A stretch of DNA of 64,000 nt, taken from positions 37,861 through 101,860 of the forward strand of contig CAZWMG010000003.1 of NCBI GenBank assembly GCA_964634945.1, in the 5' to 3' direction. The position numbers and the translations under genes were made by a program. Source of the stretch: an uncultured Planctomycetia bacterium. GTDB lineage: Bacteria; Omnitrophota; Gorgyraeia; JABMRG01. Under the pieces are notes generated by a model. The model made no database searches, was not told the DNA's origin, and worked only from the letters and a program-made list of their open reading frames with translations. The first letter of the stretch is position 1, and every line of letters starts with the position of its first letter. Of the stretch, positions 1 to 64,000 are shown piece after piece.

Positions 1-857
1 AGTTCTTTCTCTAATATACTATACCGGTCACCATGCAAAATATCTCTCTTACCGGAGTCATGAAGAAGCTCCAGGGCAAGGTCATAATGGCCATATAAAC
101 AACAAAAGGTAATAAATTTTATAACCTTAGCCGCTTTCTTTTCTTTGCTCAGATTAGCTATCTTTTCAAAAAAACGTTTTACACCAAGAAAATACAAAAA
201 ATCACCATGAACCAGTTGACCCCTCGCGCCGCAAGTCTTTGTGCCTGCGCTCCTCTTCCAGTAACATGAATCTATATCAAAAAGCTCATACCCGTCTTTT
301 CTTAGGGAGCTATCCACTTCTGCAAACAGCCCCTGGCCTTTATACTTCTCATTAAATTCCGCCTCTATTAGCAAGCCTGTGACAATACCGCTGCTTAGAA
401 TCTCTTTCGCGCCTTGGATAACCTGGAAAGCGGCTCCTTCTACATCAATCTTGATAAAATCTATCTCTTCTATTCTTTCTGCGGATATAAGATTATCTAA
501 TCTATCGGCCTTAATCTTTATCCTGTTCTTTAGCGCGTAACCATCGGTATTACCCCTTGGAAAATGAGACAGAAATTCGTAATTAGGCATGAATATGCTG
601 GATAACCCTTCACACTCTGTAACATGCAAGGTAATCTCCGCATCCTTATTATAACAGGCAGAATTAAAATAAGTGGTATTCTCATCCTTTTTTAACTCTC
701 TGTATGCATTATCCTCCGGCTCAAATCCAATAAAGCTTAGATATTCCTTAAGGACACCCCACTCTTTCTTGGGGCCTTTGCGGGCGCCAATATCGACGAT
801 ACAAAAAGGGAACCGTTTCAGGTCTTTATTAAATTTTCCTTTAAGCCTTATCTTCAT
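1..857 (-). CDS. FkbM-family SAM-dependent methyltransferase; 5' end in window, 3' end beyond the window edge
   Basis: Hand translation of the minus strand from the ATG at 857-855 gives MKIRLKGKFNKDLKRFPFCIVDIGARKGP...FIKIDVEGAAFQVIQGAKEIL...GYELFDID with no stop down to position 1. The IDVGA and KIDVEGAE motifs are typical of FkbM/Methyltransf_21. The ORF track has no entry because no stop falls in the window. Its ATG overlaps the upstream gene's TGA as ATGA. Confidence 0.5.
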   Translation of the reverse strand, partial: MKIRLKGKFNKDLKRFPFCIVDIGARKGPKKEWGVLKEYLSFIGFEPEDNAYRELKKDENTTYFNSACYNKDAEITLHVTECEGLSSIFMPNYEFLSHFPRGNTDGYALKNRIKIKADRLDNLISAERIEEIDFIKIDVEGAAFQVIQGAKEILSSGIVTGLLIEAEFNEKYKGQGLFAEVDSSLRKDGYELFDIDSCYWKRSAGTKTCGARGQLVHGDFLYFLGVKRFFEKIANLSKEKKAAKVIKFITFCCLYGHYDLALELLHDSGKRDILHGDRYSILEKE

Positions 858-2587
858 CTCTTATTCAATATCTCCGCTATTCGATTAGAGGCTGTGCCTT
901 GTAATCCATTAAGGCAAGATTCTATGGCATATCTCCAATTATCTATATGGCTCGTGTAAGAGCCATTAAGAATATTTTTTACAGAATCCATGAGAATACC
1001 CTCTGTATGTCCATCATAGAATACATTTAAGTCTCTGTATTCATCCAGTTTATACCTATTGGTCAATATTACAGGCTTCTTAAAAGCCATGCCATCTATG
1101 GCAAAGGTTGATATATTAATGATCAAAATGTCCGCTCCTTTGGCCAAAACCAAAGGATCGTAATCTCTTATGACCTTGATATTATTGATCTTTAGTTTCT
1201 TAACAAGCCTATCTATAGCTAACTTACTATTATCTCCTGGGTGAAGCTTTATAATCACCTCAATCTCCTGAAACCGGCTAAGCGCCGCAAGAGAGACCTT
1301 GAGCTTATCCCATGCGGTCTTCTCTCTCCATATATCCCTGCCCAACTCAAAAGGGTAAGAAGCGATTAGAACGATAGGCCTGGAAGGTAGAAGGCCTAAA
1401 TCCTTAGATATCTTTGACTTCATCGCTTGGTCTGATCTTTTTAAGTACTTATCATATTTTGAACAACCTACAACGATCATTCTTTTCTCTTCTATGCCCC
1501 ACTCTGCTAAACGCTTTTTATAGAGATCGCCCCAAACCAGCATATAATCAGCAATTAATGGCATTACCGTAATCTTGTGAAATGGATCGCCATGAGAATT
1601 GACATAAGACCTGCAGTTATACTGCTTTGAGACCTGAACAAATAAATTTTTATAGACTGCCCTGTCTTCATCCACTAATAAAGATCTCGGCTTAGCCTCT
1701 TGGAATAAAAGATGCGCCTGCTCAACCTTCTCAAGAAGGTCTGTCAGCTCTTCCTGCCAAAGACCGGCTATATGTTTTCTGAGATAAGGCGCAAGATCCT
1801 TTCCATCTATTACTAGAGGCTTAGAGGATTTATCCATCTTACTTATAAAGTCGCGTGTCGCCTTTAATATCTCTGCTTTTTTAACCTTTGCAATCGCATA
1901 ATCTGAAAATAGCTTTAATCTCACGCGCTTTTTTATAAAATACGGGATTAAGCGGGGAGGCAGCTTTTCTCTTAAACAGATAATCTCCCTGCTATCAATA
2001 TGGTCAAAGAGCGTGGGAATCTTTTGCAAATCAGAATAAACCAATATACCGGCACCTTTAGAGGCACAAAAGAGATTTGATAGCCTCCTTAAAGAATCGA
2101 ACAAGTACATTGTAAATGACGGCCTCTTACTTGCGCCGGTAACAGCATCCGGCTTTTCTGCATTAGAACCATTAAAATATTTTAAAGAGGCATCGGAAGA
2201 TACAAAGTCGGATATAAAAAAATCCAAATACGGGCATCTTAATTTTGCACCTGCAATATTTTGTGATATCCATAGCTCCTGCGGAGACTCCTTGTTTATA
2301 ACCTGTTTAACCGCATGCGCCTTCTGGGTAATATTGAAAGTAAAATCAAATATTCTTTTCCCATAGGCCTGCAGGATATCCACATCATGATATAAAAAAG
2401 TTTTATCTGCAATATGCTCCTTTAACCATAAATCAAATTTTAAATAGACCTCATCATATATCTCGCGAAGTTCGCTTAAAACTAAATACTCATTTATATG
2501 AGTATGATCATCGTATTGAAAGCTTATAACCTTATCAAGCTCTGAAAAATCTATATTCTCTTTTTTTTCGATCAATGCTATCTTCAT
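854..2587 (-). CDS. CDP-glycerol/polyol-phosphate glycerophosphotransferase family protein (TagB/TagF-like, Glyphos_transf)
   Basis: 577 aa. The C-terminal segment ADILIINISTFAIDGMAFKKPVILTNRYKLDEYRDLNVFYD parallels the TagF signature SDILITDYSSVFFDF...KPMLFF.PDLEEYRD...FYFD. Confidence 0.5.
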   Translation of the reverse strand: MKIALIEKKENIDFSELDKVISFQYDDHTHINEYLVLSELREIYDEVYLKFDLWLKEHIADKTFLYHDVDILQAYGKRIFDFTFNITQKAHAVKQVINKESPQELWISQNIAGAKLRCPYLDFFISDFVSSDASLKYFNGSNAEKPDAVTGASKRPSFTMYLFDSLRRLSNLFCASKGAGILVYSDLQKIPTLFDHIDSREIICLREKLPPRLIPYFIKKRVRLKLFSDYAIAKVKKAEILKATRDFISKMDKSSKPLVIDGKDLAPYLRKHIAGLWQEELTDLLEKVEQAHLLFQEAKPRSLLVDEDRAVYKNLFVQVSKQYNCRSYVNSHGDPFHKITVMPLIADYMLVWGDLYKKRLAEWGIEEKRMIVVGCSKYDKYLKRSDQAMKSKISKDLGLLPSRPIVLIASYPFELGRDIWREKTAWDKLKVSLAALSRFQEIEVIIKLHPGDNSKLAIDRLVKKLKINNIKVIRDYDPLVLAKGADILIINISTFAIDGMAFKKPVILTNRYKLDEYRDLNVFYDGHTEGILMDSVKNILNGSYTSHIDNWRYAIESCLNGLQGTASNRIAEILNKR

Positions 2588-2588
2588 A

Positions 2589-3512
2589 TTATCCTACAGT
2601 CCAGTTGCGTGGATCAAACCAATGAGTATCATCGAGACCTAAATTTAATAATCGCCTAAAAATATCATCCGGTAATGGGGCTTCTTTTTCAGCCTCTAAT
2701 ATAGACTCGAGGTGCTCCAATGACTTTGTCCCTACAAGCGTAGAATGGATACCTTCTGTTGAAATACAAAATCTAAGAGCAAGCTTACTCAAGCTGTTCC
2801 AGCTCTTCAGTCCCATCTCTGTCTTAATCCTCTTTGCCGCATTCTTTAAAAACTCATACTCTTGGCCTAAAGATTCTACTTTTTTTGTCAATACACCCTT
2901 AAAATACGCGGAGCGGCTTAAAATTCCCATTCCTTGTCTTTTTGCTTCAGGCATAACCCCTTTTGATATCCTTTGATCGAGTATATTATAGGGCACCTGT
3001 AGCAGATCGAAACATCCAGCCTCAATAGCTGCCATCGCCTCCTCAGGTTTATGGAGAGTTGCCCCTAAAAATCTGATTAGCCCCTCTTCGCGAAGCTTGA
3101 CCAAAACTTTCGATATATCGCATCTTTTAATCACGTCGACTGTAACATTATGAATCTGCACGATATCAAGGCTATCCCGCTTTAACCTATTAAGGCTCCT
3201 CTCAACAGAATTCCTAACATACTTAGAAATATCTTTTTCATCGCGGCCAACGTTAACCTTGGTCGCGATATAACATGGCCTTGAGCCGATAAAAGAACCT
3301 ATAAGCTCTTCGCTTTCTCCGTAATCAGGGGCTGTATCGAATAAATTAATACCCCTTTCAAGGGCTGTATCGATTATATATTTTACTCTTGTTTTATCCG
3401 GCTTATTATTACTCCCAAGAGGGCCGATGCCATAATCCATTCCCAGCTCAACGGTACCGAGTGCGATACAAGATACCTTTAATCCTGTGCTGCCTAATTC
3501 TCTATATCTCAT
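2589..3512 (-). CDS. aldo/keto reductase family oxidoreductase
   Basis: 307 aa. MRYRELGSTGLKVSCIALGT..YG, then GINLFDTAPDYG, then IATKV: a canonical AKR layout. Confidence 0.8.
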   Translation of the reverse strand: MRYRELGSTGLKVSCIALGTVELGMDYGIGPLGSNNKPDKTRVKYIIDTALERGINLFDTAPDYGESEELIGSFIGSRPCYIATKVNVGRDEKDISKYVRNSVERSLNRLKRDSLDIVQIHNVTVDVIKRCDISKVLVKLREEGLIRFLGATLHKPEEAMAAIEAGCFDLLQVPYNILDQRISKGVMPEAKRQGMGILSRSAYFKGVLTKKVESLGQEYEFLKNAAKRIKTEMGLKSWNSLSKLALRFCISTEGIHSTLVGTKSLEHLESILEAEKEAPLPDDIFRRLLNLGLDDTHWFDPRNWTVG

Positions 3513-4260
3513 TTTTATATGCCGTGCGCCATCCCCATTTAAGGTCTGTATTCATTTTACTAATTTTCGGGCCACTCTTTAAAAACTCTATTATATCTTC
3601 CATTGTAAATAACGGATTCTCATGATAAAGATTCTTTAGGATTAATTTTACAATTTCAAAATCATTAGGGTAATCCACTGCCAAGCGGTATTTAGAAAGG
3701 TCAACTTCTAAATCTACTCTGAAGAGAGAAAACTTATTAGGGTTTTTCCATAAGTGAAATGTCACATGCTCACGCTGGTCAGGATCCTTCTCATCATGCC
3801 AGGCCCTTTCAAGCGCGTTGAAGGAGAATACCTCCACATCCATTCCAATAGGAAATGTCCATTTTGGCGGCGTGGTATTGGCAACATAGTCATAATCACC
3901 CTTTATATAAACAGAGACTAAAGAATCTATTATCTTAGGATCGATTAAAGGACAATCTGCCGTAAGCCTTACGATTCTCTCTAATTTAAATTGCCTTGCT
4001 GCCTGATAATACCTATCCAGCACATCTTCATGATTTCCTCTATAGCAGGCGACATTCTTTTCTTTACATAATTTCGCTATAGGGTCATCCATGGGTTCGG
4101 TACTCGTAGCGACAATAACCTTGCCGATACTCTTTGCGGCAGCTACTCTTTCAAGCAGATAGCAGATAAGCGGCTTACCCTCTACCTCGAGCAATACCTT
4201 TCCCGGAAGCCTTGCTGAGCCCATCCTTGCCTGTATTATCGCTGTTGTCTCTATATCCAT
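3502..4260 (-). CDS. acylneuraminate cytidylyltransferase-family protein (SpsF/PseF-like, CTP_transf_3)
   Basis: 252 aa. N-terminal IIQARMGSARLPGKVL is the cytidylyltransferase P-loop-like motif seen in SpsF, PseF and NeuA. Confidence 0.7.
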   Translation of the reverse strand: MDIETTAIIQARMGSARLPGKVLLEVEGKPLICYLLERVAAAKSIGKVIVATSTEPMDDPIAKLCKEKNVACYRGNHEDVLDRYYQAARQFKLERIVRLTADCPLIDPKIIDSLVSVYIKGDYDYVANTTPPKWTFPIGMDVEVFSFNALERAWHDEKDPDQREHVTFHLWKNPNKFSLFRVDLEVDLSKYRLAVDYPNDFEIVKLILKNLYHENPLFTMEDIIEFLKSGPKISKMNTDLKWGWRTAYKNEI

Positions 4261-5339
4261 TTATGATACCAAAGCTCTGTTGTCTTAGTAATAAAACCCG
4301 CGCGTTGATAAAAACGTTGCGCGATATAATTTCTGCCCTGAGTTACCACGCAGACTTTCTTGATGCCCTTATCAATTAATCTATTAAATACAAAACAGAG
4401 CATCTTTCTTCCTAAGCCTTTGCCCTGGGATTTATTGGAGAATCCAATTAATCCGATATCAGCAACTTTTGAGGGATGATATCTCAATGTACAGAAACCT
4501 AAAGGAGTCTTCTTATCATAAAGGCATAAGCACTCATCATCATACTGTCCCTGGACAGCCTTCTCTACCCACCCTTGATAGAACTCACTAACCTTCTGCT
4601 TATCAAAATTCTCATCAAAATAATATCTACTATCTTTGTATAAGACTTTCGCTATCTCTCTTAAGCCTGAAATGTCCGCATCCTTTGCTAATCCAAGTTT
4701 CATGCCAGGGGCTAAATCTACGCTACTTTTTTCGTCTAGTCCCTTTTCAAAGGTCAACCTGATATCCGCGAAGAGGAAACCTTCCTCTGTTGCCTTTTTA
4801 ACGCTCCTGTTATCATGACAATTGCAAAGGTATTTTACCACTCTGATATCGTTGGCCTTAATAAACCTACTCGTTCTAAAAACAATACTATCTGTCAGGT
4901 ATCTGCATGCCATATAAGCGACAGGAAAACCCCAAAATTGAGAATCCCATTCAAGCCTCTTAATTAGATTCGTAATCTCGTCAAATCTCTCATTAAAATC
5001 TCTATTATCAATAAAAGAATATTCCGGGCCCGTGAAATACCTATTCCCGCCCCTATTCTTATGATCTATGACTATATCGGCATGTTCGAGATAATCGGAT
5101 AACCTATCAATAGTTATGGTTACTATCTTCAGTGCCTTTAATACCCGGTATAATTCCAAGCTAAGGCCGTTGGAAATAACTACGTCGATCTCTTTATCTA
5201 TTAAGAGATCTCGCGAGATCTCTTTGATATCAACCTGCATCACCTTATCAGGCCTCTTCTCCAATAATCCGGAAGATGCCTTAAGCTCTTTTAAATAATC
5301 CGCATCCGCGTTGTCCTGAAACACAAAGAGTCTCTTCAT
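4251..5339 (-). CDS. GNAT N-acetyltransferase (C-terminal domain) fused to an N-terminal domain of unknown function, possibly PseG-like
   Basis: 362 aa. The C-terminal FSNKSQGKGLGRKMLCFVFNRLIDKGIKKV...QRFYQRAGF contains the GNAT Q/RxxGxG/A acetyl-CoA motif. The N-terminal roughly 180 aa has no motif I can name. Confidence 0.5.
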   Translation of the reverse strand: MKRLFVFQDNADADYLKELKASSGLLEKRPDKVMQVDIKEISRDLLIDKEIDVVISNGLSLELYRVLKALKIVTITIDRLSDYLEHADIVIDHKNRGGNRYFTGPEYSFIDNRDFNERFDEITNLIKRLEWDSQFWGFPVAYMACRYLTDSIVFRTSRFIKANDIRVVKYLCNCHDNRSVKKATEEGFLFADIRLTFEKGLDEKSSVDLAPGMKLGLAKDADISGLREIAKVLYKDSRYYFDENFDKQKVSEFYQGWVEKAVQGQYDDECLCLYDKKTPLGFCTLRYHPSKVADIGLIGFSNKSQGKGLGRKMLCFVFNRLIDKGIKKVCVVTQGRNYIAQRFYQRAGFITKTTELWYHKWI

Positions 5340-5340
5340 C

Positions 5341-6177
5341 TTAAATATTATTAGACCTCCTAAAGGCCATGCAGGGCTGCTGTGCCTGGGTTATGCCCAC
5401 TATACCATCTCCCAATACCTTTTCAAGGCCTCTTACCTCTCTTACCATCTGCGTTAATTGCTTTTCTGTTATAGATACCGGGGAATCAACACATTCCATC
5501 TCTTGTGATATCTTATAGTGTTTTTCTATTACCTGCGCTCCTGCCGCTACCGCGAGAAAAGGAACCCTTATATCTGAAGTGTGATCTGACTGCCCTATAA
5601 CACAATCAAAATTCTTACCAAGTGTACGTATAGCCGCCAAATTAGCGTCTTCCTCCTTTGTGGGATAAGCTGATATACAATGAAGTAAGGTTATCCGTGA
5701 TGTTTCTTTCTTTAATATGTCATAAGCCTGCCTAATTTCATTTAAATCTGACATTCCAACAGAGAGTATAACAGGCTTTAAAGTAGAGGCTATTCTTTGT
5801 AAAAATTTAAGATTTGTAACGTCAAACGAGGCGATTTTGTACAACTCTATGTTAATGCTCTCCAAATAGTCAACACTCTCATCATCAAAGGGCGTAGAGA
5901 AAAAACCGATATCGCGCCTTGAGGAATAATCCTTAAGCTCTTTAAAGGCATTAAACTTAAGCTCACATTTTTTTAAAATATCGAAAATAGGAGAATCCTT
6001 GGAAACTCTTTTTTCAGTAATATATGTTTGAAATTTCACGGCATCCGCTCCTGTAAGAGCCGCTGAATCTATTAATCTTTTCGCTAGTTTAATATCACCA
6101 CCATGATTAAGGCCTATCTCAGCAATAATATAGACGTTATTATCTGTATCAAGCCCATACTCCTTAAGTTTTTTCAT
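5341..6177 (-). CDS. N-acetylneuraminate/pseudaminate synthase family protein (NeuB/PseI/SpsE-like), short form lacking the SAF domain
   Basis: 278 aa. YIIAEIGLNHGGDIKLAKRLID..GADAVKFQTY is the NeuB-family TIM-barrel N-terminal signature. About 60 aa shorter than typical NeuB, so the C-terminal SAF/antifreeze-like domain is apparently absent. Confidence 0.7.
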   Translation of the reverse strand: MKKLKEYGLDTDNNVYIIAEIGLNHGGDIKLAKRLIDSAALTGADAVKFQTYITEKRVSKDSPIFDILKKCELKFNAFKELKDYSSRRDIGFFSTPFDDESVDYLESINIELYKIASFDVTNLKFLQRIASTLKPVILSVGMSDLNEIRQAYDILKKETSRITLLHCISAYPTKEEDANLAAIRTLGKNFDCVIGQSDHTSDIRVPFLAVAAGAQVIEKHYKISQEMECVDSPVSITEKQLTQMVREVRGLEKVLGDGIVGITQAQQPCMAFRRSNNI

Positions 6178-6366
6178 TTTTTACCTCATCTAAATTAGGC
6201 GCTTCGGCCGTTCGCGGAGCTCTTGGAACTTCCTCAGACATTTCGTCTTCTGCCGCGCAGTTTATTTTGTATCGCGTATTGCGTTGTGCGTATTGTGAAC
6301 GCAGTGAAGCAATCTTAGCGCTTGGGATTGCTTCGGCTTCGCCTCGCAAAGACAGTAGCATATAAA
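6178..6366. other. GC-rich structured intergenic element (candidate small RNA, processing site or MITE-like insert)
   Basis: About 185 bp with clearly higher GC than its surroundings, in a locus where neighbouring genes abut or overlap. It has a perfect 9-bp inverted repeat GAAGCAATC(11 nt)GATTGCTTC at 6306-6334. It has two GCTTCGGC units, which are C(UUCG)G tetraloop-type hairpins on the plus-strand RNA. It also has direct GCGTATTG repeats. The 65-aa ORF predicted here (6164-6361) has no recognisable features. Confidence 0.3.
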
Positions 6367-7140
6367 CTACCAGCAGCTATAACCACCATCTATCGCGATA
6401 TTTTGACCTGTTGTATAGCTGGAAGCATCGCAGGAAAGGTAAAAAATTCCCCCTACGATTTCGCAAGCCTTGGCCATGCGGCCCATCGGACAGCGGTATG
6501 AATAATTTTTAATAAAATCCTCGCCCTGAGGAGCTTCAGGATTAAAAATCCCTCCGGGTGATATACAATTTACACGGATATTATATTCTGCCAAATGAAC
6601 CGCGAAATATTTTGTCATCTGAATAATCCCTGCCTTTGAGGCGCCATAAATTTCAGAATTCTTCCTATCGCAATCCGTGTACACACGGGGATCAGGGCTG
6701 GTTATGCCATAGATAGACGCGATGTTAACAATATTTCCTTTATGTTTTTTCTCTTTCGCATACTTAGCATATGTCTGAATGCAAAAAAATGTGCCTTTTA
6801 AATTAACATCCATGACAGCGTCGAAAGACTCCTCCAACCTCTCCTGGAATGGTTCAAATACACTTGCGCCGGCATTATTGATCAATATATCAAGCCTGCC
6901 AAACTTAGAGTAAATATGCGCGAAGGCATCCTCGACTGATCTCTTATCTGTAATATCCATTACCAGGTATTCAGCGTTAGGTGAGGCTATCTCCATTTTT
7001 GCGTTTGGCTCTTTATCTGTCGCGACTACCTGAGCTCCTGCCTCAAGATATGCCTTACATATCTCTTTTCCCAGCTGGCCAACAGCGCCTGTGACCAAGA
7101 CAGTCTTCTTCTTAACATTAAACAGCTCGCTTAAATTCAT
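6367..7140 (-). CDS. SDR-family short-chain dehydrogenase/reductase
   Basis: 257 aa. TGAVGQLGKEI Rossmann motif, NNAG, the YGASKAG catalytic YxxxK, and IRVNCISPGGI. Confidence 0.85.
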   Translation of the reverse strand: MNLSELFNVKKKTVLVTGAVGQLGKEICKAYLEAGAQVVATDKEPNAKMEIASPNAEYLVMDITDKRSVEDAFAHIYSKFGRLDILINNAGASVFEPFQERLEESFDAVMDVNLKGTFFCIQTYAKYAKEKKHKGNIVNIASIYGITSPDPRVYTDCDRKNSEIYGASKAGIIQMTKYFAVHLAEYNIRVNCISPGGIFNPEAPQGEDFIKNYSYRCPMGRMAKACEIVGGIFYLSCDASSYTTGQNIAIDGGYSCW

Positions 7141-7909
7141 TACACAGCTCCTTATATTGTTCTAAGAGATGGATTAGACGGACATTATCTTTGTAATACT
7201 CAATAGTAATATATTTAGGGGAAAATTTACGCGCAAGCGCCTCTATCTCCTGAAAGATCTGCATATCCGGCAGATCATGCGCGTCATAAGATAAATCCTT
7301 ATCATTTATAGCCTCTTTGCTTATATGAATCTGGACCAACTTGCCTAATGGCAAGGCTGTAATATATTCACGATAAGATAATTTTTTGTTATAAGATGTA
7401 ATCTTCGCGTGAGCTATGTCAAAAAGAAACAATATCTTGTTGCTAACTACTATCTCGTTTATAAAATCGGCATCTGTAACATAGCCATAAGCCTCTGTCG
7501 GATAATAGTTATTATTCTCTACAGCTATATCAATGGCCCTCTCTTTTATAAGAGCTTTCAGCCAGGATATGTTCTCTGCCGCGTTATTCAGCATCTCGTC
7601 TCGCGAAAAGACCTTTCCTCCGGTCCGAAACATGCCATCCTCTAAAACAGGCTTACTGCACGCGGCCAATATATGAAAGCTTATCAGTCTTAACTCCTTT
7701 TTAAGCTCCAGGGCCCTGCGAACAGTATCTTTTTCTCTATCGCTCCAACAAGCGACGATACTATTTTCAAAGTGAAAGAGAGATTGCCCTTCAAGATCAC
7801 TTTCAATAGTGGTTTCACGGCATTCTAAGCAGTCGCTAAGAGAAATAATCTTAGCGCAAGCCTCTTTATCCTCAAATAGCGTTGAGATCGGTGTCGCTAA
7901 TTCAATCAT
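7118..7909 (-). CDS. hypothetical protein, possibly a TIM-barrel sugar-phosphate isomerase/epimerase-like fold
   Basis: 263 aa with no clear motif. It shows alternating beta/alpha-like segments (DIAVENNNYY, FLFDIAHA, VQIHIS, YITIEY). It sits inside the nonulosonic-acid module, overlapping the upstream gene by 4 bp and the downstream gene by about 23 bp. Confidence 0.3.
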   Translation of the reverse strand: MIELATPISTLFEDKEACAKIISLSDCLECRETTIESDLEGQSLFHFENSIVACWSDREKDTVRRALELKKELRLISFHILAACSKPVLEDGMFRTGGKVFSRDEMLNNAAENISWLKALIKERAIDIAVENNNYYPTEAYGYVTDADFINEIVVSNKILFLFDIAHAKITSYNKKLSYREYITALPLGKLVQIHISKEAINDKDLSYDAHDLPDMQIFQEIEALARKFSPKYITIEYYKDNVRLIHLLEQYKELCNEFKRAV

Positions 7910-9081
7910 AGCCCAAGCACCTTTTTGACTGCTCTTATTACATCGTCAACGTCATTATCATCCATCTTTGGGGAGAGTGGTAGACTCACGGTCTGCTGAC
8001 CTATGAAACAGGCGTTAGGATAATCCTGAGTTCTCCACTTAAAATGCTCTCTGTAAAAAGGGTGTTCAGGGATACTTTGATAATGTACCCCCAACCCTAT
8101 ATTGTTTTTATGCATAGCCAGTAAAAAATCATCTCTATCAATACCCGTTTTTGCCTTATCTACTAAAACAGGGAATAGATGATACGCATGGCGCATATTC
8201 TCGGTAACACTTGTTGGTAATATTAAAGGCGTATCTTTTAGTGAATTATAATATTTTTTCCAGATTTTCTCTCTTCTCTTCCAGTTCTCTTCTACTCTCT
8301 TAAGCTGGTGTATGCCTATAGCTGCCTGAATATCCATCATATTATATTTAAATCCCGGGTGGACTACTTTATAATGTTTATACCCATCATCAGAAAATCG
8401 TTTCCACGCGTCCTGGCTCATACCATGTAATCCAAGGACCTTTATCATGTCAGCGTCCTTCTTCTGTTTCGCTACAACCATTCCGCCTTCACCTGTAACA
8501 ACATTCTTTGTTACATAAAAACTAAAGCACCCAAAATCACCAAAAGTTCCGATAGGCTTACCATTATATTCAGTCTCAATGGCGTGCGCGCAGTCTTCTA
8601 TTACCTTAAGTTTATGCTTATTAGCTATTTGCATTATTTTATCCATATCACAAGGATGCCCTGCGAAGTGTACAGGCAGTATCGCCTTTGTCTTTTTGCT
8701 AATCTTGGATACAATCTGTTCAGGATCGATACAATGCGTATCTTTATCGCAATCCACCAAAACCGGGGTAGCTCCACTATGTATAATAGCGTTTATAGTG
8801 GCACAGAACGTCATAGCTGTGGTAATAACCTCATCACCGGGCCCGATCCCGGTCGCCAGCATACTCAAATGTAGTGCCGCGGTACATGAATTTAGAGCAA
8901 TCGCAAAAGGGGCCTTTTTATACACCTTAAAGGCCTCTTCAAACTGTTGGACTTTTGGCCCGGTTCCAAGCCAACCTGCTTTTAAAGAGTCTACTACCTC
9001 ATTAATCTCATCCTCGCCGATCGAAGGACTTCCAAAAACAAGAAATCGATCTCTTGATCTAATTAAAGCTTTATTCTTCAT
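7906..9081 (-). CDS. DegT/DnrJ/EryC1/StrS-family PLP-dependent sugar aminotransferase (PseC/SpsC-like)
   Basis: 391 aa. The start matches the family consensus (FLVFGSPSIGEDEINEVVDSLKAGWLGTGPKVQQFEEAF). An internal lysine region and the length are consistent. Confidence 0.85.
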   Translation of the reverse strand: MKNKALIRSRDRFLVFGSPSIGEDEINEVVDSLKAGWLGTGPKVQQFEEAFKVYKKAPFAIALNSCTAALHLSMLATGIGPGDEVITTAMTFCATINAIIHSGATPVLVDCDKDTHCIDPEQIVSKISKKTKAILPVHFAGHPCDMDKIMQIANKHKLKVIEDCAHAIETEYNGKPIGTFGDFGCFSFYVTKNVVTGEGGMVVAKQKKDADMIKVLGLHGMSQDAWKRFSDDGYKHYKVVHPGFKYNMMDIQAAIGIHQLKRVEENWKRREKIWKKYYNSLKDTPLILPTSVTENMRHAYHLFPVLVDKAKTGIDRDDFLLAMHKNNIGLGVHYQSIPEHPFYREHFKWRTQDYPNACFIGQQTVSLPLSPKMDDNDVDDVIRAVKKVLGL

Positions 9082-9106
9082 GATAAACTCTTTTTGTAAT
9101 AACCCA

Positions 9107-9364
9107 TTACAGCTGATCTATATCCTTGTGGAGCCAGTCTCTGCCCTTACTATAAATCTTGCCTGCTTTATCCTCCAACTCAGGAGAGAGAAGGCGTAAA
9201 AGCTCTTTTCCTAAGATACGATACTGTTTACCTACCTTTGCGGTACGTATAATACCCTTTTTGATCAGTCGCATAGTTGTAGATGGGCTCACCTTAAGAA
9301 GTTTTTGAGCTTCCTGTGTAGTATAAACCTCATTTGGATTTATCTCCATTGCCATCTTCTCCAT
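9107..9364 (-). CDS. small helix-turn-helix DNA-binding protein (excisionase/MerR-type HTH)
   Basis: 85 aa. VYTTQEAQKLLKVSPSTTMRLIKKGIIRTAKVGKQYRILGKELLRLL matches the excisionase-family HTH pattern. The true start may be the third Met (MEINPNE), which has a GGAG about 9 nt upstream. Confidence 0.65.
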   Translation of the reverse strand: MEKMAMEINPNEVYTTQEAQKLLKVSPSTTMRLIKKGIIRTAKVGKQYRILGKELLRLLSPELEDKAGKIYSKGRDWLHKDIDQL

Positions 9365-9376
9365 TTTTTGCTGATA

Positions 9377-9405
9377 ATTATAGCAAAACTAGTAACAAAT
9401 GTCAA
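9377..9405 (-). promoter_or_regulatory. near-consensus sigma70-type promoter for the HTH/nonulosonic sub-operon
   Basis: On the minus strand: TTGACA (plus coordinates 9400-9405), a 17 nt spacer, then TATAAT (9377-9382), 12-30 nt upstream of the HTH start codons. A further TTGAC and TAATGAnnnnTAATGA direct repeats lie just upstream at 9406-9437. Confidence 0.5.
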
Positions 9406-9437
9406 TACTATTCATTAATAGTCATTAGTAGTCAACA

Positions 9438-10925
9438 TCAACTATCTAAATATGGTTTCCCATAAGGTGATTTTTTAGTTACCCTTGATAGGGCCTTTCT
9501 CAATACAAGGATAGGCCCCTGGACCTTTATACTGATTATCAGTTTATTAAGAAAATTTAAGCCGCTAACCTTTAAAAAACGCCGTTTAAGGCGTAAAAAC
9601 CTATGCTTTTGGTATAAATCTTCTCTCACCTCTGCATCCAGACTCTTTTTCAGCCCTATCAGCTCATCATTTGAAAATGCTGTAGTGCAATTTCTGACAA
9701 ATTTAAGCGCGTCACCAGCTGTGGAGAGCTCTTCCATATACTTATCCTCATCTCCAATCTTTCCCATTGACTTCATCTCTTCGTACAACTCTGTTCCCGG
9801 ATATGCTGTAGCAAAAAAGAATGGATTGCTATTATCTCTATATCTATTTATATTCTTATAGAGAGCTGCTGTCTCTTTAACAGACTCTCTATCTTCATCA
9901 GGCAGGCCCAATATCCATGTACCTCCGGGCCTGATGCCGGCCTCAACTGTCCATCGCATTGCATCTTCAACCTGTTTTGGTGTAATCTGCTTTTTAATCC
10001 TCTTAAGCATCCTTGGGCTGCCCGATTCTATGCCATAAGCGACCATTGTACAGCCGGATTTTTTAAATAATGTCAATATCTCCTTATCCACAAGATTGAC
10101 TCTGCCCGTAGCTTTCCATTGCAACTTTAACTTGGATTTAATCAATCTGTTACAAAATTCAATTGCTCTCTTACGGCTTACTAAAAATAGGTCATCATTT
10201 ACAATAAAAGATCCTATCTTATACCGGCGCTTAAGCTCCTCTAACTCCTGCATAATATTATCTACGCTACGCAGTCTGACCTTTGTATCGTATGAACAGA
10301 AAGTGCACTGATATGGGCATCCTCTTCCTGTCGTTATATTCATAGTCCTGCTTGCCTTGAATATATTATTAGGAGGAAATGGAACGCGGGAATATATACC
10401 TTTCGCGTAGAAATAGTCCCACGCCGGAAAGGGAAGAGAATCCAAATCACTTATAAATTCGCGGGTATTGGTAGTTACAAGGGTATCTCCGTCTCTGAAT
10501 ATTATCCCATTTATATTATGAAGAGGTTTATCATTTTCCAACGCGTCCAGCAGCTCAACCATTGTAACCTCTCCCTCTCCAATAACCCCGATATCGACTC
10601 CGCTGTTTCTCATTATCAGCTCCGGGGATGGAGTCACCATATTGCCTCCGCTAATAATCTTTACATCAGGCCTTACTCTTTTTATATCATCCGCGGTCAT
10701 CTTGACAAACTTATAGGCAGTAGCAATACCGCCCATAGCCACAACATCGTATTGAAGTTTGCCAAAGATTGAGATAAGTTCATCACGCGTATATTCAAAA
10801 GCATCCGCGTCAACAACCTGTATAGTATGGCCTTTTCGCAGTAGCATGGCCGCTATATAAGCAGGGCCCATTGCCATTAAATTTCTGCCATGCCTAAATG
10901 GCGGTAGAACAAATAATACTCTCAT
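9438..10925 (-). CDS. B12-binding domain radical SAM protein (class B rSAM), paralogue 1
   Basis: 495 aa. N-terminal Rossmann-like B12-binding region (MRVLFVLPP...MGPAYIAAML...IQVVDA), a CxxxCxxC cluster (GCPYQCTFCS) and the radical SAM core. Confidence 0.8.
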   Translation of the reverse strand: MRVLFVLPPFRHGRNLMAMGPAYIAAMLLRKGHTIQVVDADAFEYTRDELISIFGKLQYDVVAMGGIATAYKFVKMTADDIKRVRPDVKIISGGNMVTPSPELIMRNSGVDIGVIGEGEVTMVELLDALENDKPLHNINGIIFRDGDTLVTTNTREFISDLDSLPFPAWDYFYAKGIYSRVPFPPNNIFKASRTMNITTGRGCPYQCTFCSYDTKVRLRSVDNIMQELEELKRRYKIGSFIVNDDLFLVSRKRAIEFCNRLIKSKLKLQWKATGRVNLVDKEILTLFKKSGCTMVAYGIESGSPRMLKRIKKQITPKQVEDAMRWTVEAGIRPGGTWILGLPDEDRESVKETAALYKNINRYRDNSNPFFFATAYPGTELYEEMKSMGKIGDEDKYMEELSTAGDALKFVRNCTTAFSNDELIGLKKSLDAEVREDLYQKHRFLRLKRRFLKVSGLNFLNKLIISIKVQGPILVLRKALSRVTKKSPYGKPYLDS

Positions 10926-10949
10926 AATCTTCCTTCCTTTATATCTTAG

Positions 10950-12761
10950 CTATATTTTATATATACAGTAATTAAGCCTACGGCCTTTGCGATCTATATA
11001 GGTGTGCGCATAGATAGGTTTTTTATTGGGTGGGAGGATTTTGAATAATTTATCTTTTGAATAAAACGCATTATCAAGATATAAGATATAGTCGATATTG
11101 TATTTTTTGAGTCTATTCAAAAACTTGGGGCTATTAAGTTCTGATTCTGATATCCCATCCTCTTCTATAAGATTTTTTAAATGTATATAGGGCCTATTGA
11201 TATAATATGCCCTTATCTCATTAATCATTAATATTTTGGCATCTTTTGGAATATTATTATTTATATATTCCCCAATATCATAGGTCCTTTCCGCCTCTGA
11301 GAGGTAGGCTTGTCTTGATTTAAGCCTAAGTGGCACCATTGCTTTCTCAGCGCAATGATAGAAAAGTAGGGCAAGATTAAATAAGCAGACAGATAGTAAG
11401 AGCAGCTTAACAAAAGCGGAAAACGGGCCTTTTTCTTTCAGGGTAAACATAAGTCCGCAACCTACAAGAATAGCTAATGGCATAAGTATGGGAAATAAAA
11501 ACCTGACAACAACAGGATCCACAAAAAACCATATCACAAGATAGCTAATGGCAAACATAGCCATAGCCTTTATCTGGACTATACGGTTTTTTAGTGTTAT
11601 TGCCAATGGCAAAAATAATAGATAGGCTACTCCAAAACTCTCTCCACCATGATATTGCGGAAACATTGTAAGTGTCCATGGAAGCCTTATCAGATTAAGT
11701 AAGGAAAATTTACTCGCTATATTATTTTCAAGGCCTCTTGACCATCCATGGTAATTAAAAAACTCCGCGAAAAAAGGATAAAGCGGATTTCCCTTTATAA
11801 CAAAGGAACGAAGATACCATACAAAAGAGCATAGGCCCGTGAAAAATATAAATATCCCCAGGGCTTTGAATAATATCAGAATTCTTTGTTTTTTCTGTAT
11901 ATACAAAAGATATATCACTGCAATAATCAACGCTAACAAGGTAATTACGCCTGTATATTTTATACTTAGCACAAAACCGCAGAAAACCCCTGAAAGCGCA
12001 AGCCATCTGCTTTTCCTTCTTTCCATATATTTAAACAGGCTTAATAGAGCTAAAAAACCATAAAACGCCTGAGGTATGTCTACATACGCGTATGTTATCT
12101 GCGTAAAAATAGCAGGCGTTAAAAAGAAAATAGCCGCTGATATAATGCCTGCCTCTTTTGAGAAACGGTTCCTCACATAAAAATATACAGTAAGCAGTGA
12201 TAGGATACCGAATGAATATGCCATAAGTTTTACAAGAATATCCGAGCCTATGAGCATACAAAGCGCGAATAGACTCTCTATTAAATACGGCCATAGAGAT
12301 TCTCTTGTATATGGAAGATAGGAAAATCTTTGATTCTGAAGGAAAGTCTTCACTTGGACTAATCTATACGCGAGACTATCATTGCCTATCAGCGGCGCTA
12401 AAGTAGCTAAAAAGGTAAATAAGAGCCCTAATAACAGGGCAAGAGATAAGGCCTTAATAAAAAAGGGCATCCTTGTAAACCTAAATTCCCGCAAAGAACT
12501 TATCAGCCGCTTTAAGATATAGATTATCTTTTGGATTGAAATAAACGCAAGCAGTGAAAGAAGCGTTATGACTGATATTTTATTTAGACGGCCTGCTATC
12601 CCTAGAAAAAATACCAAGTAACCTAATATGCCCATTCCCAAGGCTGTGGAAAATACTATTCTTTCATTGGCATATGAAAACTTGAATTTAAAACTGTCCA
12701 GGCAAAACATACCAAAGCCGCAGGAAATCAGCAATATTATTAAGATATAAATTAGTTCCAT
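10950..12761 (-). CDS. polytopic membrane protein, probable GT-C-fold glycosyltransferase with a C-terminal soluble domain
   Basis: 603 aa. More than 10 predicted hydrophobic helices followed by a roughly 120 aa hydrophilic C-terminus. No DE motif. It lies between a B12-rSAM gene and a PMT/ArnT-like gene. Confidence 0.4.
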   Translation of the reverse strand: MELIYILIILLISCGFGMFCLDSFKFKFSYANERIVFSTALGMGILGYLVFFLGIAGRLNKISVITLLSLLAFISIQKIIYILKRLISSLREFRFTRMPFFIKALSLALLLGLLFTFLATLAPLIGNDSLAYRLVQVKTFLQNQRFSYLPYTRESLWPYLIESLFALCMLIGSDILVKLMAYSFGILSLLTVYFYVRNRFSKEAGIISAAIFFLTPAIFTQITYAYVDIPQAFYGFLALLSLFKYMERRKSRWLALSGVFCGFVLSIKYTGVITLLALIIAVIYLLYIQKKQRILILFKALGIFIFFTGLCSFVWYLRSFVIKGNPLYPFFAEFFNYHGWSRGLENNIASKFSLLNLIRLPWTLTMFPQYHGGESFGVAYLLFLPLAITLKNRIVQIKAMAMFAISYLVIWFFVDPVVVRFLFPILMPLAILVGCGLMFTLKEKGPFSAFVKLLLLSVCLFNLALLFYHCAEKAMVPLRLKSRQAYLSEAERTYDIGEYINNNIPKDAKILMINEIRAYYINRPYIHLKNLIEEDGISESELNSPKFLNRLKKYNIDYILYLDNAFYSKDKLFKILPPNKKPIYAHTYIDRKGRRLNYCIYKI

Positions 12762-12771
12762 ATACTCTCTA

Positions 12772-14250
12772 TTATTTTAAAGAAAATATAATATATCTTC
12801 CCTTTTTATGTTCTATGAGACCATAGTTTTCAATCATATATTCCTTAAATTCAGGACTGTTGTTAAATTCATCCATTACAGGGCATAGATAAAAATCCGC
12901 GCCCTCTCCCTTAAGCTTCTCAAGCCTCTTTATAACTTCTTTCGCAGTTGGGCCGCCTCCGCCAGTCAGGTGCAGGCTCCACCCTTTTCTGTCGCAATAA
13001 TAAAGCCCCTGAGGCCCACCCGCTGCGCTTGCTATTATCAGGTCATCTTTATTGGTAATTTCATTTACCCGCTCTCCCGCTTCCTGTAGATATCTATAAC
13101 CTTTAGGAACCACATAAGCATAAGCGGCGTATCTTAACCAAAATGGGAGTATTAAAATAATCAATAACGCCTTTGCCCATCTCTTATTCAAAAGAGTCCT
13201 GGACCAATCAAGTTTTCCCGTAAATACTATTGCCCTTGATATAAATATAGCGAATATAGGAAGCATATTAAGACTATAATATGGGTCTAAGAGATGTGTA
13301 ATAAAACCGATTGAATACACAAGAGCGCCTAAAAGCCATGCCCATATCAGATTTTCTTTGCCCCTTGTCTTAATAAAAAAACCGAAAATCAAAAACGTAA
13401 GCCCTATAGGGGTAAGCAATATGCCGGAGTATATCTCCATAAGCCTTATATAAAAATCTTTACTAAGTAATACAGACAGATCAAACCAGTTGGAGACCTG
13501 AAAATTATACGCCATATTCTGAGTATGCGCTGAATGCACAGACCTTCCGTGTAAAAGCCACAGGATTACGGGAAGAAGCGCTATGGTGAGATAGAGATAG
13601 TTTCTATAATTTAAAAGGAAGCGCCACCTTTCTTTTTTCCATATAAGAAACATAAGGGGTATAAAGATATAAAAAGACTGCGGCTTTACAAGCATTGCTA
13701 TAGAGAGAAAAACCGCGGAGTACAAAAAAAACAGGTTTTTTTTATTATCACAAAAACTAACAAGAAAATATAACGCGCCTAATGAAAAAAAGAGCATCTC
13801 AAAATCAGGCATAAATACCCTGCTAAATATTATAGATAATGGCGATAAGCCAAAAACCAATACCGCCCAGAGAGCATGGGTGCGGTCAAATATCTTTTTA
13901 GTTATAGCGTATAAAAAATACGCTGCCCCAGAAAAAAAGAATATACTAAACAGCCTTCCCACCCACTCATAGACCCCGCCTAAAAGCATATACCCCAATC
14001 CGGCAAGCGCGTTTAAAAATGGAAACTCCAGGACAAGGTATCCTGAAGTAGCCCCAAAATGGTCTACACGCGGATAAAAGATATTTATTCCATACTTAAA
14101 AAAATTACGAGCGATGGAGGCTGTCTGTACCTGGCGCATAGCGGTACCTTCAAGTATAGGCATTGTGATATTAATAAATCTTATACCGATTATCAGCGCG
14201 AAGACTGATAGCAACAGAATTTTTCTCTTATTCCAGATTATATTCATCAT
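12772..14250 (-). CDS. PMT/ArnT-like (GT39/GT83-type) GT-C membrane glycosyltransferase
   Basis: 492 aa. Multi-pass membrane N-terminal region with the first periplasmic loop motif (EGTAMRQVQTASIARNF) and a C-terminal periplasmic domain, as in the PMT_2/ArnT family. Confidence 0.5.
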   Translation of the reverse strand: MMNIIWNKRKILLLSVFALIIGIRFINITMPILEGTAMRQVQTASIARNFFKYGINIFYPRVDHFGATSGYLVLEFPFLNALAGLGYMLLGGVYEWVGRLFSIFFFSGAAYFLYAITKKIFDRTHALWAVLVFGLSPLSIIFSRVFMPDFEMLFFSLGALYFLVSFCDNKKNLFFLYSAVFLSIAMLVKPQSFYIFIPLMFLIWKKERWRFLLNYRNYLYLTIALLPVILWLLHGRSVHSAHTQNMAYNFQVSNWFDLSVLLSKDFYIRLMEIYSGILLTPIGLTFLIFGFFIKTRGKENLIWAWLLGALVYSIGFITHLLDPYYSLNMLPIFAIFISRAIVFTGKLDWSRTLLNKRWAKALLIILILPFWLRYAAYAYVVPKGYRYLQEAGERVNEITNKDDLIIASAAGGPQGLYYCDRKGWSLHLTGGGGPTAKEVIKRLEKLKGEGADFYLCPVMDEFNNSPEFKEYMIENYGLIEHKKGRYIIFSLK

Positions 14251-15656
14251 AGCCCCTTATTATTTAATATCATCTTGCATAAACTCATGGCTGTTGAAAC
14301 ATTCAGCTTCAAGCGGTTATAACTTCTTATGCGCAGCAGCTGCTTTAATATCTTGGTTGGCCTAAAATAAAATTCTCTATAGGCACGTTTCTGTATATGG
14401 AACAGGTCCTCCTGGCTTAAACCGTCAAGGTAATGAATGGGTGGAGTGTGTATCCCATAATTATCATAGTCATGACTCAATAGAAAATCATTATCAAGCA
14501 AATATTGATAAGCCTCTGTGCCTGGGTACGGTTTTAAGATATGAAATTTGGCTATATCAGGATCAAGTCTTTTGGCAAATTCTATGGTCTGCTCCGCTGT
14601 CTCACTATCTTCGCCAGGCAGGCCGAACATAAAGAATGCCCATGTCTCAAGCCCTGCCTGTTTTGCCATATTAAAGGCATCCTCTATCCTGCTTAATGCT
14701 ATTCCTTTTCTGGCCATGTCAAGAACCTTTTGACTTCCTGACTCGACACCTATAGCAATGCTATAAGTGCCCATATCCTTAAGCGATTTCAAAATTTCCT
14801 TGTTTAAAAAATCCGCTCTTAAACCATTCGGGAAAGCGAATTTAACCTTTACACCGCGCTTTCTTATCTCGTCTCTTATGCTAAATACTCTTTCTTTCTT
14901 TGTAACAAAATTGTCATCCCATATATGTATCTCTTTAATTCCGAATTCCTTTTGCAAATATTCTATCTCATCTACAACATTTTCTGCGCTACGGGCCCTA
15001 AAGGCTTTTCCAAATATTGACTGGGCGTTACAATAAGTGCACCTTCCGGGACACCCCCTACTCGTTATTATGGGGGCGGTTTTCGCGTATAAAGAATCGG
15101 GATATGTATAGGATCTGTTTTTGAATAATTTTCTCGCTGGAAGCGGAAGAGCATCTAAATCTTTTATAAGCTCCCTATCGGGATTGGTTATAATCTCATC
15201 ACCTCTTTTAAAAAGTATACCATCCACATGCTCAAGACTTTTATTGCCACTAATGGCGTTTAATAACTCTATAAACGTCTTTTCGCCTTCACCTTTTATC
15301 ACAAAATCTACATCGCGGTGCTTAAGACTCGTTTTCGGCATTACAGAAGGATACATCCCGCCGAAGATAACTTGCACATTAGGCGCTGATCTTTTAGCCG
15401 TATTCGCGGCTTCTAATGAAGAGCTTAACGTAGGCACAGTAACCGTAATGCCAACAACATCAGGGTTTTCATATTTTAACCTATCATAAAGCGTATTTTT
15501 TAAAAGATCCTCCGCATCCACATCTATAATAGAAGCATCATAGCCATTATTTTGCAATACAGCCGCTATATAAGCTAAGCCCATATGCATCTGTACCGGC
15601 GGCTTTAGTTTGCCGTATATATGCTGCTGCGAGGGGTTAATCAATATAACTTTCAT
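14247..15656 (-). CDS. B12-binding domain radical SAM protein, paralogue 2
   Basis: 469 aa. MKVILINPS...MGLAYIAAVL B12-binding N-terminus and GCPGRCTYCN radical SAM cysteine triad. It overlaps the downstream gene by 4 bp. Confidence 0.8.
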   Translation of the reverse strand: MKVILINPSQQHIYGKLKPPVQMHMGLAYIAAVLQNNGYDASIIDVDAEDLLKNTLYDRLKYENPDVVGITVTVPTLSSSLEAANTAKRSAPNVQVIFGGMYPSVMPKTSLKHRDVDFVIKGEGEKTFIELLNAISGNKSLEHVDGILFKRGDEIITNPDRELIKDLDALPLPARKLFKNRSYTYPDSLYAKTAPIITSRGCPGRCTYCNAQSIFGKAFRARSAENVVDEIEYLQKEFGIKEIHIWDDNFVTKKERVFSIRDEIRKRGVKVKFAFPNGLRADFLNKEILKSLKDMGTYSIAIGVESGSQKVLDMARKGIALSRIEDAFNMAKQAGLETWAFFMFGLPGEDSETAEQTIEFAKRLDPDIAKFHILKPYPGTEAYQYLLDNDFLLSHDYDNYGIHTPPIHYLDGLSQEDLFHIQKRAYREFYFRPTKILKQLLRIRSYNRLKLNVSTAMSLCKMILNNKGL

Positions 15657-16366
15657 CTCGTCCTATTTCTTTTGGCAAACAACGCCCAGAAATACCAATG
15701 TAAATAACTTCTAAAAACCTTGCCTAAATTAAAACTCGATACCCCGGCGACCCTATCTTTCCATACAGTCGGTATCTCTGTTATTTTAAAACCTTTCAAG
15801 AAAAGCTTTACCACTATCTCCAAAGAACAGGCAAAACCCGCTTCCTGTATCTCTATGGAATCAAGGGCTTCTTTTCTATACATCTTAAAGGCATTACTTG
15901 TATCATGGGTAGGTATACCTGTTAAAAAACAAAGGCTCAAGCCTGACCATCGCGAAAGCAGGCTCTGCAGGAATCTTCCACCAAGTTTTTTACCGTTTTT
16001 CATATATCGCGAAGCACAGACAACATCATAACCTTCTAATATCTTTTCATACATCTCATTGATGCTATGCGGGTCATCGCATGAATCCGCCATAACCGGC
16101 ACGACAATGTCCCCTTTTGCTTCTGAAAAACCTTTTTTAATAGCATTTGTAAAACCCGGTTCTGTATCATTGTCCACCAAGCGTACATTATTGAATTTTT
16201 GGAAAAGCTTCTTTGCGGCTATAGTAGTATTATCGCTGGAATGGTCATTAACAATAACAACCTCATGCACAACTGTGACAATAGACTCGATGTTAGATAT
16301 TGTTGCAGGAAGCGAAGCCTCTTCATTGTGTGCCGGTATAACTATCGTCAGTTTCATCTGTTTCAT
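15653..16366 (-). CDS. GT2 polyprenol-phosphate sugar synthase-like glycosyltransferase (Dpm1/GtrB/ArnC type)
   Basis: 237 aa. IVIPAHNEE...VIVNDHSSDNT..., the D.D catalytic region, and a length typical of single-domain GT-A Dpm1-like enzymes. Confidence 0.7.
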   Translation of the reverse strand: MKQMKLTIVIPAHNEEASLPATISNIESIVTVVHEVVIVNDHSSDNTTIAAKKLFQKFNNVRLVDNDTEPGFTNAIKKGFSEAKGDIVVPVMADSCDDPHSINEMYEKILEGYDVVCASRYMKNGKKLGGRFLQSLLSRWSGLSLCFLTGIPTHDTSNAFKMYRKEALDSIEIQEAGFACSLEIVVKLFLKGFKITEIPTVWKDRVAGVSSFNLGKVFRSYLHWYFWALFAKRNRTR

Positions 16367-16478
16367 CGATTTAAGGCCTCCGCCACTTTCACAGCTAAGT
16401 AGAGCTTACCGTAGAAAAATATAATTAAAGCTACCCAGATAAGATATAAAAATTTTAAGATAAGTTTTTTTTTCTCTA

Positions 16479-17192
16479 TTAGCATGCTAACCCTCTTTGC
16501 TTAAACAGAAGCAGGCGAAACAGATGCTGCAAATACTTAAACTGTTGGCTTATACTAAGCTTGCCCTTGCCCGCATATCTCTTGCCGAATATTATAGGTA
16601 TCTCAACTATACTTTCAGTGCCTGACTTAACAAGTAACTCAAGTCCTATCTTAAAACCTATCGGGTTTAATATGCCATAATCAGTTATCAGATCTTTACG
16701 AAACGCGAAAAAGCCGGACATCGGATCGCTTACCGTAACAAGCGGGCACGCCAAGGCCCTTGAGACAATAGCATTAATCTTTCTAAAAATTCCGAACCCT
16801 TCTATACTAGCGCCCTTAACAAATCTACTACCTATGCTAATATCGCACTCTTTATCTATTATAGGCTTTATTAATTCCGGTATCTTATCCGGAGGGTGGC
16901 TTAGATCAGCATCCATGACCACCAGCATATCTCCTGTTGACATTCTAAGTCCGTCTATTGCCGAGGCAGATAGGTCTCTCTCGGCTCTTCTTACCTTAAT
17001 ACGCACTGGAAACTTACAGGCCAATGCCGATACCGCGTCACAGATTCCGTCCTTAGAATTATCATCTACTATTACAACCTCGTATTTATAATCAGATATT
17101 AGCATCACGCGATCAATACTTTTTACGAGCAGCTCTACATTACCCGCTTCCTTGTATGTTGGTATTACTATGGATATAAACGGATTTTTCAT
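16479..17192 (-). CDS. GT2 polyprenol-phosphate sugar synthase-like glycosyltransferase (Dpm1/GtrB/ArnC type)
   Basis: 237 aa. ISIVIPTYKEAGNV...VVIVDDNSKDG...VVMDADLSHPP. Confidence 0.7.
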   Translation of the reverse strand: MKNPFISIVIPTYKEAGNVELLVKSIDRVMLISDYKYEVVIVDDNSKDGICDAVSALACKFPVRIKVRRAERDLSASAIDGLRMSTGDMLVVMDADLSHPPDKIPELIKPIIDKECDISIGSRFVKGASIEGFGIFRKINAIVSRALACPLVTVSDPMSGFFAFRKDLITDYGILNPIGFKIGLELLVKSGTESIVEIPIIFGKRYAGKGKLSISQQFKYLQHLFRLLLFKQRGLAC

Positions 17193-18838
17193 AGTTCTTT
17201 TTCTCTTAGGTCATAAACGAATATAGAATAACCCATTTTCGCCTCCGGAGTATAATCCTTGGCCCACTTCACATGATCCAAAAGCTGTACACTTACAGCA
17301 TAGACCTTGCCTTCAGGCTCCGAGTATTCGCTTATTTTTAAAGGGGTCGCATTGATGCCATATGCCGCTGGTGAATCTTCCCCAAAATATTCAAGCGTAA
17401 TCTCTTCTATGCCGTTACCCTTGAGATAGCTTGAAAGATCGGGCAGGTCCTGCCCCCAATCTATGTTAGAATCACGCAGATATCGCCAGCCATTATCAGG
17501 GCCTCCTGCTATTTCATTAAAATAACTTAAAAAATGCGGCCTAATCGCAAGCGCGGAGAAAACAATCCATATACATAGAACCGATATAATAATTTTTGAT
17601 AATCGATATTTAAATAGATCAATGCTTCTTGCCGATATCATAAAACATAAGGGGTATATAGGTAATAGATGCCTGATACCAACCTGGAGGTTGCTGCCTA
17701 AGGCGATAATAAAATATACAAAAAAAGGCACTATTAAAAATAAATCATTCATAGACAATCTTTTCCTGATAGAGACGATCAGGCCCGTTACAAATAATAT
17801 AAGAAAAGGGATAGGCGTTTTAATCAAGAAAGCGACTAAAAAATATAACGGGCTCCCTTTCTGCGACCATTGGCCGCAAAAATATGTCAGGTGCCCTTGA
17901 TGACTGTGCCTTAATACGCCAAAAAACCCGAGTATATGTTCCCCTAAAGGCGTGGGAACTCTCATTAAAAAATATTCCAACGCAGTGTTAGCTGCAGCCT
18001 GATTCAAATGGAACATCTTTCCAATTAGCATTGACGCAAACTTCAGCTTCTCTCCTGCCCTCATAGCGTTTACTAATATAGGCTCTACCCTAAAACCATA
18101 TCCTGCCCAGATAGTAAGGACTGAGATTAAAAAAATAAACCACACCCCTGAAAAACTCGCCCTTTTAAGCATATCCTTGTTTTTGTTTAGAGCTATTATA
18201 TAAAGCATTATAAAAATTGGGTATAAGATAAGCATGGAGTACTTTGACAACTGCGCAAAACCTAAACATAGGCCCGCTAATGCAACGCTCATCTTTTTGG
18301 GATTTTTTAAAAATAACCAAAACGTAAAAAGGCTTAAGGTCATAAAAAACGTTGTTACAATATCAGTTGTCGCCAATCTTGTGTGCGCTAATATGGTAGG
18401 GGAAAAACAGTATATAAAAAGAGCGAAGAATGCCACTTTTTCTCCATACATCCTACGAGACCATATAAATAATAAGAGTCCGAGCATCGTACCAAGCGCG
18501 ATAACAACGAGCCTTGAGGCAAAAAGCATCTGCTTAGAGTTGTTGTTATACTTAAAAAAGAAATCCCTGCTAAATGCCGCCCTGTCCTGATTTCTCCATA
18601 CATTTTTATCCGCGGGCAATACGGGATCTAAAAAAGCTGCTACCGGAGCGGCAACAATATATTTTGGCAAAGGCGGCGAATCGGTCGCCATCTTCAAATC
18701 ACCTTTTTCTATAAATACTACTCCCGGTGGGATATGATGTGCCATCTCATCACAAGTGCCTGACTTCCTTACAATGCTTGAAATTGCTAAGAAAGCAAAA
18801 ATACCCAGCAGTAATACAACTAGCGCTATTCTTTTCAT
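17189..18838 (-). CDS. PMT/ArnT-like GT-C membrane glycosyltransferase (DE motif)
   Basis: 549 aa. N-terminal TM helix, then CDEMAHH in the first loop (the Asp-Glu motif of GT39/GT83), multiple TM helices and a C-terminal soluble domain. Confidence 0.6.
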   Translation of the reverse strand: MKRIALVVLLLGIFAFLAISSIVRKSGTCDEMAHHIPPGVVFIEKGDLKMATDSPPLPKYIVAAPVAAFLDPVLPADKNVWRNQDRAAFSRDFFFKYNNNSKQMLFASRLVVIALGTMLGLLLFIWSRRMYGEKVAFFALFIYCFSPTILAHTRLATTDIVTTFFMTLSLFTFWLFLKNPKKMSVALAGLCLGFAQLSKYSMLILYPIFIMLYIIALNKNKDMLKRASFSGVWFIFLISVLTIWAGYGFRVEPILVNAMRAGEKLKFASMLIGKMFHLNQAAANTALEYFLMRVPTPLGEHILGFFGVLRHSHQGHLTYFCGQWSQKGSPLYFLVAFLIKTPIPFLILFVTGLIVSIRKRLSMNDLFLIVPFFVYFIIALGSNLQVGIRHLLPIYPLCFMISARSIDLFKYRLSKIIISVLCIWIVFSALAIRPHFLSYFNEIAGGPDNGWRYLRDSNIDWGQDLPDLSSYLKGNGIEEITLEYFGEDSPAAYGINATPLKISEYSEPEGKVYAVSVQLLDHVKWAKDYTPEAKMGYSIFVYDLREKEL

Positions 18839-21063
18839 ATCCTGATACCAAAATTTGGTTTATATTTAAAAACGACTCTATGCCTTCCCGCTTTTACGAA
18901 TACGCCCTGCACAAGCCCGTTAATCTCCAATAAATCATCTCTTTCACCATCAATAGATACTGACCAGCCGGGATAATAATTTTCAGAAAATATTAAAAAA
19001 CCATTCTTTCTAGCATCTATGTCCACTTCGCAATAACCATCCGTATATTCTACTAACTTAACATCGCAGGCTTTACTTGAAGTAATAGTCCCTTCTATGT
19101 CAGTTGTAAAGAAAACCCTTGGAAGGTAATTATTGAGCTCATAAAGAAATAAGCTTTCATCCCGGACAATCGGTTTAAGAAAACCATAATCCAATTCTCC
19201 CACAGATACTACATACTTAACATTTAGCAGTCTGAGATCCTGATACTTGTTCACAAGAGAATCTTTTGAAGGTTTTAAAACGCCTAAGGCATTATCAACC
19301 GCCTCCAGGCCAAAGAGACGCGTAACGTAGGACTCCTCAGCAAGCGGAGTATAGGCAGCCACACTATCAATATTAGCCAGAATATTCGTATTAGGCATTG
19401 CCCAATTTGACAGCTTCTCATCCGTTAAATCAAAAGGCAGCACCCTAAAGAGTCCATTATCTGTGCTTAAAACTGATAACGCACTGCTCTCTCTTGGTTT
19501 AGCAAAACTAAAGCTTATATTATTGGTAAATCCTGTTCCGTAAAAGCTGTAAACATATAGGTCAATAAATATCAGACAAAAAATCGGTATCTTAAGCCTG
19601 CTTACCTTACCCGGATTTTTATATATATAAATACACGCAAGTAAAACAATAACAACCATTGCCAAAGAAAAGATAATAAAAAAGTCATTTAAGGATACGC
19701 TTTCAACGATTGACTGATATATGCCCTTTATCCTACCCATATAACTATCCAGGCTGTATCTGTGATGCGGCTTACCGTAAATGTATTTCAATATATAGCT
19801 CCGCGATAAAGCTAATATCTGATCCTTAAAGATAATCAAAAAAACCTTTGACGCGAAAAACATAGCTATAAAAGACGCTAAAATTATACCTAAAACTTTT
19901 GTCACGACTTTTATGTGTTTGTTGTTACGCTCTATAAAAAACCTGCTAAAGCCTACGCCTGATATAATAGACACGCAGAATATCGTAAAGAAGAGAAACT
20001 TTGACGGGTTTCTGAAACTGTAAAATCCCGTTACCTTAAGCATTAAAACATATAATGGGTTATACTTTCCTAGCGCCGCGAGAAAAGCAAGAAGACCTAT
20101 AGCTATGAGCACTTTTATAGCACGGTTCTTTCTATGGCATATAACTCCATAAAGAAGGAAAATTAGGCTAAATACTCCTATAAAAAGCCTCTGGCCTAAA
20201 AAGCTCAACCATTTAGGATAAATAATATTAAACAAGGATATCGGTGAAAATGACTTCCATAACGCGAAGCCTAAAGTTGAAGACGTTCTCGCGGTTGCCT
20301 GCGCGAGATTATAGGTAAGTAAAAGCTGCGGCATAGCGATAACAATCGCTAGCAGAGAAAAAACAAAAATCGCTAAAATGCTCTTTTTTAGAGCTATACG
20401 CTTAAGGTAAAGACTGTATGCCATATAAATTAAATAAAAACCAAACGAATATGCCGCCAATTGTATAAAGCCCGCTAAAAATTGCATACCAACTACAGCA
20501 CCGGCTATAAGAATATAAAAAAGCTTTTTGGTGCTTATGAAATATTCAAAAAGAAGCAAAACAAGCGGAAACCAGATAAGTGTTCTTAAGGTAACAACAT
20601 TGTAAAAAGCGCCCGCATAAGCACTGCCAAAACAGAACAATAAAGCGGCAAGAGATCCTCCCCACTGATCAGCGCCGACTTTTCTTGAATAGGCGTATGA
20701 AAAACACCCTGCCAACACGAAGTGGAGTATAATAGAATAATTATAAGCAAATTTAAATGGCAACAAAAAAAACATCACTATATTTAAAGGATAAAACCCG
20801 CCTACCTGCCCTTCCGCCATTAAGGGAAACCCGCTATGAAAATACCTGCACCAAAAAGGAAAGCAGAAATTCTTAATAGACTCTGCATACACCTTGAGCC
20901 AAGGATAGAACTGGGCAAGAAAATCACCTTTAAGCATAGCCTCCTTCATGAGGATCTGCTTACCCAAAAAAACAAACATAGTGAGGGTAAAGAAAATCAC
21001 AAAACCATAATTATGCCTTAATATTGTTTTTACACGACTAGCTATTGTTAACTTTTTACACAT
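18835..21063 (-). CDS. YfhO-family polytopic membrane protein (GT-C glycosyltransferase)
   Basis: 742 aa. The N-terminal DFLAQFYPW...GFPLMAEGQVGGFYPLNIVMFFLLP fits the YfhO family pattern. More than 12 TM helices and a large C-terminal extracytoplasmic domain. Confidence 0.55.
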   Translation of the reverse strand: MCKKLTIASRVKTILRHNYGFVIFFTLTMFVFLGKQILMKEAMLKGDFLAQFYPWLKVYAESIKNFCFPFWCRYFHSGFPLMAEGQVGGFYPLNIVMFFLLPFKFAYNYSIILHFVLAGCFSYAYSRKVGADQWGGSLAALLFCFGSAYAGAFYNVVTLRTLIWFPLVLLLFEYFISTKKLFYILIAGAVVGMQFLAGFIQLAAYSFGFYLIYMAYSLYLKRIALKKSILAIFVFSLLAIVIAMPQLLLTYNLAQATARTSSTLGFALWKSFSPISLFNIIYPKWLSFLGQRLFIGVFSLIFLLYGVICHRKNRAIKVLIAIGLLAFLAALGKYNPLYVLMLKVTGFYSFRNPSKFLFFTIFCVSIISGVGFSRFFIERNNKHIKVVTKVLGIILASFIAMFFASKVFLIIFKDQILALSRSYILKYIYGKPHHRYSLDSYMGRIKGIYQSIVESVSLNDFFIIFSLAMVVIVLLACIYIYKNPGKVSRLKIPIFCLIFIDLYVYSFYGTGFTNNISFSFAKPRESSALSVLSTDNGLFRVLPFDLTDEKLSNWAMPNTNILANIDSVAAYTPLAEESYVTRLFGLEAVDNALGVLKPSKDSLVNKYQDLRLLNVKYVVSVGELDYGFLKPIVRDESLFLYELNNYLPRVFFTTDIEGTITSSKACDVKLVEYTDGYCEVDIDARKNGFLIFSENYYPGWSVSIDGERDDLLEINGLVQGVFVKAGRHRVVFKYKPNFGIRI

Positions 21064-21074
21064 AATATTTCGTA

Positions 21075-22478
21075 TTAACCTTTCTGCAAAACTACCGAGA
21101 ATATTCTTTTAAACAAGAATTTGACTTGCGTCCAGGTTCTTATGCTTGATAAAAACCTAAAAAATATACTTGGCCTTAAGTAAAAAGAGAGTGTAGCTCT
21201 CTTCTGAAGGTCTTTCATCTCTTGCGAACTTATCAAACCTGCTGACCATGAAACCTTATCATAATTAAATGTATTCCAATTAAGCTCACCTAATTTGCCC
21301 TCGGTTTTTAATTTATCGTATATGGGCGTTCCTGGATATGGCTTAAATATATTAAACGAGGCATAGGTCAATGGAAGTTTTTGAGAAAACAAAATAGTCT
21401 TTTCTACATCATCCGCTGTCTCTGTCGGGTATCCTATTATGAAAAAACCCATAGTATTTATGCCTACTTCATTAATCAATCTTACTTTTTCATATACGCT
21501 CTCTAGTGTCTGCGCCTTTTTCATATCATCCAATATCCTCTGGCTTCCGGATTCTATGCCCAGGCTAAAAGAATAGCAGCCCGCTTCTTTCATCTTCTCA
21601 AGCAGCTCTCTATCCAGAGTATTCAGGCGCACCCCCTGGGGAAGTGCCCAGTGAAGCTTAAAAGGCAACTCTTTTATTTTCGAACAAACCTCTAAGACAT
21701 AATCTTTTTTCAATGTAAAATTATCATCCTCAAAATGAACTTCACTAACGCCAAAATTATCATGCAGATATATTATCTCGCTTAAAAGATTGCTAACGCT
21801 TCTGTATCGTAATTTTCTGCCTGTAACCAGCTTGCCACAGCAAAAGCTACATTCAAAAGGGCAGCCCCGCGTAGCCATAATAGGCGCTGTTGGGAAACTC
21901 TTCAACATAAAACCCTGAGGCGCCGGGGGATAATCATTAGGATCCAGCAGGTCCCACGCGGGGAAGGCTAAACTATCCAGGTCGTCACAGATACTTCTTT
22001 GATTTACAACAACAGACTCTTTATTGCGCCAGACAAGATTATCTATCCCCTCTAATGTCTCATCACTTAAGCGTCCTTGGGCGATAACCTGTACAAGCCT
22101 TGAAAGCGGTGCTTCACCTTCGCCGTAAATAACAAAATCCATCTTATCCATATAATCTAGGGTCTGTTTTGGGTTACATGAAGGATGCGGCCCGCCTGCT
22201 ATGGTTATTATCTCTTTATCGAGCCCCTTTATAAGCGCTGTAAGCTCTTTTACATTATCCAGATCTTTTGTAAATATCTTAAAACCCACTATATCAGGAC
22301 CGGTCTCTTTGATATATCTCAATAAGGCAGCATTATCCATATTCTTATTTACGCAATCAATGATATCCGTCTCATAGCCTTCTTTGCGTAACATGCTGCC
22401 GAGATAACCCAAGCCGATATCCGGTGTTATCTGATATGCCTTGCTAAAAGGTAAAACCAGCAATACTCTCATAATCAA
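21075..22478 (-). CDS. B12-binding domain radical SAM protein, paralogue 3
   Basis: 467 aa. MIMRVLLVLP...LGLGYLGSML B12-binding region and GCPFECSFCC. Confidence 0.8.
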   Translation of the reverse strand: MIMRVLLVLPFSKAYQITPDIGLGYLGSMLRKEGYETDIIDCVNKNMDNAALLRYIKETGPDIVGFKIFTKDLDNVKELTALIKGLDKEIITIAGGPHPSCNPKQTLDYMDKMDFVIYGEGEAPLSRLVQVIAQGRLSDETLEGIDNLVWRNKESVVVNQRSICDDLDSLAFPAWDLLDPNDYPPAPQGFMLKSFPTAPIMATRGCPFECSFCCGKLVTGRKLRYRSVSNLLSEIIYLHDNFGVSEVHFEDDNFTLKKDYVLEVCSKIKELPFKLHWALPQGVRLNTLDRELLEKMKEAGCYSFSLGIESGSQRILDDMKKAQTLESVYEKVRLINEVGINTMGFFIIGYPTETADDVEKTILFSQKLPLTYASFNIFKPYPGTPIYDKLKTEGKLGELNWNTFNYDKVSWSAGLISSQEMKDLQKRATLSFYLRPSIFFRFLSSIRTWTQVKFLFKRIFSVVLQKG

Positions 22479-23497
22479 TTCAGCCTTATCTCTTTAATAA
22501 AAGTTTTAATATCGCGTATATTCTTTACTGAAACGCCTAAGAATGTCTTTTGCCACAAAAAATCACACTCTGCGCACATAGCTACAGACTTGTACTCTTT
22601 ATCGCGAATCTTTTTTCGTAATGACCGCATCTTTTCAGAATTCCACGCATCCGATAATGAAATATCCTTAATATTGCCTAATGGGTATTCCTCAAAAAAA
22701 TTGACACAACATGGGACAATTGTTCCATCCCATAAAATAGTAAGCGTAAACCAAAGATAAGGACACGGAAGATACTTTACCTTCAAAAAACTGCTCTTTA
22801 CCTCTCCGCTATAAGCATAATCCGAACCCGTTATATCTTGATCTATCTTACCCCCAAAGCGGTGAGGTTTTATTATCCTAAAATCGCTGATAGGCAGGCC
22901 TTTAAATCTCATCGTAAAATCGGCTCTTTGTCTTTTATTTGACGCGCTTGCCTCAGTCTCTATCACCTGAATAAGCGTGTAGGGTTTTCTGGATCCAATC
23001 TCCTTTTTTGCATCTAAAAAACCTAATATATTTGACCGCGTCTTTTCATACTCTCCGCCTTTTCTTATTTTTTCATAAGCTGACTTTGTATAACCATCAA
23101 AAGAAAAAGATATAAAATCCAGGCCTGATCTTATAATCTCTTCAGCCTTGGCCCTGTCAAGGAGCGTAGCGTTGGTCTCAAGCCTTATTCTTAAGCCCCT
23201 TGATTTCGCGTAACGTATCATCTCAGGCAGGCCTTTATGCAATAACGACTCGCCTCGCATGAAAAGATTTATATCCATAACAGAACCGCTTGCCTGATCT
23301 ATTATATTTCTATAGGTATCTAACGACATAAAACCTACGGGCAGCCGCTCTTTCATAACCCTGTTTGGACAGATCGGGCAGCTTAGATTGCAGGAATTTG
23401 TAGGCTCGATCCATAACCGTGTAGGCATAGACTGACAATTAATATCTCTTCTTCTGTATTGCGAAAAAGTTTTGTAGATTCTGCCTATCTTAGTCAA
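22475..23497 (-). CDS. radical SAM protein with C-terminal SPASM/twitch-type auxiliary cluster domain
   Basis: 340 aa. The CNLSCPICP radical SAM triad near the N-terminus and a C-terminal Cys-rich region (CCVNFF...CAECDF). Its ATGA overlap with the upstream B12-rSAM suggests translational coupling. Confidence 0.7.
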   Translation of the reverse strand: MTKIGRIYKTFSQYRRRDINCQSMPTRLWIEPTNSCNLSCPICPNRVMKERLPVGFMSLDTYRNIIDQASGSVMDINLFMRGESLLHKGLPEMIRYAKSRGLRIRLETNATLLDRAKAEEIIRSGLDFISFSFDGYTKSAYEKIRKGGEYEKTRSNILGFLDAKKEIGSRKPYTLIQVIETEASASNKRQRADFTMRFKGLPISDFRIIKPHRFGGKIDQDITGSDYAYSGEVKSSFLKVKYLPCPYLWFTLTILWDGTIVPCCVNFFEEYPLGNIKDISLSDAWNSEKMRSLRKKIRDKEYKSVAMCAECDFLWQKTFLGVSVKNIRDIKTFIKEIRLN

Positions 23498-23504
23498 TCT
23501 CTTT

Positions 23505-25217
23505 CTATCTCCTTTTGTACAGTATCAATATGGGCCCTGATCTTTTACGTGTTAATATATTTTCACTCGCGAATCCCGCGGCGGTTGGCGAAAAAAAACT
23601 CACCTTATTCATGCCTGTCTTGTTGTCTTTGAACGGGTTAAAAACCTTGGACACTTTGTAGTGCTGATTCAGGGCATTGTAAAACTTTCCTTCAAGCTTA
23701 AATTCCGGATATGGTTTCCATGCAAAAACATAACTTATATCCTCGTTTAGCAGGCTCATCGCATCCATATCAAGGGCCGGGTAACCACTGAAAATATCCT
23801 GGCCCAGCGAGCCGGACTCATAGATGTAATAAGGCCGATATCTAGCAACATTGGTTTTCGCTAATCGCAGCATCAATTCAATCTTCTTGGCTCTCGCGGA
23901 TGATAAGGCCTCCGCGGAGTCTAAATATTCTCTCTTATCCCTAATCTGGTCGATCGTGGGCTTAAGTTGCGGAGAAAAAAAAGTATGCGTCATCGCTATT
24001 TTTTCTCCCTCAGGGACATTCTCTTCTACATATTCGCTTGCCTCTCTCCTTGTATCTGTACTGCTAAAGAGATAATCCGTATATACGCTCATTAAGAGAG
24101 GCTGCAATAAAGCAATAACAGCAATAACATAGAGCAGGGATCTTCTCTTCTTGTATATACCGCCAATGGTTGCGCATCCTACTCCGGAGAATATCGCCAA
24201 TAAGGGGATTATGGGAATTATGTAGCGCTCATGAGGTTGGCCACAATATACTATTGAAACATAATAAACAGCTAAAAATGATATTAGTATAATAGCCTTG
24301 TTTCTATACTTATAAAGAGCGAATATTGTACCTACAGCAACCAATATAACCTGGGCAAGCCCCATACCCCCTACAATAGAATGTCTCAGGTGATGATAAT
24401 AACCTGTAAAACCCACTACCGAGGCCTGTGCCCTAAATGTAGTTAAAAAACCCTTAATATCTAACAATAGAAAAGGGTTGTATAGAAAGAATATCACCAA
24501 AAACGCAGCTACACAATATGCGATCCTAATATCAAAAATTATACTCCTTAAAGAGCGTCCCTCTTCTTTTGTTTTGAGTATATGAGCGCAAAGAATCGGA
24601 ACAACCAATATAACGGCATTATACTTAAATGCCGTCGCTATCGCCGCCATGATACCCGATATTATATAATCTCTGATTCGTGCCTTATCGTAAATATTAT
24701 AAATCCAGAGAAATGACAATGATATAAAAAGCGCCATTGGTATATCATGCCACGCGTAATGGCTGTTCCTAACATGCAGAAAATTTACAGATAAAAAAAG
24801 AGCTGATAGCATCCCGACTCTTTTGGAAAAACAGCGCTTGCCTAACAGATAGGCAGGTATTATGGTAAGCGAACCCATAATAGCGCCTGTTGTTATTCTA
24901 GCTATGATATAAAAACTAGTTGGATTATTTAGAAAAAGCCTGACAAAATCCATGGTATTACTAAACATGCCCATGCATAGACCAATTATATAATAAAGCC
25001 CGAACTCTAAAAGCAGTAAATAATACAACAGAGCCGGCTTCCAAAACGCGTGCGGATTAAGATCCCCCTGCCCCATGGCCATAGCCATATTTATAGCTGT
25101 GGGTTCATCAGCATGAAAGAGATCCGGCAGTCCAAAACCTATACCCCAGACTCTGAGTACAAAACCAATCAGGATTATCGCGAAAAGCATATAAAAGCTC
25201 TGCCTGTTTTTAGTCAT
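23505..25217 (-). CDS. PMT/ArnT-like GT-C membrane glycosyltransferase (DE motif)
   Basis: 570 aa. The first loop LFHADEPT carries the DE motif. More than 10 TM helices and a C-terminal soluble domain. Confidence 0.6.
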   Translation of the reverse strand: MTKNRQSFYMLFAIILIGFVLRVWGIGFGLPDLFHADEPTAINMAMAMGQGDLNPHAFWKPALLYYLLLLEFGLYYIIGLCMGMFSNTMDFVRLFLNNPTSFYIIARITTGAIMGSLTIIPAYLLGKRCFSKRVGMLSALFLSVNFLHVRNSHYAWHDIPMALFISLSFLWIYNIYDKARIRDYIISGIMAAIATAFKYNAVILVVPILCAHILKTKEEGRSLRSIIFDIRIAYCVAAFLVIFFLYNPFLLLDIKGFLTTFRAQASVVGFTGYYHHLRHSIVGGMGLAQVILVAVGTIFALYKYRNKAIILISFLAVYYVSIVYCGQPHERYIIPIIPLLAIFSGVGCATIGGIYKKRRSLLYVIAVIALLQPLLMSVYTDYLFSSTDTRREASEYVEENVPEGEKIAMTHTFFSPQLKPTIDQIRDKREYLDSAEALSSARAKKIELMLRLAKTNVARYRPYYIYESGSLGQDIFSGYPALDMDAMSLLNEDISYVFAWKPYPEFKLEGKFYNALNQHYKVSKVFNPFKDNKTGMNKVSFFSPTAAGFASENILTRKRSGPILILYKRR

Positions 25218-26514
25218 TGTTTCCCAATATGGCTGTTATATCTTTAGCCAGTTTGATGCTGGAATTCAACCCTCTGTCCTCAGGATATATCTGTGCCATT
25301 GTAGCGAGATAGAGGCCATCTACAGGGGTATTAAACTTTGGTATGTTATTCTGATAACCAACCTCGACAATAGGCTGCGCGAAAATATCCCTGAAGAGAA
25401 ACGCACTCTTTATGCAACGCGGGTCAAAGCCCGGAAATACGCTCTGGATAGAATTCTCATAATCACTTATAAGCTCCGCACGATTTAAGCCATACTCTTT
25501 ATCTGTTTTGGATAGATAGTTTGACAGATATACAATGTGTGAGCCATCGTAATGCTTCGGGCTGATAAGCCTGGTATGTTCCAATACGCCCCCAAAAGGT
25601 ATGTTAGTATCCGCGATATTGAGCCAATAAAATTCACTTAGGCTTCTATCCAATTCAAGGATAAGGCACGCTATAGCTCTATATTCAATGCTCCGTAGGG
25701 ACGAGAGGTATTTTTCAGGCATATTATTCGCGATCTCTAAGAATTGTGGGATCGCGGTCGTCACTACCACCTTATCAAACTTAAAATTATTATCCTCAGT
25801 AAATACGCTCATGCACAGTGAATCGGAGGATCTTTCTATTTTTATTATCTCATTGCTATGATAGATCCTTGACCCATAAAAGGATATCTTATTTTCCAGC
25901 TCAGTAATCAAAGACTGAAAACTGCCATCAAGATAACCCAATTCCTCATAGCCGCATCTGCTTGTTCTTGTATTTCCACGCAGCCTTAGTCTGTAACAGA
26001 ACCATGCCGCAGACACCTTATCATGATTAGCGCCAAACTTTATTCTAAGAAGCGGCTCCCATATTATTCTGTAGGCACGTTCTCCCGCGTATTTTTTTAA
26101 CCAAACCGCTACAGGTACATCCTGTAGTTTTTTCCAGTCAGCGTATTTCTGAAGATAGAGCGTTGTTAATCCAAAACGCAACTTATCTTTTAAGCTAAGC
26201 GGCTTAAAGCTTAAAAGATCTGAAGGTATGCTAAATGGATATGTAACGCCGTTATAGTAAAGCCCCATCTGTGACCGGTTCCATGAAAGTTTTTTACTTA
26301 AACCAATCTCATCAATAAGACCCACAGCATGCTTGTCCCCAGCGAAAAGATGGTGGTAATATTTGTCGAGCCACGTATCACCAAGTTTAAAACCACCTGC
26401 CATGCCCCCTGCTTGCGGGTCTTTTCCAAAAAGCGTTACTTCGTGGCCTTGTTTGGATAAAAAATACCCGCAACAGAGACCTATTATACCCGTACCTACA
26501 ATACCTATTTTCAT
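25210..26514 (-). CDS. FAD/NAD(P)-binding oxidoreductase (amine-oxidase/PPOX-like Rossmann fold)
   Basis: 434 aa. MKIGIVGTGIIGLCCGYFL...GG is a GxGxxG dinucleotide-binding start followed by GG. The length fits the flavin amine-oxidase/protoporphyrinogen-oxidase-like family. No match to the Glf motifs I recall. Confidence 0.6.
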   Translation of the reverse strand: MKIGIVGTGIIGLCCGYFLSKQGHEVTLFGKDPQAGGMAGGFKLGDTWLDKYYHHLFAGDKHAVGLIDEIGLSKKLSWNRSQMGLYYNGVTYPFSIPSDLLSFKPLSLKDKLRFGLTTLYLQKYADWKKLQDVPVAVWLKKYAGERAYRIIWEPLLRIKFGANHDKVSAAWFCYRLRLRGNTRTSRCGYEELGYLDGSFQSLITELENKISFYGSRIYHSNEIIKIERSSDSLCMSVFTEDNNFKFDKVVVTTAIPQFLEIANNMPEKYLSSLRSIEYRAIACLILELDRSLSEFYWLNIADTNIPFGGVLEHTRLISPKHYDGSHIVYLSNYLSKTDKEYGLNRAELISDYENSIQSVFPGFDPRCIKSAFLFRDIFAQPIVEVGYQNNIPKFNTPVDGLYLATMAQIYPEDRGLNSSIKLAKDITAILGNND

Positions 26515-27224
26515 ATCTTCTTACTCCCATAAAACAAGTTGCCCATCCAAAGAGTGGCAAATTCACGTATAGCATATAATATCACCTTGAAATTACCCCC
26601 TGTTGAATCTCCATGCAGCCTTGCCTTATGTTTGAGGGGCACCTGTCTTATGACAAGGCCTCTTTTCTTGGCTTTATATAGCAGCTCCGTATCTATGAGC
26701 GCGCCATTGCACGTAAGAGAGATCTTTTCAAAGACCCTTCTTTTATATAATTTAAATCCGCAATCTATATCTTTAACGCGTAATCCAAAAAACAGCGCTA
26801 TGCTTGTATTAAATATAAAAGCATTTATTCGGCGCTTTAAGCTGTCTCTGCGACTTACTCTATAACCGGCAACTATATCGGCATCACCTATAACCTTGAA
26901 AAGTTCGGAAACTTCTGGAAAATCAAACTGATTATCAGCCGGAAACAACACTATATAATCGTAAATAGCATTTTTAAATCCTGTCCTTATGGCAGCTCCA
27001 TACCCTCTGTTTTTCGCGTGTGAAATAATACGCAAGCCCCTGTATTGGCTCTTTAGTGTTTCAACGATATCTTTAGTATCATCACAGCTGCCGTCATCAA
27101 TAACCACAATCTCCCATTTATCGCATAGATCTACCAGCGCATCGGCAACCAAACATACCGTCTCTTTGATATTTTGAGATTCATTATATGCCGGCATTAC
27201 AACAGATATTGACTCATACCGCAT
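26511..27224 (-). CDS. GT2 polyprenol-phosphate sugar synthase-like glycosyltransferase (Dpm1/GtrB/ArnC type)
   Basis: 237 aa. ISVVMPAYNESQNI...IVVIDDGSCDDT. Confidence 0.7.
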   Translation of the reverse strand: MRYESISVVMPAYNESQNIKETVCLVADALVDLCDKWEIVVIDDGSCDDTKDIVETLKSQYRGLRIISHAKNRGYGAAIRTGFKNAIYDYIVLFPADNQFDFPEVSELFKVIGDADIVAGYRVSRRDSLKRRINAFIFNTSIALFFGLRVKDIDCGFKLYKRRVFEKISLTCNGALIDTELLYKAKKRGLVIRQVPLKHKARLHGDSTGGNFKVILYAIREFATLWMGNLFYGSKKI

Positions 27225-27256
27225 TATTGAAATTTCCTTTCTTATATCAGACTGCG

Positions 27257-27979
27257 TTAACTGTGCAATGCCCTGACTCTGATAATATCTAAGAACATAC
27301 GCACTGAACTGTCAAATAATTTAACTCTGCTCTGGGGTGAATTAATCCAAACAATGGGCATCTCTTTAATACTTTGCCCTTTCAAACGTGCAAGGTAAAG
27401 CATCTCTACATCAAAGGCAAAACCATCTATTCGCATCTGCGCGGCTATCTCTCGTGCCGGGATCCCCTTAAATAGCTTAAAGCCGCATTGAGTATCAATA
27501 ATACCCTTGAGAGCAAAAACCCCCACCAAGATATTAAAGATCTTACCCATATACTCTCTATAAAAAGGCTGGTGTTCTTTTATCTGCGCGCCTTTTATGC
27601 TGCGTGAACCGATAGCTATATCAAAGCCTTCATTCAATGCCGAGAATAACTTTTCCACTTCTCCGATAGGGGTAGATAAATCAGCATCACTAAAGAGCAC
27701 GTAATCCCCCTTAGACGCCATGATCCCTCTTTTTACTGAATATCCTTTTCCGCGGTTTCGTTGATTTTTTAAGATGCGCAATTTGCCTGTTTTGCTTAAG
27801 GGGGTATCCGTAGCTACTTTTATAGTACTATCAGTAGAACCATCGTCAACTAAAAATACTTCATAGGTATAGCCTCTAGAATTGCAATAAGAATGTATCT
27901 TACTTAATGCAAGCGGAAGCCTCTCCTGTTCATTAAAAGCCGGAATTATTATTGATAAATGTATATTCTTACTCATCAT
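27257..27979 (-). CDS. GT2 polyprenol-phosphate sugar synthase-like glycosyltransferase (Dpm1/GtrB/ArnC type)
   Basis: 240 aa. LSIIIPAFNEQERL...VFLVDDGSTDST...SDADLSTP. By eye about 50% identical to the plus-strand paralogue at 34903-35625. Confidence 0.7.
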   Translation of the reverse strand: MMSKNIHLSIIIPAFNEQERLPLALSKIHSYCNSRGYTYEVFLVDDGSTDSTIKVATDTPLSKTGKLRILKNQRNRGKGYSVKRGIMASKGDYVLFSDADLSTPIGEVEKLFSALNEGFDIAIGSRSIKGAQIKEHQPFYREYMGKIFNILVGVFALKGIIDTQCGFKLFKGIPAREIAAQMRIDGFAFDVEMLYLARLKGQSIKEMPIVWINSPQSRVKLFDSSVRMFLDIIRVRALHS

Positions 27980-29348
27980 TCCTAAGCAGGATTAAATCAC
28001 CAAATTTTTCAAAACTTAAAAAATCCTGTCCATATCTTTTCTGTATATCTTGCACGCTCTCTTGCCTTGTAATGAAGTAGATCGGCTTATCGGTTCCTTG
28101 AACCATGAAGGCCTTATCTTTTTTCGGTAAAAATACTGTTATATCATTAAAATAAAAGAGATCCTTATTATCAAAGCCACCGTAAAAATAGACTTGCGAA
28201 CCGTTATCATGCAATTCTTTAACGCGGATTGATGCCGCTTTTACATTAGGCGAAAAATCCAATTTAAATGCCTTGGAAAATGGTATCTGTAAACACGCGA
28301 TTATGAGGAATATAGCTATTGCCGCATAAAACAATTTTCCTTTTACAAATTTAGCGATCGCGATACCCGCGGCTAATGCCAGCGCGGGATATATCGGGAT
28401 AATATACCAATGCAGCTTAGTCTTTACCAAAGAAAAAAGCACGTAGCTTGTTACTATCCAACAAGAAAGCAGGATAGGCCCCCTCTCTCTGTATCTTATG
28501 GCCCGGAAAAAAATATAGGCTGATGATATAAACAACAATACGGACCAAGGCTTATTCTTATTAAAAATCGCTTTTTGATAAAAATTTATACCCCCGACAT
28601 GGCCTTCTATCGCCTGTGTAGCCCTGGTAAATATGTGAAAACCGAAATATTTATCTATCTCTCCTATCCCCGCTATTTTGTACTGCACGAAGTACCACAA
28701 CAGGATAAAAAACAGACTCACCGATACGCCGATTATAAAACGGCGGTTGAATATGCACCCTATTTTTTTAGTCAGTATGGAGTAGGCAAATATTACGAAT
28801 ATCCCTAAACAGGAAGCGAAACCTTTCGCGAAATAGGCAAGTCCAAAGGCAAGGCCTGAATAAAAAAGGTATTTAGCGTTATCCTCTCCCCGCAGAAAAA
28901 GATATATCATAAGCGTAATAAAAAAAGTAAGGGTTACATCTAGCATAGCCATTTTAGCGAAATGCAGATAATGCGGCAGGGCTAAAATAACAAGCGCGGA
29001 TACTAGCCCTGTCTTTTTATTTGACACATATGTACCGAATATATAGACCAACATAACGGTCAATATACCAAAGATAGATGATGTTATACGTGAGGTAAAT
29101 TCGCTGATACCGAACAATTTATAAAAGACGGCTGTAGACCACATGCAAAAAGGCGGTTTTTCAAGAAAAGGCTCTCCACCTAAGGTAAGTGTATGCCACA
29201 CATTATTCTGAGCCATCTCCTTTGCGGGGATCATATAAGCGCATTCATCCCAAGTTGTCAGGCTTCCTGAACCGATATTAAACAGGATGTATGCTGTGGC
29301 AAAGACCAACAAAACTAAGAATAGCCTATCTTTAAAGATTGAATTCAT
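27969..29348 (-). CDS. PMT/ArnT-like GT-C membrane glycosyltransferase (DE motif)
   Basis: 459 aa. TWDECAYMIPAKEM (the classic GT39/GT83 first-loop DE motif), about 11 TM helices and a short C-terminal soluble domain. Confidence 0.65.
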   Translation of the reverse strand: MNSIFKDRLFLVLLVFATAYILFNIGSGSLTTWDECAYMIPAKEMAQNNVWHTLTLGGEPFLEKPPFCMWSTAVFYKLFGISEFTSRITSSIFGILTVMLVYIFGTYVSNKKTGLVSALVILALPHYLHFAKMAMLDVTLTFFITLMIYLFLRGEDNAKYLFYSGLAFGLAYFAKGFASCLGIFVIFAYSILTKKIGCIFNRRFIIGVSVSLFFILLWYFVQYKIAGIGEIDKYFGFHIFTRATQAIEGHVGGINFYQKAIFNKNKPWSVLLFISSAYIFFRAIRYRERGPILLSCWIVTSYVLFSLVKTKLHWYIIPIYPALALAAGIAIAKFVKGKLFYAAIAIFLIIACLQIPFSKAFKLDFSPNVKAASIRVKELHDNGSQVYFYGGFDNKDLFYFNDITVFLPKKDKAFMVQGTDKPIYFITRQESVQDIQKRYGQDFLSFEKFGDLILLRNDE

Positions 29349-29352
29349 TTTT

Positions 29353-29604
29353 TTACGCCAATTCTATACTGCGATGTTTATTAAGCGTGCGTTTAATATA
29401 ACCTTTTTTTTCAAGGGCAAGAAGCTTATCCACGGCGCTCTTATAGGAAACAATGCCACATGCCTGCTGTATCTCTCGTATATACGGCGCATGTTTATTC
29501 TTACCCATATGATCCTTAATAAAAACAAATACTTGCGCCTGTTTCGTTGTCAGCTTTATCTTATCCATAGCTATACCCAGTCCTCTCCTGTCTGCCTCAA
29601 CCAT
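29353..29604 (-). CDS. LexA N-terminal-like winged-helix DNA-binding protein (stand-alone, no peptidase domain)
   Basis: 83 aa. LTTKQAQVFVFIKDHMGKNKHAPYIREIQQACGIVSYKSAVDKLLALEKKGYIKR parallels the LexA DNA-binding domain (LTxRQxEVLxFI...GYPPSxREI...S.S.V..HL.ALE.KGYI.R). The true start is probably the second Met (MDKIKL, about 29568), which removes the overlap with the upstream epimerase. Confidence 0.5.
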   Translation of the reverse strand: MVEADRRGLGIAMDKIKLTTKQAQVFVFIKDHMGKNKHAPYIREIQQACGIVSYKSAVDKLLALEKKGYIKRTLNKHRSIELA

Positions 29605-30626
29605 TCATAGATATCTTCCAGTATCTTTTCTCTGCTTTTCTTAGGGGCCCAATGGTAATCACGGCTTATCTTCCTGTTGTCAGTTATATATACAGGCAGA
29701 TCAAAAGGCCTGTTCTCTTTACGCGAATTAATCCTGATCTTATTGCCTGTTATAGCTTCGCAGAGAGTGGTTGTTTCAAGCAAAGACAACGATACTTTTT
29801 CACCTCCGCCGACATTATAAACCTTTCCATTACCCTTAGGCATATTATTTATCTGGAGGCTCAGCAATTCACAGAGATCGTCTATATGCAAAAGATCTCT
29901 TACCTGCTTGCCCTTGCCGTGGTAACCGATATAGGATAAAGGCCTTTTAAAATAGTGGCGCTTCATCCAGAGGCTAAATACCCCCTGGTCAACCTTGCCG
30001 AATTGCCATGGCCCTGCTATCACCCCGCAGCGGTTGATAATGCCTTTTATGTGGTAATTCCTAATATATTCGGTGATAAGCAACTCACAGGAAAGCTTTG
30101 TTGCCCCATATAGGCTTTTTGGGCCTTCAAGAGAAAAATCAGTATCAATCCCTTTACCTGAGAAGCCAACGCGTTTTTGATTATCCCTCCAAACAAATCT
30201 GGTCTTTTCCTCTTTTATCTTTAAGTCCGCTATCGCTTCATAAGGGTATACCCTGCTTGTTGATAGAAAAATAAAATCCGCTCTCTTTTTTCTTGCCAAT
30301 TCAAGGCAGTTTATTGTACCTATCAGGTTTGTATTGATAACATATTCCGGACTTACTGTAATGTCAGCAAGTACTGACGGCTCTGCTGAAGCCTCTATGA
30401 TAAGATCTATCTCCCTGCCTATCGCGAGGTCTTCCTTGCAGCGTATGTCGCCATGGAGAAAAGAAACCCCTTCGCTCTTTAGCCTTTTAATATTGAGCTC
30501 AGAACCCCTTCTCATCAAATTATCCAGCGCTATTATGTTAGCCTTAGGGTGTATCTTCTTAAGATAAACCGCTATATTGCTGCCTATAAAACCCGCCCCG
30601 CCTGTTATAAGAATATCTTTATACAT
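29571..30626 (-). CDS. NAD-dependent epimerase/dehydratase, CDP-paratose 2-epimerase (Tyv/RfbE)-like
   Basis: 351 aa. [10 protein letters not shown] start. The C-terminal [28 protein letters not shown]...[21 protein letters not shown] follows the tyvelose-epimerase C-terminal pattern as I recall it. Confidence 0.7.
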
Positions 30627-31674
30627 CGATCCTGGCCTCCATCTCTTTACACATGCGCTTTAATATCTTATCTATGTCATAAGCAAAATTCCACTTCGGA
30701 TAATGGTTCTTGAACTTAGATATATCAGATATATACCAGATATGGTCACCTATCCTCTGCTTTTGTGAATATTCAATATTAGCCTTTTTATTAGTAATAG
30801 CCTCTATCTTTTTTATGGCCTCGAGCATTGATATATTAGAATACCTTGAACCACCTATATTATAGACCTCACCCACCCTTGGATTATTGTAAAAATAATA
30901 AAACGCGTTTACCAGATCATAAGAATCTATATTATCTCTGACCTGTTTGCCTTTATATCCATTTATGGTATACTTTTCACCCTTTATAATACATCTTATC
31001 AAATATGCCAGAAACCCATGCAATTTAGCGCCGGAATGGCACGGGCCGGTTAAACACCCTCCCCTAAAAGAGGCTGTCTTTAGATTAAAATATCTACCAT
31101 ACTCCTGGACAAGCAGGTCAGCCGCTGCTTTTGAAACCCCAAAGAGACTATGGGTAGAATTATCTATGCTCATTGTCTCATCAATACCTTTATAAAATCT
31201 ATGCTCTTTGCCAAGCTCATATCTGGAGTCAGTCTCAATCAGAGGAAGTTTATTAGGGGTATCTCCGTAAACCTTATTCGTTGATGTAAAGATAAATACC
31301 GCCTCAGGGCAATAGCGCCTGAAGGCCTCTAACAGGATCAGTGTGCCGTTAGCGTTAACAGTAAAATCTGTCTCAGGCGAAGATGCTGCCCAATCATGGG
31401 ATGGTTGCGCCGCTGTATGAATAATGAGGTCAAATTTATAGCGCGTAAAGATCTCGTCAACCTTAGCCTTATCCCTTATATCTATTTCATGGTGGAGATA
31501 ACCAGGGACTTCCTTGATAAGAAGGTCTCTATTCCATAAGGTACTGGCTTCATCACCAAAAAAGGCCTTACGCATATCATTATCAATGCCCACAACTTCA
31601 AAGCCTTTTTGAGAGAAGAATCTTACCGCTTCAGACCCTATCAAGCCTGCTGAACCTGTTACTAGTATCTTCAT
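30619..31674 (-). CDS. NAD-dependent epimerase/dehydratase, second Tyv/RfbE-like paralogue
   Basis: 351 aa. [11 protein letters not shown]...[12 protein letters not shown]...YxxxK region. Same family as the neighbouring gene. Confidence 0.7.
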
Positions 31675-31693
31675 ATCAAAATATCCTTTAGCA

Positions 31694-31885
31694 TTAAAAG
31701 AGCGTGTAAATAAACGGTGCGACTGCTGAAGATTCAGTAAAAATAATTAGAAACCCTAAGAGCAACAATACAATAATAATCGGGGCAAGCCACCAACGTT
31801 TTCTCACCTTCATAAAATCCCATAGTTCTTTCAATACGCCTATCTTTCCCATGTTATTCTCCTTTATTACAGTTAAAAAGTTCAA
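31694..31885 (-). CDS. small single-TM protein of the carbamoyltransferase-associated family (SxtK/DUF5989-like)
   Basis: 63 aa. [51 protein letters not shown] is the conserved pattern of the small protein that accompanies NodU/CmcH-type carbamoyltransferases. Confidence 0.55.
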
Positions 31886-31942
31886 AAGCTTTAAAGGTTA
31901 AAAGGTTGTATACTAAACTTCTCCCTTTGCTTTTTACTTTAT

Positions 31943-32317
31943 TCAATACTGTTTTTCAAATGTCGCAACATCGTCTTCTCTGTCTCTGCCAATCCAATAT
32001 GAATCTCTTTCTCTATCAATATCCCTATCAAGGGTATCTTTCTTAAGAATTCTCATAACTATACCTATAGGGGTAATAACTATAAAAAATATTATTGATA
32101 AAAAAACAGATACAATGAGCCCCCCTATCACATCTGTTATCCGCTTAAATATATTTGGTAGAAATCCCCCTACTATAAATAAAAATCCAGCTAAGAAATA
32201 AAGAAATCTGTAAAACCCTGTATGCCCTTTAATCAAATGCAGGGTAGCTATAAGAGTTAAGACAAGCCCGCCGATTATAGCATTTCTTCTTATTTTATTT
32301 GTTTCAATCTTATTCAT
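31943..32317 (-). CDS. small membrane protein of the carbamoyltransferase-associated family (SxtJ-like)
   Basis: About 125 aa starting MNKIETNKIRRN, with two hydrophobic helices. The ORF track extends it to a GTG at 32377, which only adds an EVTKVTEVTKVT translation of a 9-bp tandem DNA repeat. The ATG at 32317 has an AAAGG Shine-Dalgarno. Confidence 0.5.
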   Translation of the reverse strand: MNKIETNKIRRNAIIGGLVLTLIATLHLIKGHTGFYRFLYFLAGFLFIVGGFLPNIFKRITDVIGGLIVSVFLSIIFFIVITPIGIVMRILKKDTLDRDIDRERDSYWIGRDREDDVATFEKQY

Positions 32318-32318
32318 C

Positions 32319-32354
32319 GTAACCTTTGTAACCTCTGTAACCTTTGTAACCTCA
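32319..32354. repeat. 4 tandem copies of a 9-bp unit (GTAACCTTT/GTAACCTCT) filling the intergenic gap
   Basis: Read directly: gtaaccttt gtaacctct gtaaccttt gtaacctca. On the coding (minus) strand this reads GAGGTTAC/AAAGGTTAC, so each unit carries a Shine-Dalgarno-like GAGG or AAGG. Confidence 0.8.
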
Positions 32355-32357
32355 ATA

Positions 32358-34187
32358 TCAGTCCGGCTCAAACTCACTTAAATCTCCCACCTGTATCTCT
32401 GAAGAATTTTGATCTCTCTTATCCAAAAGAAAATTGCCCATAACAAGGTAATCCATATTAGTTCTCATAAAACATTTATAAGCATCTTCCGGGGAGCAGA
32501 CCACGGGCTCGCCCCTAACATTAAAAGATGTGTTTATAACCACAGGAGATCCTGTTAATTTATAAAATTCATCTATCATATCATAATATCGCGGATTATC
32601 GCCTCTCTTTATTGTCTGCACCCTTGCCGAATAATCAACATGCGTTATGGCCGGAACATCAGAGCGTTTTATTTTAAGCTTTTCAATACCAAATAGCTTC
32701 TTCTGCTCCTGATTAAGAGGTAAACGCCTCTCCTCTTTAATAGAAGCCACCAAAAGCATGTACTGGCTTTCGCAATTTAAGTCAAAATAGTCCTGAGCAT
32801 GTTCTAATAATATTGTGGGCGCGAACGGCCTGAACGACTCTCTAAATTTTATCTTTTGATTGATTATAGATTGCATGGCTGCTGAACGCGCGTCGCCTAA
32901 TATAGAACGGGCGCCTAAAGCCCTTGGCCCATACTCCATTCTTCCTTGAAACCACCCCAAAACCTTCTGATCGGATATTATTTGAGCCGCGCACTTAGGC
33001 ATATCCTTGGCACTTAATTTTTCATATTTAATATTATTTTTCTTTAGATAAGATTCTATTTCACTATCGCTAAAGGAGGGGCCCAGCAAGGCCGCCTTCA
33101 TTGAATCAGAAAAACCATCAACTATTCTCTCTTTTTTCAGATATCCGTGCCATATCGCTAATGCCGCGCCTAAGGCGCCGCCTGCATCTGATGCGGAAGG
33201 CTGTATCCATATATTTTCAAATATATCTTTCTGTAATATTCTTCCATTAGCTACGCAATTTAGCGCAACCCCTCCTGCCAAACAGAGGTTTTTTTGTTTT
33301 GTCTTGGTTCTAATGTGGCTTGCTATCTTAAGGACAACATCCTCTGTAACCTGCTGTATGGAAGCAGCTATATCCATATGACGCTGCTCTAAATCGCTTA
33401 CATCGGGCTCTCTAGCGGGACCACCAAATAACTTATCAAAGCGCTTGTTGGTCATAGTAAGCCCTGTGCAGTAATTAAAGTAGCTCATATCCAGTTTAAA
33501 AGAACCGTCTTCCTTGATATCTATGAGTTTTTCCTTTATCAAATCAGCGTACTTAGGCTCACCATACGGCGCGAGCCCCATAAGCTTATACTCACCGGAG
33601 TTAACCTTAAAACCTATATAATAAGTAAACGCCGAGTACAAGAGCCCTAAAGAATGCGGAAACTTAAGCTCCGCTAATATGCTGATATCCTTGCCTTTTC
33701 CAATGCCATAGCTCGCGGTCGCCCATTCACCAACACCATCTATGGTGAGTATAGCCGCTTCTTTAAATGGCGATGGATAAAACGCGCTTGCCGCATGTGA
33801 TTGGTGGTGCTCAGGGAACAAGACCTTAGAATGGCATTTAAGCTTACCCTCAATAAAACTTCTCATAAATATCTTATGCTTAATCCATGGCGGCATGGCT
33901 AATAGAAATGATTTTAAACCGGACGGGGCATAGCTTAGATAAGTCATAAGAAGTCTCTCGAACTTTATAAATGGCTTATCATAAAAAGCGACATAATCTA
34001 TATCGGAAGTAGCAATGCCTGCTTCTTTCATGCAATAGTCTATGGCTAATTGTGGAAAACCATGATCATGCTTTTTGCGGCTGAAGCGCTCTTCTTGGAC
34101 AGCTGCTATTATTTCGCCATCCCTTATCAGGGCAGCTGCGGAATCATGATAAAACGCGGATATTCCTAATATGTAGGTAGGTTTCAT
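32358..34187 (-). CDS. carbamoyltransferase (NodU/NolO/CmcH/SxtI family)
   Basis: 609 aa. MKPTYILGISAFYHDSAAALIRDGEIIAAVQEERFSRKKHD is the hallmark N-terminus of the family. The length and the C-terminal YrdC-like region are consistent. Confidence 0.85.
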   Translation of the reverse strand: MKPTYILGISAFYHDSAAALIRDGEIIAAVQEERFSRKKHDHGFPQLAIDYCMKEAGIATSDIDYVAFYDKPFIKFERLLMTYLSYAPSGLKSFLLAMPPWIKHKIFMRSFIEGKLKCHSKVLFPEHHQSHAASAFYPSPFKEAAILTIDGVGEWATASYGIGKGKDISILAELKFPHSLGLLYSAFTYYIGFKVNSGEYKLMGLAPYGEPKYADLIKEKLIDIKEDGSFKLDMSYFNYCTGLTMTNKRFDKLFGGPAREPDVSDLEQRHMDIAASIQQVTEDVVLKIASHIRTKTKQKNLCLAGGVALNCVANGRILQKDIFENIWIQPSASDAGGALGAALAIWHGYLKKERIVDGFSDSMKAALLGPSFSDSEIESYLKKNNIKYEKLSAKDMPKCAAQIISDQKVLGWFQGRMEYGPRALGARSILGDARSAAMQSIINQKIKFRESFRPFAPTILLEHAQDYFDLNCESQYMLLVASIKEERRLPLNQEQKKLFGIEKLKIKRSDVPAITHVDYSARVQTIKRGDNPRYYDMIDEFYKLTGSPVVINTSFNVRGEPVVCSPEDAYKCFMRTNMDYLVMGNFLLDKRDQNSSEIQVGDLSEFEPD

Positions 34188-34223
34188 TATATTATACTAT
34201 ACATTAAATCTGTTTTTTTGCTT

Positions 34224-34772
34224 TTATTTGGTAAAATAACCCTTGTCAGTGATAATATGAAACACTTTCTCAATACTTTCTTCCACGGATTCCTTGTCTG
34301 TCTCAAGCACTAGCTCAGGGTCAGTCGGCTCTTCAAACGGGTCATCGACACCTGTAAAATTGACTATATCGCCATTCATCGCCTTTTTATACATACCCTT
34401 TACATCACGTTCTTTACATACCTCAACAGGACATTTCACATAAATTTCAATAAAATTTGAGGTATTATCTCTGGCATTTTGACGTTTTTTCCTATAGGGC
34501 GAAACAAAAGAGACGAGTGTCGCGACATTGTTTCTTGAAAGGAGCTTCGCCACAAAAGTCACTCTTTCGATATTCTCGTCTCTATCTTCTTTGGAAAAAC
34601 CAAGGTCACGAGTTAAGCTCTGGCGCACTATATCGCCATCAAGCATCTCCGCTCTTGTGCCTTGCGCCTTTAGCCTCTTTAAAACAGCATTGGCAATAGT
34701 CGTCTTTCCTGAGCACGGAAGGCCCGTAAACCAAAGGGTAAAACCTGCGTTATTACTCTTATTCATAAGCAC
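34224..34772 (-). CDS. cysC: adenylyl-sulfate (APS) kinase-family P-loop kinase (CysC-like)
   Basis: 182 aa. GFTLWFTGLPCSGKTTIANAV...LDGDIVRQSL..GFS..DR.ENIRRV is a textbook CysC layout. The substrate could differ: CysC homologues in capsule loci can phosphorylate other nucleotides. Confidence 0.8.
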   Translation of the reverse strand: MLMNKSNNAGFTLWFTGLPCSGKTTIANAVLKRLKAQGTRAEMLDGDIVRQSLTRDLGFSKEDRDENIERVTFVAKLLSRNNVATLVSFVSPYRKKRQNARDNTSNFIEIYVKCPVEVCKERDVKGMYKKAMNGDIVNFTGVDDPFEEPTDPELVLETDKESVEESIEKVFHIITDKGYFTK

Positions 34773-34847
34773 GCCTTTCTATACTAGTAAATCATATTAT
34801 TAGTAGAAATATTACCATATTTCCATATCATAGTCAATATTTTATAG

Positions 34848-34877
34848 TTGATAAAAACCTGCTTAATGTGCTATAAT
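34848..34877 (+). promoter_or_regulatory. putative extended -10 sigma70 promoter for the plus-strand island
   Basis: TTGATA (34848-34853), an 18 nt spacer, then TGcTATAAT (34869-34877), followed by AAAGGA (Shine-Dalgarno) and the ATG at 34903. Confidence 0.4.
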
Positions 34878-34902
34878 TTTAACAAATGCAAAGGAAAAAA
34901 TT

Positions 34903-35625
34903 ATGGACTTATCTATTGTAATACCCGCCTTTAATGAAGAGGCTCACCTCTCTTCTACATTCAAGGATATAGCGCAACACTTAAAGGCCAGGGCCTATAG
35001 CTATGAAGTGATAGTGGTAGATGACGGCTCGACAGACAATACAGCTAAGATAATAACCTCAGGCTCGGAAATATTTGAATCCTTTACAAGCCTTAAGAAT
35101 TCATTGAACCAAGGCAAAGGCTATTCTGTAAAAAAAGGCGTCCTGGCCGCACAAGGAGATTACGTACTGTTTATGGACGCTGATAACTCAACGCGCATAG
35201 ATCAGCTGGAAAAATTAATGCTTGGTATGAGGCAGGGCTTTGATATCGCTATGGGCTCAAGGCGCATACATGGGGCGGAAGTCGCGGCTTCACAACCATT
35301 TTACCGAATATTCTTAGGCAATATATATATACTGCTTTCCAAGCTAATCCTGCAATCCAATGTGCAGGATTATAATTGCGGTTTTAAATTATATAAAAAA
35401 GAGGCCGCAAGACTCATATTCTCAAGGCTTACAATGAATAATTGGAGTTTTGATTCCGAGCTTATCTTCCTAATATCTAAGTTTAATCTCAACGCAATAG
35501 AGGTTCCTGTTAAATGGGTCGATAAGAGCAAGACCTCAAAAGTAAGGCCCTTACAGGATGGCATCAACTCCCTGCTCAGCCTCTTCGCAATCCGATTAAA
35601 CACTATTAGAAAAGTCTATGAATAA
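34903..35625 (+). CDS. GT2 polyprenol-phosphate sugar synthase-like glycosyltransferase (Dpm1/GtrB/ArnC type), plus-strand paralogue
   Basis: 240 aa. LSIVIPAFNEEAHL...VIVVDDGSTDNT...MDADNST. A paralogue of 27257-27979. Confidence 0.7.
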   Translation: MDLSIVIPAFNEEAHLSSTFKDIAQHLKARAYSYEVIVVDDGSTDNTAKIITSGSEIFESFTSLKNSLNQGKGYSVKKGVLAAQGDYVLFMDADNSTRIDQLEKLMLGMRQGFDIAMGSRRIHGAEVAASQPFYRIFLGNIYILLSKLILQSNVQDYNCGFKLYKKEAARLIFSRLTMNNWSFDSELIFLISKFNLNAIEVPVKWVDKSKTSKVRPLQDGINSLLSLFAIRLNTIRKVYE

Positions 35626-35675
35626 CATAAGGAATATTGTTGACAAAGACTCAATTTTCGCCTAAAATGTAAACC

Positions 35676-36860
35676 ATGAAATACATACCTCGCTTACAAG
35701 AAAAAGTTATTGCCGAATCAATACAACGCGGTAAGAGCGTCCTTCTACTGGGAGCAAGGCAAACAGGCAAAACAACTCTCATAAACAGGTTAAAGCACGA
35801 TCTTTCAATCTCACTAGTTCGTCCGGATATTAGGCAAAGATATGAAAAGGAACCTCAACTCTTGTCCGGTGAAGCAGAAGCTATAAATAAAAAAAGCACT
35901 AAAAGCAAACCTTTAATCCTGCTTGACGAGGTGCAAAAGGCACCCAAGCTTTTAGACGTGGCTCAAGATATTATCGACCGCGGCATAGCGAACTTCGTCT
36001 TTACAGGTTCATCAGCAAGAAAACTCTACAGGGACACAAAAATAAATCTGCTACCGGGCAGGGTAGTGAACTGCAGATTAGCCCCCTTTATACTGCGTGA
36101 GATTGGAGCTAATAATCTAAAAGAAGTCCTTCTCTTCGGTACGCTTCCCGGGATTATGGCAACTGATAAACCAAGGCATAAAGAAATCGATTTGGAATCT
36201 TATGTCACCATATACCTTGAAGAAGAAGTGCGGACAGAAGCACTTGTGCGAAATATCGGCTCATTTGCGCGCTTCTTGGAGTATGCCGCATCGGAATCCG
36301 GCAATATCGTCAATTTTAGAAAGCTCTCTCAGGAAATCGGAGTCTCGCATACCACAATAAAAGAATATTATCAAATTCTTGAAGATTGCCTAATTATAGA
36401 GAGAGTAGATCCTCTTACACAAAGCCGCACAAGAAAAAGGCTTACTAAATCCAGCAGATATTTGTTCTTTGACATGGGCGTGAGAAGAGCGGCTGCTGGT
36501 GAAGGGGTAAAACTACCTAGAGAACGTTTCGGCAATCTTTTAGAACAGTTCGTAGGACTTGAGCTTATCCGCTGCGCACGCTTAGCAAATAATAAAACAA
36601 AAATACTTTTCTGGCGCGATCCTGATGGGCCTGAAGTAGACTGGATAATAGAGCAGGATGGCTCTTATATCCCTATTGAGGTGAAATGGTCTGACGCCCC
36701 ATCCAAAAAAAATATAAAACATCTTAAGGTTTTCCTTGCTGAGTATAGCAAAAAAGCAGAAATAGCTTATCTGGTATGTCAAGTCCCCAGAAAAGTTAAG
36801 CTTGATAAAAATATCTTTGCTATTCCATGGCAAGAGATTAACACCTTAATACTCAATTAA
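35676..36860 (+). CDS. AAA-family ATPase with DUF4143 C-terminal domain (COG1373-type)
   Basis: 394 aa. The Walker A GARQTGKTTL, the Walker B LLDEVQ, and a C-terminal region with a conserved Trp typical of DUF4143. Confidence 0.75.
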   Translation: MKYIPRLQEKVIAESIQRGKSVLLLGARQTGKTTLINRLKHDLSISLVRPDIRQRYEKEPQLLSGEAEAINKKSTKSKPLILLDEVQKAPKLLDVAQDIIDRGIANFVFTGSSARKLYRDTKINLLPGRVVNCRLAPFILREIGANNLKEVLLFGTLPGIMATDKPRHKEIDLESYVTIYLEEEVRTEALVRNIGSFARFLEYAASESGNIVNFRKLSQEIGVSHTTIKEYYQILEDCLIIERVDPLTQSRTRKRLTKSSRYLFFDMGVRRAAAGEGVKLPRERFGNLLEQFVGLELIRCARLANNKTKILFWRDPDGPEVDWIIEQDGSYIPIEVKWSDAPSKKNIKHLKVFLAEYSKKAEIAYLVCQVPRKVKLDKNIFAIPWQEINTLILN

Positions 36861-36865
36861 AGCGT

Positions 36866-38179
36866 ATGAGTAATTCCATGGTCTTCGCGCAATATTTCAA
36901 ACATAGAATCCTCTCTCCTTTCATCTTTACCTCCACCTTTACCTTTCTCCTATTATGCGCTATAACCTCTGCCCATGCCTCTAACATCGGATCTACAAAG
37001 ATATACTATAATACCGGTAAAAAATCTCAGACATCCGGTATCGAAGAAAGAGACCTTGGGGGATATTTCAGCTACTATAAATATGGCACAAGAATCACAG
37101 CGGAACCTACAGAAGGGTTCTCTTATGGGATAAGATTAGAGGATTACCATAAGGATTTTGACACAAAACGAGACGACTTAGATAATAGAACAAATCTATA
37201 TAGCGCTTATTTTTCCATGCCTATACATAAAACAGACGAAGTCTCTGTTGCGCTTGATACCAATTATAGGCTGCGTACAAAACGCTATAAAAATTCACCT
37301 TCTGATGAGTATGACAATAACAATGTAAGCGCTGGAATCAATATAACCAAAAATAAGAATTATGCCTTAAAAGTATCCGGTGGCATTAAAGACTACGACT
37401 ATATCAAAGATCATGATTCAGATCAGCTCAAAAGCTTCTTTAAGATAGCCCCTAGAATTAAGGCCTTTAAGCAAAGACTGAGTCTTTCCGGATACTACAG
37501 AAGAGATTTAGTAGACCAGACAGACAACAAGAAAGATTATTCCGAGGATTGTGTATCCGTAAGAACCGCTTATGATATAGGCAAACCTATTCTTGATAAG
37601 GTAAGCGGTCATTTTGGATATGGCAGAAATGACACTAGAGATGACAATGAAGACAGGGAAGATAATTTAAGGTATGAGTATCAGCTATGGGATGTTGCTA
37701 TATATTCAAAGCCCTTTAAGAATATAGAGGGCAACATAAGATATGGGCAAAAACATAGAAAATACTTTACATCAATAGATGGTTATGATAACTGGTATAT
37801 AGATAAGAATACAAAAATAAGGCTTCTATCTAAAGACTCTTTTTCAGTTGATATGCTCTTAGGCGGGTTTCATAAAGAAACAAAGTTTTTTCAAAATGAG
37901 GCATTAAGTTATAATAAAAATAGTTTTAGCGCTGGTTTTAGCATGGTAAAAAGAAGCGACTTTTCAATAAAGCCGTCTTTTAAATATACGAGGTATAAGT
38001 ATCCTCCCCTTTCTACAAATAACCAAAAGACCTATGTACTGAAATTTGATACAAAGAAATACATAGGATCTACGGATAAGGCACTTGAAGCGGGCTACTG
38101 GTATGAGTGGAAGAATTATGAATATAGCGCGAACTCAAATCGCTGGAACTTAAATCTCTCTTTTATGCTAAAATTTTAG
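36866..38179 (+). CDS. putative outer-membrane beta-barrel protein with signal peptide
   Basis: 437 aa. N-terminal hydrophobic signal with AHA|S. Rich in Y/N/D/K/G with an alternating-hydrophobic pattern. The C-terminal ...NLNLSFMLKF ends in Phe, the outer-membrane-protein beta-signal. Confidence 0.5.
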   Translation: MSNSMVFAQYFKHRILSPFIFTSTFTFLLLCAITSAHASNIGSTKIYYNTGKKSQTSGIEERDLGGYFSYYKYGTRITAEPTEGFSYGIRLEDYHKDFDTKRDDLDNRTNLYSAYFSMPIHKTDEVSVALDTNYRLRTKRYKNSPSDEYDNNNVSAGINITKNKNYALKVSGGIKDYDYIKDHDSDQLKSFFKIAPRIKAFKQRLSLSGYYRRDLVDQTDNKKDYSEDCVSVRTAYDIGKPILDKVSGHFGYGRNDTRDDNEDREDNLRYEYQLWDVAIYSKPFKNIEGNIRYGQKHRKYFTSIDGYDNWYIDKNTKIRLLSKDSFSVDMLLGGFHKETKFFQNEALSYNKNSFSAGFSMVKRSDFSIKPSFKYTRYKYPPLSTNNQKTYVLKFDTKKYIGSTDKALEAGYWYEWKNYEYSANSNRWNLNLSFMLKF

Positions 38180-38187
38180 AAATCAGG

Positions 38188-39312
38188 TCAGCTTACCTGT
38201 ATTTTAGACCTGTGCTTAAGCAGCCTGGACTGAAATGGTATAAGCGATAAAAGCCTGTGAAAAAGCTTGGATTGCATCTCCGCGTCTTCACAGATAAAAC
38301 ACGAGGAACAGACAGGCTTATTATTTTCATGCATAAGCGCCGCGGAATAAATAACCTCCTGTACGCTTTTACTTTTCCATATCTCTGAAAGGCGCTGCTT
38401 GTTGATATTACCTAAAGGCTCTTCGCAATAGCAGCAAACATTATAGTCACCTGTACTTATTATAAATGGCATATAAAAACCCGCGTAACAAGGCAAAAGC
38501 TGCGTTCTTTTGCAATACGGTTTATCTGAACGAAAATGGTGCAGAGCGGTCTTAAGAGAGATGACGGCCCTTGGAGACATGGAGGCATCTGTTAACATCT
38601 TTTTTATGGTATCGCGGGCCCGGTGCACCTGATCCGGAGTTAGAACCTCTGGCTTGAGTTCAGGCAATACAGCCTCTGTTGGACGTATAGCAAAAAAAAC
38701 ATTCCAACGACTACTAAGCCTGAACACCTCTTCTAATTCATTAAAGTTGTTTTTCGCTAAACAGTAGTTCATCTGCAGCTTGGATGCGCCCGACGGCAGA
38801 CTGATAAAACGTTCTATGTTTCTCATTATATTGGGCAATTTACTATCAGACTTATAGCCGTGAATAATGGAGTGTAAATCGCTATTTATAGTATTAAGGC
38901 TAAGCGTAATCTTCGCTATATTAGCGAATATTTCGGGCGTAACCATATCAAGCATACTACCGTTTGTTACAAGGTTGATCCTGCATTGTTTGCACTTTTC
39001 TATCATCTCAAGCAAGCGCGGATGTAAAAACTGCTCCCCATTGCCCGCAAATACAAGCTCCTTTATCTTTAATAACTTTATATCTTCAATGAGTTTATCT
39101 ATCACGTCATCTGCGAGCTGATAAGTAGGGTAGCGATCTTTCTTATGGTAAGAGTGTGTATGGCAAAAATAACATTTATAATTGCATCCTGATGTCAAAC
39201 CAATCTGTATAGACAATGGCCCAATAGACTTTTTTGGGTTAAAATTGATAATTTTTATTAAGCTAAGAGCTCGTTTTATATTTTTGGAAATATCCCTTAA
39301 TGGAAATGCCAT
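38188..39312 (-). CDS. radical SAM protein with C-terminal SPASM-type Cys-rich domain
   Basis: 374 aa. GCNYKCYFCH triad and a C-terminal cluster (CYAGF...CCYCEEP...CSSCFICED). Confidence 0.7.
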   Translation of the reverse strand: MAFPLRDISKNIKRALSLIKIINFNPKKSIGPLSIQIGLTSGCNYKCYFCHTHSYHKKDRYPTYQLADDVIDKLIEDIKLLKIKELVFAGNGEQFLHPRLLEMIEKCKQCRINLVTNGSMLDMVTPEIFANIAKITLSLNTINSDLHSIIHGYKSDSKLPNIMRNIERFISLPSGASKLQMNYCLAKNNFNELEEVFRLSSRWNVFFAIRPTEAVLPELKPEVLTPDQVHRARDTIKKMLTDASMSPRAVISLKTALHHFRSDKPYCKRTQLLPCYAGFYMPFIISTGDYNVCCYCEEPLGNINKQRLSEIWKSKSVQEVIYSAALMHENNKPVCSSCFICEDAEMQSKLFHRLLSLIPFQSRLLKHRSKIQVS

Positions 39313-39316
39313 ATAC

Positions 39317-40585
39317 CTATTCCCTTACTATTAGCGCTGTACCAACACCAAGCATAACCCAAAATAACGTTATAAGCCGAAGCGCGTAAAGATTAGTATC
39401 AAAAAAACTTTGTATTAGTGTAGCCAAAATGCCTGACGATATACCTAATAAAAAAATAACTCTGTTACGGCTAACTCCATTAGCACTACTTATTTTTCCG
39501 GGGATTGAACAAATGTATTTTATTATAGCATAAAAAAATCTAAATATCACTAACAGGAATATGAAAAGTCCAGCGATACCCACCTCAGCAGCCATCTGTA
39601 AATAAGAATTATGGGCATAAAAACCTTGTTTCTCTTTATTGTAGATAGATGACGCCTTTGTGTATGTATTGGGGCCTGTACCTATAATTGGGAAATCTTC
39701 AATAATCGTTACAGCTTCTCTCCATCTATAAAATCTCTCAGCAGAACCCCAAAGCCCGAGTCTCGCGCTTACTACCCGCTGTCTTACCGGCTGGTAAGAT
39801 ACAATAGAAACAGCCAACAGGATAAGTATAAAAATAAGAGACGTAATGTTAGCTGGAATTTTCTTTCTAATTTTTGTCTCATATAGGAATAATGCTACTA
39901 GAAGAAATGCCATAGAAGATAGATAGCCTATCCATGCCCCTCTGCTTAGCGTAGCGCATAACATTACAAAGCCTATTATGAATAAAATTGAATACGCGAT
40001 ATTGGCCATAGGCATGAATCGGGATTTCACGCTTTTAAATTTTACAAGAATGGCACAAAAAAATAACGGCAAAATCGCTATTAAGTAACCAGCAAAATCA
40101 TTTGATGTGGCGAAACACGCCCTAAGCCTGCCTATCTCAAATTTTCTTATAAAATCTTTTCCGGTAATCCACTGAAATAGCGCGTCCATAAAGAGCAATG
40201 CCACCGATGCTGTAATAAATTTGAGTAGCGTTTCAAGCCTGGCTTGACCCTTTTCTTTATCTGAAAAAATATTAGCGCAAACAAAAAAAAGTGCTACATA
40301 TTCAGCTAACTTAAAAAATACGCCTTCCATGCTTTCGTTTATATCACATGAAAATATCATGGATATTATATATATAGCGAACAAGGCAAAAAGCGGGATA
40401 TTTAAAGGGGTATGTGGTAAAAGACTGAGGCCTTTTTTAAAACTAATAATTTTTTTTATAGACCACGCGGAAATAGCGGTGATAGCGAATATCTCAATTC
40501 CAGCTTTTGAAAAAGGTATAATAAAGACAAGGCCATATATGGCATATTCTGCAATCTTATCTAAAACGCTTATTATTTTATTCAT
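39317..40585 (-). CDS. O-antigen ligase family membrane protein (WaaL/Wzy_C domain)
   Basis: 422 aa. About 10 TM helices and a periplasmic loop motif AHNSYLQMAAEVGIAGLFIF like the Wzy_C/O-antigen ligase signature. Confidence 0.6.
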   Translation of the reverse strand: MNKIISVLDKIAEYAIYGLVFIIPFSKAGIEIFAITAISAWSIKKIISFKKGLSLLPHTPLNIPLFALFAIYIISMIFSCDINESMEGVFFKLAEYVALFFVCANIFSDKEKGQARLETLLKFITASVALLFMDALFQWITGKDFIRKFEIGRLRACFATSNDFAGYLIAILPLFFCAILVKFKSVKSRFMPMANIAYSILFIIGFVMLCATLSRGAWIGYLSSMAFLLVALFLYETKIRKKIPANITSLIFILILLAVSIVSYQPVRQRVVSARLGLWGSAERFYRWREAVTIIEDFPIIGTGPNTYTKASSIYNKEKQGFYAHNSYLQMAAEVGIAGLFIFLLVIFRFFYAIIKYICSIPGKISSANGVSRNRVIFLLGISSGILATLIQSFFDTNLYALRLITLFWVMLGVGTALIVRE

Positions 40586-40597
40586 CTAATTTTCATA

Positions 40598-42430
40598 TCA
40601 AGCATCTCTCTTCGGATTATAGCTTGGTACCATCTCTTTTATCTTCTCAACCACTTTATTTTCAGCCATAAGAGTAGCGAAACGCTCAAGCTCCTTTATG
40701 TTCTTTCGTAATTTTTGCGAATTAAGATCATTTGGTTGGGCTATATAAATCTTATCATGCCTTGTTGCTTTATCATGTTCTGCATCAAGCAGCATCTCTT
40801 CATGCATCTTCTCTCCGGGCCTTAAACCGATAAACTTGACATCCATATCCTCCGCGGACTTGAAACCGGATAAGGTTATAAGCGCTTTTGCCAGATCATA
40901 TATCTTTAGCTGCTCACCCATATCAAGAATAAATACTTCCCCTCCCTTGCCCATGGTTCCTGCTTGCATAACAAGCTGCGCCGCTTCATTTGCCGTCATA
41001 AAGTATCTTTTCACCTCAGGATGAGTAACCGTAACCGGACCGCCTTTTTCTATTTGGCTTTTAAATATGGGGATAGCGCTGCCGCTTGACCCTATGACAT
41101 TACCAAATCTGACTGCCATAAATTTTGTCCTGGCTGTTTTTGATTTATCCTGTATCAGCATTTCCGCGATACGCTTTGATGCCCCCATTATGCTTGTCGG
41201 GTTTACGGCCTTATCAGTAGATATCATAACAAAACTTTTCACGCCGTAATGCTCAGCGGCATACATAAAGTTTCTTGTTCCTAGTATATTGTTCTTAACG
41301 CTAGCGACGGGATTTTCCTCCATCAATGGAACATGCTTATGCGCCGCTGAGTGAAAAACTATCTCCGGTTTATATTTTGAAAATGTGTGCTTAAGAAGGC
41401 CTATATCTTTTATATCACCTATAATTACCTTAAATTCGATATAAGGATACCTCTCTTTAAGCTCAAGTTCTAAAAAATAGATATCATTCTCATTATAATC
41501 AAACAAGACTATTAATTTTGGATCAAATCTCATTATCTGCCTGCACAATTCTGAACCAATTGTACCTGCCGCGCCGGTAACCAAGACTGTCTTATCTTTT
41601 ATAAAAGCGCGGACATCATCCGTGTTAATCTGCACTGTCTCTCTGCCCAGCAGATCCTCCGGCTGCACATCCCTTATCTGCTTTATCGTTACCTCGCCTG
41701 TCAGGATATTATGCAATCCGGGAATAGTCTTGATCTTTACTTCCGCATTTTTACATTTTGATATTATCTCTCTTATTGTTTTTCCACTTGCCGAAGGCAC
41801 GGCAATAATAATTTCTTCTATTCCATAGTCCTTTACAACCTCTTCTATGTTATCGGTTGTTGCCAAGACCTTCAAACCGTGTATATGTGAACCCATCTTT
41901 CGCACATCATCATCTACAAAACCTATGGGTTCATATACCCTCTTTTTCGCGTTAACCATCTCACGCGCAGCCATTTCGCCGGCTGAACCCGCTCCTATGA
42001 TAAGCACTTTAGTGAGATTCGTGTAGTAGCGCTGTTTGAGCTTAATAATAACCCTGGGCAAAAATCTGGAAGCGCTTATAAGAAAAAAACAGAGTATATA
42101 ATCTATCAATAATACAGTGCGGCCTATTGTCTGGCGTTGAGTAAAAAACGCGATACTGATAAGCAGGAAGCTTCCTATAGTGACCGCCTTAAATACATTA
42201 ATGGCTTCGCTGATACTGGAGTAGCGGAATGACCATTGATACAGGCCAAAAATAATAAAAAGGATAACCCTTACAACGCTGGCGCATATCATGAAAAACA
42301 GGCATACATTTAAATAGCCATAATTCGGATGCCAATCAAACCTTATCATAAATGCCAGAAAAAACGACGAATTAATCAATATAAGGTCGATTAGTAATAT
42401 AATAATCTTTCTAAATCTTATCAATACCAT
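40598..42430 (-). CDS. membrane-anchored nucleotide-sugar 4,6-dehydratase/epimerase (CapD/WbpM/PglF/FlaA1 family)
   Basis: 610 aa. Four N-terminal TM helices, then two Rossmann regions (IIGAGSAG and VLVTGAAGTIGSEL) and a YxxxK region. Confidence 0.85.
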   Translation of the reverse strand: MVLIRFRKIIILLIDLILINSSFFLAFMIRFDWHPNYGYLNVCLFFMICASVVRVILFIIFGLYQWSFRYSSISEAINVFKAVTIGSFLLISIAFFTQRQTIGRTVLLIDYILCFFLISASRFLPRVIIKLKQRYYTNLTKVLIIGAGSAGEMAAREMVNAKKRVYEPIGFVDDDVRKMGSHIHGLKVLATTDNIEEVVKDYGIEEIIIAVPSASGKTIREIISKCKNAEVKIKTIPGLHNILTGEVTIKQIRDVQPEDLLGRETVQINTDDVRAFIKDKTVLVTGAAGTIGSELCRQIMRFDPKLIVLFDYNENDIYFLELELKERYPYIEFKVIIGDIKDIGLLKHTFSKYKPEIVFHSAAHKHVPLMEENPVASVKNNILGTRNFMYAAEHYGVKSFVMISTDKAVNPTSIMGASKRIAEMLIQDKSKTARTKFMAVRFGNVIGSSGSAIPIFKSQIEKGGPVTVTHPEVKRYFMTANEAAQLVMQAGTMGKGGEVFILDMGEQLKIYDLAKALITLSGFKSAEDMDVKFIGLRPGEKMHEEMLLDAEHDKATRHDKIYIAQPNDLNSQKLRKNIKELERFATLMAENKVVEKIKEMVPSYNPKRDA

Positions 42431-42440
42431 AACACCCCCT

Positions 42441-43442
42441 TCATGCTCTTTCTTTGAATTTTATAAATAAAGCCATGCCGCTCAACACAAGAACCGCTGA
42501 AACGATAATACCTAACTGAAATAGGCCGGAAACTTTTAAATACACACACGCCATAATAGTCAGTACAATGCTTGTTATGGAGAGAGTCATCGTAACCGCT
42601 CGATGGCTATAACCTAATGTCGTTGCCCTCTGGTAAAAATGACTCCTATGCGCTCTCATCCAATTTTCTTTATGCAAGATTCTTCTTGCTAATGTTATTA
42701 TTGTATCAAATATAAAGACGCCTAATATCAGAGCGATTGGTACAAGCAATCTGCTATCCAGTAAAGCAAAGCACGCGATATAAAATCCCAGGGCATAACT
42801 TCCTACATCACCCATAAATATTTTACCGGGAGGAAAATTTAAAATAAGAAACCCTATAGCAGCGCCCGTAAGTATTAAGCCTAAAGGTATAAGTATATTT
42901 ATTCCTAATATTACGCCAAAGGCCGCGATACCTGCCCCTGAGATCAAGGCCTGCATTCCAGCCAATCCATCTATGCCATCCATAAAATTATAAAAATTTG
43001 TAATGCTAACCACCCATAGAACAGCAAATAATATCCCAACAAGGCCCATATCAAGATTATAAGGGCCTATTCTTAAAGATGTGGAAACGCCCATAAAGTA
43101 TACCACCGCAGACGCGATTAAAGCCTGTAGGATAATCCTGACAAGAGCAGAGAGCTTAAAACGGTCGCTTAAAAGACCTAAGGATGCCATAGCCAAAAAC
43201 CCTGCTGCTATAACAATGTATCTTATCCGCACCGGGAATTGGCCCGCTAGATAATATCCGGCTAACCCTGCAAGTATTCCTAAAACGATGCCTGTTCCGG
43301 CGCCTTTAGGCATAGGCTTATCGTGAGAACTCCGGGCATTAGGCACATCCACTAAGGCAAGTTTATCTCTATTCTTAACCATCCACAAGGAGATTAAAAA
43401 TGATATTACTCCTGACAACATCATTATAGATACTTCCAACAA
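42441..43442 (-). CDS. GT4 (MraY/WecA/WbpL family) polyprenol-phosphate N-acetylhexosamine-1-phosphate transferase; initiating enzyme
   Basis: 333 aa. NFYNFMDGIDGLAG and NARSSHDKPMPKGAGTGIV are hallmark motifs of the MraY/WecA family. Confidence 0.85.
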   Translation of the reverse strand: MLEVSIMMLSGVISFLISLWMVKNRDKLALVDVPNARSSHDKPMPKGAGTGIVLGILAGLAGYYLAGQFPVRIRYIVIAAGFLAMASLGLLSDRFKLSALVRIILQALIASAVVYFMGVSTSLRIGPYNLDMGLVGILFAVLWVVSITNFYNFMDGIDGLAGMQALISGAGIAAFGVILGINILIPLGLILTGAAIGFLILNFPPGKIFMGDVGSYALGFYIACFALLDSRLLVPIALILGVFIFDTIITLARRILHKENWMRAHRSHFYQRATTLGYSHRAVTMTLSITSIVLTIMACVYLKVSGLFQLGIIVSAVLVLSGMALFIKFKERA

Positions 43443-43451
43443 GCACCTCTC

Positions 43452-44279
43452 TTATCTTAAAGCCTTCAACTTCTCTAAGATGTTTTTATTTACCTCTCTT
43501 CTCTCTTTATCAAAAAACCATCCCCATTTATTAAAATATTTAATATAAGAAGAAAAAAGATGACTCAATATCTTAAGGCTCTCTTTACCGTTGTTTCTCT
43601 CTCCATGATATATAGAGACCCTTGGATAATAAATAGTTCTATAATATTTATTTATTCTTCTGGATAGATCCAAATCCTCAAAATGCAGAAAGAACCTTTC
43701 ATCAAAGAGGCCTGCCTTCTTAAAGGCCTCCGCTCGTATAAACATGAAACAACCTGAGAGATAAGGCACATCCATAATCTTATCATATCCCGTAAACCTA
43801 AGCTCGTAATTCTCAAGCCTGTCTTTGAATGCCTTGTGTAACGGCCCGAACGCGAGCCTTCTTAAAACAAAATTCAGCGGGTTAGGCAAAACTTTACACA
43901 AATACTGTAACGAATTATCAAGATTACATATCTTCGGCATCACCAGGCCGACATCCGTACTATTCTCCATAAAATTATACAAATTTTCAAGCACATTCTT
44001 CTCAAAGGCTGTATCCGGGTTCAATACAAGGTGGTAGCTTGAATCATTCATGGACCTATCTATAGCTATATTGTGAGCAGGGCCAAAACCTATATTTGCG
44101 CTATTGTGAATATAAAAGATCCTCTTGTCGTTACAGATACTTTTTAATCTATCTGACGGGGAATTGTCTATTACGTAAAGCTTGGTATCCAAATCACTGC
44201 CTAAAAAACTCTCAACAGCTTTACACAAGATATCCGGTTTACTATCATAAGCCACTATAGAGGCTGTTATATCATACAT
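43452..44279 (-). CDS. GT2-family glycosyltransferase
   Basis: 275 aa. SIVAYDSKPD...YVIDNSPSD start, a later DxD-like region and the GT-A length. Confidence 0.6.
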   Translation of the reverse strand: MYDITASIVAYDSKPDILCKAVESFLGSDLDTKLYVIDNSPSDRLKSICNDKRIFYIHNSANIGFGPAHNIAIDRSMNDSSYHLVLNPDTAFEKNVLENLYNFMENSTDVGLVMPKICNLDNSLQYLCKVLPNPLNFVLRRLAFGPLHKAFKDRLENYELRFTGYDKIMDVPYLSGCFMFIRAEAFKKAGLFDERFFLHFEDLDLSRRINKYYRTIYYPRVSIYHGERNNGKESLKILSHLFSSYIKYFNKWGWFFDKERREVNKNILEKLKALR

Positions 44280-45242
44280 CTATCGCCTCATCATCCAGAA
44301 AGAGCACGGTTCCTGATGCGGCTGTGACTTTAAGATAGGACATACACTTGATATCTCAGAGAAGTAATCATGCACCAGATAATTGATTGAAGCTATAATC
44401 TTATAATCTTTATTGAAAGATAAAAAGGCCTCCAGGAGATACTGCTCATCCCATAATTTCAGCTCTTTAAATCTCCAGTCATAGAGATAGTCTCTCGGAG
44501 TAAAGATATCATGCACATGAATGAGGGCGCCGGGTTTTAAGAGGGGTAAAATTTCCAGATACTCCACTATAACATCCCCTTGCGGCCTTATTATATGGGA
44601 TGAATCAATAAACAATATATCGTTTGCGTCTAATGAGAGGAAGATATCTTTATCGATTTTCTCTACAGGCTTTTGTATCAACTCGATATCCAGTTTTTTC
44701 AACCAGGCATTTTCATAAGGTTCTACGCATATCTGCTTACAACCATATCCCGGGACCTGTCTTTTGTTTGCCTTGATGGCGTTTAACGCCATTAGCGTTG
44801 AATTGCCGCTACCTATCTCTATGATCTTCCTTGGCTTGAATGATCTTATGATATTATATAAATACTGCGCCTCACAAGGGCCAAAGCTTTGATTCTGATA
44901 ATAGAATTCCAGATCCCCTCTCTTCTCTAAAGGAAAAGCCGCTAATTCATCATTAAAGGTAAATCTCTTTAGAATTTCCAGCTGTTCACGTATGTTAAAA
45001 TCAATTCCAGGCAATACCCTTGGCTTTCTTAAGGAATGCCTAAGCTGTTTTGGATTAAAAAGCGGCTCAAAATAATGATCTCTTATCGGGAGAAGTCCTA
45101 TCACCTGAAATATCTTTCTACTGAAACGCATTCGCCTCATATTAGCGCTCCTTACAATACGAAGCCAAAGAGTGCTTAATAGAGTAAGTGGTGCCATACA
45201 TATATCTATTATCGGGATTATCTTATCTTTAAAAGAGTTCAT
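44280..45242 (-). CDS. class I SAM-dependent methyltransferase (Methyltransf_24-like)
   Basis: 320 aa. IIEIGSGNST (motif I) and ILFIDSSHIIRPQGDVIVEYLEILPLLKPGALIHVHDI matching the Methyltransf_24 pattern. Confidence 0.5.
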   Translation of the reverse strand: MNSFKDKIIPIIDICMAPLTLLSTLWLRIVRSANMRRMRFSRKIFQVIGLLPIRDHYFEPLFNPKQLRHSLRKPRVLPGIDFNIREQLEILKRFTFNDELAAFPLEKRGDLEFYYQNQSFGPCEAQYLYNIIRSFKPRKIIEIGSGNSTLMALNAIKANKRQVPGYGCKQICVEPYENAWLKKLDIELIQKPVEKIDKDIFLSLDANDILFIDSSHIIRPQGDVIVEYLEILPLLKPGALIHVHDIFTPRDYLYDWRFKELKLWDEQYLLEAFLSFNKDYKIIASINYLVHDYFSEISSVCPILKSQPHQEPCSFWMMRR

Positions 45243-45274
45243 ATTCGCACCTCATCGATTTTGCATAAAAAATA

Positions 45275-46402
45275 TTAACACCCATATCTCCTGCCCTCTC
45301 CTGATAGTAATAGATCGAAAAGCTGATCCCAGTTTGAGGCAAATGGGGGATTAATCTCTTTTAAATTTACTCGTTCAAAGACTAACGTCTTCTTTATCAT
45401 ATCATTCATAAGCTTGGATAATTGCGCCGGATTACCCGGATTAAAAAATTTCACTTTTGCGTAATCCCCTATTGTCTCACGGGCATATTCCAAATCAGGT
45501 AGAATAACGGGTTTGTTGAAATTCTTAAACTCTGTTATCGGAACACCCCAGGACTCAAGCTTTGACGCGAATATCATGCAATCCGACTCACCATATAACT
45601 CGAATATCTTTTCTCTTGGCTGTACGCCTATAAATTCTATTGCTTTTACATCTTTGTATCTGTTAAAGACATATCTCGAATATCTGTTTTCAGTACCATC
45701 CATTGTAACACAAAGCTTAAAATTATTCGCACCTTTACCCGCCAATATCTTCGCGGACTCACAGACTGTTTCAAAATTTTTAAAGACCCTTGGTAGTGAC
45801 GGATAGAAAAATCTAATCACGTTATCGCTTTTAGAGCTGGGTCTTTGAACAACAACTCCATATTCTATATTCGGATGCGCGACAACTATGTTGCTAAGTT
45901 TAAACTTACTTTTAAATACCTTTCGTAACCAGCTCTGCTGAACAATAACTATATCATTCTTTTTTATATTTATTAGATAAAGATACTTATATACAAAATG
46001 AAAAAGCACGAAGACAGGGTCCGTTTTAAGCTCCCAGAATGACAATTTATAAAATGGGGACGCGTGATGACAGTATACGGCCCGTATATCCGCTTCTACA
46101 TTCGGCGTTACATCATGTAAGGAAAGCCAAAGATGCGGCCTTAACTTCTTTGAGAGGCCCAAAAAGTAAAAATACTCATAAAAGAGCCTTTTAAACCACG
46201 ACTTCTTTGAATCAGGAAATTCATAATACTGAATATTCTTAAAATCAAATAATTCTTTTTTGTGCACCAACGCTATTACATTATACTTACCTGTCGCGTG
46301 TAGCGATAAATAGTTCAGGCATTCTTTAAGAATAGCAAAAGGCCCGGCATCTGTTATATTAATAGCCGATACTACGATGTTCTTTTTAAGATGACTGCTC
46401 AT
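45275..46402 (-). CDS. GT-B fold glycosyltransferase (group 1 / GT4-like)
   Basis: 375 aa. The C-terminal ESWGVPITEFKNFNKPVI is the E-x7-E motif of retaining GT-B enzymes. Confidence 0.5.
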   Translation of the reverse strand: MSSHLKKNIVVSAINITDAGPFAILKECLNYLSLHATGKYNVIALVHKKELFDFKNIQYYEFPDSKKSWFKRLFYEYFYFLGLSKKLRPHLWLSLHDVTPNVEADIRAVYCHHASPFYKLSFWELKTDPVFVLFHFVYKYLYLINIKKNDIVIVQQSWLRKVFKSKFKLSNIVVAHPNIEYGVVVQRPSSKSDNVIRFFYPSLPRVFKNFETVCESAKILAGKGANNFKLCVTMDGTENRYSRYVFNRYKDVKAIEFIGVQPREKIFELYGESDCMIFASKLESWGVPITEFKNFNKPVILPDLEYARETIGDYAKVKFFNPGNPAQLSKLMNDMIKKTLVFERVNLKEINPPFASNWDQLFDLLLSGEGRRYGC

Positions 46403-47696
46403 TTAATAATAATCGACCCTTATCATCTTTAAGCGCTTTTAATTTTGCAAAATAGTAGACCCATATAAAAAATAAAAAACCATCTATAAAATAATGGCCC
46501 ATTCTTAATAACTTGATAAAAAACATCGACAAAACAGCATTGCTAATTACCCATAGATAGCCAGTTCTGTCTGACTTTTTACTAACATGAAATTTTATTA
46601 TAAATATAAGAAATACCAAAAAACCAAAAACACCTGTTTCCGATAAAAGCCTTAAACAAAGGGAGCCCGCGTCACCTCTGCATAGAACAGAATGGTAAGC
46701 AAGCAACGCTATGCCAACGGGACTCTGCGGCCTTTGTAATATATATTTATCATAAGAGACCCAGTGTGAGCCCAGGCCACTACCAAAAAACAAATTATTT
46801 TTTAAGCTATTATAAGTCACGTCCAGATTGGAAAATATAGCAAATGTACTTAAGTTTGTAGTCTCCAAGCGGACCTCACCTTTTAATGCCGCTAATGAAT
46901 CATCAAATTTCTCCTTAAAAATAGTATCATTATTATAAAGGAAAAACGCTAAAAACCAGGCAAGAACAATAAATATCAAAATATATTGAATTCTGCGATA
47001 ATTATATAGTAATAAAAAAATACTAAAAAAAACAGCTAAATACCCTCCTGAAGAAAAAGCCAGAAAAAACGAAGCGATGATAGCAACCGACTTCCACCTC
47101 TTTTGTAAATAAAAAGTGTTTCTAAAAAAAGAAGCTATGGACACAAAAACAGCAGGCATCATTACGTTACAGAAATGCGCGGGTTCAGGCAATATGGAAC
47201 TGATTCTCAAGAATCTATCCGTTGTAAAAGAGGCTAATGTCCATTGAGGAAAGAGCCAGCTGTAATCATATCCGGGCCTGAATTTAAGCAAGAAACATAT
47301 CTCCTGAAATAGTCCTATCAATGCTATTGCAAGCGCTATGTTTAGATATATTTTGAACAGCTTTTTCACATCATAGTTATTTATTTTCACCAAAACATAG
47401 AAAAAAACCGCGCTTTGCAATACACCCACAACCTGTTTCAAAAGAAGCGGTAAGGTATTATTGCCAAAAAAAAGATTATAGAAAGACACAATAATCATTA
47501 CCGTAAAAAAGCTTAAAAAAACTCTATTAAAATGTATGCCCTTTAGGAATGGCAGCCAAAGCATAAAGACGGCTGTTATAATAAAATATGAAGCACGCAA
47601 TTCCGCGAATGATCCATAGTTATAGCTCCATGCACCAGTAAAAATAACAAATATTGCTACATAATTCAGGAAGTCCTTAACGATTATTTTCTTCAT
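46386..47696 (-). CDS. polytopic membrane protein, putative oligosaccharide repeat-unit polymerase (Wzy-like)
   Basis: 436 aa, about 11 TM helices with one larger loop, and no soluble domain. Position among GTs and a ligase is consistent with Wzy. Sequence support is weak. Confidence 0.35.
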   Translation of the reverse strand: MKKIIVKDFLNYVAIFVIFTGAWSYNYGSFAELRASYFIITAVFMLWLPFLKGIHFNRVFLSFFTVMIIVSFYNLFFGNNTLPLLLKQVVGVLQSAVFFYVLVKINNYDVKKLFKIYLNIALAIALIGLFQEICFLLKFRPGYDYSWLFPQWTLASFTTDRFLRISSILPEPAHFCNVMMPAVFVSIASFFRNTFYLQKRWKSVAIIASFFLAFSSGGYLAVFFSIFLLLYNYRRIQYILIFIVLAWFLAFFLYNNDTIFKEKFDDSLAALKGEVRLETTNLSTFAIFSNLDVTYNSLKNNLFFGSGLGSHWVSYDKYILQRPQSPVGIALLAYHSVLCRGDAGSLCLRLLSETGVFGFLVFLIFIIKFHVSKKSDRTGYLWVISNAVLSMFFIKLLRMGHYFIDGFLFFIWVYYFAKLKALKDDKGRLLLNEQSS

Positions 47697-47697
47697 A

Positions 47698-49431
47698 TTA
47701 GATAAATTCTTGTAATATATGATTTGAAAAAATATTGTAGTCCGCTTTTGAAAAAAAATCTTCTACATTTACCTTTGGATATCTATCGCTCTTTAAAGCC
47801 TCTTTAATTCTATCACTGAAATTTTCCTCATAAGATACAAATATATCCTCCTCAAGAAAATCTTCATGGCTCAAGGCAATCTCTTCAGGTATAACATATA
47901 AGGTCTTAACCCCTGAAATAACGGATTCAAACGCTACTGTAGAACCTGACGTAATAACTAAACAGGCATCCTTAAGCAGGCTGCCTATCTCCTCTTTAAT
48001 ATAATCACAATTCTTATAATCAGCGAATTCATCTCTTAGATATGCCTTTTCCGGTAAAAGAGGGTGCGGCTTTATCTTTATTATATAATCAGGCAAGGCA
48101 TCTCTTTTTAGAAAATTAAGCAAGAGCCTCTGTAACCATATTGAGACACCCTCGTCTATTGAAAGTGCTATAATAATAGAGTTGCAAAGAGCTATATTCT
48201 TATCCGCGCATGCAAAAAGGTGACTATAGCGAAGAGCCCCTGCTACTTCAATCACGGAAGATGGATAGTATTTTCCTAAAAATGACGCCCATTTTTTTCC
48301 TGCGCATAAGATTGACTGTGGAACAATTTCTTTATCTTCAAACCTCGATGTGCAGTAATTCAAAGAATTGCGCGTTATCGTCGAATGCTGGTAAGCTATT
48401 CTGCTAAATTTTTCAAAGCCTAAGTTAAGCATCTTTTCCCATGGCTGGTTTTCAAAAGGATAAATAAAGCAAGTATCCCCCTTCACTCTAAGAGCTAAAT
48501 TGCGATACGAATGGTATAAGAACAAATGTCCGATATAAATTTTTAAGGCATTCTCTTTTAATACCTCGTTTGCTGTCAGTAGTTTTAAGATATCATAATC
48601 CTGTACAGAAGAGGATGTCTTATTGTTCATAGACACCGCAAAACGGGTAAAAACCGATTTAATCATATCCTTAAAGGTCAGATAAGAGAGCGGGAAGACT
48701 ATATTATCAAAATTTTTGCGAAGCCTGAATATCTCTTTTAAGCGTAACCTGGCTCCTGTAAGCCTTGCTACAGTATGTCCGTTTTTTACTAAGAAATTAC
48801 CCAAGTCCGCTAAGTATGAGTCAGTAAAATCAGGCAGCGACTTAAATGTCCTGCTGTCTATCCAACTGTGTATAAATACATCTATGCCTTTGATGTTCTT
48901 CTGCTTAAAAAAATGGTAGATGAACCAGAAGATAATATCAACCAAAACTTCCCGGTAACCTCTTATCCTTCTATGGAGGCGGCTTTTATAAAACCCGGAA
49001 TGGCTCAGAACAGCTATCTTGCCGGAACGCTGGTTTTTAGTATTTGTTAATATCTCTTCATCATCAGTAACAACCAATAAATCCTTATGCGAGACTGACA
49101 ACTTTTTAAGTAATTTCTGATAAACATATTGATTAAAAAGAGAGGTTTCATTAATCGATTTCGAGGCCATAGAGCCTGCATACCACAGGACCTTATTATC
49201 TTGCAGGGCAGAAAGTATTCCTATGTAATCTAAGAAATTATCGCGTACCGACTCTGTTATAATCTTAATATCTCTCGCGATAAATATCCTCTTCTCATTA
49301 CTGAGAATCTTCTCCGCTTCTTTTTTGCCTCCGTGCCTGCCGATATAAATCCACTTAAGATTAGAGAATTTAGTCAAGAGAGCAGCGTCATTAGAATTTA
49401 TAAGATAGAGCATGAAAAGCCTTCCAAGCAA
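47698..49431 (-). CDS. putative surface-polysaccharide transferase (TagF/KpsS-Capsule_synth-like C-terminal motif)
   Basis: 577 aa. ACLVITSGSTVAFESVISGVKTLYVIPEE resembles both the TagF (DILITDYSSVFFD...KP..FF.PD) and Capsule_synth (vvtinSgvGfEAll.GkPV) donor-binding motifs. I cannot choose between them. Confidence 0.35.
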   Translation of the reverse strand: MLGRLFMLYLINSNDAALLTKFSNLKWIYIGRHGGKKEAEKILSNEKRIFIARDIKIITESVRDNFLDYIGILSALQDNKVLWYAGSMASKSINETSLFNQYVYQKLLKKLSVSHKDLLVVTDDEEILTNTKNQRSGKIAVLSHSGFYKSRLHRRIRGYREVLVDIIFWFIYHFFKQKNIKGIDVFIHSWIDSRTFKSLPDFTDSYLADLGNFLVKNGHTVARLTGARLRLKEIFRLRKNFDNIVFPLSYLTFKDMIKSVFTRFAVSMNNKTSSSVQDYDILKLLTANEVLKENALKIYIGHLFLYHSYRNLALRVKGDTCFIYPFENQPWEKMLNLGFEKFSRIAYQHSTITRNSLNYCTSRFEDKEIVPQSILCAGKKWASFLGKYYPSSVIEVAGALRYSHLFACADKNIALCNSIIIALSIDEGVSIWLQRLLLNFLKRDALPDYIIKIKPHPLLPEKAYLRDEFADYKNCDYIKEEIGSLLKDACLVITSGSTVAFESVISGVKTLYVIPEEIALSHEDFLEEDIFVSYEENFSDRIKEALKSDRYPKVNVEDFFSKADYNIFSNHILQEFI

Positions 49432-49456
49432 TATATGTGTAAATACGATTTATTTT

Positions 49457-50338
49457 TTACTTAGCCCTTACTGCTTTGGGCTCATATGAACTATTCAACA
49501 GCTCAAATATGCCCTGTCCCAAATCCACATAATCAGAACCGATTACCCGTTTGGCCATTTTAGGCTTAAAATTATATGGCGTTATCTCATAATGCTCATC
49601 ATCGGAGGCATCATTAAATGTCAGAACTACATCGTTATTCAGCATCTCTTTGACCATTATCAGGAAATCTTTGATCCTGATAGGCTGATAACCTGTTATC
49701 ATAACATATTGATTCTTAAACTCATTCTCAAGCATCTTAACACTTAAGCGTGCCGCGTCATAAACATGGATATATTCCCTGATCTCATTGCCGTCGCCTG
49801 ACCTGACAATCTTCTTATCGACAACAGCTTGCCTCAACATTCTGTTTATCCAGTTGGAATCATCCGCCCTTGGTCCATATAACGAGCCGTAACGTAGAAT
49901 AGTGAAATCAAGATCATACTGTTTGTTATAGCTCTCTATTAGTAACTCACAAGCCTGTTTACTCGCCCTGTAGAATGACCCGGCTTCGCTATAGACGTAG
50001 ACAGTGCTCGCGAATATAAATCTTTTTATCCTGTTCTCGCGACAGGCCTCGAGGATATTCGTTGTACCGATAATATTAGCGTGAATAGTCTCATAAGGCT
50101 GAACTTTCGCCTGATCGATATCAGCTACCCCCGCGAAATGATATACTATATCAGCGCCTATAGTCGCTTTTTTTACTGATTCGATATCCAATATATCGCC
50201 AACTAACATCTCCTGGCTTGCTTGTACATACGGTGAAGGCCTTTTATCATATATGACAACTTCGTGGTTACCTTCTGAAAGATAATCAGCGATATGACTT
50301 CCCAAAAAACCTGATCCGCCAAAAATTACAATCTTCAT
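49457..50338 (-). CDS. NAD-dependent epimerase/dehydratase-family protein
   Basis: 293 aa. VIFGGSGFLGSHI Rossmann motif and YRASK catalytic region. Confidence 0.75.
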   Translation of the reverse strand: MKIVIFGGSGFLGSHIADYLSEGNHEVVIYDKRPSPYVQASQEMLVGDILDIESVKKATIGADIVYHFAGVADIDQAKVQPYETIHANIIGTTNILEACRENRIKRFIFASTVYVYSEAGSFYRASKQACELLIESYNKQYDLDFTILRYGSLYGPRADDSNWINRMLRQAVVDKKIVRSGDGNEIREYIHVYDAARLSVKMLENEFKNQYVMITGYQPIRIKDFLIMVKEMLNNDVVLTFNDASDDEHYEITPYNFKPKMAKRVIGSDYVDLGQGIFELLNSSYEPKAVRAK

Positions 50339-51034
50339 TTAATAATCCTCCTTTAAATAGCTTCTTTCTGTACTCACTATAATGATATCAAGGTTAGATA
50401 GATCTTCAATTACCTTGTGGTCCCCTTCTATCTTAACGCCGTGTGTCGGCCTTCTCTCAATAAAAGCGATGCCTGTCTCCTGCGCGGCTATCTTATCACT
50501 TGACGCGTCCCCGATATAAATAGCCTCGTCTTTTTTATAATTGTTCTTATCTAATATATAATTGATAATTTCAGGCTTACTTCTGGGGGTACCGTAAACC
50601 TCTTTAAAATAACCTTGTAATTTCCTTGCCTGAATAATACCGCATAACTCATCATGAGGGGTTCCTGAAGCGACAAAAAACGCGTACTTATGCATATACT
50701 TACGTAAAAACTCATCCGCGCCCGGAACAAACGGGGCAGCGAGGATCTTTTGCAACACGATACGGGAAAAACTTTCTCCCAATTCGAGTTCTTTTTCCCT
50801 GGAAAATCTCTTTCCCAGGATCTCCTCATATATATGCTGAAACTTTACATAACGCGAGATGCCGGCGTTAAAAACATGGTAATCAGTAATCTCCCGCACC
50901 TTTTCAGGGTAATCGGAAAATAGCTCCTGAAAGGCCTGGGTCTTTATATCCGATGACTCCAGTATGACACCGTCAAAATCAAATATTATAGCTTTTATCA
51001 TCCAGTAAAACCGCTCGTGATGGCGCGCCATCAC
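50339..51034 (-). CDS. HAD-superfamily hydrolase (phosphatase/phosphomutase-like, subfamily IA)
   Basis: 231 aa. IKAIIFDFDGVI (DxD motif I) and a later GDASSD motif IV. The real start is probably the MIKAIIF Met at about 51001. Confidence 0.8.
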   Translation of the reverse strand: MMARHHERFYWMIKAIIFDFDGVILESSDIKTQAFQELFSDYPEKVREITDYHVFNAGISRYVKFQHIYEEILGKRFSREKELELGESFSRIVLQKILAAPFVPGADEFLRKYMHKYAFFVASGTPHDELCGIIQARKLQGYFKEVYGTPRSKPEIINYILDKNNYKKDEAIYIGDASSDKIAAQETGIAFIERRPTHGVKIEGDHKVIEDLSNLDIIIVSTERSYLKEDY

Positions 51035-51581
51035 CCTCTCCTATTTTTAATGGCAAGCATAGAAGCTTATAATAACCCTGCTTGACCTTTTTCAAATAAA
51101 GCCCCTCTACTATAATAACGTCTCTGCTCAATAAAAAGCGATGAACAGGATGAGTCTTATCGCGAGATTCTTCGATAGATGTCTCCTCAGTGCCTACAAG
51201 ATCAATACCATTGGAAACCAATAATTTTGCCTCATCTATCGCAAGGCCCTGAAACGATTTTTTTCTTTTAAATAATATACCTCTTATGCCTTTTGTCTTA
51301 AACCCCTTAAGCAAGGCTGTGTTGGGAAAGTCATCGATCACTGTCACAAAAACATCACATATCAATCGCCTAAGATCTATCTTATCGATTGTCCGCCCTT
51401 TTTTGTATATGTGCCTTGGGGCATCTATATGCGTACCTGTATGGCTACCAAGCGAGATATTTTTAAGGTTACATGAATTCCCTTCTTCTAAAGACTTAAC
51501 GCTCTCTATCACAATATCCGGGTCACTAGGATACTTTTCCATATCAACATTAATCGTCCTGCTTATATCTATATATCTCAT
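50979..51581 (-). CDS. cyclase-family protein (kynurenine formamidase-like fold)
   Basis: 200 aa. LGSHTGTHIDAPRH fits the HxGTHxDAPxH metal-binding signature of the family. Confidence 0.55.
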   Translation of the reverse strand: MRYIDISRTINVDMEKYPSDPDIVIESVKSLEEGNSCNLKNISLGSHTGTHIDAPRHIYKKGRTIDKIDLRRLICDVFVTVIDDFPNTALLKGFKTKGIRGILFKRKKSFQGLAIDEAKLLVSNGIDLVGTEETSIEESRDKTHPVHRFLLSRDVIIVEGLYLKKVKQGYYKLLCLPLKIGEGDGAPSRAVLLDDKSYNI

Positions 51582-51593
51582 ATACTATATAAC

Positions 51594-52514
51594 CTATGCT
51601 ATTTCTGCCAAGCCGGTTAGCAGATTGTTCACTGCCTGGTTTTCCATCTGTACTCTTGCTTCTTTCGCGTAAGAGCCTACATGCGGAGTAAGAATTACAT
51701 TTCTAAACTGCGTTAGTCCTCCGTTGTATGGCTCCTTCGAAAAGACATCACAGGCAGCTCCTGCCAGATTGTTTTTATCCAGCGCAACGCAAAGAGCAGC
51801 CTCATCAACAATGCCACCCCGCGAGCAATTTATTAAAAAAGCGTCTTTTTTCATAAGTGAAAATTCATCCGCGCCTATCATCATAGAATTCTCCTTTGAA
51901 GCCGCGAGATGAAGGCTTACGATGTCGGATTTTTTAAGCAGCTCATTCAATCCAAGATTGGGATAAGATGATATCTTATCCTTGATAAATGGGTCATGAT
52001 ATACTACATCTGAGCCAAAGGCATCGAGAAGCTGCGCTACTTTTTGGCCTATCCTGCCAAAACCTATAATGCCAACGCATTTGCCATATAATAGGTTACC
52101 CATATTTTTGCTCCATAGGCCCGATCGAAGCTCCTGATCCATAAAAGATATTCTACGTATCAGAGAGAGCATTAAGCCGATGGTAAACTCCGCCACGGCC
52201 AGAGTTGGGCCATCCGGAGTATTACGTATTTCTATATTTAATCTTTTAGCCGCGTTTAGATCTATAGTATCGAGTCCTACCCCGCAACGGGAGATTATTT
52301 TAAGCTCGGGCAATTTTAAAAGGACCTCTTCTGAAAAATTTTCTGTGCCCGCGATTATTCCTACGGCATCTTTCGAGAGAGCAATAATCTCAGAAGGCTC
52401 TACCTTACGGTTGTGTGGATTAAGAACCACCTCATGCCCCTTGTCCCTGCAAATATCCAATGGACCGCTATCATATTTAGCGAATGTTGTTGTCAATACC
52501 GTAATTTTACTCAT
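51594..52514 (-). CDS. D-isomer-specific 2-hydroxyacid dehydrogenase (NAD-binding; PGDH/GDH-like)
   Basis: 306 aa. GIIGFGRIGQKVAQLL, a DVVSLH-like segment, and a catalytic His region (ILTPHVGSYAKEA). Confidence 0.85.
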   Translation of the reverse strand: MSKITVLTTTFAKYDSGPLDICRDKGHEVVLNPHNRKVEPSEIIALSKDAVGIIAGTENFSEEVLLKLPELKIISRCGVGLDTIDLNAAKRLNIEIRNTPDGPTLAVAEFTIGLMLSLIRRISFMDQELRSGLWSKNMGNLLYGKCVGIIGFGRIGQKVAQLLDAFGSDVVYHDPFIKDKISSYPNLGLNELLKKSDIVSLHLAASKENSMMIGADEFSLMKKDAFLINCSRGGIVDEAALCVALDKNNLAGAACDVFSKEPYNGGLTQFRNVILTPHVGSYAKEARVQMENQAVNNLLTGLAEIA

Positions 52515-53506
52515 GTCGATTTGTCCTTTTTCTTTTTAGCCAGTACCCTCATATGGGAACTGTGGTTATTTCTTGAGATCCAGGACTGTAATTGATCCTT
52601 ACTCTCTTGGCTACCCTCCTTAACCAGTAGATTCCAGAATCTTCCTAAATCTACGCCCTCGTTTTTCATCATACCTTCAACAATATCCCAGTCAAGCTTA
52701 CCCGGGGTTGAAATATCGATGACCTCAAAGCCCGATCTCTCCAGTAGCAACGAGATAGAATGAGTATTAAAGAAATTCAGGTGATGAGGCGGCGTCAGAC
52801 TCTTTGACCTCTCCCATAATAACTGTATATCAAAGCCCTGACCATTAAGCATTGTCATTAAAAGGTGGCCGCCGGAAGTTAATAGTTTTTTAACGGAATT
52901 TAAGAAACTTAAAGGGTCAAAAAGATGCTCGAATAATTCGAAAGCCGTAAGCATATCAAATTGCTCCCCGTAACCTTTTAATTCCTCCAACATGCAGGAT
53001 TCCACCTTAATTCCCTTTTCAGAACAGATCCTTGACTCCTCTTTAGACGGCTCTATAGCCAAGAGCTTATCCAATGGCCTTAGGGCTGATAATTCCTCTA
53101 GAAAAAGCCCAAAACCCGCTCCGATATCACCTACAGAATTTTTTTTCTTAGCAGACAGGATTGTAGAGGCATATTCCGCTCGCGGACGAAATATCTTCTC
53201 TCTCCTCGCTTCCGCTACCGGCTTGAAAAAGACCTTGCCCCAAAAGAGGGCCGATGGAGAATCAGCGTAAAACCTTTTAAGGTCATCATTACTTGGACGA
53301 GGACTTACATATATAGTATTACATTGTCCGCATAAGACATAATCGAAATTTTTCTTCTTAAACCCGGTTTTTTTGTCGTTGCTCGCGCAAGCGGGGCATA
53401 GTATCTCTGTAAACGATGTGAAATCAAAAAAATCTTTTACATCTTTTTCAACCATCTCTATATACTGATTAAAGGCCTCTCTATTTCTTATATCTTCCTC
53501 TTTCAT
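52511..53506 (-). CDS. class I SAM-dependent methyltransferase with N-terminal Zn-ribbon
   Basis: 331 aa. CPAC...CGQC ribbon, then DIGAGFGLFLEEL motif I. Confidence 0.65.
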   Translation of the reverse strand: MKEEDIRNREAFNQYIEMVEKDVKDFFDFTSFTEILCPACASNDKKTGFKKKNFDYVLCGQCNTIYVSPRPSNDDLKRFYADSPSALFWGKVFFKPVAEARREKIFRPRAEYASTILSAKKKNSVGDIGAGFGLFLEELSALRPLDKLLAIEPSKEESRICSEKGIKVESCMLEELKGYGEQFDMLTAFELFEHLFDPLSFLNSVKKLLTSGGHLLMTMLNGQGFDIQLLWERSKSLTPPHHLNFFNTHSISLLLERSGFEVIDISTPGKLDWDIVEGMMKNEGVDLGRFWNLLVKEGSQESKDQLQSWISRNNHSSHMRVLAKKKKDKST

Positions 53507-54297
53507 TACAAGACCTTTCTTTGGGCTCTTTCAATATACTCTTCTACAAGAGGGCAACTTTTCAGCCTATCTTCTACGTTACGCAGATCCTCTTTTATAT
53601 CAACACTATAAGTATCAGACCCAGATAGCACCATCTTAACCTTAAACCCATGTTCTAATAGACGCAGCATATCTACTGACTCAATTATCTCAAGCGGGGT
53701 AGCGGGCAGGTTATTAAATTTAATGAGAAAATTTCTTCTAAAGGGAATGATACAGACCTGCTTATGCGTAATTAGGTTATTTTTTCCTTTTTTGCGCGAA
53801 GGTATAGGCTCCCTGGAAAAATACATTGCGAAGGAATTCAGATCCGCAACGACCTTTACCTCATTAGGGTCATTCTGCTCTTCCTCTGTCTTTAGCTCTG
53901 CCATGAGATTAACCACCTGTATCTCATCGTCTTTTAGCATGGGTTCTATCGCTTCATCGATCATTTCAGGCCGTAGCATAGGTTCGTCGCCTTGAATCAT
54001 AACTACAACATCGATTCTTCTACCTATATCCCTTTCTATCTTGGCCATCGCCTCCGCTGTTCTATCAGTCGCTCTTTCGTGTGTATCCAATGTCATAATG
54101 GATTTTCCGCCGATCGATTCTACATAATCAGCTATCTCTTTATCACATGTCGCCACATAAACATCGCTTAATGTTTTAGACATCTTGCTTCTCAGTAATA
54201 CGTGTCCAAGCATTGGGATATTTAGAATTTTCGCCAAAGGCTTACCCGGAAAACGGCTTGATCCCATGCGGGCAGGGATTATTCCTACAATATTCAT
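53506..54297 (-). CDS. cytidylyltransferase-family protein (KdsB/NeuA-like, CTP_transf_3)
   Basis: 263 aa. IIPARMGSSRFPGKPLAKI N-terminal motif and IQGDEP metal-binding region. Confidence 0.7.
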   Translation of the reverse strand: MNIVGIIPARMGSSRFPGKPLAKILNIPMLGHVLLRSKMSKTLSDVYVATCDKEIADYVESIGGKSIMTLDTHERATDRTAEAMAKIERDIGRRIDVVVMIQGDEPMLRPEMIDEAIEPMLKDDEIQVVNLMAELKTEEEQNDPNEVKVVADLNSFAMYFSREPIPSRKKGKNNLITHKQVCIIPFRRNFLIKFNNLPATPLEIIESVDMLRLLEHGFKVKMVLSGSDTYSVDIKEDLRNVEDRLKSCPLVEEYIERAQRKVL

Positions 54298-54303
54298 AAG
54301 GCC

Positions 54304-55065
54304 CTAACCTTTCTTTATCATAGATAAATCTTTATACATATCAGTAGCCAGGAAAAGCGTATCTAAACTATAAGCTATAAAATTATACCCCTGCCTTACC
54401 TTCTCTTTAACCTCTTTGAGATCAGGCTGTATAACATGAAAACCTGAAACCGCCTTGAATGACCTTGATACCGCGGTAACCCTTTTTAACGCATCTCTGA
54501 CTTTTGCGTCTTGAAACTCCCCCGGTTTGCCTAGAGAACCGGAAAGATCGTAGGGCCCTATGATAAAACCGTCTACTCCTTTTACCTTTAATATCTTGTC
54601 TATATTTTTAACCGCCTCAATATGTTCGATCTGCACGATAACTATGCTATTTCTATTAGCCCAGTTCTTATATTTTTCGAAACTCATGCCATAACCTTGC
54701 GCCCTAGCGAGCCCAACGCCTCTAATGCCCGCTGGTGGATATTTAGCGGACTTTACAGCACGGATAGCATCGTCTTCGGTATTGACCATAGGCACTATGA
54801 CGCCGTGCGCGCCGGCATCCATAATCCGTTTGATCAGATTAGGATTGTTTTCACCAACCCTTACAAGCGGAACGCATCCAGCCAGGTCTATGACCTGTAT
54901 CAGCCGCTGCGCCTGGTCTAAGCCTATCGCGCTATGCTCCACATCTATTGTAAGCCAATCAAATCCTGCCTTAGCCATGATCTCCGCAATAGCTGTATGA
55001 CCTATGGTAATCCAGGAACCTATTGTAAGCTCCTTAGCTTTGAGCTTCTCTTTAAGCGTTTTCAT
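54304..55065 (-). CDS. HpcH/HpaI-family pyruvate-dependent aldolase
   Basis: 253 aa. GSWITIGHTAIAEIMAKAGFDWLTIDVEHS matches the family consensus. Confidence 0.75.
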   Translation of the reverse strand: MKTLKEKLKAKELTIGSWITIGHTAIAEIMAKAGFDWLTIDVEHSAIGLDQAQRLIQVIDLAGCVPLVRVGENNPNLIKRIMDAGAHGVIVPMVNTEDDAIRAVKSAKYPPAGIRGVGLARAQGYGMSFEKYKNWANRNSIVIVQIEHIEAVKNIDKILKVKGVDGFIIGPYDLSGSLGKPGEFQDAKVRDALKRVTAVSRSFKAVSGFHVIQPDLKEVKEKVRQGYNFIAYSLDTLFLATDMYKDLSMIKKG

Positions 55066-55105
55066 TTAAAGCTCCTATTTTTATTATTCTAGTACCATTT
55101 AGACA

Positions 55106-56305
55106 TTAAATTACAAATAACTCAATATTATCAATTAGGAATCTATTCGATGCTCCTCTGGTATCAATAATAATTTTATCCAATATGACTTCATCTTCGA
55201 CGGCCCATCCTCCAATGGAAGCTGCCTTTTCCACATATGTGCATAAATCTTTGATACTATGCTCAACCCAACCATCAGCATTATCTCTACGCAGAGTAGG
55301 AGGCATGCAAACACCGGTTATTTCCTGTTTGGGATAAATAACCTTAAAATACAAATGCACTCCAGAGGGATTGGAACTTTTTATAGAAACTCTAATTCCT
55401 ATGTTCAGGCCTGTATCATCCAATAGGAACTTTGTATTCTTTGACCAAAAATCATACCCTTCTCCAATATATTCTATATCCAAGATCTCTAAATGATTCT
55501 CTTTGCTCATAGGATCCCGGGCAATAGCGTGGCTGCTGATCTTTGATCGCGCGTTACTCATCAATCTGGATAACCTATAAACAGGGCCCTCAAAATCCTC
55601 AAGAACCACATAGATATTGTCACCCCATATCTCTTGCTTTATCTTGTCTTTGTCATAATAATTTCTACTTACATACGATAAAACATCTACGGGACTCTTG
55701 CCATAATCTAATATCCTTTTTGTAAAAAAGGATCTTGCCTGCTTAAAAAGCTTGTTTGATATGTAGGCATTCCCGATTAAAAAATACAACTCCTTGGCGC
55801 GCAGCGCGATAGGCCGCTCTTTTAAATCAGACGCGACAGATATATACTTTTTAGCGTCCGCAAAATCAGGATAATGGACCTTTAAAAAACCAAGACTTTT
55901 AATCGCGGCGTCAAATCTTGCTGACTCAAGCATCCCTATAGCTATCAATAGGTTATTTTGCCGGCTATCCTTATCATAACTATCCTGCAAATAAAGAGTC
56001 AAAATTTCCGTGTCAACCTTGGCGTAAGATTCTATAGCCAAATTCTCAAAATTAGACTTTGCGTATAGATTACCTAAAGCTAAATTTAACTTTGATACGG
56101 CCTCTTTATTAAGATATTTTTTCGCGTTGTCCTTTGCTAATATCCTGTTATAAAGATAGATACTCTTACCATACTCATGCCTATCTCTATGATAATCAGC
56201 TAGCTTCATTCTAAACCATAAGCTACTGTGAACATGCAGTAGCACAAGAACAACGCAAAAAAAGAACAAGAGAATAAATCTTAGCCTACGCATATTCATG
56301 AGCAC
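55106..56305 (-). CDS. hypothetical membrane-anchored protein (N-terminal TM, helical repeat region, C-terminal beta-rich domain)
   Basis: 399 aa with no recognisable catalytic motif. Confidence 0.35.
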   Translation of the reverse strand: MLMNMRRLRFILLFFFCVVLVLLHVHSSLWFRMKLADYHRDRHEYGKSIYLYNRILAKDNAKKYLNKEAVSKLNLALGNLYAKSNFENLAIESYAKVDTEILTLYLQDSYDKDSRQNNLLIAIGMLESARFDAAIKSLGFLKVHYPDFADAKKYISVASDLKERPIALRAKELYFLIGNAYISNKLFKQARSFFTKRILDYGKSPVDVLSYVSRNYYDKDKIKQEIWGDNIYVVLEDFEGPVYRLSRLMSNARSKISSHAIARDPMSKENHLEILDIEYIGEGYDFWSKNTKFLLDDTGLNIGIRVSIKSSNPSGVHLYFKVIYPKQEITGVCMPPTLRRDNADGWVEHSIKDLCTYVEKAASIGGWAVEDEVILDKIIIDTRGASNRFLIDNIELFVI

Positions 56306-57095
56306 CCTTTAAATGATCCAAAAGATATTTTGCGTAATTTTTAAAGAGATTACCAAAAAATGAAATGTATTTTTTAAATAATACATATTTAGGAACCATG
56401 CCTGAATATTTTCTGATAATAATGTATATTCGTTTAAAAAAAGGAAAGGCCCCTTTTGAAGTATTATTCGCATGCAGTCTATATGTCGCTAGGGGCTCAT
56501 CAACGAAAGCTACCTTATGCTTATAAGCTATTCTGAGCCACAGGTCATAATCCTCTATGGCCATAAGCTTCTTCTCCTCATTAAATAGATACGCATCAGG
56601 AGTTCTTCTGTTTCTTATCATTACCGTCGAACAGGGAAACATATTGTAGGCTAAAAAAAGCTCTTTAAATATATATCCGGACTTGGGGTTAATTGGAGAG
56701 ACCGCTAAGACCTCTCCGCCTTGTTGAACAAAACACTTGGTGTAAACTAAAAAAACATCTCCTTGCCTGTCCATAAGCTCTACCTGCTTTTCAAGTTTTT
56801 GAGCATTCCATAGATCATCGTGATCTAAAAAAGCGATAAACTCACCCACAGAGGCTCTTATCCCTACATTTCTTGATACTGCCGGTCTGCCGCTGTTCTT
56901 ATCGAGCCTGATCAATCTTGTTCTATCATCATCTATACTCTCTATCTTCGCGCATGTATCATCATCTGAACCATCATCAACTATAATCAGCTCCCAATCT
57001 GTAAATGTCTGACTAATAACGGATTTAATCGTATCCTGTATAAAATTCTCACAATTATAGGCTCCTATTACTACTGACACCCGCGGCGCGCTCAC
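56286..57095 (-). CDS. GT2-family glycosyltransferase
   Basis: 269 aa. VSVVIGAYNCENFI...IIVDDGSDDDT...DHDDLW. Confidence 0.8.
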   Translation of the reverse strand: MSAPRVSVVIGAYNCENFIQDTIKSVISQTFTDWELIIVDDGSDDDTCAKIESIDDDRTRLIRLDKNSGRPAVSRNVGIRASVGEFIAFLDHDDLWNAQKLEKQVELMDRQGDVFLVYTKCFVQQGGEVLAVSPINPKSGYIFKELFLAYNMFPCSTVMIRNRRTPDAYLFNEEKKLMAIEDYDLWLRIAYKHKVAFVDEPLATYRLHANNTSKGAFPFFKRIYIIIRKYSGMVPKYVLFKKYISFFGNLFKNYAKYLLDHLKGAHEYA

Positions 57096-58000
57096 TGCTT
57101 GGCCTCCTTCATTCTTATCAGTCCTTCGCGCACACCTAAGGGGGATATTCCTAATTCCCGCTTGATCTTGTCTATCTTATAAGTTGTATTGCGCGGCCTC
57201 GGGGCTATTGCAGGAAAAAATGAACTGTCTACGGGCCTTATTCTGCCTTTGTTGAAACCGAATATTTCCGCGGTAATACACGCAAATTCATACCTCGAGA
57301 TCTCATCTCTGCCTCCGGCATGATATATACCTTTTTTATCCATAGCGATTATTTTCCATATTATATCCGCGCAATCACCCGCAAAGAGTGGATTACAAAA
57401 TATATCATCAACCATATTAGTGGACTTATCACCTTTAAGCATATCGATAAGCCAAGTAACGGGATTTTTTCTTTCCACAGGAAGATTCCAACCATACATC
57501 AATATCGCCCGTACAATGCTGTGGTCTAATCCGCTCTCCTTGATCAAAGATTCTTCCTGCAATTTTAGATTTCCATAATAGCTAATAGGGTTTGCTCTAT
57601 CTTCTTCCGCGTAAGGGGGGCTTGTTCCATCAAAAACGGCATTTGAGGATATATATAACAACCTTGCGGCGACTTTCTTGCAGGCATCTATAATATTAGA
57701 TGTGCCGCCTAGGTTTACAGCCTTTGCCTCTTCTTTATTTTTTTCCACATAATCTACACTAGCAAGGGATGCGGCATGAATTATGTAATCAGGTTTTATA
57801 GTTTCCATGATACCAAAAACTGCCTCTTTATCCCTGGTATCAAGATGATATTTTCCACAATTATTTATAATAGCGTCTTTCTTATCAGCAGGAAAAAAGG
57901 AGTATGACGCGTCTACGCCTTCAGGCACAGACCCTACTAAATAGCTACCCAAAAGTCCCGTGCCGCCTGTTATAAATACCTTCTTATTCTTTTTGTACAT
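57092..58000 (-). CDS. NAD(P)-dependent epimerase/reductase (SDR extended family)
   Basis: 302 aa. VFITGGTGLLGSYL. Confidence 0.65.
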   Translation of the reverse strand: MYKKNKKVFITGGTGLLGSYLVGSVPEGVDASYSFFPADKKDAIINNCGKYHLDTRDKEAVFGIMETIKPDYIIHAASLASVDYVEKNKEEAKAVNLGGTSNIIDACKKVAARLLYISSNAVFDGTSPPYAEEDRANPISYYGNLKLQEESLIKESGLDHSIVRAILMYGWNLPVERKNPVTWLIDMLKGDKSTNMVDDIFCNPLFAGDCADIIWKIIAMDKKGIYHAGGRDEISRYEFACITAEIFGFNKGRIRPVDSSFFPAIAPRPRNTTYKIDKIKRELGISPLGVREGLIRMKEAKQ

Positions 58001-58718
58001 TCATATCCTCTGTCAAATTATTTTGGCCTGACAATAAAGATTCGGCGGATGCAAAATCTATTCTAGTATCAATATCTACTGAACGTATACGTGGCATGAG
58101 ATACCCAAGGGTTTTTTTGCCATAAAAAGTTTTGTGTCTCTTAAGAAAATCCCAATACGCTAAATATATAGCGCCGTTTAGTTTGTAAGCATTTGAAATT
58201 CCCTCCTTATCATGCTCGGCAAATAATGGGCTCATGGAATCCTTAAACAGTCCTACTAACAGCGCCTTGCTTTCTATGTCGATACAGTTCTCTGTATGGC
58301 AAACCGATACGATAGCATCTGCTTTTTTCGAAAAAAGAAGTTCTATGGACCTGTCTATATCCTTAACAAGCCTTAAAGGTGAGGTCGGCTGCAATAAGAT
58401 TAATATATCAAAATTTTCATTATTATTCTCCACCCAATCCATAGCATGCAAAACAAGGCTTATTGACTTTGAGTTATCAGCAGCCAGTTCCTTAGGGCGT
58501 AAAAAGGGTACTTCCGCGCCGCACTCCTTAGCAACTAAAGCTATCTCCTTGTCATCCGTTGAAACAATAACTCTATCAATATAGGTGCTTATTTTTGCCT
58601 GTTCAACTGTCCAGCCAATCAATGGTTTTCCTAGCAGTAATCTTATATTTTTACGAGGCAACCTTTTGCTGCCACCCCTTGCAGGAATTAAGGCTAATAT
58701 TTTTTTATTTTCATACAT
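57984..58718 (-). CDS. CMP-nonulosonic acid synthetase (NeuA/PseF/LegF-like acylneuraminate cytidylyltransferase)
   Basis: 244 aa. ILALIPARGGSKRLPRKNI is the classic NeuA N-terminal motif. Confidence 0.8.
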   Translation of the reverse strand: MYENKKILALIPARGGSKRLPRKNIRLLLGKPLIGWTVEQAKISTYIDRVIVSTDDKEIALVAKECGAEVPFLRPKELAADNSKSISLVLHAMDWVENNNENFDILILLQPTSPLRLVKDIDRSIELLFSKKADAIVSVCHTENCIDIESKALLVGLFKDSMSPLFAEHDKEGISNAYKLNGAIYLAYWDFLKRHKTFYGKKTLGYLMPRIRSVDIDTRIDFASAESLLSGQNNLTEDMNVQKE

Positions 58719-58730
58719 ATTGTCGCCGCA

Positions 58731-59804
58731 TTATTTAAGCATCTGTATTTTTTCCAAGGCCTTTTTGTACTCTTCCCATTGACCGATATCAATATACGAT
58801 TTCTCTGATGCTGGATACACCCCTATATTCTCACCTTTTTTCAAAAGAACCTGCATAAGGTCTGTCATGTCAAAATATTTGTTCTTAGGGATAAAATCCA
58901 AGGCCTTCTTTGATAAGACGTACACACCTGTATTTATGGTAATATCAAACTCCGGTTTTTCCTGAATCCTATCTATCTTGCCGTCTTTTCCAAAATCAAT
59001 AACACCATATGGTATTTTGTGATATTGCATAGAACCCACAACTGTTAATATGTAGTTATTTTCACCATGAAAGTTCACTAGATCACTATAATCTATATCT
59101 ACCACAATATCGCTGTTTGATACTATAAAACTGCTATTAGGAATTGGCGATATAAGCTTAAGTCCTCCTGCAGTACCTAAGAACTCTTCTTCCCAAACGC
59201 ATTTTATATTGTAGGGCCTCTTATTGTTGCTATTTAAATAGCTCTCAATCATTTCACCTTTGTAATTAAGCGTAACAAAAAAATTATCCACACTGTGTTT
59301 TCTGAATTTTTCAATAATTATTTCCAGTATGGGCTTATCGCCGATTGGCATAAGCGGCTTTGGAAATATATTTGTAAATGGGCCCAACCTCTCTCCTTTT
59401 CCTCCGGCCATGATTACTACGGGAATGTCCACCTTTTTAGATAAGGCTTTAGCATCCTCAAATATGTCTGTCCACCATAGGACATTGACAATATTTTTTT
59501 TCTCATCAACAACAGGAATGACTTCCAGCGTCTTTTCCAGCATAAGTTGCTTCGCATCATCTTTAGTATAACTACCATCCATAAAAAATGTTGGGTTACT
59601 ATTAAAACAAGACGCTATTTCTTCCTGCAGATTACCTGTTTTTAGTATCCATCTTCTTATATCGCCATCTGTCAGCGAACCTATTAAAGAACCTTTTTCA
59701 TCACAAACAAACAATATAGCAAATCCAGTCTCTCCGATCTTTTTTAACGCATTTTTTATTGAGGCGCTGGGCAAGATCTTAATCTTATTTACTATATCAT
59801 TCAT
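58731..59804 (-). CDS. CBS-domain sugar-phosphate nucleotidyltransferase (PtmE-like)
   Basis: 357 aa. Tandem CBS-like N-terminus, then VVIMAGGKGERLGPFTNIFPKPLMPIGDKPIL nucleotidyltransferase motif. Confidence 0.65.
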   Translation of the reverse strand: MNDIVNKIKILPSASIKNALKKIGETGFAILFVCDEKGSLIGSLTDGDIRRWILKTGNLQEEIASCFNSNPTFFMDGSYTKDDAKQLMLEKTLEVIPVVDEKKNIVNVLWWTDIFEDAKALSKKVDIPVVIMAGGKGERLGPFTNIFPKPLMPIGDKPILEIIIEKFRKHSVDNFFVTLNYKGEMIESYLNSNNKRPYNIKCVWEEEFLGTAGGLKLISPIPNSSFIVSNSDIVVDIDYSDLVNFHGENNYILTVVGSMQYHKIPYGVIDFGKDGKIDRIQEKPEFDITINTGVYVLSKKALDFIPKNKYFDMTDLMQVLLKKGENIGVYPASEKSYIDIGQWEEYKKALEKIQMLK

Positions 59805-59813
59805 GTTCTTCTC

Positions 59814-60989
59814 CTAAACTTTTGCATATTCCGGTTCTCTTGCTGATCTCTGCCACAATGGGTCTTTCAGCTTCCATTGTCTATTATTATCTTTCTCAAA
59901 GATATCCTTGTTATAGAACTTATCAATAATATTCCAAAACTGACTGCGTGAATAACCTGCAAAATCTACAAAGTCATCTACAGCTTTAGGATCGAGTGCG
60001 TGATCGTGTTTTTTGACTAATTCAATAGCTTCTTGCCTGGTGATCATACCATACCTGATAAATCTAGAGAGATAATCTGTGGCAGAGGCATGCCCGAACT
60101 TCGGATACTTCATCCAGGCATGAACAAGATATGCCCTGGTATCTACTGAATCAAAGTCTTCAACATGGTGCTGTCTTTTCCATTCATGGGTCAAGTCTTT
60201 AAAACCTCTCTTCTTAGCAAAAATATAATTCCTGTAACTATTCCATTTTATAAAATAACTCAAATATATTGGTTCGAGTTTTTCTTGTTCGAGCTCTTTT
60301 TTAGAGGGGTAGATGCAAAGCCCCATATCTTTCATCTCAACGCCATTTCCTAATAACACATCCCAGGAGATATCTGAGGCTACATCATTGTTCACCTGAT
60401 CTTTTGCAGAATACGCCTCACTGTTTTGGGAGCCGCCATATTCGTAGTTTACATTCTCGCCATATATTAAAAAAGGAATCGAAAATTTTATCGCCATGTG
60501 GACAGGGTATGTATAGATTAAACGATCAATGTACCATGTAGGTTTTCCATATTTCTCAAAGGTCTTACGCATAAGTATCTTCTGTGCTCTAATATTAGGT
60601 TTTAGGCTGATAATATCGCAGCCGAACTCTTCGGAGATGTTTTTAATATTATGCTTACCTGCCTCTGGCATAGGAAAATTATCCTCTACTGAGACAAGCA
60701 AGGGGTTCATTCCCAAGCGCTCCTTCATAATATGGACCTGAAAATGGCTATCCTTGCCACCGCTTACCGCTATCATGCAGTCGTAGCCATCCTTTCCTGT
60801 GTTTCTATATTTATCGCAGAGCTTTTCCAGCTCTGTAAAACGCGTATCCCAATCAACCTTATCCTTTATCTCCTCAGCACGGCATCCAGCGCATATCCCT
60901 TCTTCATCAATAACAATTCCTGGGCGCGAGGAGGGCATAACACACTTTTTACAGTATTTCATTACATCTCCTTTCGTATCTAAATACAC
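59814..60989 (-). CDS. N-acetyl sugar amidotransferase (PP-loop ATPase; WbpG/PseA-like, acetamidino-forming)
   Basis: 391 aa. N-terminal Zn-ribbon CKKC...CAGC, then the PP-loop AVSGGKDSHFQ. Confidence 0.65.
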   Translation of the reverse strand: MYLDTKGDVMKYCKKCVMPSSRPGIVIDEEGICAGCRAEEIKDKVDWDTRFTELEKLCDKYRNTGKDGYDCMIAVSGGKDSHFQVHIMKERLGMNPLLVSVEDNFPMPEAGKHNIKNISEEFGCDIISLKPNIRAQKILMRKTFEKYGKPTWYIDRLIYTYPVHMAIKFSIPFLIYGENVNYEYGGSQNSEAYSAKDQVNNDVASDISWDVLLGNGVEMKDMGLCIYPSKKELEQEKLEPIYLSYFIKWNSYRNYIFAKKRGFKDLTHEWKRQHHVEDFDSVDTRAYLVHAWMKYPKFGHASATDYLSRFIRYGMITRQEAIELVKKHDHALDPKAVDDFVDFAGYSRSQFWNIIDKFYNKDIFEKDNNRQWKLKDPLWQRSAREPEYAKV

Positions 60990-62179
60990 TTAGAAAAATT
61001 AATATTCAAGTCAAAAAAACTTTTTTCCATAGAGGCAAAATTTGTCTTACGAACAATATTTACTATTCTTTGAGCGGTCTTTCCATCCCCATAAGGATTT
61101 GCTATTTTTTTACAAGAGTCTTTAAAATTCCTAGATAATGCCTTTTTAAAAGCGCTCTTTATAGATTTAATATCTGCTGCGGAATCGATGACCGAGGCTG
61201 CCCTTATTCGTCCTTTCTGCCTATTGCCTATGTTTACAGTAGGGATACCAAAAGCCGGCACTTCTACTAGGCCGCTTGAAGAATTACCAGCTACAATATC
61301 CATAAACCCAAGAGCGCTCAGATATAACAACTTACCCATGGACATAATAAAAATGGATTGCTTTTTGTTTTTTTTCACATACTTTTCTATGATGCGACTT
61401 ATCGTATGCGAGTACATATCAGGGTTAGGTTTTGTAAATATAATCTTAGAATCCGGAATTCCCTTTAATGCCTTTAGCAAGTTTTTAACGTGGCCTTCCT
61501 GCGAGGACCTTGATTCGGAAGTTGATGGGTTAAATGTTACCATTATATTATTTTTACCTAATTTAAATCCTATTCTCTTCTCAAGAGACTCTTTATCTAA
61601 TAATTTTGTATTACGAATATTGTCCAGTGCTAAAGCGCCTACGCTAAAAATTCTTTTTGGGCTCTCGCCCATTTGTATTATTCTTCTTCTATATGTATCT
61701 GTTGACACGAAATGTAGATACGATAACTTTGTAATCGCGTGCCTTATACCATCATCCAGTGAGCCTTCTGTTACTTCTCCTCCCGCAATATGCGCTATAG
61801 GAATCTTAAGAAGATAACAGGCCATGGCAGCAGCAAATGTCTCGAATCTATCGCCAAGCAAAAAGACCACATTCGGTTTTAGCATTTTCAACGCCTTAGC
61901 GAGTCCTGTTATCCCTAAACTAACGGATTTCGCTATCGACTCCTCTGTATCTCCGCCAAAAAGCGTTCTTACCTTTGAGTTTATGTTAAATCCGTCTCGT
62001 TCTATCTCTCTATAGGTTAAGCCAAAATTACGGGATAGGTGGGCGCCTGTTGCTAATATCTGAAGGGTCAAAAAACCCCTATTAATTTTTATGGATTTAG
62101 CTAGCGGGTAAAACTGGCCCCACTCTGCCCTTGAACCTGTAATAATACATGTCTTCTTTTTTTGGATCTTCATCCTCAT
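60980..62179 (-). CDS. UDP-N-acetylglucosamine 2-epimerase family (NeuC/LegG/PseG-type, likely hydrolysing)
   Basis: 399 aa. ITGSRAEWGQFYPL...GDRFETFAAAMACYLLKIPIAHIAGGE. Confidence 0.75.
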   Translation of the reverse strand: MRMKIQKKKTCIITGSRAEWGQFYPLAKSIKINRGFLTLQILATGAHLSRNFGLTYREIERDGFNINSKVRTLFGGDTEESIAKSVSLGITGLAKALKMLKPNVVFLLGDRFETFAAAMACYLLKIPIAHIAGGEVTEGSLDDGIRHAITKLSYLHFVSTDTYRRRIIQMGESPKRIFSVGALALDNIRNTKLLDKESLEKRIGFKLGKNNIMVTFNPSTSESRSSQEGHVKNLLKALKGIPDSKIIFTKPNPDMYSHTISRIIEKYVKKNKKQSIFIMSMGKLLYLSALGFMDIVAGNSSSGLVEVPAFGIPTVNIGNRQKGRIRAASVIDSAADIKSIKSAFKKALSRNFKDSCKKIANPYGDGKTAQRIVNIVRKTNFASMEKSFFDLNINFSKCI

Positions 62180-62202
62180 TATAATAATGGCCCTCTACAT
62201 TT

Positions 62203-63705
62203 CTAAGTAGGCTGCTTCTGGGTACTCTTTAACCATATATCCTTATACCTAAAAGGGATATTGCGTGGAAGCCCTGAAGCTTCTCTCTTTTCTTTTAGAT
62301 AGTCACGACATCTCTTCTTAAACTTTATTAATTCATCGATAGATAAATTATGGGGCTTAAAATGAGGGTAACCTGAATCAAGATGCAAGTCTGTAATATT
62401 AACATAATCGTCAACGTTATGCGCAAGCAGATTATGGCTTTTGCAATAATCGAATAATTCTGTACCGGGATAGGGTGTCGCAAAGTTTGATGAAAAATTA
62501 TCAAGAGGCAAGGTTGTCATCATATTATATGTTTCTTCGAGGGTTTCACGCGTCTCCTCAGGCATGCCTATAATAAAATAAGCTGTTAAAAAAAGATGTT
62601 TATGCTCTATACAGGCTTCGCAAGCTTCGTATATCTTAGCTGTAGGGAGGTTCTTCTTCATTACTTTATTTCTTATATACTCGGAACCGCTTTCAATGGC
62701 AATATTTATCCTGACCATGCCTGCGTTGACCAAAGCACTTACAACATCTTTATCCAATCTATTTATCGCGATCCCATTCGGAGCATCAAATTGAATTTCC
62801 ATCTTTCGTTTCACAATTCCTTCACATATTTCTATAATTCGCCTCTTGTCAAATGTAACATTATCATCCATGAATTCAAAGTAGCGAACATTGTAATCGT
62901 TATACAATTTCTCCATCTCTTCTAAGACGTTACCTGAGGATCTGTGCCTAAACCTTAAACCGTGCACTAACCACATACTGCAGAAAGTACAGCGTTGCGG
63001 ACAACTTCTACTTGAAATAACAGTAAAAGGCTGTCCAACCGCTATGCCTTTTGGGGAATACCAGCCGGAAGTATCCATGTTCTTATATGCTCCCATATCC
63101 AGTATGCTATAATCTATAGAAGGCAACTCATCCAGATTATCGATAAATTTAGTTTTTGGATTCAGGATTACCCTGCCTTTTTTTCTAAATGCGATACCAT
63201 CGATGAGCTCAAAGTCGTTGTTATCATTAACCAGTGACGTAATCAATTCCAGAAATGTAAACTCGCCTTCGCCTATAATTACATAATCAATGCAATTGTA
63301 TTTTTCTAAAATATCTTTTGAAAATACAGTAGGATGCATCCCGCCTATCACAATAGGTATTTCGGGGAAATTTTTCTTTATATTATTCGCTATTATTTTG
63401 AGATTTTGAAATGCCCCTGAAAATGTGCACCCCAAGCCTATTATGTTGGGCCTGTAATCATCAATAGCGGATAAGAGCTGGTTATTAAAATAATCATTCA
63501 ACTCATCCGCACTTGGGCTCTCCGTATGATTATAGTAGTGATTATTGACATCAATAAGCTTGACATCTATATCGTTCTTCTTTAGCATTGTACCCAAAGA
63601 TAGAAGCCCAAGAGGGAAAAAGTTATCCGGATTAAACTCATTTCTTGATGTAGGCAAATTGAAAAGCATTACCTTTGTCTCTGCGTTTAACATTTTGCCT
63701 CCCAT
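62203..63705 (-). CDS. B12-binding domain radical SAM protein, paralogue 4
   Basis: 500 aa. B12-binding N-terminus (KVMLFNLP...LGLLSLGTML), CPQRCTFCS triad. Confidence 0.8.
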   Translation of the reverse strand: MGGKMLNAETKVMLFNLPTSRNEFNPDNFFPLGLLSLGTMLKKNDIDVKLIDVNNHYYNHTESPSADELNDYFNNQLLSAIDDYRPNIIGLGCTFSGAFQNLKIIANNIKKNFPEIPIVIGGMHPTVFSKDILEKYNCIDYVIIGEGEFTFLELITSLVNDNNDFELIDGIAFRKKGRVILNPKTKFIDNLDELPSIDYSILDMGAYKNMDTSGWYSPKGIAVGQPFTVISSRSCPQRCTFCSMWLVHGLRFRHRSSGNVLEEMEKLYNDYNVRYFEFMDDNVTFDKRRIIEICEGIVKRKMEIQFDAPNGIAINRLDKDVVSALVNAGMVRINIAIESGSEYIRNKVMKKNLPTAKIYEACEACIEHKHLFLTAYFIIGMPEETRETLEETYNMMTTLPLDNFSSNFATPYPGTELFDYCKSHNLLAHNVDDYVNITDLHLDSGYPHFKPHNLSIDELIKFKKRCRDYLKEKREASGLPRNIPFRYKDIWLKSTQKQPT

Positions 63706-64000
63706 CTATTGCTCGTAATTTTACGCGCTAAGTCAACAACGCTCTGATTTTCTTTAACATCAGCGAATACTGTTGTCCCAATGCCGATGACCGTATTTCT
63801 GCCTATGGTAATACCTTGACTTAGAATAGCTCCGGAACCTATAATACAGCTATCCTTAACAATGCAATTACCATTGACTGTTGCTGAAGGCATAATCGAC
63901 GCATAATCTCCGATATCTGTATCATGGCCTAACATAACGTTATAAAGCAACGAAACGCATTTACCTAATCGCACGTTAAAACTGATATTTACACTCGGGT
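63687..64000 (-). CDS. hexapeptide-repeat (left-handed beta-helix) sugar N-acetyltransferase, NeuD/PglD/LegH-like; N-terminus beyond the window
   Basis: Imperfect hexapeptide repeats (IGDYASIMPSATVNGNCIVKDSCIIGSGAILSQGITIGRNTVIGIGTTV). The reading frame stays open upstream of the listed GTG to the window edge, so the gene is 5'-truncated by the window. Confidence 0.6.
   Translation of the reverse strand, partial: PSVNISFNVRLGKCVSLLYNVMLGHDTDIGDYASIMPSATVNGNCIVKDSCIIGSGAILSQGITIGRNTVIGIGTTVFADVKENQSVVDLARKITSNRWEAKC

Follow-up and report, generated by a model that had tools for sequence, protein, structure and literature searches.

Organization of the locus

The window, by which we mean the whole 64-kb stretch of DNA analysed, is a surface-glycan locus of an uncultivated bacterium, probably a member of the Omnitrophota, with domain searches revealing glycan genes throughout, and holds a 20-kb operon. 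Combined ORF scanning and Pfam analysis placed this operon on the minus strand, where it runs from 29348 to 9438 as 15 tightly packed genes that lie −11 to +32 bp apart, except for a single junction of 112 bp, and is flanked by gaps of 222 and 356 bp. All reading frames named in the first-pass annotation were recovered at their positions and on this one strand. In the following, genes are referred to by their lower coordinate, and rSAM denotes radical SAM.

27969–29348, minus strand: PMT_2/ArnT-like GT-C, 459 aa, ~8 TM helices (PMT_2 2.8e-17); WDE in loop 1; first operon gene
27257–27979, minus strand: Dpm1/DPMS-like GT2, 240 aa (Glycos_transf_2 3e-27; best NCBIfam match ArnC, below cut-off)
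26511–27224, minus strand: Dpm1-like GT2, 237 aa (Glycos_transf_2 1.3e-30)
25210–26514, minus strand: FAD oxidoreductase of the amine-oxidase family (Amino_oxidase 6e-23, NAD_binding_8)
23505–25217, minus strand: PMT_2-like GT-C, 570 aa (PMT_2 6.6e-17); ADE in loop 1
22475–23497, minus strand: SPASM rSAM (SPASM 1.6e-17, Radical_SAM 1e-16); 4-bp overlap with rSAM gene 21075
21075–22478, minus strand: B12-binding rSAM "c", 467 aa (B12-binding 7e-24, Radical_SAM 1.3e-24)
18835–21063, minus strand: YfhO-like polytopic protein, 742 aa, ~11 TM helices (YfhO 2e-13)
17189–18838, minus strand: PMT_2-like GT-C, 549 aa (PMT_2 4e-12); CDE in loop 1
16479–17192, minus strand: Dpm1-like GT2, 237 aa (Glycos_transf_2 3.5e-26; NCBIfam PgfS, ArnC and AglJ below cut-off)
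16363–16485, minus strand: 40-codon ORF with one predicted TM helix (ORF scan), bridging and overlapping GT2 genes 15653 and 16479
15653–16366, minus strand: Dpm1/DPMS-like GT2, 237 aa (best PDB match DPMS 5mlz, 1.4e-26, residues 2–224); opens the triad
14247–15656, minus strand: B12-binding rSAM "b", 469 aa (B12-binding 1.2e-21, Radical_SAM 1e-25); middle gene of the triad
12772–14250, minus strand: PMT_2-like GT-C, 492 aa, ~8 TM helices (PMT_2 2.5e-16); third gene of the triad
10950–12761, minus strand: PMT/PMT_2-like GT-C, 603 aa, ~11 TM helices (PMT 3.4e-12, PMT_2 1.5e-11)
9438–10925, minus strand: B12-binding rSAM "a", 495 aa (Pfam B12-binding and Radical_SAM); final operon gene
9377–9405, minus strand: sigma-70-type promoter, perfect match to TTGACA-17-TATAAT with TG, immediately downstream of the operon
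9107–9364: HTH_17-type ORF, 85 aa, in the next unit after the operon
34903–35625, plus strand: fifth Dpm1-like GT2, 240 aa (Glycos_transf_2 1.7e-31), outside the operon
38188–39312: second SPASM rSAM, outside the 20-kb operon
62203–63705, minus strand: B12-binding rSAM "d", 500 aa (Pfam), outside the operon in a legionaminic/nonulosonic-acid-type module

The next unit, which comprises HTH_17, DegT, NeuB and the genes that follow, begins at the promoter match. Four independent assemblies of this organism's genome annotate the 40-codon ORF as a gene of 40 residues, and it is possibly a membrane anchor. As the rSAM paralogues in the window share 27–32% and the GT2s 24–41% identity, they are old rather than products of recent duplication. 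The 20-kb block holds no gene for a flippase of the GtrA, Wzx, MATE or SMR type. Elsewhere in the window, Wzy-type polymer genes are located outside the operon, and Pfam places an MbnB/TglH-like protein at 7118–7909. GT2 34903 and the second SPASM rSAM lie outside the range given in the first-pass annotation.

Glycosyltransferases, membrane proteins and the FAD oxidoreductase

The four GT2s of the operon measure 237–240 aa, carry Glycos_transf_2 as their sole Pfam domain and have no predicted TM helix. Their closest solved relatives are Pyrococcus DPMS, ArnC and GtrB, as exemplified by 27257 (DPMS 5mlz at 1.1e-24, followed by ArnC and GtrB), and their NCBIfam neighbours are ArnC, PgfS, AglJ, Dol-P-hexose transferase and PpgS; for 26511, the matches to ArnC, AglJ, Dol-P-hexose transferase and PpgS all lie below cut-off. 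GT2 16479 overlaps the preceding GT-C gene 17189 by 4 bp and GT2 27257 overlaps 27969 by 11 bp, while the separate GT2 34903 shares 41% identity with 27257 (BLASTP, E 1e-62). Judged by family, these GT2s belong with the polyprenyl-phosphate sugar synthases, in agreement with the original assignment of four single-domain enzymes of this kind.

Five membrane proteins (10950, 12772, 17189, 23505 and 27969) scored above the Pfam gathering threshold for PMT_2 or PMT, and 27969 additionally matched ArnT (5ezm) at 7.4e-24 over residues 16–352, so that by family the operon membrane proteins are GT-Cs, as had been proposed. The predicted loop-1 DE motif was found in 17189, 23505 and 27969, and its predicted absence from 12772 was borne out by alignment, which showed DE replaced by an invariant P-x-L-E...RQxQTA motif. 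Protein 10950, previously left unclassified, turned out to be PMT-like (E about 1e-11 to 1e-12); its orthologues come after a 12772-type GT-C in L009, L054, L057, L058 and L062–L066, L-numbers denoting the loci of other genomes that were compared. The YfhO-like assignment of 18835 is backed by its Pfam match, but the model aligns only to the C-terminal ~80 residues (659–738), and a comparison of 18835 with PDB sequences gave no match. Orthologues of 18835 (244–830 bits) occur in similar loci (L006, L009, L026, L058, L060 and L070).

The FAD gene 25210 lies between a GT2 and a GT-C gene with overlaps of 4 and 8 bp, and its product scores 475 bits against NCBIfam NF005560 (PRK07233, "hypothetical protein"; cut-off 252 bits). 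An Amino_oxidase/GT2/10-TM-protein trio in Omnitrophica (L137) parallels the GT2/FAD/GT-C order of the window, and we regard 25210 as a candidate tailoring enzyme.

Radical SAM enzymes

Pfam analysis verified B12-binding and Radical_SAM domains in the three operon proteins and in the fourth, 62203, and likewise the identities of SPASM rSAM 22475 and FAD oxidoreductase 25210. None of the rSAMs attained the curated NCBIfam cut-off of BchE, HpnJ, HpnR, PhpK or any other family, and for SPASM rSAM 22475 no family cut-off was reached either. On these profile comparisons, the rSAMs belong to no characterised family and are not housekeeping enzymes. For 14247, the best matches were HpnJ (228 bits versus a cut-off of 578, with the model covering almost the full length) and BchE (214 versus 481). 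Residues C202, C206 and C209 of 14247 are invariant. An AF2 model of 14247 (pLDDT 90) revealed AprD4 as the closest fold (TM 0.76). AprD4 is a radical SAM enzyme that modifies a sugar, acts on a soluble substrate and has a B12-like domain but is not known to bind cobalamin; the use of cobalamin by 14247 is thus putative.

The "c" protein 21075 shares 63% identity with a protein of Omnitrophica RIFCSPLOWO2_12_FULL_44_17, and GT2/rSAM/PMT_2 triads containing its orthologues were found in L138 (Zambryskibacteria) and L085. In the Zambryskibacteria genome there are also genes for a 63-aa ferredoxin and for a protein with a GtrA domain. In the window itself, the SPASM/rSAM-c/YfhO cassette is without its own GT2. 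SPASM rSAMs adjoin B12-rSAMs again in L006, L009, L137, L139 and L142. The "a" family is small and mainly confined to Omnitrophota, with one member adjoining PMT_2 and GT2 genes (L141) and another accompanied by SPASM and PMT_2 genes (L142).

A triad conserved across phyla

The conserved unit of the operon consists of GT2 15653, B12-rSAM 14247 and GT-C 12772 in this order, with overlapping stop and start codons; 14247 overlaps both flanking genes by 4 bp. Contrary to the initial description, in which the rSAMs headed sub-blocks, the rSAM genes lie between or after GT2 and GT-C genes. Orthologues of 14247 were found at 48 loci (39–60% identity) in Omnitrophota, Planctomycetia, Lentisphaerae/Victivallales, Elusimicrobia, Patescibacteria, Desulfuromonadaceae, Nitrospirae, Woese-/Pacearchaeota and Methanospirillum. 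The order GT2, rSAM, membrane protein is collinear in 12 loci, with genes mostly overlapping or nearly abutting, and recurs in Omnitrophota, Planctomycetia and Patescibacteria; a looser association of the triad genes reaches Lentisphaerae, Elusimicrobia, DPANN archaea and Methanospirillum. A 12772-type GT-C directly follows the rSAM in L006, L009, L026, L028, L050, L053, L054 and L077. This association is paralogue-specific: the GT2 beside 14247 orthologues is of the 15653 type, which in ~20 other loci is the closest among the five GT2 paralogues of the window, and the GT-C is of the 12772 type. The three gene types B12-rSAM, Dpm1-like GT2 and GT-C travel together across many phyla, but the GT-Cs with the DE motif are not the partners of the rSAMs, the GT-C partner of the best-conserved rSAM carrying LE.

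Within two genes of the rSAM, 29 of the 46 usable loci encode a polytopic protein of at least 400 aa, 25 a small GT2 and 19 both, while about one third of the 14247-type orthologues have neither partner at this distance (e.g. L008, L010 and L011). Of the neighbouring membrane proteins, 21/41 match PMT_2, and others match YfhO, GT87, GT22, DUF2079 or EpsG. In the surroundings of these 46 orthologues in other genomes, and without phylogenetic correction, polytopic proteins of at least 400 aa made up 24% of genes at up to two positions versus 6% at five or more genes' distance (odds ratio 4.8, p = 4e-8), and small GT2s 16% versus 4% (odds ratio 4.3, p = 2e-5). The association of rSAM, GT2 and GT-C exceeds chance.

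In the reverse comparison, which covered 43 metagenomic GT-Cs of the 12772 type flanked by genes on either side, 58% had a GT2 and 26% a B12-rSAM within three genes. The closest flanked relative of 12772 (58% identical, L058) directly follows a GT2, with no rSAM present. As the closest relatives of the pair lack it, the rSAM is an optional insert in a pre-existing GT2/GT-C pair. Gene fusions were also observed: a B12-rSAM with two GT4 domains (~1240 aa) directly after a 12772-type GT-C, a B12-rSAM with one GT4 in an ORF continuing to the contig end, and a 15653-type GT2 fused to a class I methyltransferase.

Proposed pathway and alternative explanations

We consider the chances about even that the 20-kb block is one operon of ~5 extracytoplasmic glycosylation cassettes in which an rSAM tailors the donor sugar before transfer. 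On the cytoplasmic side of the membrane, and going by family, the soluble Dpm1/DPMS-like GT2 would move a monosaccharide from a nucleotide sugar onto polyprenyl phosphate. Before the sugar leaves this side, it may in some cassettes be altered by a cytoplasmic enzyme, with the B12-domain rSAM, the SPASM rSAM or the FAD oxidoreductase as candidates. The lipid-linked sugar would be flipped by a putative transporter encoded outside the block, and the GT-C, again going by family, would pass it on at the outer face, with the Wzy-type polymer, whose genes lie elsewhere in the window, or a surface protein as the likeliest acceptor. The rSAM, as an optional plug-in, would add variety to the donor sugars, with C-methylation and deoxygenation (1,2-diol dehydration) as the leading candidates for its chemistry.

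A possible, though clearly less favoured, explanation is that the rSAMs tailor soluble precursors (NDP-hexoses or CMP-nonulosonic acids) before the lipid step, and that GT2 and GT-C merely handle the unusual sugar. An "a"-family member lies inside a nonulosonic-acid cluster with no GT-C near (L140), and the "d" rSAM, as already recognized in the first-pass annotation, sits in a nonulosonic module among Epimerase_2, CBS-NTP_transferase and CTP_transf_3 genes (NeuC-like, PtmE-like and CMP-transferase-like). In Omnitrophica L137, a SPASM and B12-rSAM pair directly precedes NeuB and a cytidylyltransferase, and the soluble substrate of AprD4 and the fusions to Leloir-type GT4 domains point the same way. 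Two points speak against it, though not decisively: in many phyla the b-type rSAM gene overlaps a GT2 gene on one side and a GT-C gene on the other, matching the sequence of steps proposed above, and triads often occur without adjacent nucleotide-sugar genes (e.g. L028). Gene order as such is equally compatible with a lipid-linked substrate of the rSAM and with the nucleotide sugar that feeds the GT2, and the rSAM-GT4 fusions point as much to nucleotide-sugar/Und-PP-glycan as to polyprenyl-P-monosaccharide substrates.

HpnI is a GT2 glycosyltransferase preceding HpnJ, whose substrate is lipid-linked glucosamine. B12-type rSAMs working on lipid-linked sugars are documented for HpnI/HpnK/HpnJ and for Cds, the archaeal chemistry of which resembles that of HpnJ (PMC13459092). 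This precedent and the near full-length, sub-threshold HpnJ match of 14247 would suit a ring contraction of a lipid-linked hexose to a cyclitol head group, the cassettes making unusual glycolipids instead of glycan side chains. We consider this improbable, as 228 bits is far under the HpnJ cut-off, no HpnK-type deacetylase or hopanoid gene lies nearby and, on chemical grounds, a carbocycle on polyprenyl phosphate would be no glycosyl donor, making a coupled GT-C hard to explain. That the rSAM target is not a sugar but the polyprenol carrier, a membrane lipid or a RiPP-like peptide or protein acceptor seems quite improbable: in its favour are matches below cut-off to the RiPP enzyme ApyD, to HpnR and to TIGR04072, a family of lipid B12-rSAMs, together with the MbnB/TglH-like protein, whereas the cassettes are without precursor-peptide or lipid-synthesis genes, the rSAM is cytoplasmic while GT-C acceptors are extracytoplasmic, and the fusion partners are glycosyltransferases, not peptide- or lipid-handling domains. 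Since the entire window consists of glycan genes and about one third of the rSAM orthologues are without these partners, co-localization could also be meaningless in a very large island with many unrelated tailoring genes, yet the recurrence of paralogue-specific, collinear and translationally coupled triads across phyla, the near-versus-far enrichment of partners and the gene fusions make this very remote.

Relation to known systems

Multiplied GT2/GT-C pairs are known from the two Scc pairs of S. mutans, and tailoring of a lipid-linked sugar between the two steps from ArnD and DprE1/2. The three-component systems of ArnD and DprE1/DprE2 resemble the plug-in role proposed here for the rSAM, as do auxiliary epimerases, which act between lipid-linked sugar synthesis and GT-C transfer (PMC11127046). 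Pair multiplication and mid-pathway tailoring are already known, and no account of an rSAM-bearing GT2/GT-C system was found in the literature, including recent reviews. The recurring triad, with a B12-type radical enzyme between its partners, points to undescribed sugar chemistry.

Gene content and operon structure

All ORFs of the first-pass annotation were recovered at their positions, without exception on the minus strand, and Pfam assigned the genes of the block between 29348 and 9438, named here by their lower coordinate, to the families listed below.

Pfam assignment of the radical SAM (rSAM), glycosyltransferase and oxidoreductase genes, all on the minus strand
9438, 14247 and 21075 (in the operon), 62203 (outside): B12-binding and Radical_SAM domains; rSAM types a, b, c and d, respectively
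22475: Radical_SAM and SPASM domains
15653, 16479, 26511 and 27257: GT2 domain only, 237–240 aa
10950, 12772, 17189, 23505 and 27969: PMT_2/PMT
18835: YfhO-like, matched over the C-terminal 80 residues only
25210: amine-oxidase-type FAD protein

From 29348 to 9438, the junctions between the 15 genes measure −11, 32, −4, −8, 7, −4, 11, −4, −4, 112, −4, −4, 10 and 24 bp, the block is bordered by gaps of 222 and 356 bp, and a perfect TTGACA-17-TATAAT match lies directly past the last gene, ahead of an 85-aa HTH_17 ORF that starts the next unit, a nonulosonic-acid module. Owing to the tight junctions, the flanking gaps and the promoter match opening the next unit, the block looks like a single operon. 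Its paralogues are old, with rSAMs sharing 27–32% and GT2s 24–41% identity and GT-Cs being barely alignable. The sigma-70 consensus, which includes the TG element, and the HTH_17 (excisionase-type) ORF (9107–9405, minus strand) separate the GT-C operon from the DegT/NeuB module. A 79-aa HTH_17 gene was also observed in the Omnitrophica locus L137 (15076–15315), two genes upstream of DegT and before a HAD-type gene, and the HTH_17 ORF may be a locus-specific regulator.

No flippase gene of the GtrA, GtcA, MATE, Wzx or SMR type was found among the ORFs from 9438 to 29348, and a 144-aa three-TM protein (31943–32377) considered as a candidate was dropped, as it lies outside the operon and has no Pfam match. 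The group formed by the SPASM protein, the type c rSAM and the YfhO-like protein has no GT2 of its own in the window, and the FAD protein 25210 belongs to NF005560 (PRK07233), an NCBIfam family without assigned function.

The remaining window encodes glycan biosynthesis as well, including NeuB, three cytidylyltransferases, DegT, a carbamoyltransferase, APS kinase and RmlD, together with a WecA-like GT4, a PglF-like dehydratase, two Wzy_C proteins and more GT2 and GT4 genes; the WecA-like, PglF-like and Wzy_C proteins suggest an Und-PP-linked polymer. At 31694–34772 (minus strand), the carbamoyltransferase (609 aa) is followed by the 144-aa three-TM protein and then by a peptide of 52 aa with one TM segment; the APS kinase lies just upstream, and the two enzymes suggest carbamoylated and perhaps sulfated sugars in the same glycan. 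Within the nonulosonic-acid module, an MbnB/TglH/ChrH-like protein (DUF692, xylose-isomerase-like TIM barrel; 7118–7909, minus strand) sits between an SDR and the DegT aminotransferase; this family is mostly discussed as RiPP-modifying, while its context here is sugar biosynthesis. The otherwise single-strand locus is broken by a sole plus-strand island (34903–38179). It carries a fifth Dpm1-like GT2, which shares 41% identity with the 27257 GT2, and further encodes an AAA_14/DUF4143 ATPase and a protein of 437 aa without Pfam match.

Glycosyltransferase families

The GT2 proteins matched PF00535 at 1e-26 to 1e-30 with visible DAD/ADS motifs, and their top PDB match, near full length, was Pyrococcus Dol-P-Man synthase (DPMS; 5mlz, 1e-24 to 1e-26), followed by GtrB and ArnC. 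They are closest to these enzymes rather than to polymerising or Leloir GT2s, and both the Pfam result and the PDB relatives bear out their earlier designation as polyprenyl-phosphate-sugar-synthase-type GT2s. None was assigned to a named equivalog, as the nearest NCBIfam neighbours (ArnC, PgfS, AglJ, PpgS and Dol-P-hexose transferase) gave only 50–80 bits against cut-offs of 325–529. No TM segments were predicted in any of the five GT2s, which have no C-terminal helices as in GtrB, ArnC or the archaeal DPMS subtype and resemble the TM-less Dpm1/PpgS subtype. A 40-codon ORF (16363–16485, minus strand), predicted to have a single TM helix, bridges two adjacent Dpm1-like GT2 genes, overlapping the stop of the first and the start of the second; four independent assemblies annotate it as a gene, and it could encode a DPM2/DPM3-like membrane anchor for the TM-less GT2s. 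In other genomes, a 15653-type GT2 domain was found fused to an N-terminal class I methyltransferase (508–516 aa; L062 8316–9842 and L085 2884–4434), and in Methanospirillum (L037 3402–5138) the GT2 appears to lie inside a 578-aa ORF with about seven predicted TM helices.

Five polytopic proteins with 8–11 predicted TM helices scored 45–64 bits against PMT_2/PMT (cut-off 26), and the 27969 protein matched ArnT (5ezm) at 7e-24, which agrees with their earlier classification as GT-C transferases. The first-loop DE motif previously noted in 17189, 23505 and 27969 was likewise confirmed. In the 12772 family, the first loop instead carries an invariant P-x-L-E...RQxQTA (family alignment A3), and a profile built from this alignment found no match among PDB sequences. 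The YfhO-like protein 18835 has 11 predicted TM helices and matched PF09586 only over residues 659–738, corresponding to profile positions 747–827 of 835 (50 bits, cut-off 28.5); no PDB sequence match was obtained for it.

Radical SAM proteins

All four B12-rSAMs exceeded the gathering score of PF04055 (Radical_SAM) and gave 63–84 bits against the B12-binding family PF02310 (cut-off 32); 21 orthologues of 14247 all retain the CxxxCxxC cysteines C202, C206 and C209. Comparison with the curated NCBIfam models of characterised B12-rSAM families (BchE, HpnJ, HpnR, PhpK, Sden_1168, ApyD, MCR Gln methylase, BzaD, KedN5, AprD4, TsrM and others) placed none of the four above a cut-off, the best scores being 181–228 bits against 481–750. 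The 14247 protein came nearest to HpnJ (228 of 578 bits) and BchE (214 of 481), and two other rSAMs scored about 190 bits with Sden_1168 or BchE.

The AlphaFold (AF2) model of 14247 (pLDDT 90.4) had its best fold match in AprD4, a sugar 1,2-diol dehydratase (TM 0.76, E 6e-27), followed by the methylases MgmA, TsrM, CysS and TokK and also OxsB; with TsrM, OxsB, TokK, CysS and MgmA the alignment extended over both domains. As these nearest folds are of both kinds, the non-methylases AprD4 and OxsB as well as the methylases MgmA, TsrM, TokK and CysS, sequence and fold do not decide between methylase and non-methylase chemistry. The window proteins are class B radical SAM enzymes in the sense of having a B12-binding domain, and may use cobalamin; AprD4 is not known to bind cobalamin despite its B12-like domain.

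Conservation of the GT2/rSAM/GT-C triad

One genome per species was scanned for orthologues of the 14247 rSAM, yielding 48 loci (39–60% identity) in Omnitrophota, Planctomycetia, Lentisphaerae/Victivallales, Elusimicrobia, Patescibacteria, Desulfuromonadaceae and Nitrospirae among bacteria, and in Woese- and Pacearchaeota and Methanospirillum among archaea. Within two genes of the rSAM, a protein of ≥400 aa with seven or more TM helices was present in 29 of 46 usable loci, a small GT2 in 25 and both in 19, while about one third of the orthologues had neither partner at this distance. Both partner classes were roughly 4–5 times commoner close to the rSAM than at a distance of at least five genes (p = 4e-8 and 2e-5), in statistics that ignore phylogeny and on loci chosen through one gene. 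GT-C neighbours were detected by TM counting and a Pfam scan of 41 proteins, since phmmer with the window GT-Cs proved too insensitive and missed the PMT_2 protein of locus L007; of these 41 membrane proteins 21 matched PMT_2, with single others matching YfhO, GT87, GT22, DUF2079 or EpsG.

The conserved triad is paralogue-specific: among the five GT2 paralogues of the window, the neighbouring GT2 matched 15653 best, and the neighbouring GT-C, where detectable, matched 12772. In twelve loci the order is collinear, GT2, rSAM and then membrane protein, with genes usually overlapping or near-abutting, as in the series 15653, 14247 and 12772 of the window. This order rules out the view that each rSAM heads a sub-block. 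The expectation that B12-rSAM, Dpm1-like GT2 and DE-motif GT-C travel together held in part, as rSAM, GT2 and GT-C do co-occur across phyla, but the partner belongs to the LE-motif (12772) family and DE-motif GT-Cs are thereby ruled out in this role.

Multi-module loci, in which two to five B12-rSAMs accompany several GT2 and GT-C genes, were found in Patescibacteria (L006, L138), Planctomycetia (L026, L050, L054), Omnitrophota (L009, L053, L137) and DPANN archaea (L051, L139). L009 reproduces part of the block with some differences, in the order YfhO, 17189-type GT-C, 15653-type GT2, type b rSAM, and 12772-type and 10950-type GT-Cs. The probable placement of the window itself in Omnitrophota is based on its best named relatives and on synteny. 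Four DPANN loci (L038, L042, L055 and L056) share a conserved gene neighbourhood around the rSAM, with proteins of about 300 aa (6 TM), 510 aa (6 TM) and 150 aa (3–4 TM) before the B12-rSAM, followed by an opposite-strand 240-aa GT2 and a protein of about 450 aa with 8–10 TM (three of the four loci), and then a protein of about 510 aa with 13 TM; the protein of about 150 aa could be a GtrA-like flippase.

The rSAM as an optional insert, and gene fusions

For the reverse test, metagenomes were scanned with the profile of the 12772-type GT-C, which gave 69 non-redundant homologues, 43 of them with neighbours on both sides. Within three genes of these 43, a GT2 was present in 58% and a B12-rSAM in 26%, and in the closest relative with flanks (L058, 58% identical) a 15653-type GT2 directly precedes the 12772-type and 10950-type GT-Cs with no rSAM in between. 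The rSAM is an optional insert in the GT2/GT-C pair.

Directly downstream of a 12772-type GT-C, marine metagenomes encode proteins of about 1240 aa that combine B12-binding and Radical_SAM domains with two GT4 (GT-B) modules:

B12-rSAM/two-GT4 fusion proteins
L107, 2423–6163
L114, 1648–5370
L119, 2070–5783

A further B12-rSAM is fused to one GT4 (L098 2296–4714) in an ORF that reaches the contig end, possibly as a truncated version of the longer form. These gene fusions, like those of a methyltransferase to a 15653-type GT2, support a glycan role.

Diversity of radical SAM contexts

The fetched loci contained 95 distinct B12-rSAMs in 32 clusters at about 38% identity, and 62 of the 95 had a GT2 or polytopic protein within two genes, in a sample biased by the choice of loci via one rSAM or one GT-C. 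Some homologues are named 'anaerobic magnesium-protoporphyrin IX monomethyl ester cyclase' or 'YgiQ (UPF0313)' in their source records; NCBIfam scores give such BchE/YgiQ-type names no support, and for several families they conflict with the genomic context.

The other rSAM types of the window occur in differing surroundings. Type c shares 63% identity with a protein of Omnitrophica RIFCSPLOWO2_12_FULL_44_17, encoded close to an Amino_oxidase/GT2/10-TM trio, a methyltransferase and a DUF2079 protein, and its orthologue in Zambryskibacteria (L138) lies within a GT2/rSAM/PMT_2 triad, at a locus with two further B12-rSAMs, additional PMT_2 genes, a ferredoxin of 63 aa and a GtrA-domain (GtrA_DPMS_TM) protein. 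Type a is a small family, mostly from Omnitrophota, which was found in a nonulosonic-acid cluster without GT-C (L140), beside PMT_2 and GT2 genes (L141) and with SPASM and PMT_2 genes (L142). Type d (62203–63705, minus strand) belongs to a legionaminic-acid-type module (NeuC-like, CBS-NTP transferase, CMP-transferase). In view of these mixed contexts, the earlier picture of three equivalent rSAM-headed modules is too simple.

A second SPASM rSAM (38188–39312, minus strand) adjoins a Wzy_C protein, and in L137 a SPASM and B12-rSAM pair immediately precedes NeuB; the tailoring of nonulosonic acids by radical SAM enzymes may form a theme in its own right.

Proposed pathway and comparison with known systems

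We propose that the GT2 would make a polyprenyl-P-monosaccharide, the rSAM (elsewhere an FAD enzyme or methyltransferase) would change the sugar on the cytoplasmic side, a flippase encoded outside the block would carry the lipid-linked sugar across the membrane, and the GT-C would attach it extracytoplasmically to a glycan or protein. The rSAM step would have to precede flipping, because a cytoplasmic Fe-S enzyme could not act after periplasmic transfer. Methylation, deoxygenation, epimerisation or oxidation would fit the downstream GT-C better than ring contraction, which would leave no glycosyl donor to transfer.

In the Arn pathway (ArnC, ArnD, ArnE/F, ArnT) and the mycobacterial DPA pathway (UbiA, DprE1/DprE2, Emb/Aft GT-Cs), a polyprenyl-phosphate-linked sugar is modified between synthase and GT-C, by hydrolysis in the former (ArnD) and by FAD/NADH redox chemistry in the latter (DprE1/2). 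Among proteins of solved structure, ArnC and ArnT are some of the closest to the window GT2s and GT-Cs, and the multi-GT-C arrangement is reminiscent of how mycobacteria assemble arabinan and mannan, whereas the tailoring proposed here is of the radical SAM type and the NCBIfam cut-off for the ArnC equivalog was not reached. An Aenigmatarchaeota locus (L139 705–12997) unites five B12-rSAMs, a SPASM rSAM, a PMT_2 protein, a UbiA prenyltransferase and an amine-oxidase FAD protein, and its UbiA, FAD oxidoreductase and GT-C recall the DPA pathway.

The pairing of a lipid-linked monosaccharide synthase with a GT-C is further shared with the Gtr (GtrA/GtrB/GtrC), CsbB/GtcA/YfhO, GacI/GacL and pentofuranose systems. 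In the three-component pentofuranose system, an auxiliary epimerase converts the lipid-linked sugar into a different one (Kelly et al. 2024, PMC11127046), so that an optional sugar-changing enzyme is common to this system and the window cassettes. In contrast to three-component systems, the auxiliary enzyme in the window is a B12-domain or SPASM rSAM or an FAD oxidoreductase, the block has no flippase gene, the GT2s do not have the C-terminal TM helices of GtrB/ArnC, and a single operon strings together five to six cassettes.

Precedents for rSAMs rearranging lipid-linked sugars are HpnI/HpnK/HpnJ (hopanoid cyclitol ether) and the calditol synthase Cds (PMC13459092). The hopanoid pathway shares with the triad the sequence of glycosyltransferase then rSAM, and HpnJ is the nearest NCBIfam neighbour of 14247; the score is nevertheless less than half the HpnJ cut-off, and the hopanoid or tetraether context is missing. 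Unlike in HpnJ and Cds, a GT-C follows the rSAM in the window, so the sugar would remain a transferable donor. B12-domain rSAMs acting on unactivated sugar carbons are also represented by the aminoglycoside enzymes, namely the 1,2-diol dehydratase AprD4 and the C-methyltransferases GenD1 and GenK, the latter catalysing C-6' methylation (PMC4039129). Their substrates are soluble pseudo-oligosaccharides of secondary metabolism rather than cell-surface glycan donors, and sequence identity is about 22%, with an NCBIfam AprD4 score of 103 against a cut-off of 500.

By the logic of ArnC/ArnD/ArnT, DprE1/2 and the pentofuranose auxiliary epimerases, we place the rSAM between GT2 and GT-C, and judge sugar tailoring by the rSAM at the lipid or cassette level to be an evenly balanced proposition. 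Gene order is compatible with both a lipid-linked sugar and a nucleotide sugar as the rSAM substrate, and tailoring of a nucleotide sugar that feeds the GT2 appears less likely. A wider form of lipid-level tailoring, which we put forward tentatively and regard as somewhat doubtful, would have B12-domain rSAMs act directly on polyprenyl-phosphate-linked monosaccharides at the membrane surface, giving C-methylated, deoxygenated or rearranged donors that exist only in lipid-linked form and are installed outside by dedicated GT-Cs; this would be a very widespread and so far unrecognised route to rare surface sugars in CPR, DPANN, Omnitrophota and PVC lineages, for which at least 30 distinct rSAM sub-families would have been recruited.

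Significance for surface glycosylation

Established features are the two-step logic, the multiplied pairs and the auxiliary tailoring enzymes, whereas what appears new is the rSAM as a tailoring component and its broad occurrence in CPR, DPANN, Omnitrophota and PVC lineages. The literature searched, of incomplete coverage but including 2026 reviews on B12-rSAMs and lipid-modifying rSAMs, contained no description of rSAM enzymes in GT2/GT-C cassettes, and within it radical SAM chemistry is so far undescribed for the branch of surface glycosylation leading from polyprenyl phosphate to GT-C. The cassette is common in lineages with the least-understood envelopes, namely CPR bacteria, DPANN archaea, Omnitrophota, Planctomycetes and Lentisphaerae. 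As a rule for annotation, a B12-rSAM between a GT2 of about 240 aa and a PMT_2 protein should be read as a glycan-tailoring enzyme, not as BchE or 'YgiQ'. If lipid-linked sugars are indeed tailored, the cassettes would provide a compact three-gene unit that is testable in E. coli and reusable for glycoengineering, assign functions to dozens of unannotated class B rSAM sub-families, and predict surface sugars of new structure in uncultivated microbes.

Follow-up and report, generated by a model that had tools for sequence, protein, structure and literature searches.

Gene content and organization of the locus

The window (the whole stretch of DNA that was analysed, 64,000 nucleotides) belongs to a contig of Candidatus Omnitrophota. 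An initial annotation had proposed that five genes at 14247-21063 form one translationally coupled sub-module, in which two GT2 enzymes supply a PMT-type and a YfhO-type transferase. An open reading frame check found all five genes on the minus strand, and Pfam searches agreed with the kinds that had been named (a B12-radical-SAM protein, two GT2 enzymes of 237 aa each, a PMT_2 GT-C and a YfhO-family GT-C). The genes and sites of this part of the window, in the direction of transcription, are as follows.

27969-29348, minus: PMT_2 GT-C of the array head (Pfam)
27257-27979, minus: backbone GT2 of the array head, 27257 type (Pfam)
26511-27224, minus: GT2 of the array head (Pfam)
25210-26514, minus: FAD amine-oxidase-like gene of the array head (Pfam)
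23505-25217, minus: backbone PMT_2 GT-C, 570 aa, GT-C570 (Pfam)
22475-23497, minus: SPASM radical SAM, between GT-C570 and the YfhO-like gene (Pfam)
21075-22478, minus: accessory B12-radical-SAM, between the same two genes (Pfam)
18835-21063, minus: YfhO-family GT-C glycosyltransferase, 742 aa, a backbone gene (Pfam YfhO)
17189-18838, minus: PMT_2-type GT-C, 549 aa, GT-C548 (Pfam PMT_2 4.1e-12, PMT 5.3e-10)
16479-17192, minus: Dpm1/DPMS-type polyprenyl-phosphate mannose-synthase-like GT2, 237 aa, GT2_16479 (Pfam Glycos_transf_2 3.5e-26)
16363-16485, minus: single-pass membrane mini-ORF, 40 codons, W-x7-Y motif (sequence, conservation)
15653-16366, minus: putative cassette GT2, polyprenyl-P-sugar-synthase-like, 237 aa, GT2_15653 (Pfam Glycos_transf_2 5.6e-27)
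14247-15656, minus: B12-binding radical SAM, 469 aa, B12b (Pfam B12-binding 1.2e-21, Radical_SAM 1e-25)
12772-14250, minus: putative cassette PMT_2 GT-C, 492 aa, GT-C492 (Pfam PMT_2 2.5e-16), outside the range annotated initially
10950-12761, minus: backbone PMT_2 GT-C, 603 aa, GT-C603 (Pfam)
9438-10925, minus: second B12-radical-SAM, 495 aa, at the end of the GT-C array (Pfam), with 28-32% identity to the other two B12-radical-SAM proteins of the array
9405-9377, minus: sigma-70-like promoter, 12/12 consensus match plus extended TG
9107-9364, minus: HTH_17 gene (E 9.5e-14), conserved in position in related loci

The three 4-bp overlaps reported for the five genes were borne out (15653/15656, 17189/17192 and 18835/18838). 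The junction between the two GT2 genes (16367-16478, 112 bp) indeed has no 4-bp overlap, but it is not empty, as the mini-ORF spans it, with a 7-bp overlap with the upstream stop (ATGCTAA) and a 4-bp overlap with the downstream start (ATGA). A 4-bp overlap also joins 14247-15656 to the next gene downstream (12772-14250), and the nearest gene upstream of 18835-21063 starts 11 bp away. Among the 54 same-strand junctions of the whole window, 10 are 4-bp overlaps, 25 are overlapping and 42 are spaced by 15 bp or less. Since such tight spacing is usual throughout the window, the 4-bp coupling is real yet marks no five-gene unit.

As part of the overall explanation developed below, and with the same moderate confidence, the five genes are placed within one tightly packed minus-strand operon of ~20 kb, running from 29348 to 9438. 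Judging from sequence, the promoter at 9405-9377 and the HTH_17 gene appear to form the transcription-unit boundary between the GT-C array and the nonulosonic-acid genes. A scan limited to consensus matches detected a 12/12 promoter at this site alone, and a similar consensus-match scan showed terminator-like sites not to be in excess (18 vs 16.3 expected).

Properties of the encoded glycosyltransferases

Functional assignments of all genes were based on homology, and NCBIfam scores were far under every equivalog cut-off. The view that both GT2 enzymes are polyprenyl-phosphate-sugar-synthase-like rather than processive was upheld, their best solved relatives being Pyrococcus Dol-P-Man synthase (5mlz), followed by GtrB and ArnC. 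GT2_16479 matched 5mlz over residues 5-230 (E 1.7e-53), had 44% identity to the archaeal Dol-P-mannose synthase over 223 aligned columns and carries a DAD motif, and its orthologues are annotated as polyprenol monophosphomannose synthase. GT2_15653 matched 5mlz (1.4e-26), GtrB (1.4e-15) and ArnC (5e-12). No TM helices were found in either protein. Because identity between the two GT2s is only 27% and their DXD motifs differ (DAD in GT2_16479 vs MAD in GT2_15653, whose clade keeps x-A-D-x-x-D in place of D-A-D), two different donor sugars are plausible.

In GT-C548, the DE motif noted initially is genuine: D30 and E31 are invariant among 39 homologues and are located in periplasmic loop 1. The AF2 model of this protein (pLDDT 92.4) had ArnT (5f15/5ezm), AglB and Pmt4 as top Foldseek matches, with ArnT, a lipid A transferase, above the PMTs. 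Pfam searches detected no MIR domain, and the mini-ORF had no Pfam match.

The assignment of 18835-21063 to the YfhO family also held, with 50 bits vs a Pfam gathering cut-off of 28.5, the best matching stretch being only the C-terminal residues 659-738. Its relatives P0250 and P0137 align to profile positions 3-595, which links the N-terminal membrane domain to the family by transitivity. The characteristic C-terminal periplasmic domain appears to be present as well: the predicted topology comprises ~13 TM helices followed by a ~235-aa beta domain, which the AF2 model (pLDDT 86.7, pTM 0.87) places on a GT-C fold. The best Foldseek matches of this model were ArnT, AglB, STT3, PglB and AftA (probability 1.0), and D47, Q51, P54 and W55 of loop 1 are invariant. 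The suggestion that a YfhO protein is uncommon in a diderm was weak, as YfhO-like proteins are routine in Omnitrophota: more than 250 homologues were scored, and nearly all of the named ones came from this phylum. The family profile matches 49,699 cluster representatives, and members from Bacteroidetes were already in Pfam by 2018 (PMC5836110).

Conservation of the array in related genomes

The five-gene order occurred in none of the 19 informative loci. What the related loci share is a backbone of GT2, GT-C570, YfhO-like gene, GT-C548, mini-ORF, GT-C603, HTH_17 gene and nonulosonic-acid genes. The YfhO-like gene is directly preceded by GT-C570 in 10 of 18 loci and directly followed by GT-C548 in 12 of 19, and GT-C548 is nearby in most of the others. 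Mini-ORF homologues are placed after GT-C548 in L008, L009, L010, L012, L014, L022 and L029; in most related loci the mini-ORF is located between two GT-C genes and does not adjoin a GT2 gene, and GT-C603 orthologues come after GT-C548 and the mini-ORF. The usual GT2 partner of this backbone is the 27257-type gene, found upstream, before GT-C570, in most related loci. The accessory radical SAM pair is variable: the closest relative (L008) has the SPASM gene only, and most loci have neither.

These data bear on the initial proposal of a self-contained five-gene sub-module, whose two GT2-made sugars would be used by GT-C548 and the YfhO-like protein, respectively. The genes are adjacent and overlapping, both GT2s resemble donor synthases, and GT2_16479 orthologues are always somewhere within the YfhO/GT-C548 backbone locus, so that GT2_16479 may well supply either GT-C548 or the YfhO-like protein. 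However, a GT2 directly follows GT-C548 in only 2 of 12 loci, the YfhO-like gene and GT-C548 are kept together without these GT2s, GT2_15653 and B12b recur with GT-C492 instead, and the coupling runs past both ends of 14247-21063. GT2_16479 itself is a floating member, whose orthologues in other genomes occur at three different places of this backbone locus, and no orthologue was found among 28 GTDB loci. The sub-module is therefore quite improbable: two different donors remain plausible, whereas their wiring to two acceptor enzymes as one unit is unsupported, and the boundaries of the five genes cut arbitrarily through the ~20-kb operon, uniting pieces of two modules that evolve separately.

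The B12-radical-SAM cassette

The most interesting part of the region is the stretch containing B12b. This protein has a CxxxCxxC motif (CPGRCTYC), and its matches in the PDB included 9ccb (1.9e-30) and AprD4 (6.9e-21), as well as TsrM, CysS and TokK. In NCBIfam it came closest to HpnJ (228 bits against a cut-off of 577.6) and BchE, and every match was under its cut-off. Sequence comparisons suggest that GT2_15653, B12b and GT-C492 constitute a recurrent GT2/B12-radical-SAM/GT-C cassette, in which GT-C492 is probably the true acceptor-side partner of the other two. L010 has these three genes at the corresponding place and in identical order (353, 661 and 542 bits), and so does L036. A GT2 directly adjoins the B12b orthologue in 10 of ~19 informative loci (GT2_15653 orthologues do so in L010, L036, L041, L047, L048 and L049, among others), and a protein with at least six TM helices directly follows it in 7 of 18, several of these being confirmed PMT_2 proteins (directly after B12b orthologues in L049, L053, L058 and L060).

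The association is missing from roughly half of the loci, and close B12b orthologues in L038-L043 occur in unrelated contexts. It is conceivable that the B12-radical-SAM proteins have nothing to do with sugar donors and act instead on the isoprenoid carrier or some other membrane lipid, or are functionally unlinked insertions. The nearest families act on lipids or tetrapyrroles (HpnJ, BchE, HpnR and the ladderane enzyme, none with a score reaching its cut-off), about half of B12b orthologues are found in other contexts, and the number of B12-radical-SAM genes differs between loci. Nevertheless, the B12b gene overlaps both the GT2 and the GT-C gene by 4 bp, the GT2-B12-GT-C order recurs in distant metagenomic contigs, and B12b-linked GT2s share their own active-site motif, x-A-D-x-x-D, which suggests co-adaptation. 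We thus consider a role outside donor tailoring rather improbable. No description of a B12-binding radical SAM protein as a tailoring enzyme between a synthase and a GT-C was found in the literature searched.

A proposed glycosylation pathway

The explanation that we favour, and regard as reasonably probable as a whole, is one ~20-kb operon for glycosylation at the periplasmic face of the inner membrane, built as a mosaic of backbone and cassette, which would decorate the cell surface with lipid-carried sugars. Its observed elements are the identities and folds of the gene products, their motifs, and the synteny and modularity of the locus. The small TM-less cytoplasmic GT2s would transfer single sugars from nucleotide sugars to polyprenyl phosphate, and a flippase encoded outside the window would then flip the products. 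Neither a GtrA- or Wzx-family flippase nor a further polytopic protein without assigned function is encoded in the window, so one component of the lipid-carrier paradigm is absent here. Six GT-Cs (one YfhO-type and five PMT_2-type) would then transfer these sugars to a glycan or glycoconjugate at the cell surface, and the genes for its Und-PP-linked core and nonulosonic acids may lie elsewhere in the window.

The phylum-wide backbone would form the first module, i.e., the 27257-type GT2, GT-C570, the YfhO-like protein, GT-C548, the 40-aa mini-protein and GT-C603. The second would be the accessory cassette inserted into it, in which the B12 enzyme most likely tailors a sugar, either as nucleotide sugar or once on the lipid carrier, before transfer by GT-C492. 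GT2_16479 could be a mobile extra donor synthase, probably for polyprenyl-P-mannose, that serves one backbone GT-C. Here the donor sugars, step order, substrate of the B12 enzyme and acceptor are inferred from homology and synteny.

Alternatively, the array might be a protein O-glycosylation machine that mannosylates Ser/Thr residues of secreted or surface proteins instead of decorating polysaccharide or LPS. In Mycobacterium and Streptomyces, Pmt mannosylates proteins with polyprenyl-P-mannose made by Ppm1. The PMT and PMT_2 matches, the invariant loop-1 DE motif, the TM-less Ppm1/Dpm1-type GT2 adjoining GT-C548, the presence of Pmt4 among the best matches of the predicted structure and two Wzy_C (WaaL/PglL-family) proteins in the window would fit such a function. 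On the other hand, ArnT outscores the PMTs, MIR domains were not detected, and six GT-Cs beside Und-PP-glycan, Wzy_C and nonulosonic-acid genes resemble glycan elaboration more; the acceptor is not readable from sequence. Protein O-glycosylation is thus considered unlikely, and decoration of a surface glycan or glycoconjugate is preferred.

Comparison with known systems

The region appears to be a variation on known lipid-carrier glycosylation systems. The multi-component transmembrane systems CsbB/GtcA/YfhO and GtlA/GtcA/GtlB of Firmicutes, which act on teichoic acid (PMC5836110, PMC8035078), likewise encode a GT-A/GT2 making a C55-P-sugar beside a YfhO or PMT_2 GT-C with an extracytoplasmic active site. 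However, CsbB and GtlA have two C-terminal TM helices that the window GT2s lack, these systems include a GtrA-type flippase (GtcA) with no counterpart in the window, and in YfhO of B. subtilis a 389-aa loop precedes the last TM helix (PMC5836110), whereas the protein at 18835-21063 ends in its beta domain without a terminal helix. Moreover, the host here is presumed to be a diderm that lacks teichoic acids, and six GT-Cs and radical SAM genes are combined in one operon.

GacI/GacJ/GacK/GacL of Streptococcus pyogenes attach the GlcNAc side chain to the group A carbohydrate (PMC8035078, bioRxiv 10.1101/180810). The arrangement of a TM-less GT2, the mini-ORF and a PMT_2 protein resembles GacI/J/L, which combine a soluble TM-less GT-A with a distinct, small membrane protein and a GT-C of the PMT_2 type (PMC8035078). 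No homology between the mini-ORF and GacJ was detectable, and a role of the mini-ORF as GT2 partner could be suggested only by analogy.

In mycobacteria, Ppm1-made polyprenyl-P-mannose serves the GT-C mannosyltransferases PimE and MptA/B/C, and the Emb/Aft arabinosyltransferases are a further case (PMC3485146, PMC12041525). There too, a TM-less Dpm1-type synthase provides one lipid-linked monosaccharide to several GT-Cs for a glycan outside the cytoplasmic membrane, and in the Omnitrophota backbone three or four GT-Cs accompany a single conserved GT2. The two systems differ in that there is no sequence orthology past family level and that the window genes are clustered in one operon by Und-PP-glycan and nonulosonic-acid genes.

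In Gram-negative GtrA/GtrB/Gtr* systems, a GT-C adds a single sugar from undecaprenyl-P-sugar in the periplasm after assembly, and in the Xylf and Araf pentofuranose variants an extra lipid-linked-sugar epimerase acts between synthase and GT-C (PMC11127046). A similar tailoring step is proposed for GT2_15653, B12b and GT-C492, with a B12-binding radical SAM protein as the tailoring enzyme and a synthase that is TM-less and not PRPP-dependent.

B12-radical-SAM enzymes acting on lipid-linked sugars are represented by HpnI/HpnK/HpnJ (hopanoid cyclitol ether) and MoeK5 (moenomycin), in which a glycosyltransferase first loads a membrane lipid with a sugar, and rearrangement or methylation of that sugar by the cobalamin radical SAM enzyme follows (PMC9204698). 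HpnJ is the best-matching family of B12b, though far under the equivalog cut-off, and hopanoid genes are absent nearby. In the array, the modified sugar would not be kept on the lipid but passed on, as implied by the GT-C that follows B12b.

Organization of the Five-Gene Stretch and the Surrounding Array

The initial annotation had proposed that five genes, two of them Dpm1-like GT2s, form a translationally coupled donor-acceptor sub-module. The five reading frames were recovered exactly, with Pfam families that match the original gene calls, and a small additional ORF was located among them:

14247-15656, minus strand: B12-radical-SAM protein (B12b), 469 aa; Pfam B12-binding and Radical_SAM
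15653-16366, minus strand: GT2_15653, 237 aa; Pfam Glycos_transf_2
16363-16485, minus strand: mini-ORF of 40 codons, single-pass membrane protein with a W-x7-Y motif, sequence MLIEKKKLILKFLYLIWVALIIFFYGKLYLAVKVAEALNR
16479-17192, minus strand: GT2_16479, 237 aa; Pfam Glycos_transf_2
17189-18838, minus strand: GT-C548, 549 aa; Pfam PMT_2/PMT
18835-21063, minus strand: YfhO-like protein, 742 aa; Pfam YfhO

The three 4-bp overlaps are present as described. The fourth internal junction is a 112-bp spacer between the GT2 genes, and because it is occupied by the mini-ORF, whose overlaps are 7 bp at the upstream stop and 4 bp at the downstream start, coupling is more complete than had been stated. 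The five genes are nevertheless not a bounded unit, as tight junctions extend beyond both ends (the downstream gene, 12772-14250, also overlaps by 4 bp, and the upstream gene lies 11 bp off) and are common across the window, where, of 54 same-strand junctions, 10 show a 4-bp overlap and 42 measure 15 bp or less. The stretch lies inside an uninterrupted GT-C-rich array running from 29348 down to 9438, and the 64-kb window as a whole forms a single surface-glycan island:

27969, 23505 (GT-C570), 17189 (GT-C548), 12772 (GT-C492) and 10950 (GT-C603), PMT_2 type, and 18835, YfhO type, minus strand: six GT-C genes of the array
27257, 26511, 16479 and 15653, minus strand: four short GT2 genes of the array; a fifth at 34903, plus strand
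21075, 14247 and 9438, minus strand: three B12-radical-SAM genes of the array; a fourth at 62203
22475-23497, minus strand: SPASM radical SAM gene of the array
25210, minus strand: FAD oxidase-like gene of the array
Remainder of the window: WecA-like GT4, PglF/WbpM-type dehydratase, GT1 and GT2 enzymes, two Wzy_C-family proteins, NeuB, three cytidylyltransferases, a carbamoyltransferase and APS kinase

The FAD oxidase-like protein could be placed in no firm family, its similarity to protoporphyrinogen-oxidase-like structures being weak. A consensus scan gave no enrichment of terminator-like sites within the array (18 found, 16.3 expected), and the single perfect sigma-70-like consensus match (12/12, plus an extended TG) was located at 9405-9377 on the minus strand, just past the last gene of the array and ahead of an HTH_17 gene and the nonulosonic-acid genes. 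Paralogues within the array share 24-41% identity among GT2s and 28-32% among B12 enzymes, and the GT-Cs can barely be aligned; they are thus old, and recent tandem duplication as the source of the repeated GT2, GT-C and B12 genes was rejected on the same values.

Several other features of the island deserve mention. Besides B12b, three B12-binding radical SAM genes (9438-10925, 21075-22478 and 62203-63705) and two SPASM genes (22475-23497 and 38188-39312) are encoded on the minus strand, a radical SAM gene density that is unusually high for a polysaccharide locus. The HTH_17 gene (9107-9364, minus strand, 85 aa) keeps its place, after the GT-C array and before the nonulosonic-acid genes, in almost all related loci. 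At the upstream, promoter-proximal end of the array, just ahead of its first gene (27969-29348), an 83-aa LexA-type winged-helix DNA-binding protein without a peptidase domain is encoded (29353-29604, minus strand), and similar genes were detected in two related loci (L009 and L011). The only plus-strand block of the island (34903-38179), which breaks the otherwise unidirectional cluster, contains the fifth short GT2 (41% identical to GT2_27257, encoded at 27257-27979), a DUF4143 AAA ATPase and a 437-aa protein for which Pfam gave no match. At 31694-34772 (minus strand), a 609-aa carbamoyltransferase precedes a 144-aa three-TM ORF and a DUF5989 mini-protein, a trio that recurs in L009, L021 and L022; together with the APS kinase just upstream, this group suggests carbamoylated, possibly sulfated sugars. 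Finally, the product of 7118-7909 (minus strand), set among nonulosonic-acid and aminotransferase genes, matches the RiPP-modifying MbnB/TglH/ChrH family (PF05114, E 5.6e-13) as well as xylose-isomerase-like TIM barrels.

The YfhO-Like Protein

The 742-aa protein has 100% identical copies on a Logan contig and in an NCBI record. More than 250 full-length homologues (42-76% identity) were scored, those with names being annotated as "YfhO family protein [Candidatus Omnitrophota bacterium]", and a scan of species-representative genomes yielded 28 loci, nearly all of them in Omnitrophota MAGs. Its assignment to YfhO was upheld by the Pfam model (PF09586: 50.0 bits against a gathering cut-off of 28.5, E 2.1e-13), which also matched 25 of 34 homologues, although the match falls in two stretches and the best covers only residues 659-738. 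A profile built from 34 family members retrieved 49,699 cluster representatives at E <= 1e-3. Positions 8-646 of this profile match the relatives P0250 (1.6e-111) and P0137 (1.7e-169), and these two, like P0171 and P0256, align to positions 3-595 of the 835 in the YfhO model; the membrane domain of the window protein is therefore homologous to YfhO by transitivity. Omnitrophota are presumed to be diderm, and the earlier suggestion that a YfhO protein is uncommon in such organisms is weak.

In the AlphaFold model (pLDDT 86.7, pTM 0.87), approximately 13 helices precede a beta-rich C-terminal domain (residues ~540-740), and the best matches to solved structures are all GT-C enzymes (ArnT, AglB, STT3, PglB, AftA, Emb and DPY19; probability 1.0, TM 0.3-0.47). 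The first periplasmic loop carries D47, Q51, P54 and W55, which do not vary within the family. YfhO of B. subtilis has 13 TM helices, a 389-aa loop and a final helix (PMC5836110), whereas the window protein has a shorter domain and no terminal helix. The neighbouring genes differ as well: the CsbB-type GT2 that works with YfhO in teichoic acid glycosylation is membrane-anchored, whereas the GT2 neighbours in the window have no TM helices. An NCBIfam search returned nothing for the YfhO-like protein and sub-threshold matches only for the other genes, and a literature search combining Omnitrophota and YfhO found nothing relevant.

GT-C548 and Its Relation to Protein Mannosyltransferases

GT-C548 had been described as a GT39-like transferase with a DE motif. 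The motif is real, D30 and E31 (in SGTCDEMAHH, following TM1) being invariant in 39 homologues, and the protein matches Pfam PMT_2 (47 bits) and PMT (39.7 bits). No Pfam match was found for the MIR domain that occupies loop 5 of eukaryotic PMTs, and in the predicted structure (pLDDT 92.4) the only extra domain is a C-terminal alpha/beta domain of ~110 aa. When ranked against solved structures, the model placed ArnT (GT83; 5f15 and 5ezm, E 2e-8, TM ~0.5) first, followed by AglB, with Pmt4 fifth. The modelled fold thus appears no closer to PMTs than to other GT-C families, ArnT being a slightly better match, and GT39-like is therefore a Pfam-level label for this protein, whose membership is not established. 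Sequence searches of the PDB with GT-C548 and the YfhO-like protein gave no match.

Short GT2 Proteins as Candidate Donor Synthases

Both GT2s of the stretch resemble polyprenyl-phosphate sugar synthases rather than processive GT2s, being closest to DPMS, GtrB and ArnC up to the interface helices. GT2_16479 aligns with the Pyrococcus Dol-P-mannose synthase 5mlz (E 1.7e-53, residues 5-230 on 24-249, 44% identity) and carries the motif MDADLSHPP (DAD); its orthologues are named polyprenol monophosphomannose synthase, and its next relatives (50-57% identity) are fusions of ~360 aa whose GtrA-like PF04138 domain GT2_16479 lacks. For GT2_15653, the best solved structures were 5mlz (1.4e-26), GtrB (1.4e-15) and ArnC (5e-12). 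The NCBIfam equivalogs PgfS, ArnC, Dol-P-hexose transferase, AglJ and PpgS were missed (50-80 bits against cut-offs of 325-529). None of the five short GT2s has a hydrophobic segment that could serve as a membrane anchor. Human DPM1 and the catalytic domain of mycobacterial Ppm1 belong to a TM-less class of polyprenyl-P-sugar synthases. The GT2s of the window match this class, which also includes GacI (PMC8035078).

GT2_15653 and all B12b-linked GT2s (including those of L010, L036, L045, L047 and L054) have x-A-D-x-x-D in place of D-A-D, that is, the first Asp is lost and a new Asp appears three residues on, a change specific to this clade.

Conserved Backbone and Recurrent Cassette

Comparison of homologue contexts revealed a backbone that is conserved across the phylum, in the order GT2 (27257-type), GT-C570, YfhO-like gene, GT-C548, [mini-ORF], GT-C603, HTH_17 and nonulosonic-acid genes. 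Of 19 informative loci, 12 have GT-C548 directly behind the YfhO-like gene and nearly all others have it within a few genes; GT-C570 directly precedes the YfhO-like gene in 10 of 18. Only 2 of 12 loci have a GT2 directly behind GT-C548, and orthologues of GT2_16479 are found in none of the 28 genome loci; elsewhere they occupy three different positions of the same backbone locus. The exact five-gene order was seen in none of 19 informative loci, and locus contexts do not support the proposed pairing of two GT2 donors with the YfhO-like protein and GT-C548. In the Ca. Orphnella-type loci (L118, 6564-7646; L119, 5721-6803), a GDSL/AlgX-like protein, possibly an O-acetyltransferase, is inserted between GT-C548 and a Dpm1-like GT2.

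A second arrangement, the GT2/B12-radical-SAM/GT-C cassette, is recurrent, the association being seen in about half of the loci. L010 reads GT-C548, mini-ORF, GT2 (353 bits), B12 (661 bits), GT-C492 (542 bits) and GT-C603, identical in order and place to the window, and L036 reads GT-C548, GT2 (338 bits) and B12 (699 bits) up to the contig end. For B12b orthologues scoring 350 bits or more, a short TM-less GT2 directly adjoins the gene in 10 of ~19 informative loci and a protein with at least 6 TM helices follows directly in 7 of 18; those tested (L049, L053, L058 and L060) are PMT_2 proteins. In L038, two large proteins of TMTC-like architecture, each with ~9-11 TM helices and C-terminal TPR repeats (115-4178, plus strand), are encoded directly upstream of a 58%-identical B12b orthologue. 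The five-gene stretch therefore mixes two paired backbone genes, a donor gene of floating position, the mini-ORF and two of the three genes of a cassette, whose own GT-C (12772) the proposed boundaries had left outside.

The best NCBIfam match of B12b is HpnJ, far below cut-off, and among solved structures its closest relatives are 9ccb, an uncharacterised protein, and the sugar-acting AprD4. Nothing relevant was found in the literature on B12 radical SAM enzymes combined with GT-C or polyprenyl. The repeated location of B12-radical-SAM genes between donor synthase and GT-C points to a tailoring step that we did not find described for lipid-carrier glycosylation.

A 40-Residue Membrane Mini-Protein

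Homologues of the mini-ORF (single-pass, 35-56 aa, W-x7-Y) follow GT-C548 in at least seven other Omnitrophota loci (L008, L009, L010, L012, L014, L022 and L029), always at the head of a block ending with GT-C603. It has no match in Pfam and is often missed by gene callers, for example in the NCBI record behind L004. A 51-aa ORF upstream of GT-C566 in L116 was rejected as a homologue, being a GT2 fragment. Human DPM3 offers a similar analogy to that of GacJ. The latter, a small membrane partner of the soluble synthase GacI, is the closest functional analogue (PMC8035078), and by this analogy we infer that the mini-protein may be a membrane partner of a synthase.

Proposed Mechanism and Comparison with Known Systems

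With all gene functions in the array resting on homology, the likeliest mechanism is that TM-less GT2s in the cytoplasm attach single sugars to polyprenyl phosphate, that a flippase exports these lipid-linked sugars, and that the six GT-Cs transfer them, on the periplasmic side, to a glycan or glycoconjugate for which the rest of the island would supply the core and nonulosonic acids, with accessory cassettes bringing further, probably tailored, sugars. Of the three components, synthase-like GT2s and GT-Cs are encoded together and the flippase is missing: neither GtrA, Wzx or MurJ family members nor any unassigned polytopic protein were found in the 64-kb window. A bolder and rather unlikely extension is that the cassette (15653-16366, 14247-15656 and 12772-14250) is a new type of four-step periplasmic module, in which the B12 enzyme would C-methylate or rearrange the sugar on polyprenyl phosphate, the dedicated GT-C would deliver it to the surface of Omnitrophota nanobacteria, and the 40-aa mini-protein would act as a tether or subunit for TM-less synthases or GT-Cs, like DPM3 or GacJ.

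Omnitrophota are abundant, uncultured and very small bacteria. The phylum-wide locus suggests an envelope glycan that is built up mostly outside the cytoplasmic membrane, by four to six GT-Cs fed with lipid-linked monosaccharides, a strategy best known from mycobacteria and Gram-positive wall polymers; should this reading fail, the locus would be no more than a large, conventional surface-polysaccharide operon. On the former reading, one conserved GT2 serving three to four backbone GT-Cs resembles the use of polyprenyl-P-mannose in mycobacteria (PMC3485146), and the cassette order has a precedent in Gram-negative pentofuranose systems, where a tailoring enzyme lies between synthase and GT-C (PMC11127046). 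Lipid-linked sugars are substrates of the cobalamin radical SAM enzymes HpnJ and MoeK5 (PMC9204698). The locus is a variant of the multi-component transmembrane glycosylation systems, and the recurrent GT2/B12-radical-SAM/GT-C cassette and the conserved 40-aa mini-protein are its most notable features.

Follow-up and report, generated by a model that had tools for sequence, protein, structure and literature searches.

An aldolase–cytidylyltransferase gene cassette as a possible PEP-independent route to CMP-activated ulosonic acids

How might an acidic keto-sugar be built and CMP-activated without a PEP-dependent synthase? The question is raised by a locus in a 64,000-nucleotide stretch of DNA (hereafter, the window) from an uncultured Planctomycetia bacterium. 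Seven tightly packed genes occupy positions 49457–55065 of its minus strand (Table 1), all with open reading frames at their coordinates, and the intergenic distances of −56 to +12 nt point to an operon-like layout. The first-pass annotation saw in this run a pyruvate-dependent aldolase that might supply a 2-keto-3-deoxy acid to a KdsB-like cytidylyltransferase (CT). Its gene arrangement and family assignments, PF03328 for the aldolase and PF02348 for the CT among them, were borne out by the coordinates and domain matches. We infer that the cassette yields a CMP-activated 2-ulosonic acid, destined for a surface glycan, without a PEP-dependent synthase, a reading to which we give about an even chance of being right. 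No published description of an aldolase-based route to a CMP-activated sugar acid was found in the literature searched.

Table 1. Coordinates and family assignments of the seven cassette genes and the adjacent GT-B-fold gene.
Feature	Positions	Strand	Assignment
HpcH/HpaI aldolase	54304–55065	−	PF03328 HpcH_HpaI, E 6.7e-37
KdsB-like cytidylyltransferase (CT)	53506–54297	−	PF02348 CTP_transf_3, E 2.2e-48
Zn-ribbon methyltransferase	52511–53506	−	Methyltransf_23, E 1.4e-17; N-terminal CxxC...CxxC
D-2-hydroxyacid dehydrogenase (2HADH)	51594–52514	−	PF02826 2-Hacid_dh_C, E 2.2e-55
Cyclase-family metal hydrolase	50979–51581	−	Cyclase PF04199, E 2.9e-15
HAD-IA phosphatase	50339–51034	−	HAD_2, E 2.3e-19
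GalE-like extended SDR	49457–50338	−	PF01370 Epimerase, E 1.5e-49
GT-B-fold protein, 577 aa	47698–49431	−	Weak TIGR04326 and BFO_1060 matches

Relatives of the aldolase with 53–68% identity occur at no fewer than 81 loci in Omnitrophota, Planctomycetota, Dehalococcoidia, Desulfobacterota, Patescibacteria, methanogens, Hadarchaeia, and Thermoplasmatales. The 81 loci are independent and were retrieved by the aldolase alone; a further count covered 48 loci with at least 6 kb on each flank. Of the 81, 79 have a CTP_transf_3 gene no more than 7 kb from the aldolase, 58 a 2-Hacid_dh, 47 an SDR, 34 the Zn-ribbon methyltransferase, and 31 a HAD gene, with nearly all partners on the same strand. By these neighbourhood counts, the arrangement is far beyond chance, and the cassette is best read as a widely transferred, self-contained unit shared by bacteria and archaea of many phyla. 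In the cultured Acuticoccus sp. I52.16.1, a stand-alone five-gene version (aldolase, CT, ‘2HADH’, HAD, and oxidoreductase) is borne on a plasmid, and a Saccharibacteria locus (L020) has a minimal set of aldolase, CT, 2HADH, and HAD. Syntrophomonas wolfei subsp. methylbutyratica and Methanococcoides sp. AM1 are further cultured carriers. Two mutually exclusive accessory modules recur, namely, SDR and HAD with or without the cyclase-family gene, and GFO and a GmhA-like SIS protein with or without IMPase, each pairing one oxidoreductase with one phosphatase.

Is the aldolase equipped for a synthetic role? Residues H45, R70, E149, and D175 of HpaI correspond to H44, R69, E147, and D173 of the window enzyme, which are invariant across 21 family members; it is a class II (metal-dependent) HpcH/HpaI-type 2-oxoacid aldolase and forms the cassette’s invariant core. 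In vitro, glyceraldehyde, erythrose, and ribose serve HpcH-family enzymes as acceptors for pyruvate or hydroxypyruvate, and the physiological roles that the same review gives for the family are catabolic only (PMC7610986). The intact catalytic machinery and these aldol additions together support the competence of the aldolase, which we propose as a candidate ulosonic-acid synthase. Since no column of the aldolase alignment tracks CT type or 2HADH presence, the aldol reaction appears constant across cassette variants. An aldol reaction with pyruvate can run backwards and has a weaker thermodynamic drive than condensation with PEP, which counts against an aldolase-based route.

Clustering of the aldolase with catabolic enzymes, named beforehand as one of two outcomes that would speak against the proposal, was not seen. 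The window enzyme is 35% identical to YfaU and 39% to HpaI, as against 53–68% for the 81 cassette homologs, and the catabolic bphF and hpaI products reach at most 40.5%, compared with 46–76% for cassette members. The scores of the window enzyme also miss the equivalog cut-offs set for HpaI, GarL, and RhmA. A catabolic role was rejected, given the absence of conserved catabolic neighbours and the CTP_transf_3 gene within 7 kb at all but two of the 81 loci.

The CT could simply be making CMP-Kdo as a canonical KdsB, the other outcome named beforehand. It retains the catalytic-site residues R10, R15, K19, Q98, D100, K143, and D235, passes the KdsB-named NCBIfam subfamily PRK13368 (score 308, cut-off 255), and shares 35–39% identity with KdsB and KpsU of E. 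coli, the latter being its best PDB match (1.4e-40); source annotations call its family ‘CMP-KDO synthetase’. These features would suit an ordinary supply of CMP-Kdo by a capsule-type KdsB/KpsU enzyme, with kdsA elsewhere and the aldolase and other neighbours unrelated or catabolic. We regard that explanation as highly improbable. The CT fails both kdsB equivalog cut-offs (TIGR00466, 149.2 against 155.2; NF003948, 180 against 281), and the Kdo-pocket residues H181, Y185, E210, and Q211 are replaced family-wide. The changes H181Q, Y185I, E210D, Q211M, and S74R are each seen in 43–50 of 51 family members (Gln at 181 in 50, Ile at 185 in 43); Q98 and Y185 are reported to bind the C5-OH of Kdo (PMC12199768). 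The sugar pocket is non-KdsB, and sequence comparison suggests a KdsB-like CMP-sugar-acid synthetase with a predicted non-Kdo pocket, not a canonical KdsB. Neither the window nor any of 82 loci holds a KdsA homolog, and the genes conserved around the aldolase include no catabolic ones. Furthermore, archaea and monoderm lineages, which lack lipid A, keep the CT–aldolase pair, its KdsB-like variant being present in Hadarchaeia, Methanoperedens, Thermoplasmatales, Saccharibacteria, and Dehalococcoidia. Overall, 47 of the 48 loci have a CT, KdsB-like in 31, NeuA-like in 15, and of both types in one; the NeuA-like type, which matches 6IFD at 4e-17, is found in about one third of cassettes.

Whether the CT belongs to the aldolase or to a neighbouring NeuB can be approached by counting. 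NeuB lies within 10 kb at 21 of 82 loci and is absent from 61, and each of the 26 full-flank loci without it has at least one CT. CTs outnumber NeuB by one or more in 36 of 43 full-flank loci; with CT counts at roughly NeuB plus one, the aldolase appears to own a dedicated CT. The window itself has three CTs (3502–4260, 53506–54297, and 57984–58718), one for each of three modules, and Leg-like and Pse-like modules share it with the cassette. The core of the first-pass annotation, supply of the CT by the aldolase, thus gains support from synteny conserved over at least 81 loci, the CT-versus-NeuB counts, and the lack of a KdsA or NeuB partner at most loci. Its ‘3-deoxy’ label is provisional, because hydroxypyruvate as donor would give a 3-hydroxy acid. 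CT and NeuB numbers are equal in 7 of 43 full-flank loci, and NeuB, NeuC, or WbuX often lie near the cassettes, so the cassette may be linked to nonulosonic acid metabolism.

The main rival explanation takes up such a link, and with it the glycerate-type substituent that the first-pass annotation had offered as an alternative. The cassette would make a hydroxy-acid side chain, a 3-deoxy-aldonic acid, N-acyl-linked to a sugar of the legionaminic or pseudaminic type: the aldolase would join pyruvate and glyceraldehyde (or its 3-phosphate) into a 2-keto-3-deoxy-aldonate, after which HAD would dephosphorylate it, 2HADH reduce C2, and the methyltransferase methylate the new 2-OH, leaving the CT as a nonulosonic-acid enzyme specialised for the bulky derivative. 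Flagellin of Treponema denticola carries a 2-methoxy-4,5,6-trihydroxyhexanoyl-nonulosonic acid (PMC13439194), and its acyl group is the acid expected from an aldolase, a phosphatase, a 2-oxo reductase, and an O-methyltransferase acting in turn. The scheme gives 2HADH a natural, thermodynamically favourable role and accords with the Leg-like and Pse-like modules of the window, the loci with nearby NeuB, those with equal CT and NeuB numbers, and the interchangeability of NeuA-like and KdsB-like CTs. It is nevertheless rather unlikely in our estimation. The conserved core has no enzyme that would activate a carboxylate or form an amide (ATP-grasp, acyl-CoA ligase, or GNAT), two thirds of loci are without the methyltransferase, and the tightest partner of the aldolase is the CT, not 2HADH, which is missing from about 6–11 of 48 loci. 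A CT occurs without nearby NeuB in the 26 full-flank loci as well as in the plasmid cassette of Acuticoccus, and loci that do have NeuB usually hold an additional CT.

The dehydrogenase, like the SDR and the cyclase-family protein, is hard to place in the aldolase route to a CMP-sugar acid. Its designation as a D-2-hydroxyacid dehydrogenase holds at the family level. The closest solved structure is 1WWK from P. horikoshii (2e-58), deposited as a phosphoglycerate dehydrogenase (PGDH). The family has an invariant I-A-G-x-E at the position of PGDH I-V-R-S and, following the catalytic His, has the GS..E.R..M also found in E. coli GhrB; on these substrate motifs, which are GhrB-like, a PGDH was rejected. 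2HADH is found in 37–42 of 48 loci by score threshold, and this near-universal presence counts against the aldolase route. The most obvious substrate is the 2-oxo group on the aldol product, the reduction of which would abolish the anomeric centre required by the CT.

GhrB-type motifs, those of a hydroxypyruvate/2-ketoaldonate reductase, also invite another explanation, in which the product is a non-deoxy 2-ulosonic acid and the CMP-sugar bears a 3-hydroxyl, like Ko, formed without oxygen. In one version, 2HADH and the phosphatase would convert phosphoglycerate via glycerate into hydroxypyruvate, the aldol donor, which HpcH-family aldolases accept as nucleophile (PMC7610986). In another, SDR or GFO, a lactonase, the phosphatase, and 2HADH would take a sugar phosphate through the aldonate to a 2-keto-aldonate. 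The minimal Saccharibacteria set and the oxidoreductase–phosphatase pairing of both accessory modules are consistent with this explanation. Most cassette hosts are, moreover, anaerobes, in which the O2-dependent Kdo 3-hydroxylase (KdoO) could not work. We hold it to be decidedly unlikely, however: NAD+ oxidation of glycerate or aldonate is thermodynamically unfavourable, the aldonate version leaves the aldolase without a role, and no residue in the aldolase comparison separates pyruvate from hydroxypyruvate donors. We also know of no CMP-activated 3-hydroxy ulosonic acid.

The accessory enzymes are more variable. The methyltransferase, of the class I SAM type with a CPAC...CGQC motif, has orthologs above 200 bits at 14 of 48 loci, only alongside a KdsB-like CT, and probably O-methylates the sugar acid or its CMP derivative. 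The cyclase/kynurenine-formamidase-family protein, an accessory member, has an HTGTHIDAPRH metal motif and matches PDB kynurenine formamidases (4e-23), with a TIGR03035 score of 111 against a cut-off of 223; its gene is found at 13 of 48 loci, 12 of which also have SDR. HAD, with an FDFDGV motif, is present at 24 of 48 loci and never together with the IMPase-family phosphatase. Its annotated GTG start creates a 56-nt overlap with the cyclase gene, so translation may in fact begin at an internal ATG (MIKAIIFDFDG). The SDR (GGSGFLG and YRASK motifs; 25 of 48 loci) is strictly exclusive with the Gfo/Idh/MocA oxidoreductase. Its best PDB matches are UDP-GlcNAc and UDP-Glc 4-epimerase-like proteins (~1e-24), and it is proposed to be an epimerase or oxidoreductase in precursor supply or CMP-sugar tailoring.

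Downstream, the GT-B protein scores far below cut-off for TIGR04326 (E 5e-15; 54.8 against 250) and for the BFO_1060 domain (E 2.5e-7; 30 against 200). Its AF2 model (pLDDT 92) retrieves GT-B proteins in Foldseek, including the Kdo transferase WaaA (4.4e-7), a generic fold match. The generic match and the sub-cut-off scores count against the aldolase route. An ‘HP’ motif is kept in seven of eight syntenic homologs, relatives lie downstream of the cassette at 8 of 48 loci, and the modelled fold makes the protein a candidate transferase for the CMP-sugar. The locus also codes for Wzy-like proteins and GT1, GT2, and GT4 transferases, a glycan setting that speaks for the aldolase route.

In the route that we favour, the aldolase would add pyruvate, or possibly hydroxypyruvate, to a polyhydroxy aldehyde or its phosphate, giving a 4-hydroxy-2-oxo sugar acid, and HAD would remove any precursor-derived phosphate before or after this step. 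The CT, with its rebuilt pocket, would then couple the hemiketal form with CTP, and pyrophosphate release would draw the reversible aldol step forward. The methyltransferase, SDR, and cyclase-family hydrolase may provide the acceptor or modify the (CMP-)sugar, and the GhrB-like 2HADH may take as substrate either a 2-oxo/2-hydroxy sugar acid free of phosphate or glycerate/hydroxypyruvate. Finally, the GT-B protein would move the sugar into a Wzy-dependent lipid-linked glycan assembled by the GT4, GT2, and GT1 transferases encoded downstream and the Wzy-like proteins.

As in the Kdo pathway (KdsD, KdsA, KdsC, KdsB) and capsule KpsF/KpsU, the cassette would join a three-carbon acid unit to a sugar or its phosphate, followed by HAD-superfamily dephosphorylation and formation of a CMP-β-glycoside by a CTP_transf_3 enzyme, the catalytic residues of which are identical to those of E. 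coli KdsB/KpsU. In contrast to that pathway, it has a PEP-independent HpcH class II aldolase in place of KdsA, a HAD-IA phosphatase where the KdsC type is HAD-IIIA, and the four pocket changes H181Q, Y185I, E210D, and Q211M; it adds a dehydrogenase, SDR, methyltransferase, and cyclase, and extends to archaea and monoderms. With nonulosonic acid pathways (NeuB/LegI/PseI plus NeuA/LegF/PseF) it has in common the pairing of a synthase and its own CT, accessory and tailoring genes that vary, and a glycan-island setting; cassettes often adjoin Leg and Pse modules, as in the window, and one third have a NeuA-like CT. Its proposed synthase, however, is a TIM-barrel aldolase unrelated to theirs, with a 2-oxoacid in place of PEP, its core has no aminotransferase or N-acetyltransferase, and NeuB is missing at most loci. 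The Pse-type side chain of T. denticola has the acyl structure expected from four cassette enzymes (PMC13439194), whereas the cassette is without a ligase and retains its own CT. Fold, metal ligands, and catalytic Arg/His are common to the catabolic HpaI/HpcH, YfaU/RhmA, GarL, BphF, and the cassette aldolase. The chemistry is alike, but the cassette enzyme, at 35–40% identity and below all equivalog cut-offs, has a two-residue deletion that creates the signature RGVGLARAQ and would run in the synthetic direction, in a context of glycan biosynthesis rather than of aromatic or sugar-acid degradation.

To our knowledge, every established ulosonic acid, whether Kdo, Kdn, Neu5Ac, Leg or Pse, is the product of a PEP-dependent synthase of the KdsA or NeuB type. 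At 49457-55065, an HpcH-type aldolase lies beside a KdsB-like cytidylyltransferase (CT), a pairing that the first-pass annotation read as a possible aldolase-based route to a CMP-activated keto-deoxy acid. That the surrounding seven genes form a conserved functional unit is well supported, and their chemistry is the part that we infer. A PEP-independent aldolase route to an undescribed CMP-ulosonic acid, widespread in uncultured anaerobic bacteria, candidate-phyla-radiation bacteria and archaea, is our tentative reading, and we regard it as falling somewhat short of probable. No description of this gene combination was found in searchable full texts.

The seven open reading frames are present at exactly the coordinates first assigned to them, and their gene content was settled by computation: PF03328 and PF02348 both matched, and the other family assignments were likewise confirmed (Pfam, NCBIfam; see table). 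Spacing between neighbors ranges from -56 to +12 nt, and the layout is operon-like. The HAD phosphatase is not of the KdsC type, its HAD-IIIA match being weak and partial (NCBIfam). The cyclase was rejected as a kynurenine formamidase (arylformamidase; TIGR03035, 111.4 against a cut-off of 223) and satisfies solely the family-level PF04199 model and the metal motif. By its family match and motifs, the last gene is predicted to encode an extended short-chain dehydrogenase/reductase (SDR), a GalE-like epimerase.

Features of the cassette and of the surrounding glycan locus
Feature	Position	Strand	Evidence or setting
HpcH_HpaI aldolase, PF03328	54304-55065	(-)	Pfam E 6.7e-37; 127.3 bits vs cut-off 25
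CTP_transf_3 cytidylyltransferase, PF02348	53506-54297	(-)	Pfam E 2.2e-48; 165 bits
Methyltransf_23	52511-53506	(-)	E 1.4e-17; CxxC...CxxC ribbon N-terminal to domain
2-Hacid_dh	51594-52514	(-)	E 2.2e-55
Cyclase, PF04199	50979-51581	(-)	E 2.9e-15; HxGTHxDxPxH metal motif
HAD_2	50339-51034	(-)	E 2.3e-19; 70.6 bits; nucleophile motif FDFDGV (DxDG type)
Epimerase, PF01370, extended SDR	49457-50338	(-)	E 1.5e-49; 169 bits; GGSGFLG and YRASK present
577-aa protein	47698-49431		downstream of cassette; weak TIGR04326 and BFO_1060 matches
WecA-like GT4	42441-43442		downstream of cassette
399-aa protein	55106-56305		directly upstream of aldolase; hydrophobic N-terminus; no family match
PseF-like CT	57984-58718		upstream legionaminic-acid-like module
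WbuX-type N-acetyl sugar amidotransferase, 391 aa	59814-60989		TIGR03573 374 bits vs cut-off 203; no Pfam match
B12-binding radical SAM enzyme	62203-63705		next to NeuC
Third CT	3502-4260		far downstream, with NeuB, GNAT and DegT aminotransferase
NeuB	5341-6177		nearest NeuB to the cassette in the window
MbnB/TglH/ChrH-like (DUF692-type) protein	7118-7909		Pse-like module
Five PMT_2/ArnT-like GT-C proteins	10950-12761, 12772-14250, 17189-18838, 23505-25217, 27969-29348		
Four GT2 proteins, ~237-240 aa	15653-16366, 16479-17192, 26511-27224, 27257-27979		
Three B12-binding radical SAM enzymes	9438-10925, 14247-15656, 21075-22478		
SPASM radical SAM enzyme	22475-23497		
YfhO-like protein	18835-21063		

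The catalytic apparatus of the aldolase is intact. The HpaI residues H45 and R70 (catalytic) and E149 and D175 (metal ligands) correspond to H44, R69, E147 and D173 and are invariant in 21 homologs, so activity as a class II 2-oxoacid aldolase is expected from its residues. Every catabolic equivalog that it matches (HpaI, GarL, RhmA) scores under its curated cut-off: TIGR02311 at 191.8 against 368.8, NF007849 at 168 against 393, NF007521 at 168 against 441 and TIGR03239 at 164 against 406.75. It is 53-68% identical to 81 cassette aldolases, compared with 35% to YfaU and 39% to HpaI. The signature RGVGLARAQ marks HpcH proteins of the cassette clade. In the 81 loci, many of them on partial contigs, the adjoining genes are glycan genes, and genes for dehydratases, transporters or aromatic degradation are not conserved beside the aldolase. 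Within a plasmid collection, the one match above 41% is another cassette, and the next, at 40.5% or below, are bphF and hpaI. On these sub-cut-off scores, low identities and glycan neighbors, the aldolase does not group with the catabolic enzymes, a grouping that the first-pass annotation had named as contrary to its proposal. Relatives 63-76% identical, drawn from a collection of 5.8 billion proteins, occur in Omnitrophota, Patescibacteria, Thermodesulfobacteriota, Methanococcoides and Hadarchaeum, an unusually high conservation across domains. HpcH-family enzymes join pyruvate, hydroxypyruvate or 2-oxobutyrate to glyceraldehyde, erythrose or ribose in vitro, and the physiological roles reviewed for the family are catabolic only (PMC7610986); an anabolic physiological role here would, if true, be their first. 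No aldolase alignment column varies with CT type or with whether the locus has a D-2-hydroxyacid dehydrogenase (2HADH), and thus the aldol step looks constant across cassette variants, as judged from the alignment.

The CT likewise retains its catalytic apparatus, on a rebuilt sugar pocket. When 51 CTs from cassettes are aligned to the KdsB and KpsU of E. coli and to Coxiella KdsB, the residues for CTP and metal (R10, R15, K19, Q98, D100, K143 and D235) are kept throughout (the first three, Q98 and D100 in 51/51; D235 in each of the 49 sequences not gapped there). Replaced are H181 by Q (50/51), Y185 by I (43/51), E210 by D (50/51), Q211 by M (50/51) and S74 by R (48/51). In a 3K8D-based model, hydrogen bonds to the Kdo C5-OH come from Q98 and Y185, and H181 figures in the same modeling (PMC12199768); E210 and Q211 were picked as Kdo-pocket markers for their invariance in the three reference KdsB/KpsU sequences. 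The canonical KdsB equivalogs are missed (TIGR00466, 149.2 < 155.2; NF003948, 180.3 < 281), and the sole models passed are subfamily ones (PRK13368, 308 > 255; NF003952, 268.7 > 193). Plasmid matches to the CT are ordinary kdsB genes at 40% identity or below. Together, the coherent residue replacements appear to mark the cassette CTs as a subfamily specific for some non-Kdo sugar.

Hosts of this KdsB-like subfamily include Hadarchaeia, Methanoperedens, Thermoplasmatales, Saccharibacteria, Dehalococcoidia and Syntrophomonadaceae. Several of these are archaeal or monoderm and do not make lipid A. Database sources routinely label the family 'CMP-KDO synthetase' by automatic annotation, including in lineages without LPS. 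Of the combination that had been held to count against the proposal, a canonical KdsB with a kdsA elsewhere, the first part falls away with the equivalog scores; as to the second, the search covered the 64-kb window and 82 loci, each at most 20 kb long, and revealed no KdsA homolog. Ordinary CMP-Kdo supply, the role that those labels name, is essentially excluded by the CT equivalog failures, the altered pocket, the hosts without lipid A and the absence of KdsA from the window and the 82 loci.

How constant the aldolase-CT pair is can be judged from a survey of one genome per GTDB species, which yielded at least 489 aldolase relatives; the best 80 loci were retrieved, and open reading frames were called in all loci and labeled by similarity to window proteins and recurrent neighbors. 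A CTP_transf_3 gene lies within 7 kb of the aldolase in 79 of 81 loci, many of which are partial contigs, and the same loci hold 2HADH (58), SDR (47), the Zn-ribbon methyltransferase (34) and HAD (31) genes. Where each flank reaches at least 6 kb (48 loci), the CT is KdsB-like in 31 and NeuA-like in 15, with both types in one locus and neither in another; the NeuA-like form (~226 aa) has a Vibrio CMP-Neu5Ac synthetase as its closest solved relative (4e-17). Aldolase-CT coupling is kept without KdsA or NeuB: NeuB is absent from 61/82 loci, and from 26 of the 43 loci with flanks of at least 9 kb, all 26 of which have a CT. CTs outnumber NeuB genes in 36 of these 43, and the modal rule is therefore one CT more than the number of NeuB genes, the excess that a synthase role of the aldolase, with a CT of its own, would predict.

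The window obeys the same rule. Its three CTs and their modules mean that it encodes three CMP-sugar modules, only two of them of the NeuB type and the third that of the aldolase; the NeuB partner of the legionaminic-acid-like module must lie beyond the window end. A NeuB-dependent nonulosonic acid pathway was rejected for the cassette, the nearest NeuB in the window being 43 kb away with its own CT. Neither aldolase-CT nor CT-phosphatase fusions occur among the best 120 homologs of either protein. Cultured carriers of the cassette are Syntrophomonas wolfei subsp. methylbutyratica, Methanococcoides sp. AM1 and Acuticoccus sp. I52.16.1; the last is the single cassette of the plasmid collection, with its aldolase and CT pair at 40686-42175 of NZ_CP094833.1, an aldolase 46% identical to that of the window and neighbors annotated 'acylneuraminate cytidylyltransferase family protein', 'phosphoglycerate dehydrogenase', 'HAD family hydrolase' and 'NAD(P)-dependent oxidoreductase'. 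In protein databases, the KdsB-like CT, as well as the aldolase, retains 63-76% identity across bacterial and archaeal phyla, which points to strong constraint on, and frequent horizontal transfer of, the cassette.

The accessory genes fall into two sets among the 48 well-flanked loci. Set I, a GalE-like SDR with HAD and with or without the cyclase, occupies 25 loci including the window; Set II, a Gfo/Idh/MocA oxidoreductase (GFO) with a GmhA-like SIS isomerase and optionally an IMPase-family phosphatase or a classical SDR, occupies 16. None of the 48 combines SDR with GFO or HAD with IMPase, and the sets are mutually exclusive. Either pairs with either CT type, the Zn-ribbon methyltransferase is confined to loci with a KdsB-like CT (14/32), and 2HADH is common to both sets (37-42/48). 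A ~425-aa protein without Pfam or NCBIfam match lies between the NeuA-like CT and the aldolase in NeuA-like-CT cassettes only (7/16; loci L004, L010, L028, L035, L049, L052, L058 and L061) and is probably a transferase or another dedicated step; it is unrelated to the TIGR04326-like protein (hhalign probability 0.7%). The 399-aa protein upstream of the cassette aldolase is not homologous to this ~425-aa protein. Homologs of the 399-aa protein occur solely in three contigs (L001-L003) with an identical aldolase and the same gene order; it is therefore not a conserved cassette member.

Overall, 2HADH is closest to enzymes deposited as D-3-phosphoglycerate dehydrogenases (PGDHs; 1WWK, 2e-58). Its I-A-G-x-E motif is invariant in 54/54 members, where PGDHs have I-V-R-S. 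The Arg of that PGDH motif binds the substrate phosphate. Three features of 2HADH recur in E. coli GhrB, a glyoxylate/hydroxypyruvate/2-ketoaldonate reductase: the lack of this Arg, the Glu, and GS..E.R..M following the catalytic His. A PGDH making phosphohydroxypyruvate was rejected on the family-wide replacement of 'VRS' and on TIGR01327 (233.6 < 454). We conclude from these motifs that the substrate would be non-phosphorylated, a hydroxy or oxo sugar acid or glycerate/hydroxypyruvate.

This dehydrogenase is well accounted for by the strongest rival to an aldolase-based synthase, a pathway in which the cassette makes an acyl group borne on a nonulosonic acid. Treponema denticola flagellin bears a 2-methoxy-4,5,6-trihydroxyhexanoyl-nonulosonic acid (PMC13439194), whose acyl group matches exactly the product that an aldolase, a phosphatase, a D-2-oxoacid reductase and an O-methyltransferase would yield. 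Such a side-chain pathway, however, requires a ligase, which the cassette core does not include; it leaves unexplained why the CT, and not 2HADH, is the constant aldolase partner, and it leaves the cassettes without NeuB unexplained. A hydroxypyruvate or 2-ketoaldonate variant leading to a non-deoxy ulosonic acid also fits, agreeing both with the motifs shared with GhrB and with accessory modules that pair an oxidoreductase with a phosphatase, but is thermodynamically awkward.

A candidate for the transfer step adjoins the cassette. The 577-aa protein has no Pfam match and scores 30 against the BFO_1060 cut-off of 200 (NCBIfam); its homologs are 'hypothetical proteins', the closest named ones from Candidatus Omnitrophica, which suggests an origin of the window in that phylum. 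An AlphaFold2 model (28 sequences; pLDDT 92) falls in Foldseek among GT-B enzymes, including UDP-GlcNAc 2-epimerases, the Kdo transferase WaaA, OtsA, BshA and PseG, with low TM-scores that make the GT-B match generic. A place among the BFO_1060/Tanf_01245 nonulosonic acid transferases was judged from the NCBIfam score together with a GT-B fold and the motifs D/E-D/E-G and HP. The sialyltransferase-type HP motif, described for T. forsythia Pse/Leg transferases (PMC5420450), occurs in 7/8 syntenic homologs, and DEG in the window protein only. The protein is a plausible candidate transferase for the CMP-sugar.

The glycan-assembly context is plain from computation, the cassette being embedded in a very large surface-glycan locus, in a window of ~39% G+C with nearly all genes on the minus strand and no tRNA genes in its 64 kb. 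Beyond the 577-aa protein, in the sense of transcription, follow Wzy-like, GT1, methyltransferase and GT2 genes, and farther downstream of the cassette lie the WecA-like GT4, a PglF-like dehydratase and a second Wzy_C protein. Upstream, the legionaminic-acid-like module comprises B12-radical SAM, NeuC, WbuX-type amidotransferase, CBS-nucleotidyltransferase and PseF-like CT genes; the family of the amidotransferase implies an acetimidoyl-substituted legionaminic-type sugar as the likely product of the module. The Pse-like module at 3502-9081 holds a DegT aminotransferase, adh_short, a NeuB without SAF domain (278 aa), a GNAT fusion, a CT, an aldo/keto reductase and a DUF692-type protein unusual for a sugar pathway. 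Carbamoyltransferase (NodU/CmcH type, 609 aa) and APS kinase genes at 32358-34772 suggest carbamoylated and sulfated sugars, by family. The sole plus-strand island (34903-38179: GT2, AAA_14/DUF4143 ATPase and a 437-aa protein without family match) breaks the co-directional locus, and GC skew changes locally there. At 9438-29348, recurring gene types resemble a number of parallel units for periplasmic glycosylation and C-methylation. The aldolase-CT pair, too, often has B12-binding radical SAM genes next to it (18/81 loci). A preprint reports, from Magnetospirillum, CMP-activated ulosonic acids whose backbone is extended (C10; bioRxiv 10.64898/2026.04.20.719630), and C-methylation by such enzymes could, speculatively, be one source of an extended backbone.

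In the aldolase route that we tentatively prefer, the aldolase would join a 2-oxoacid donor to a polyhydroxy aldehyde, free or phosphorylated, any phosphate would be stripped by the phosphatase, and the CT would make the CMP-glycoside, thereby pulling the aldol equilibrium. The methyltransferase and the SDR would tailor the sugar, and the GT-B protein would transfer it. If an aldolase synthase has its own co-evolved CT, ulosonic acids have a second biosynthetic logic. An undescribed surface sugar would then be predicted in archaeal N-glycan and S-layer loci, and the same sugar in Patescibacteria, Omnitrophota, Dehalococcoidia, anammox bacteria and sulfate reducers. Thousands of 'CMP-Kdo synthetase' labels in organisms without LPS would denote another sugar, a systematic annotation error, and the cassette signature residues would offer a simple genomic marker for that sugar. 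The cassette is like the Kdo and nonulosonic-acid pathways in pairing a synthase with a CMP-synthetase, but it falls outside the membership limits of canonical KdsB, of NeuB-type pathways and of the catabolic aldolase equivalogs.
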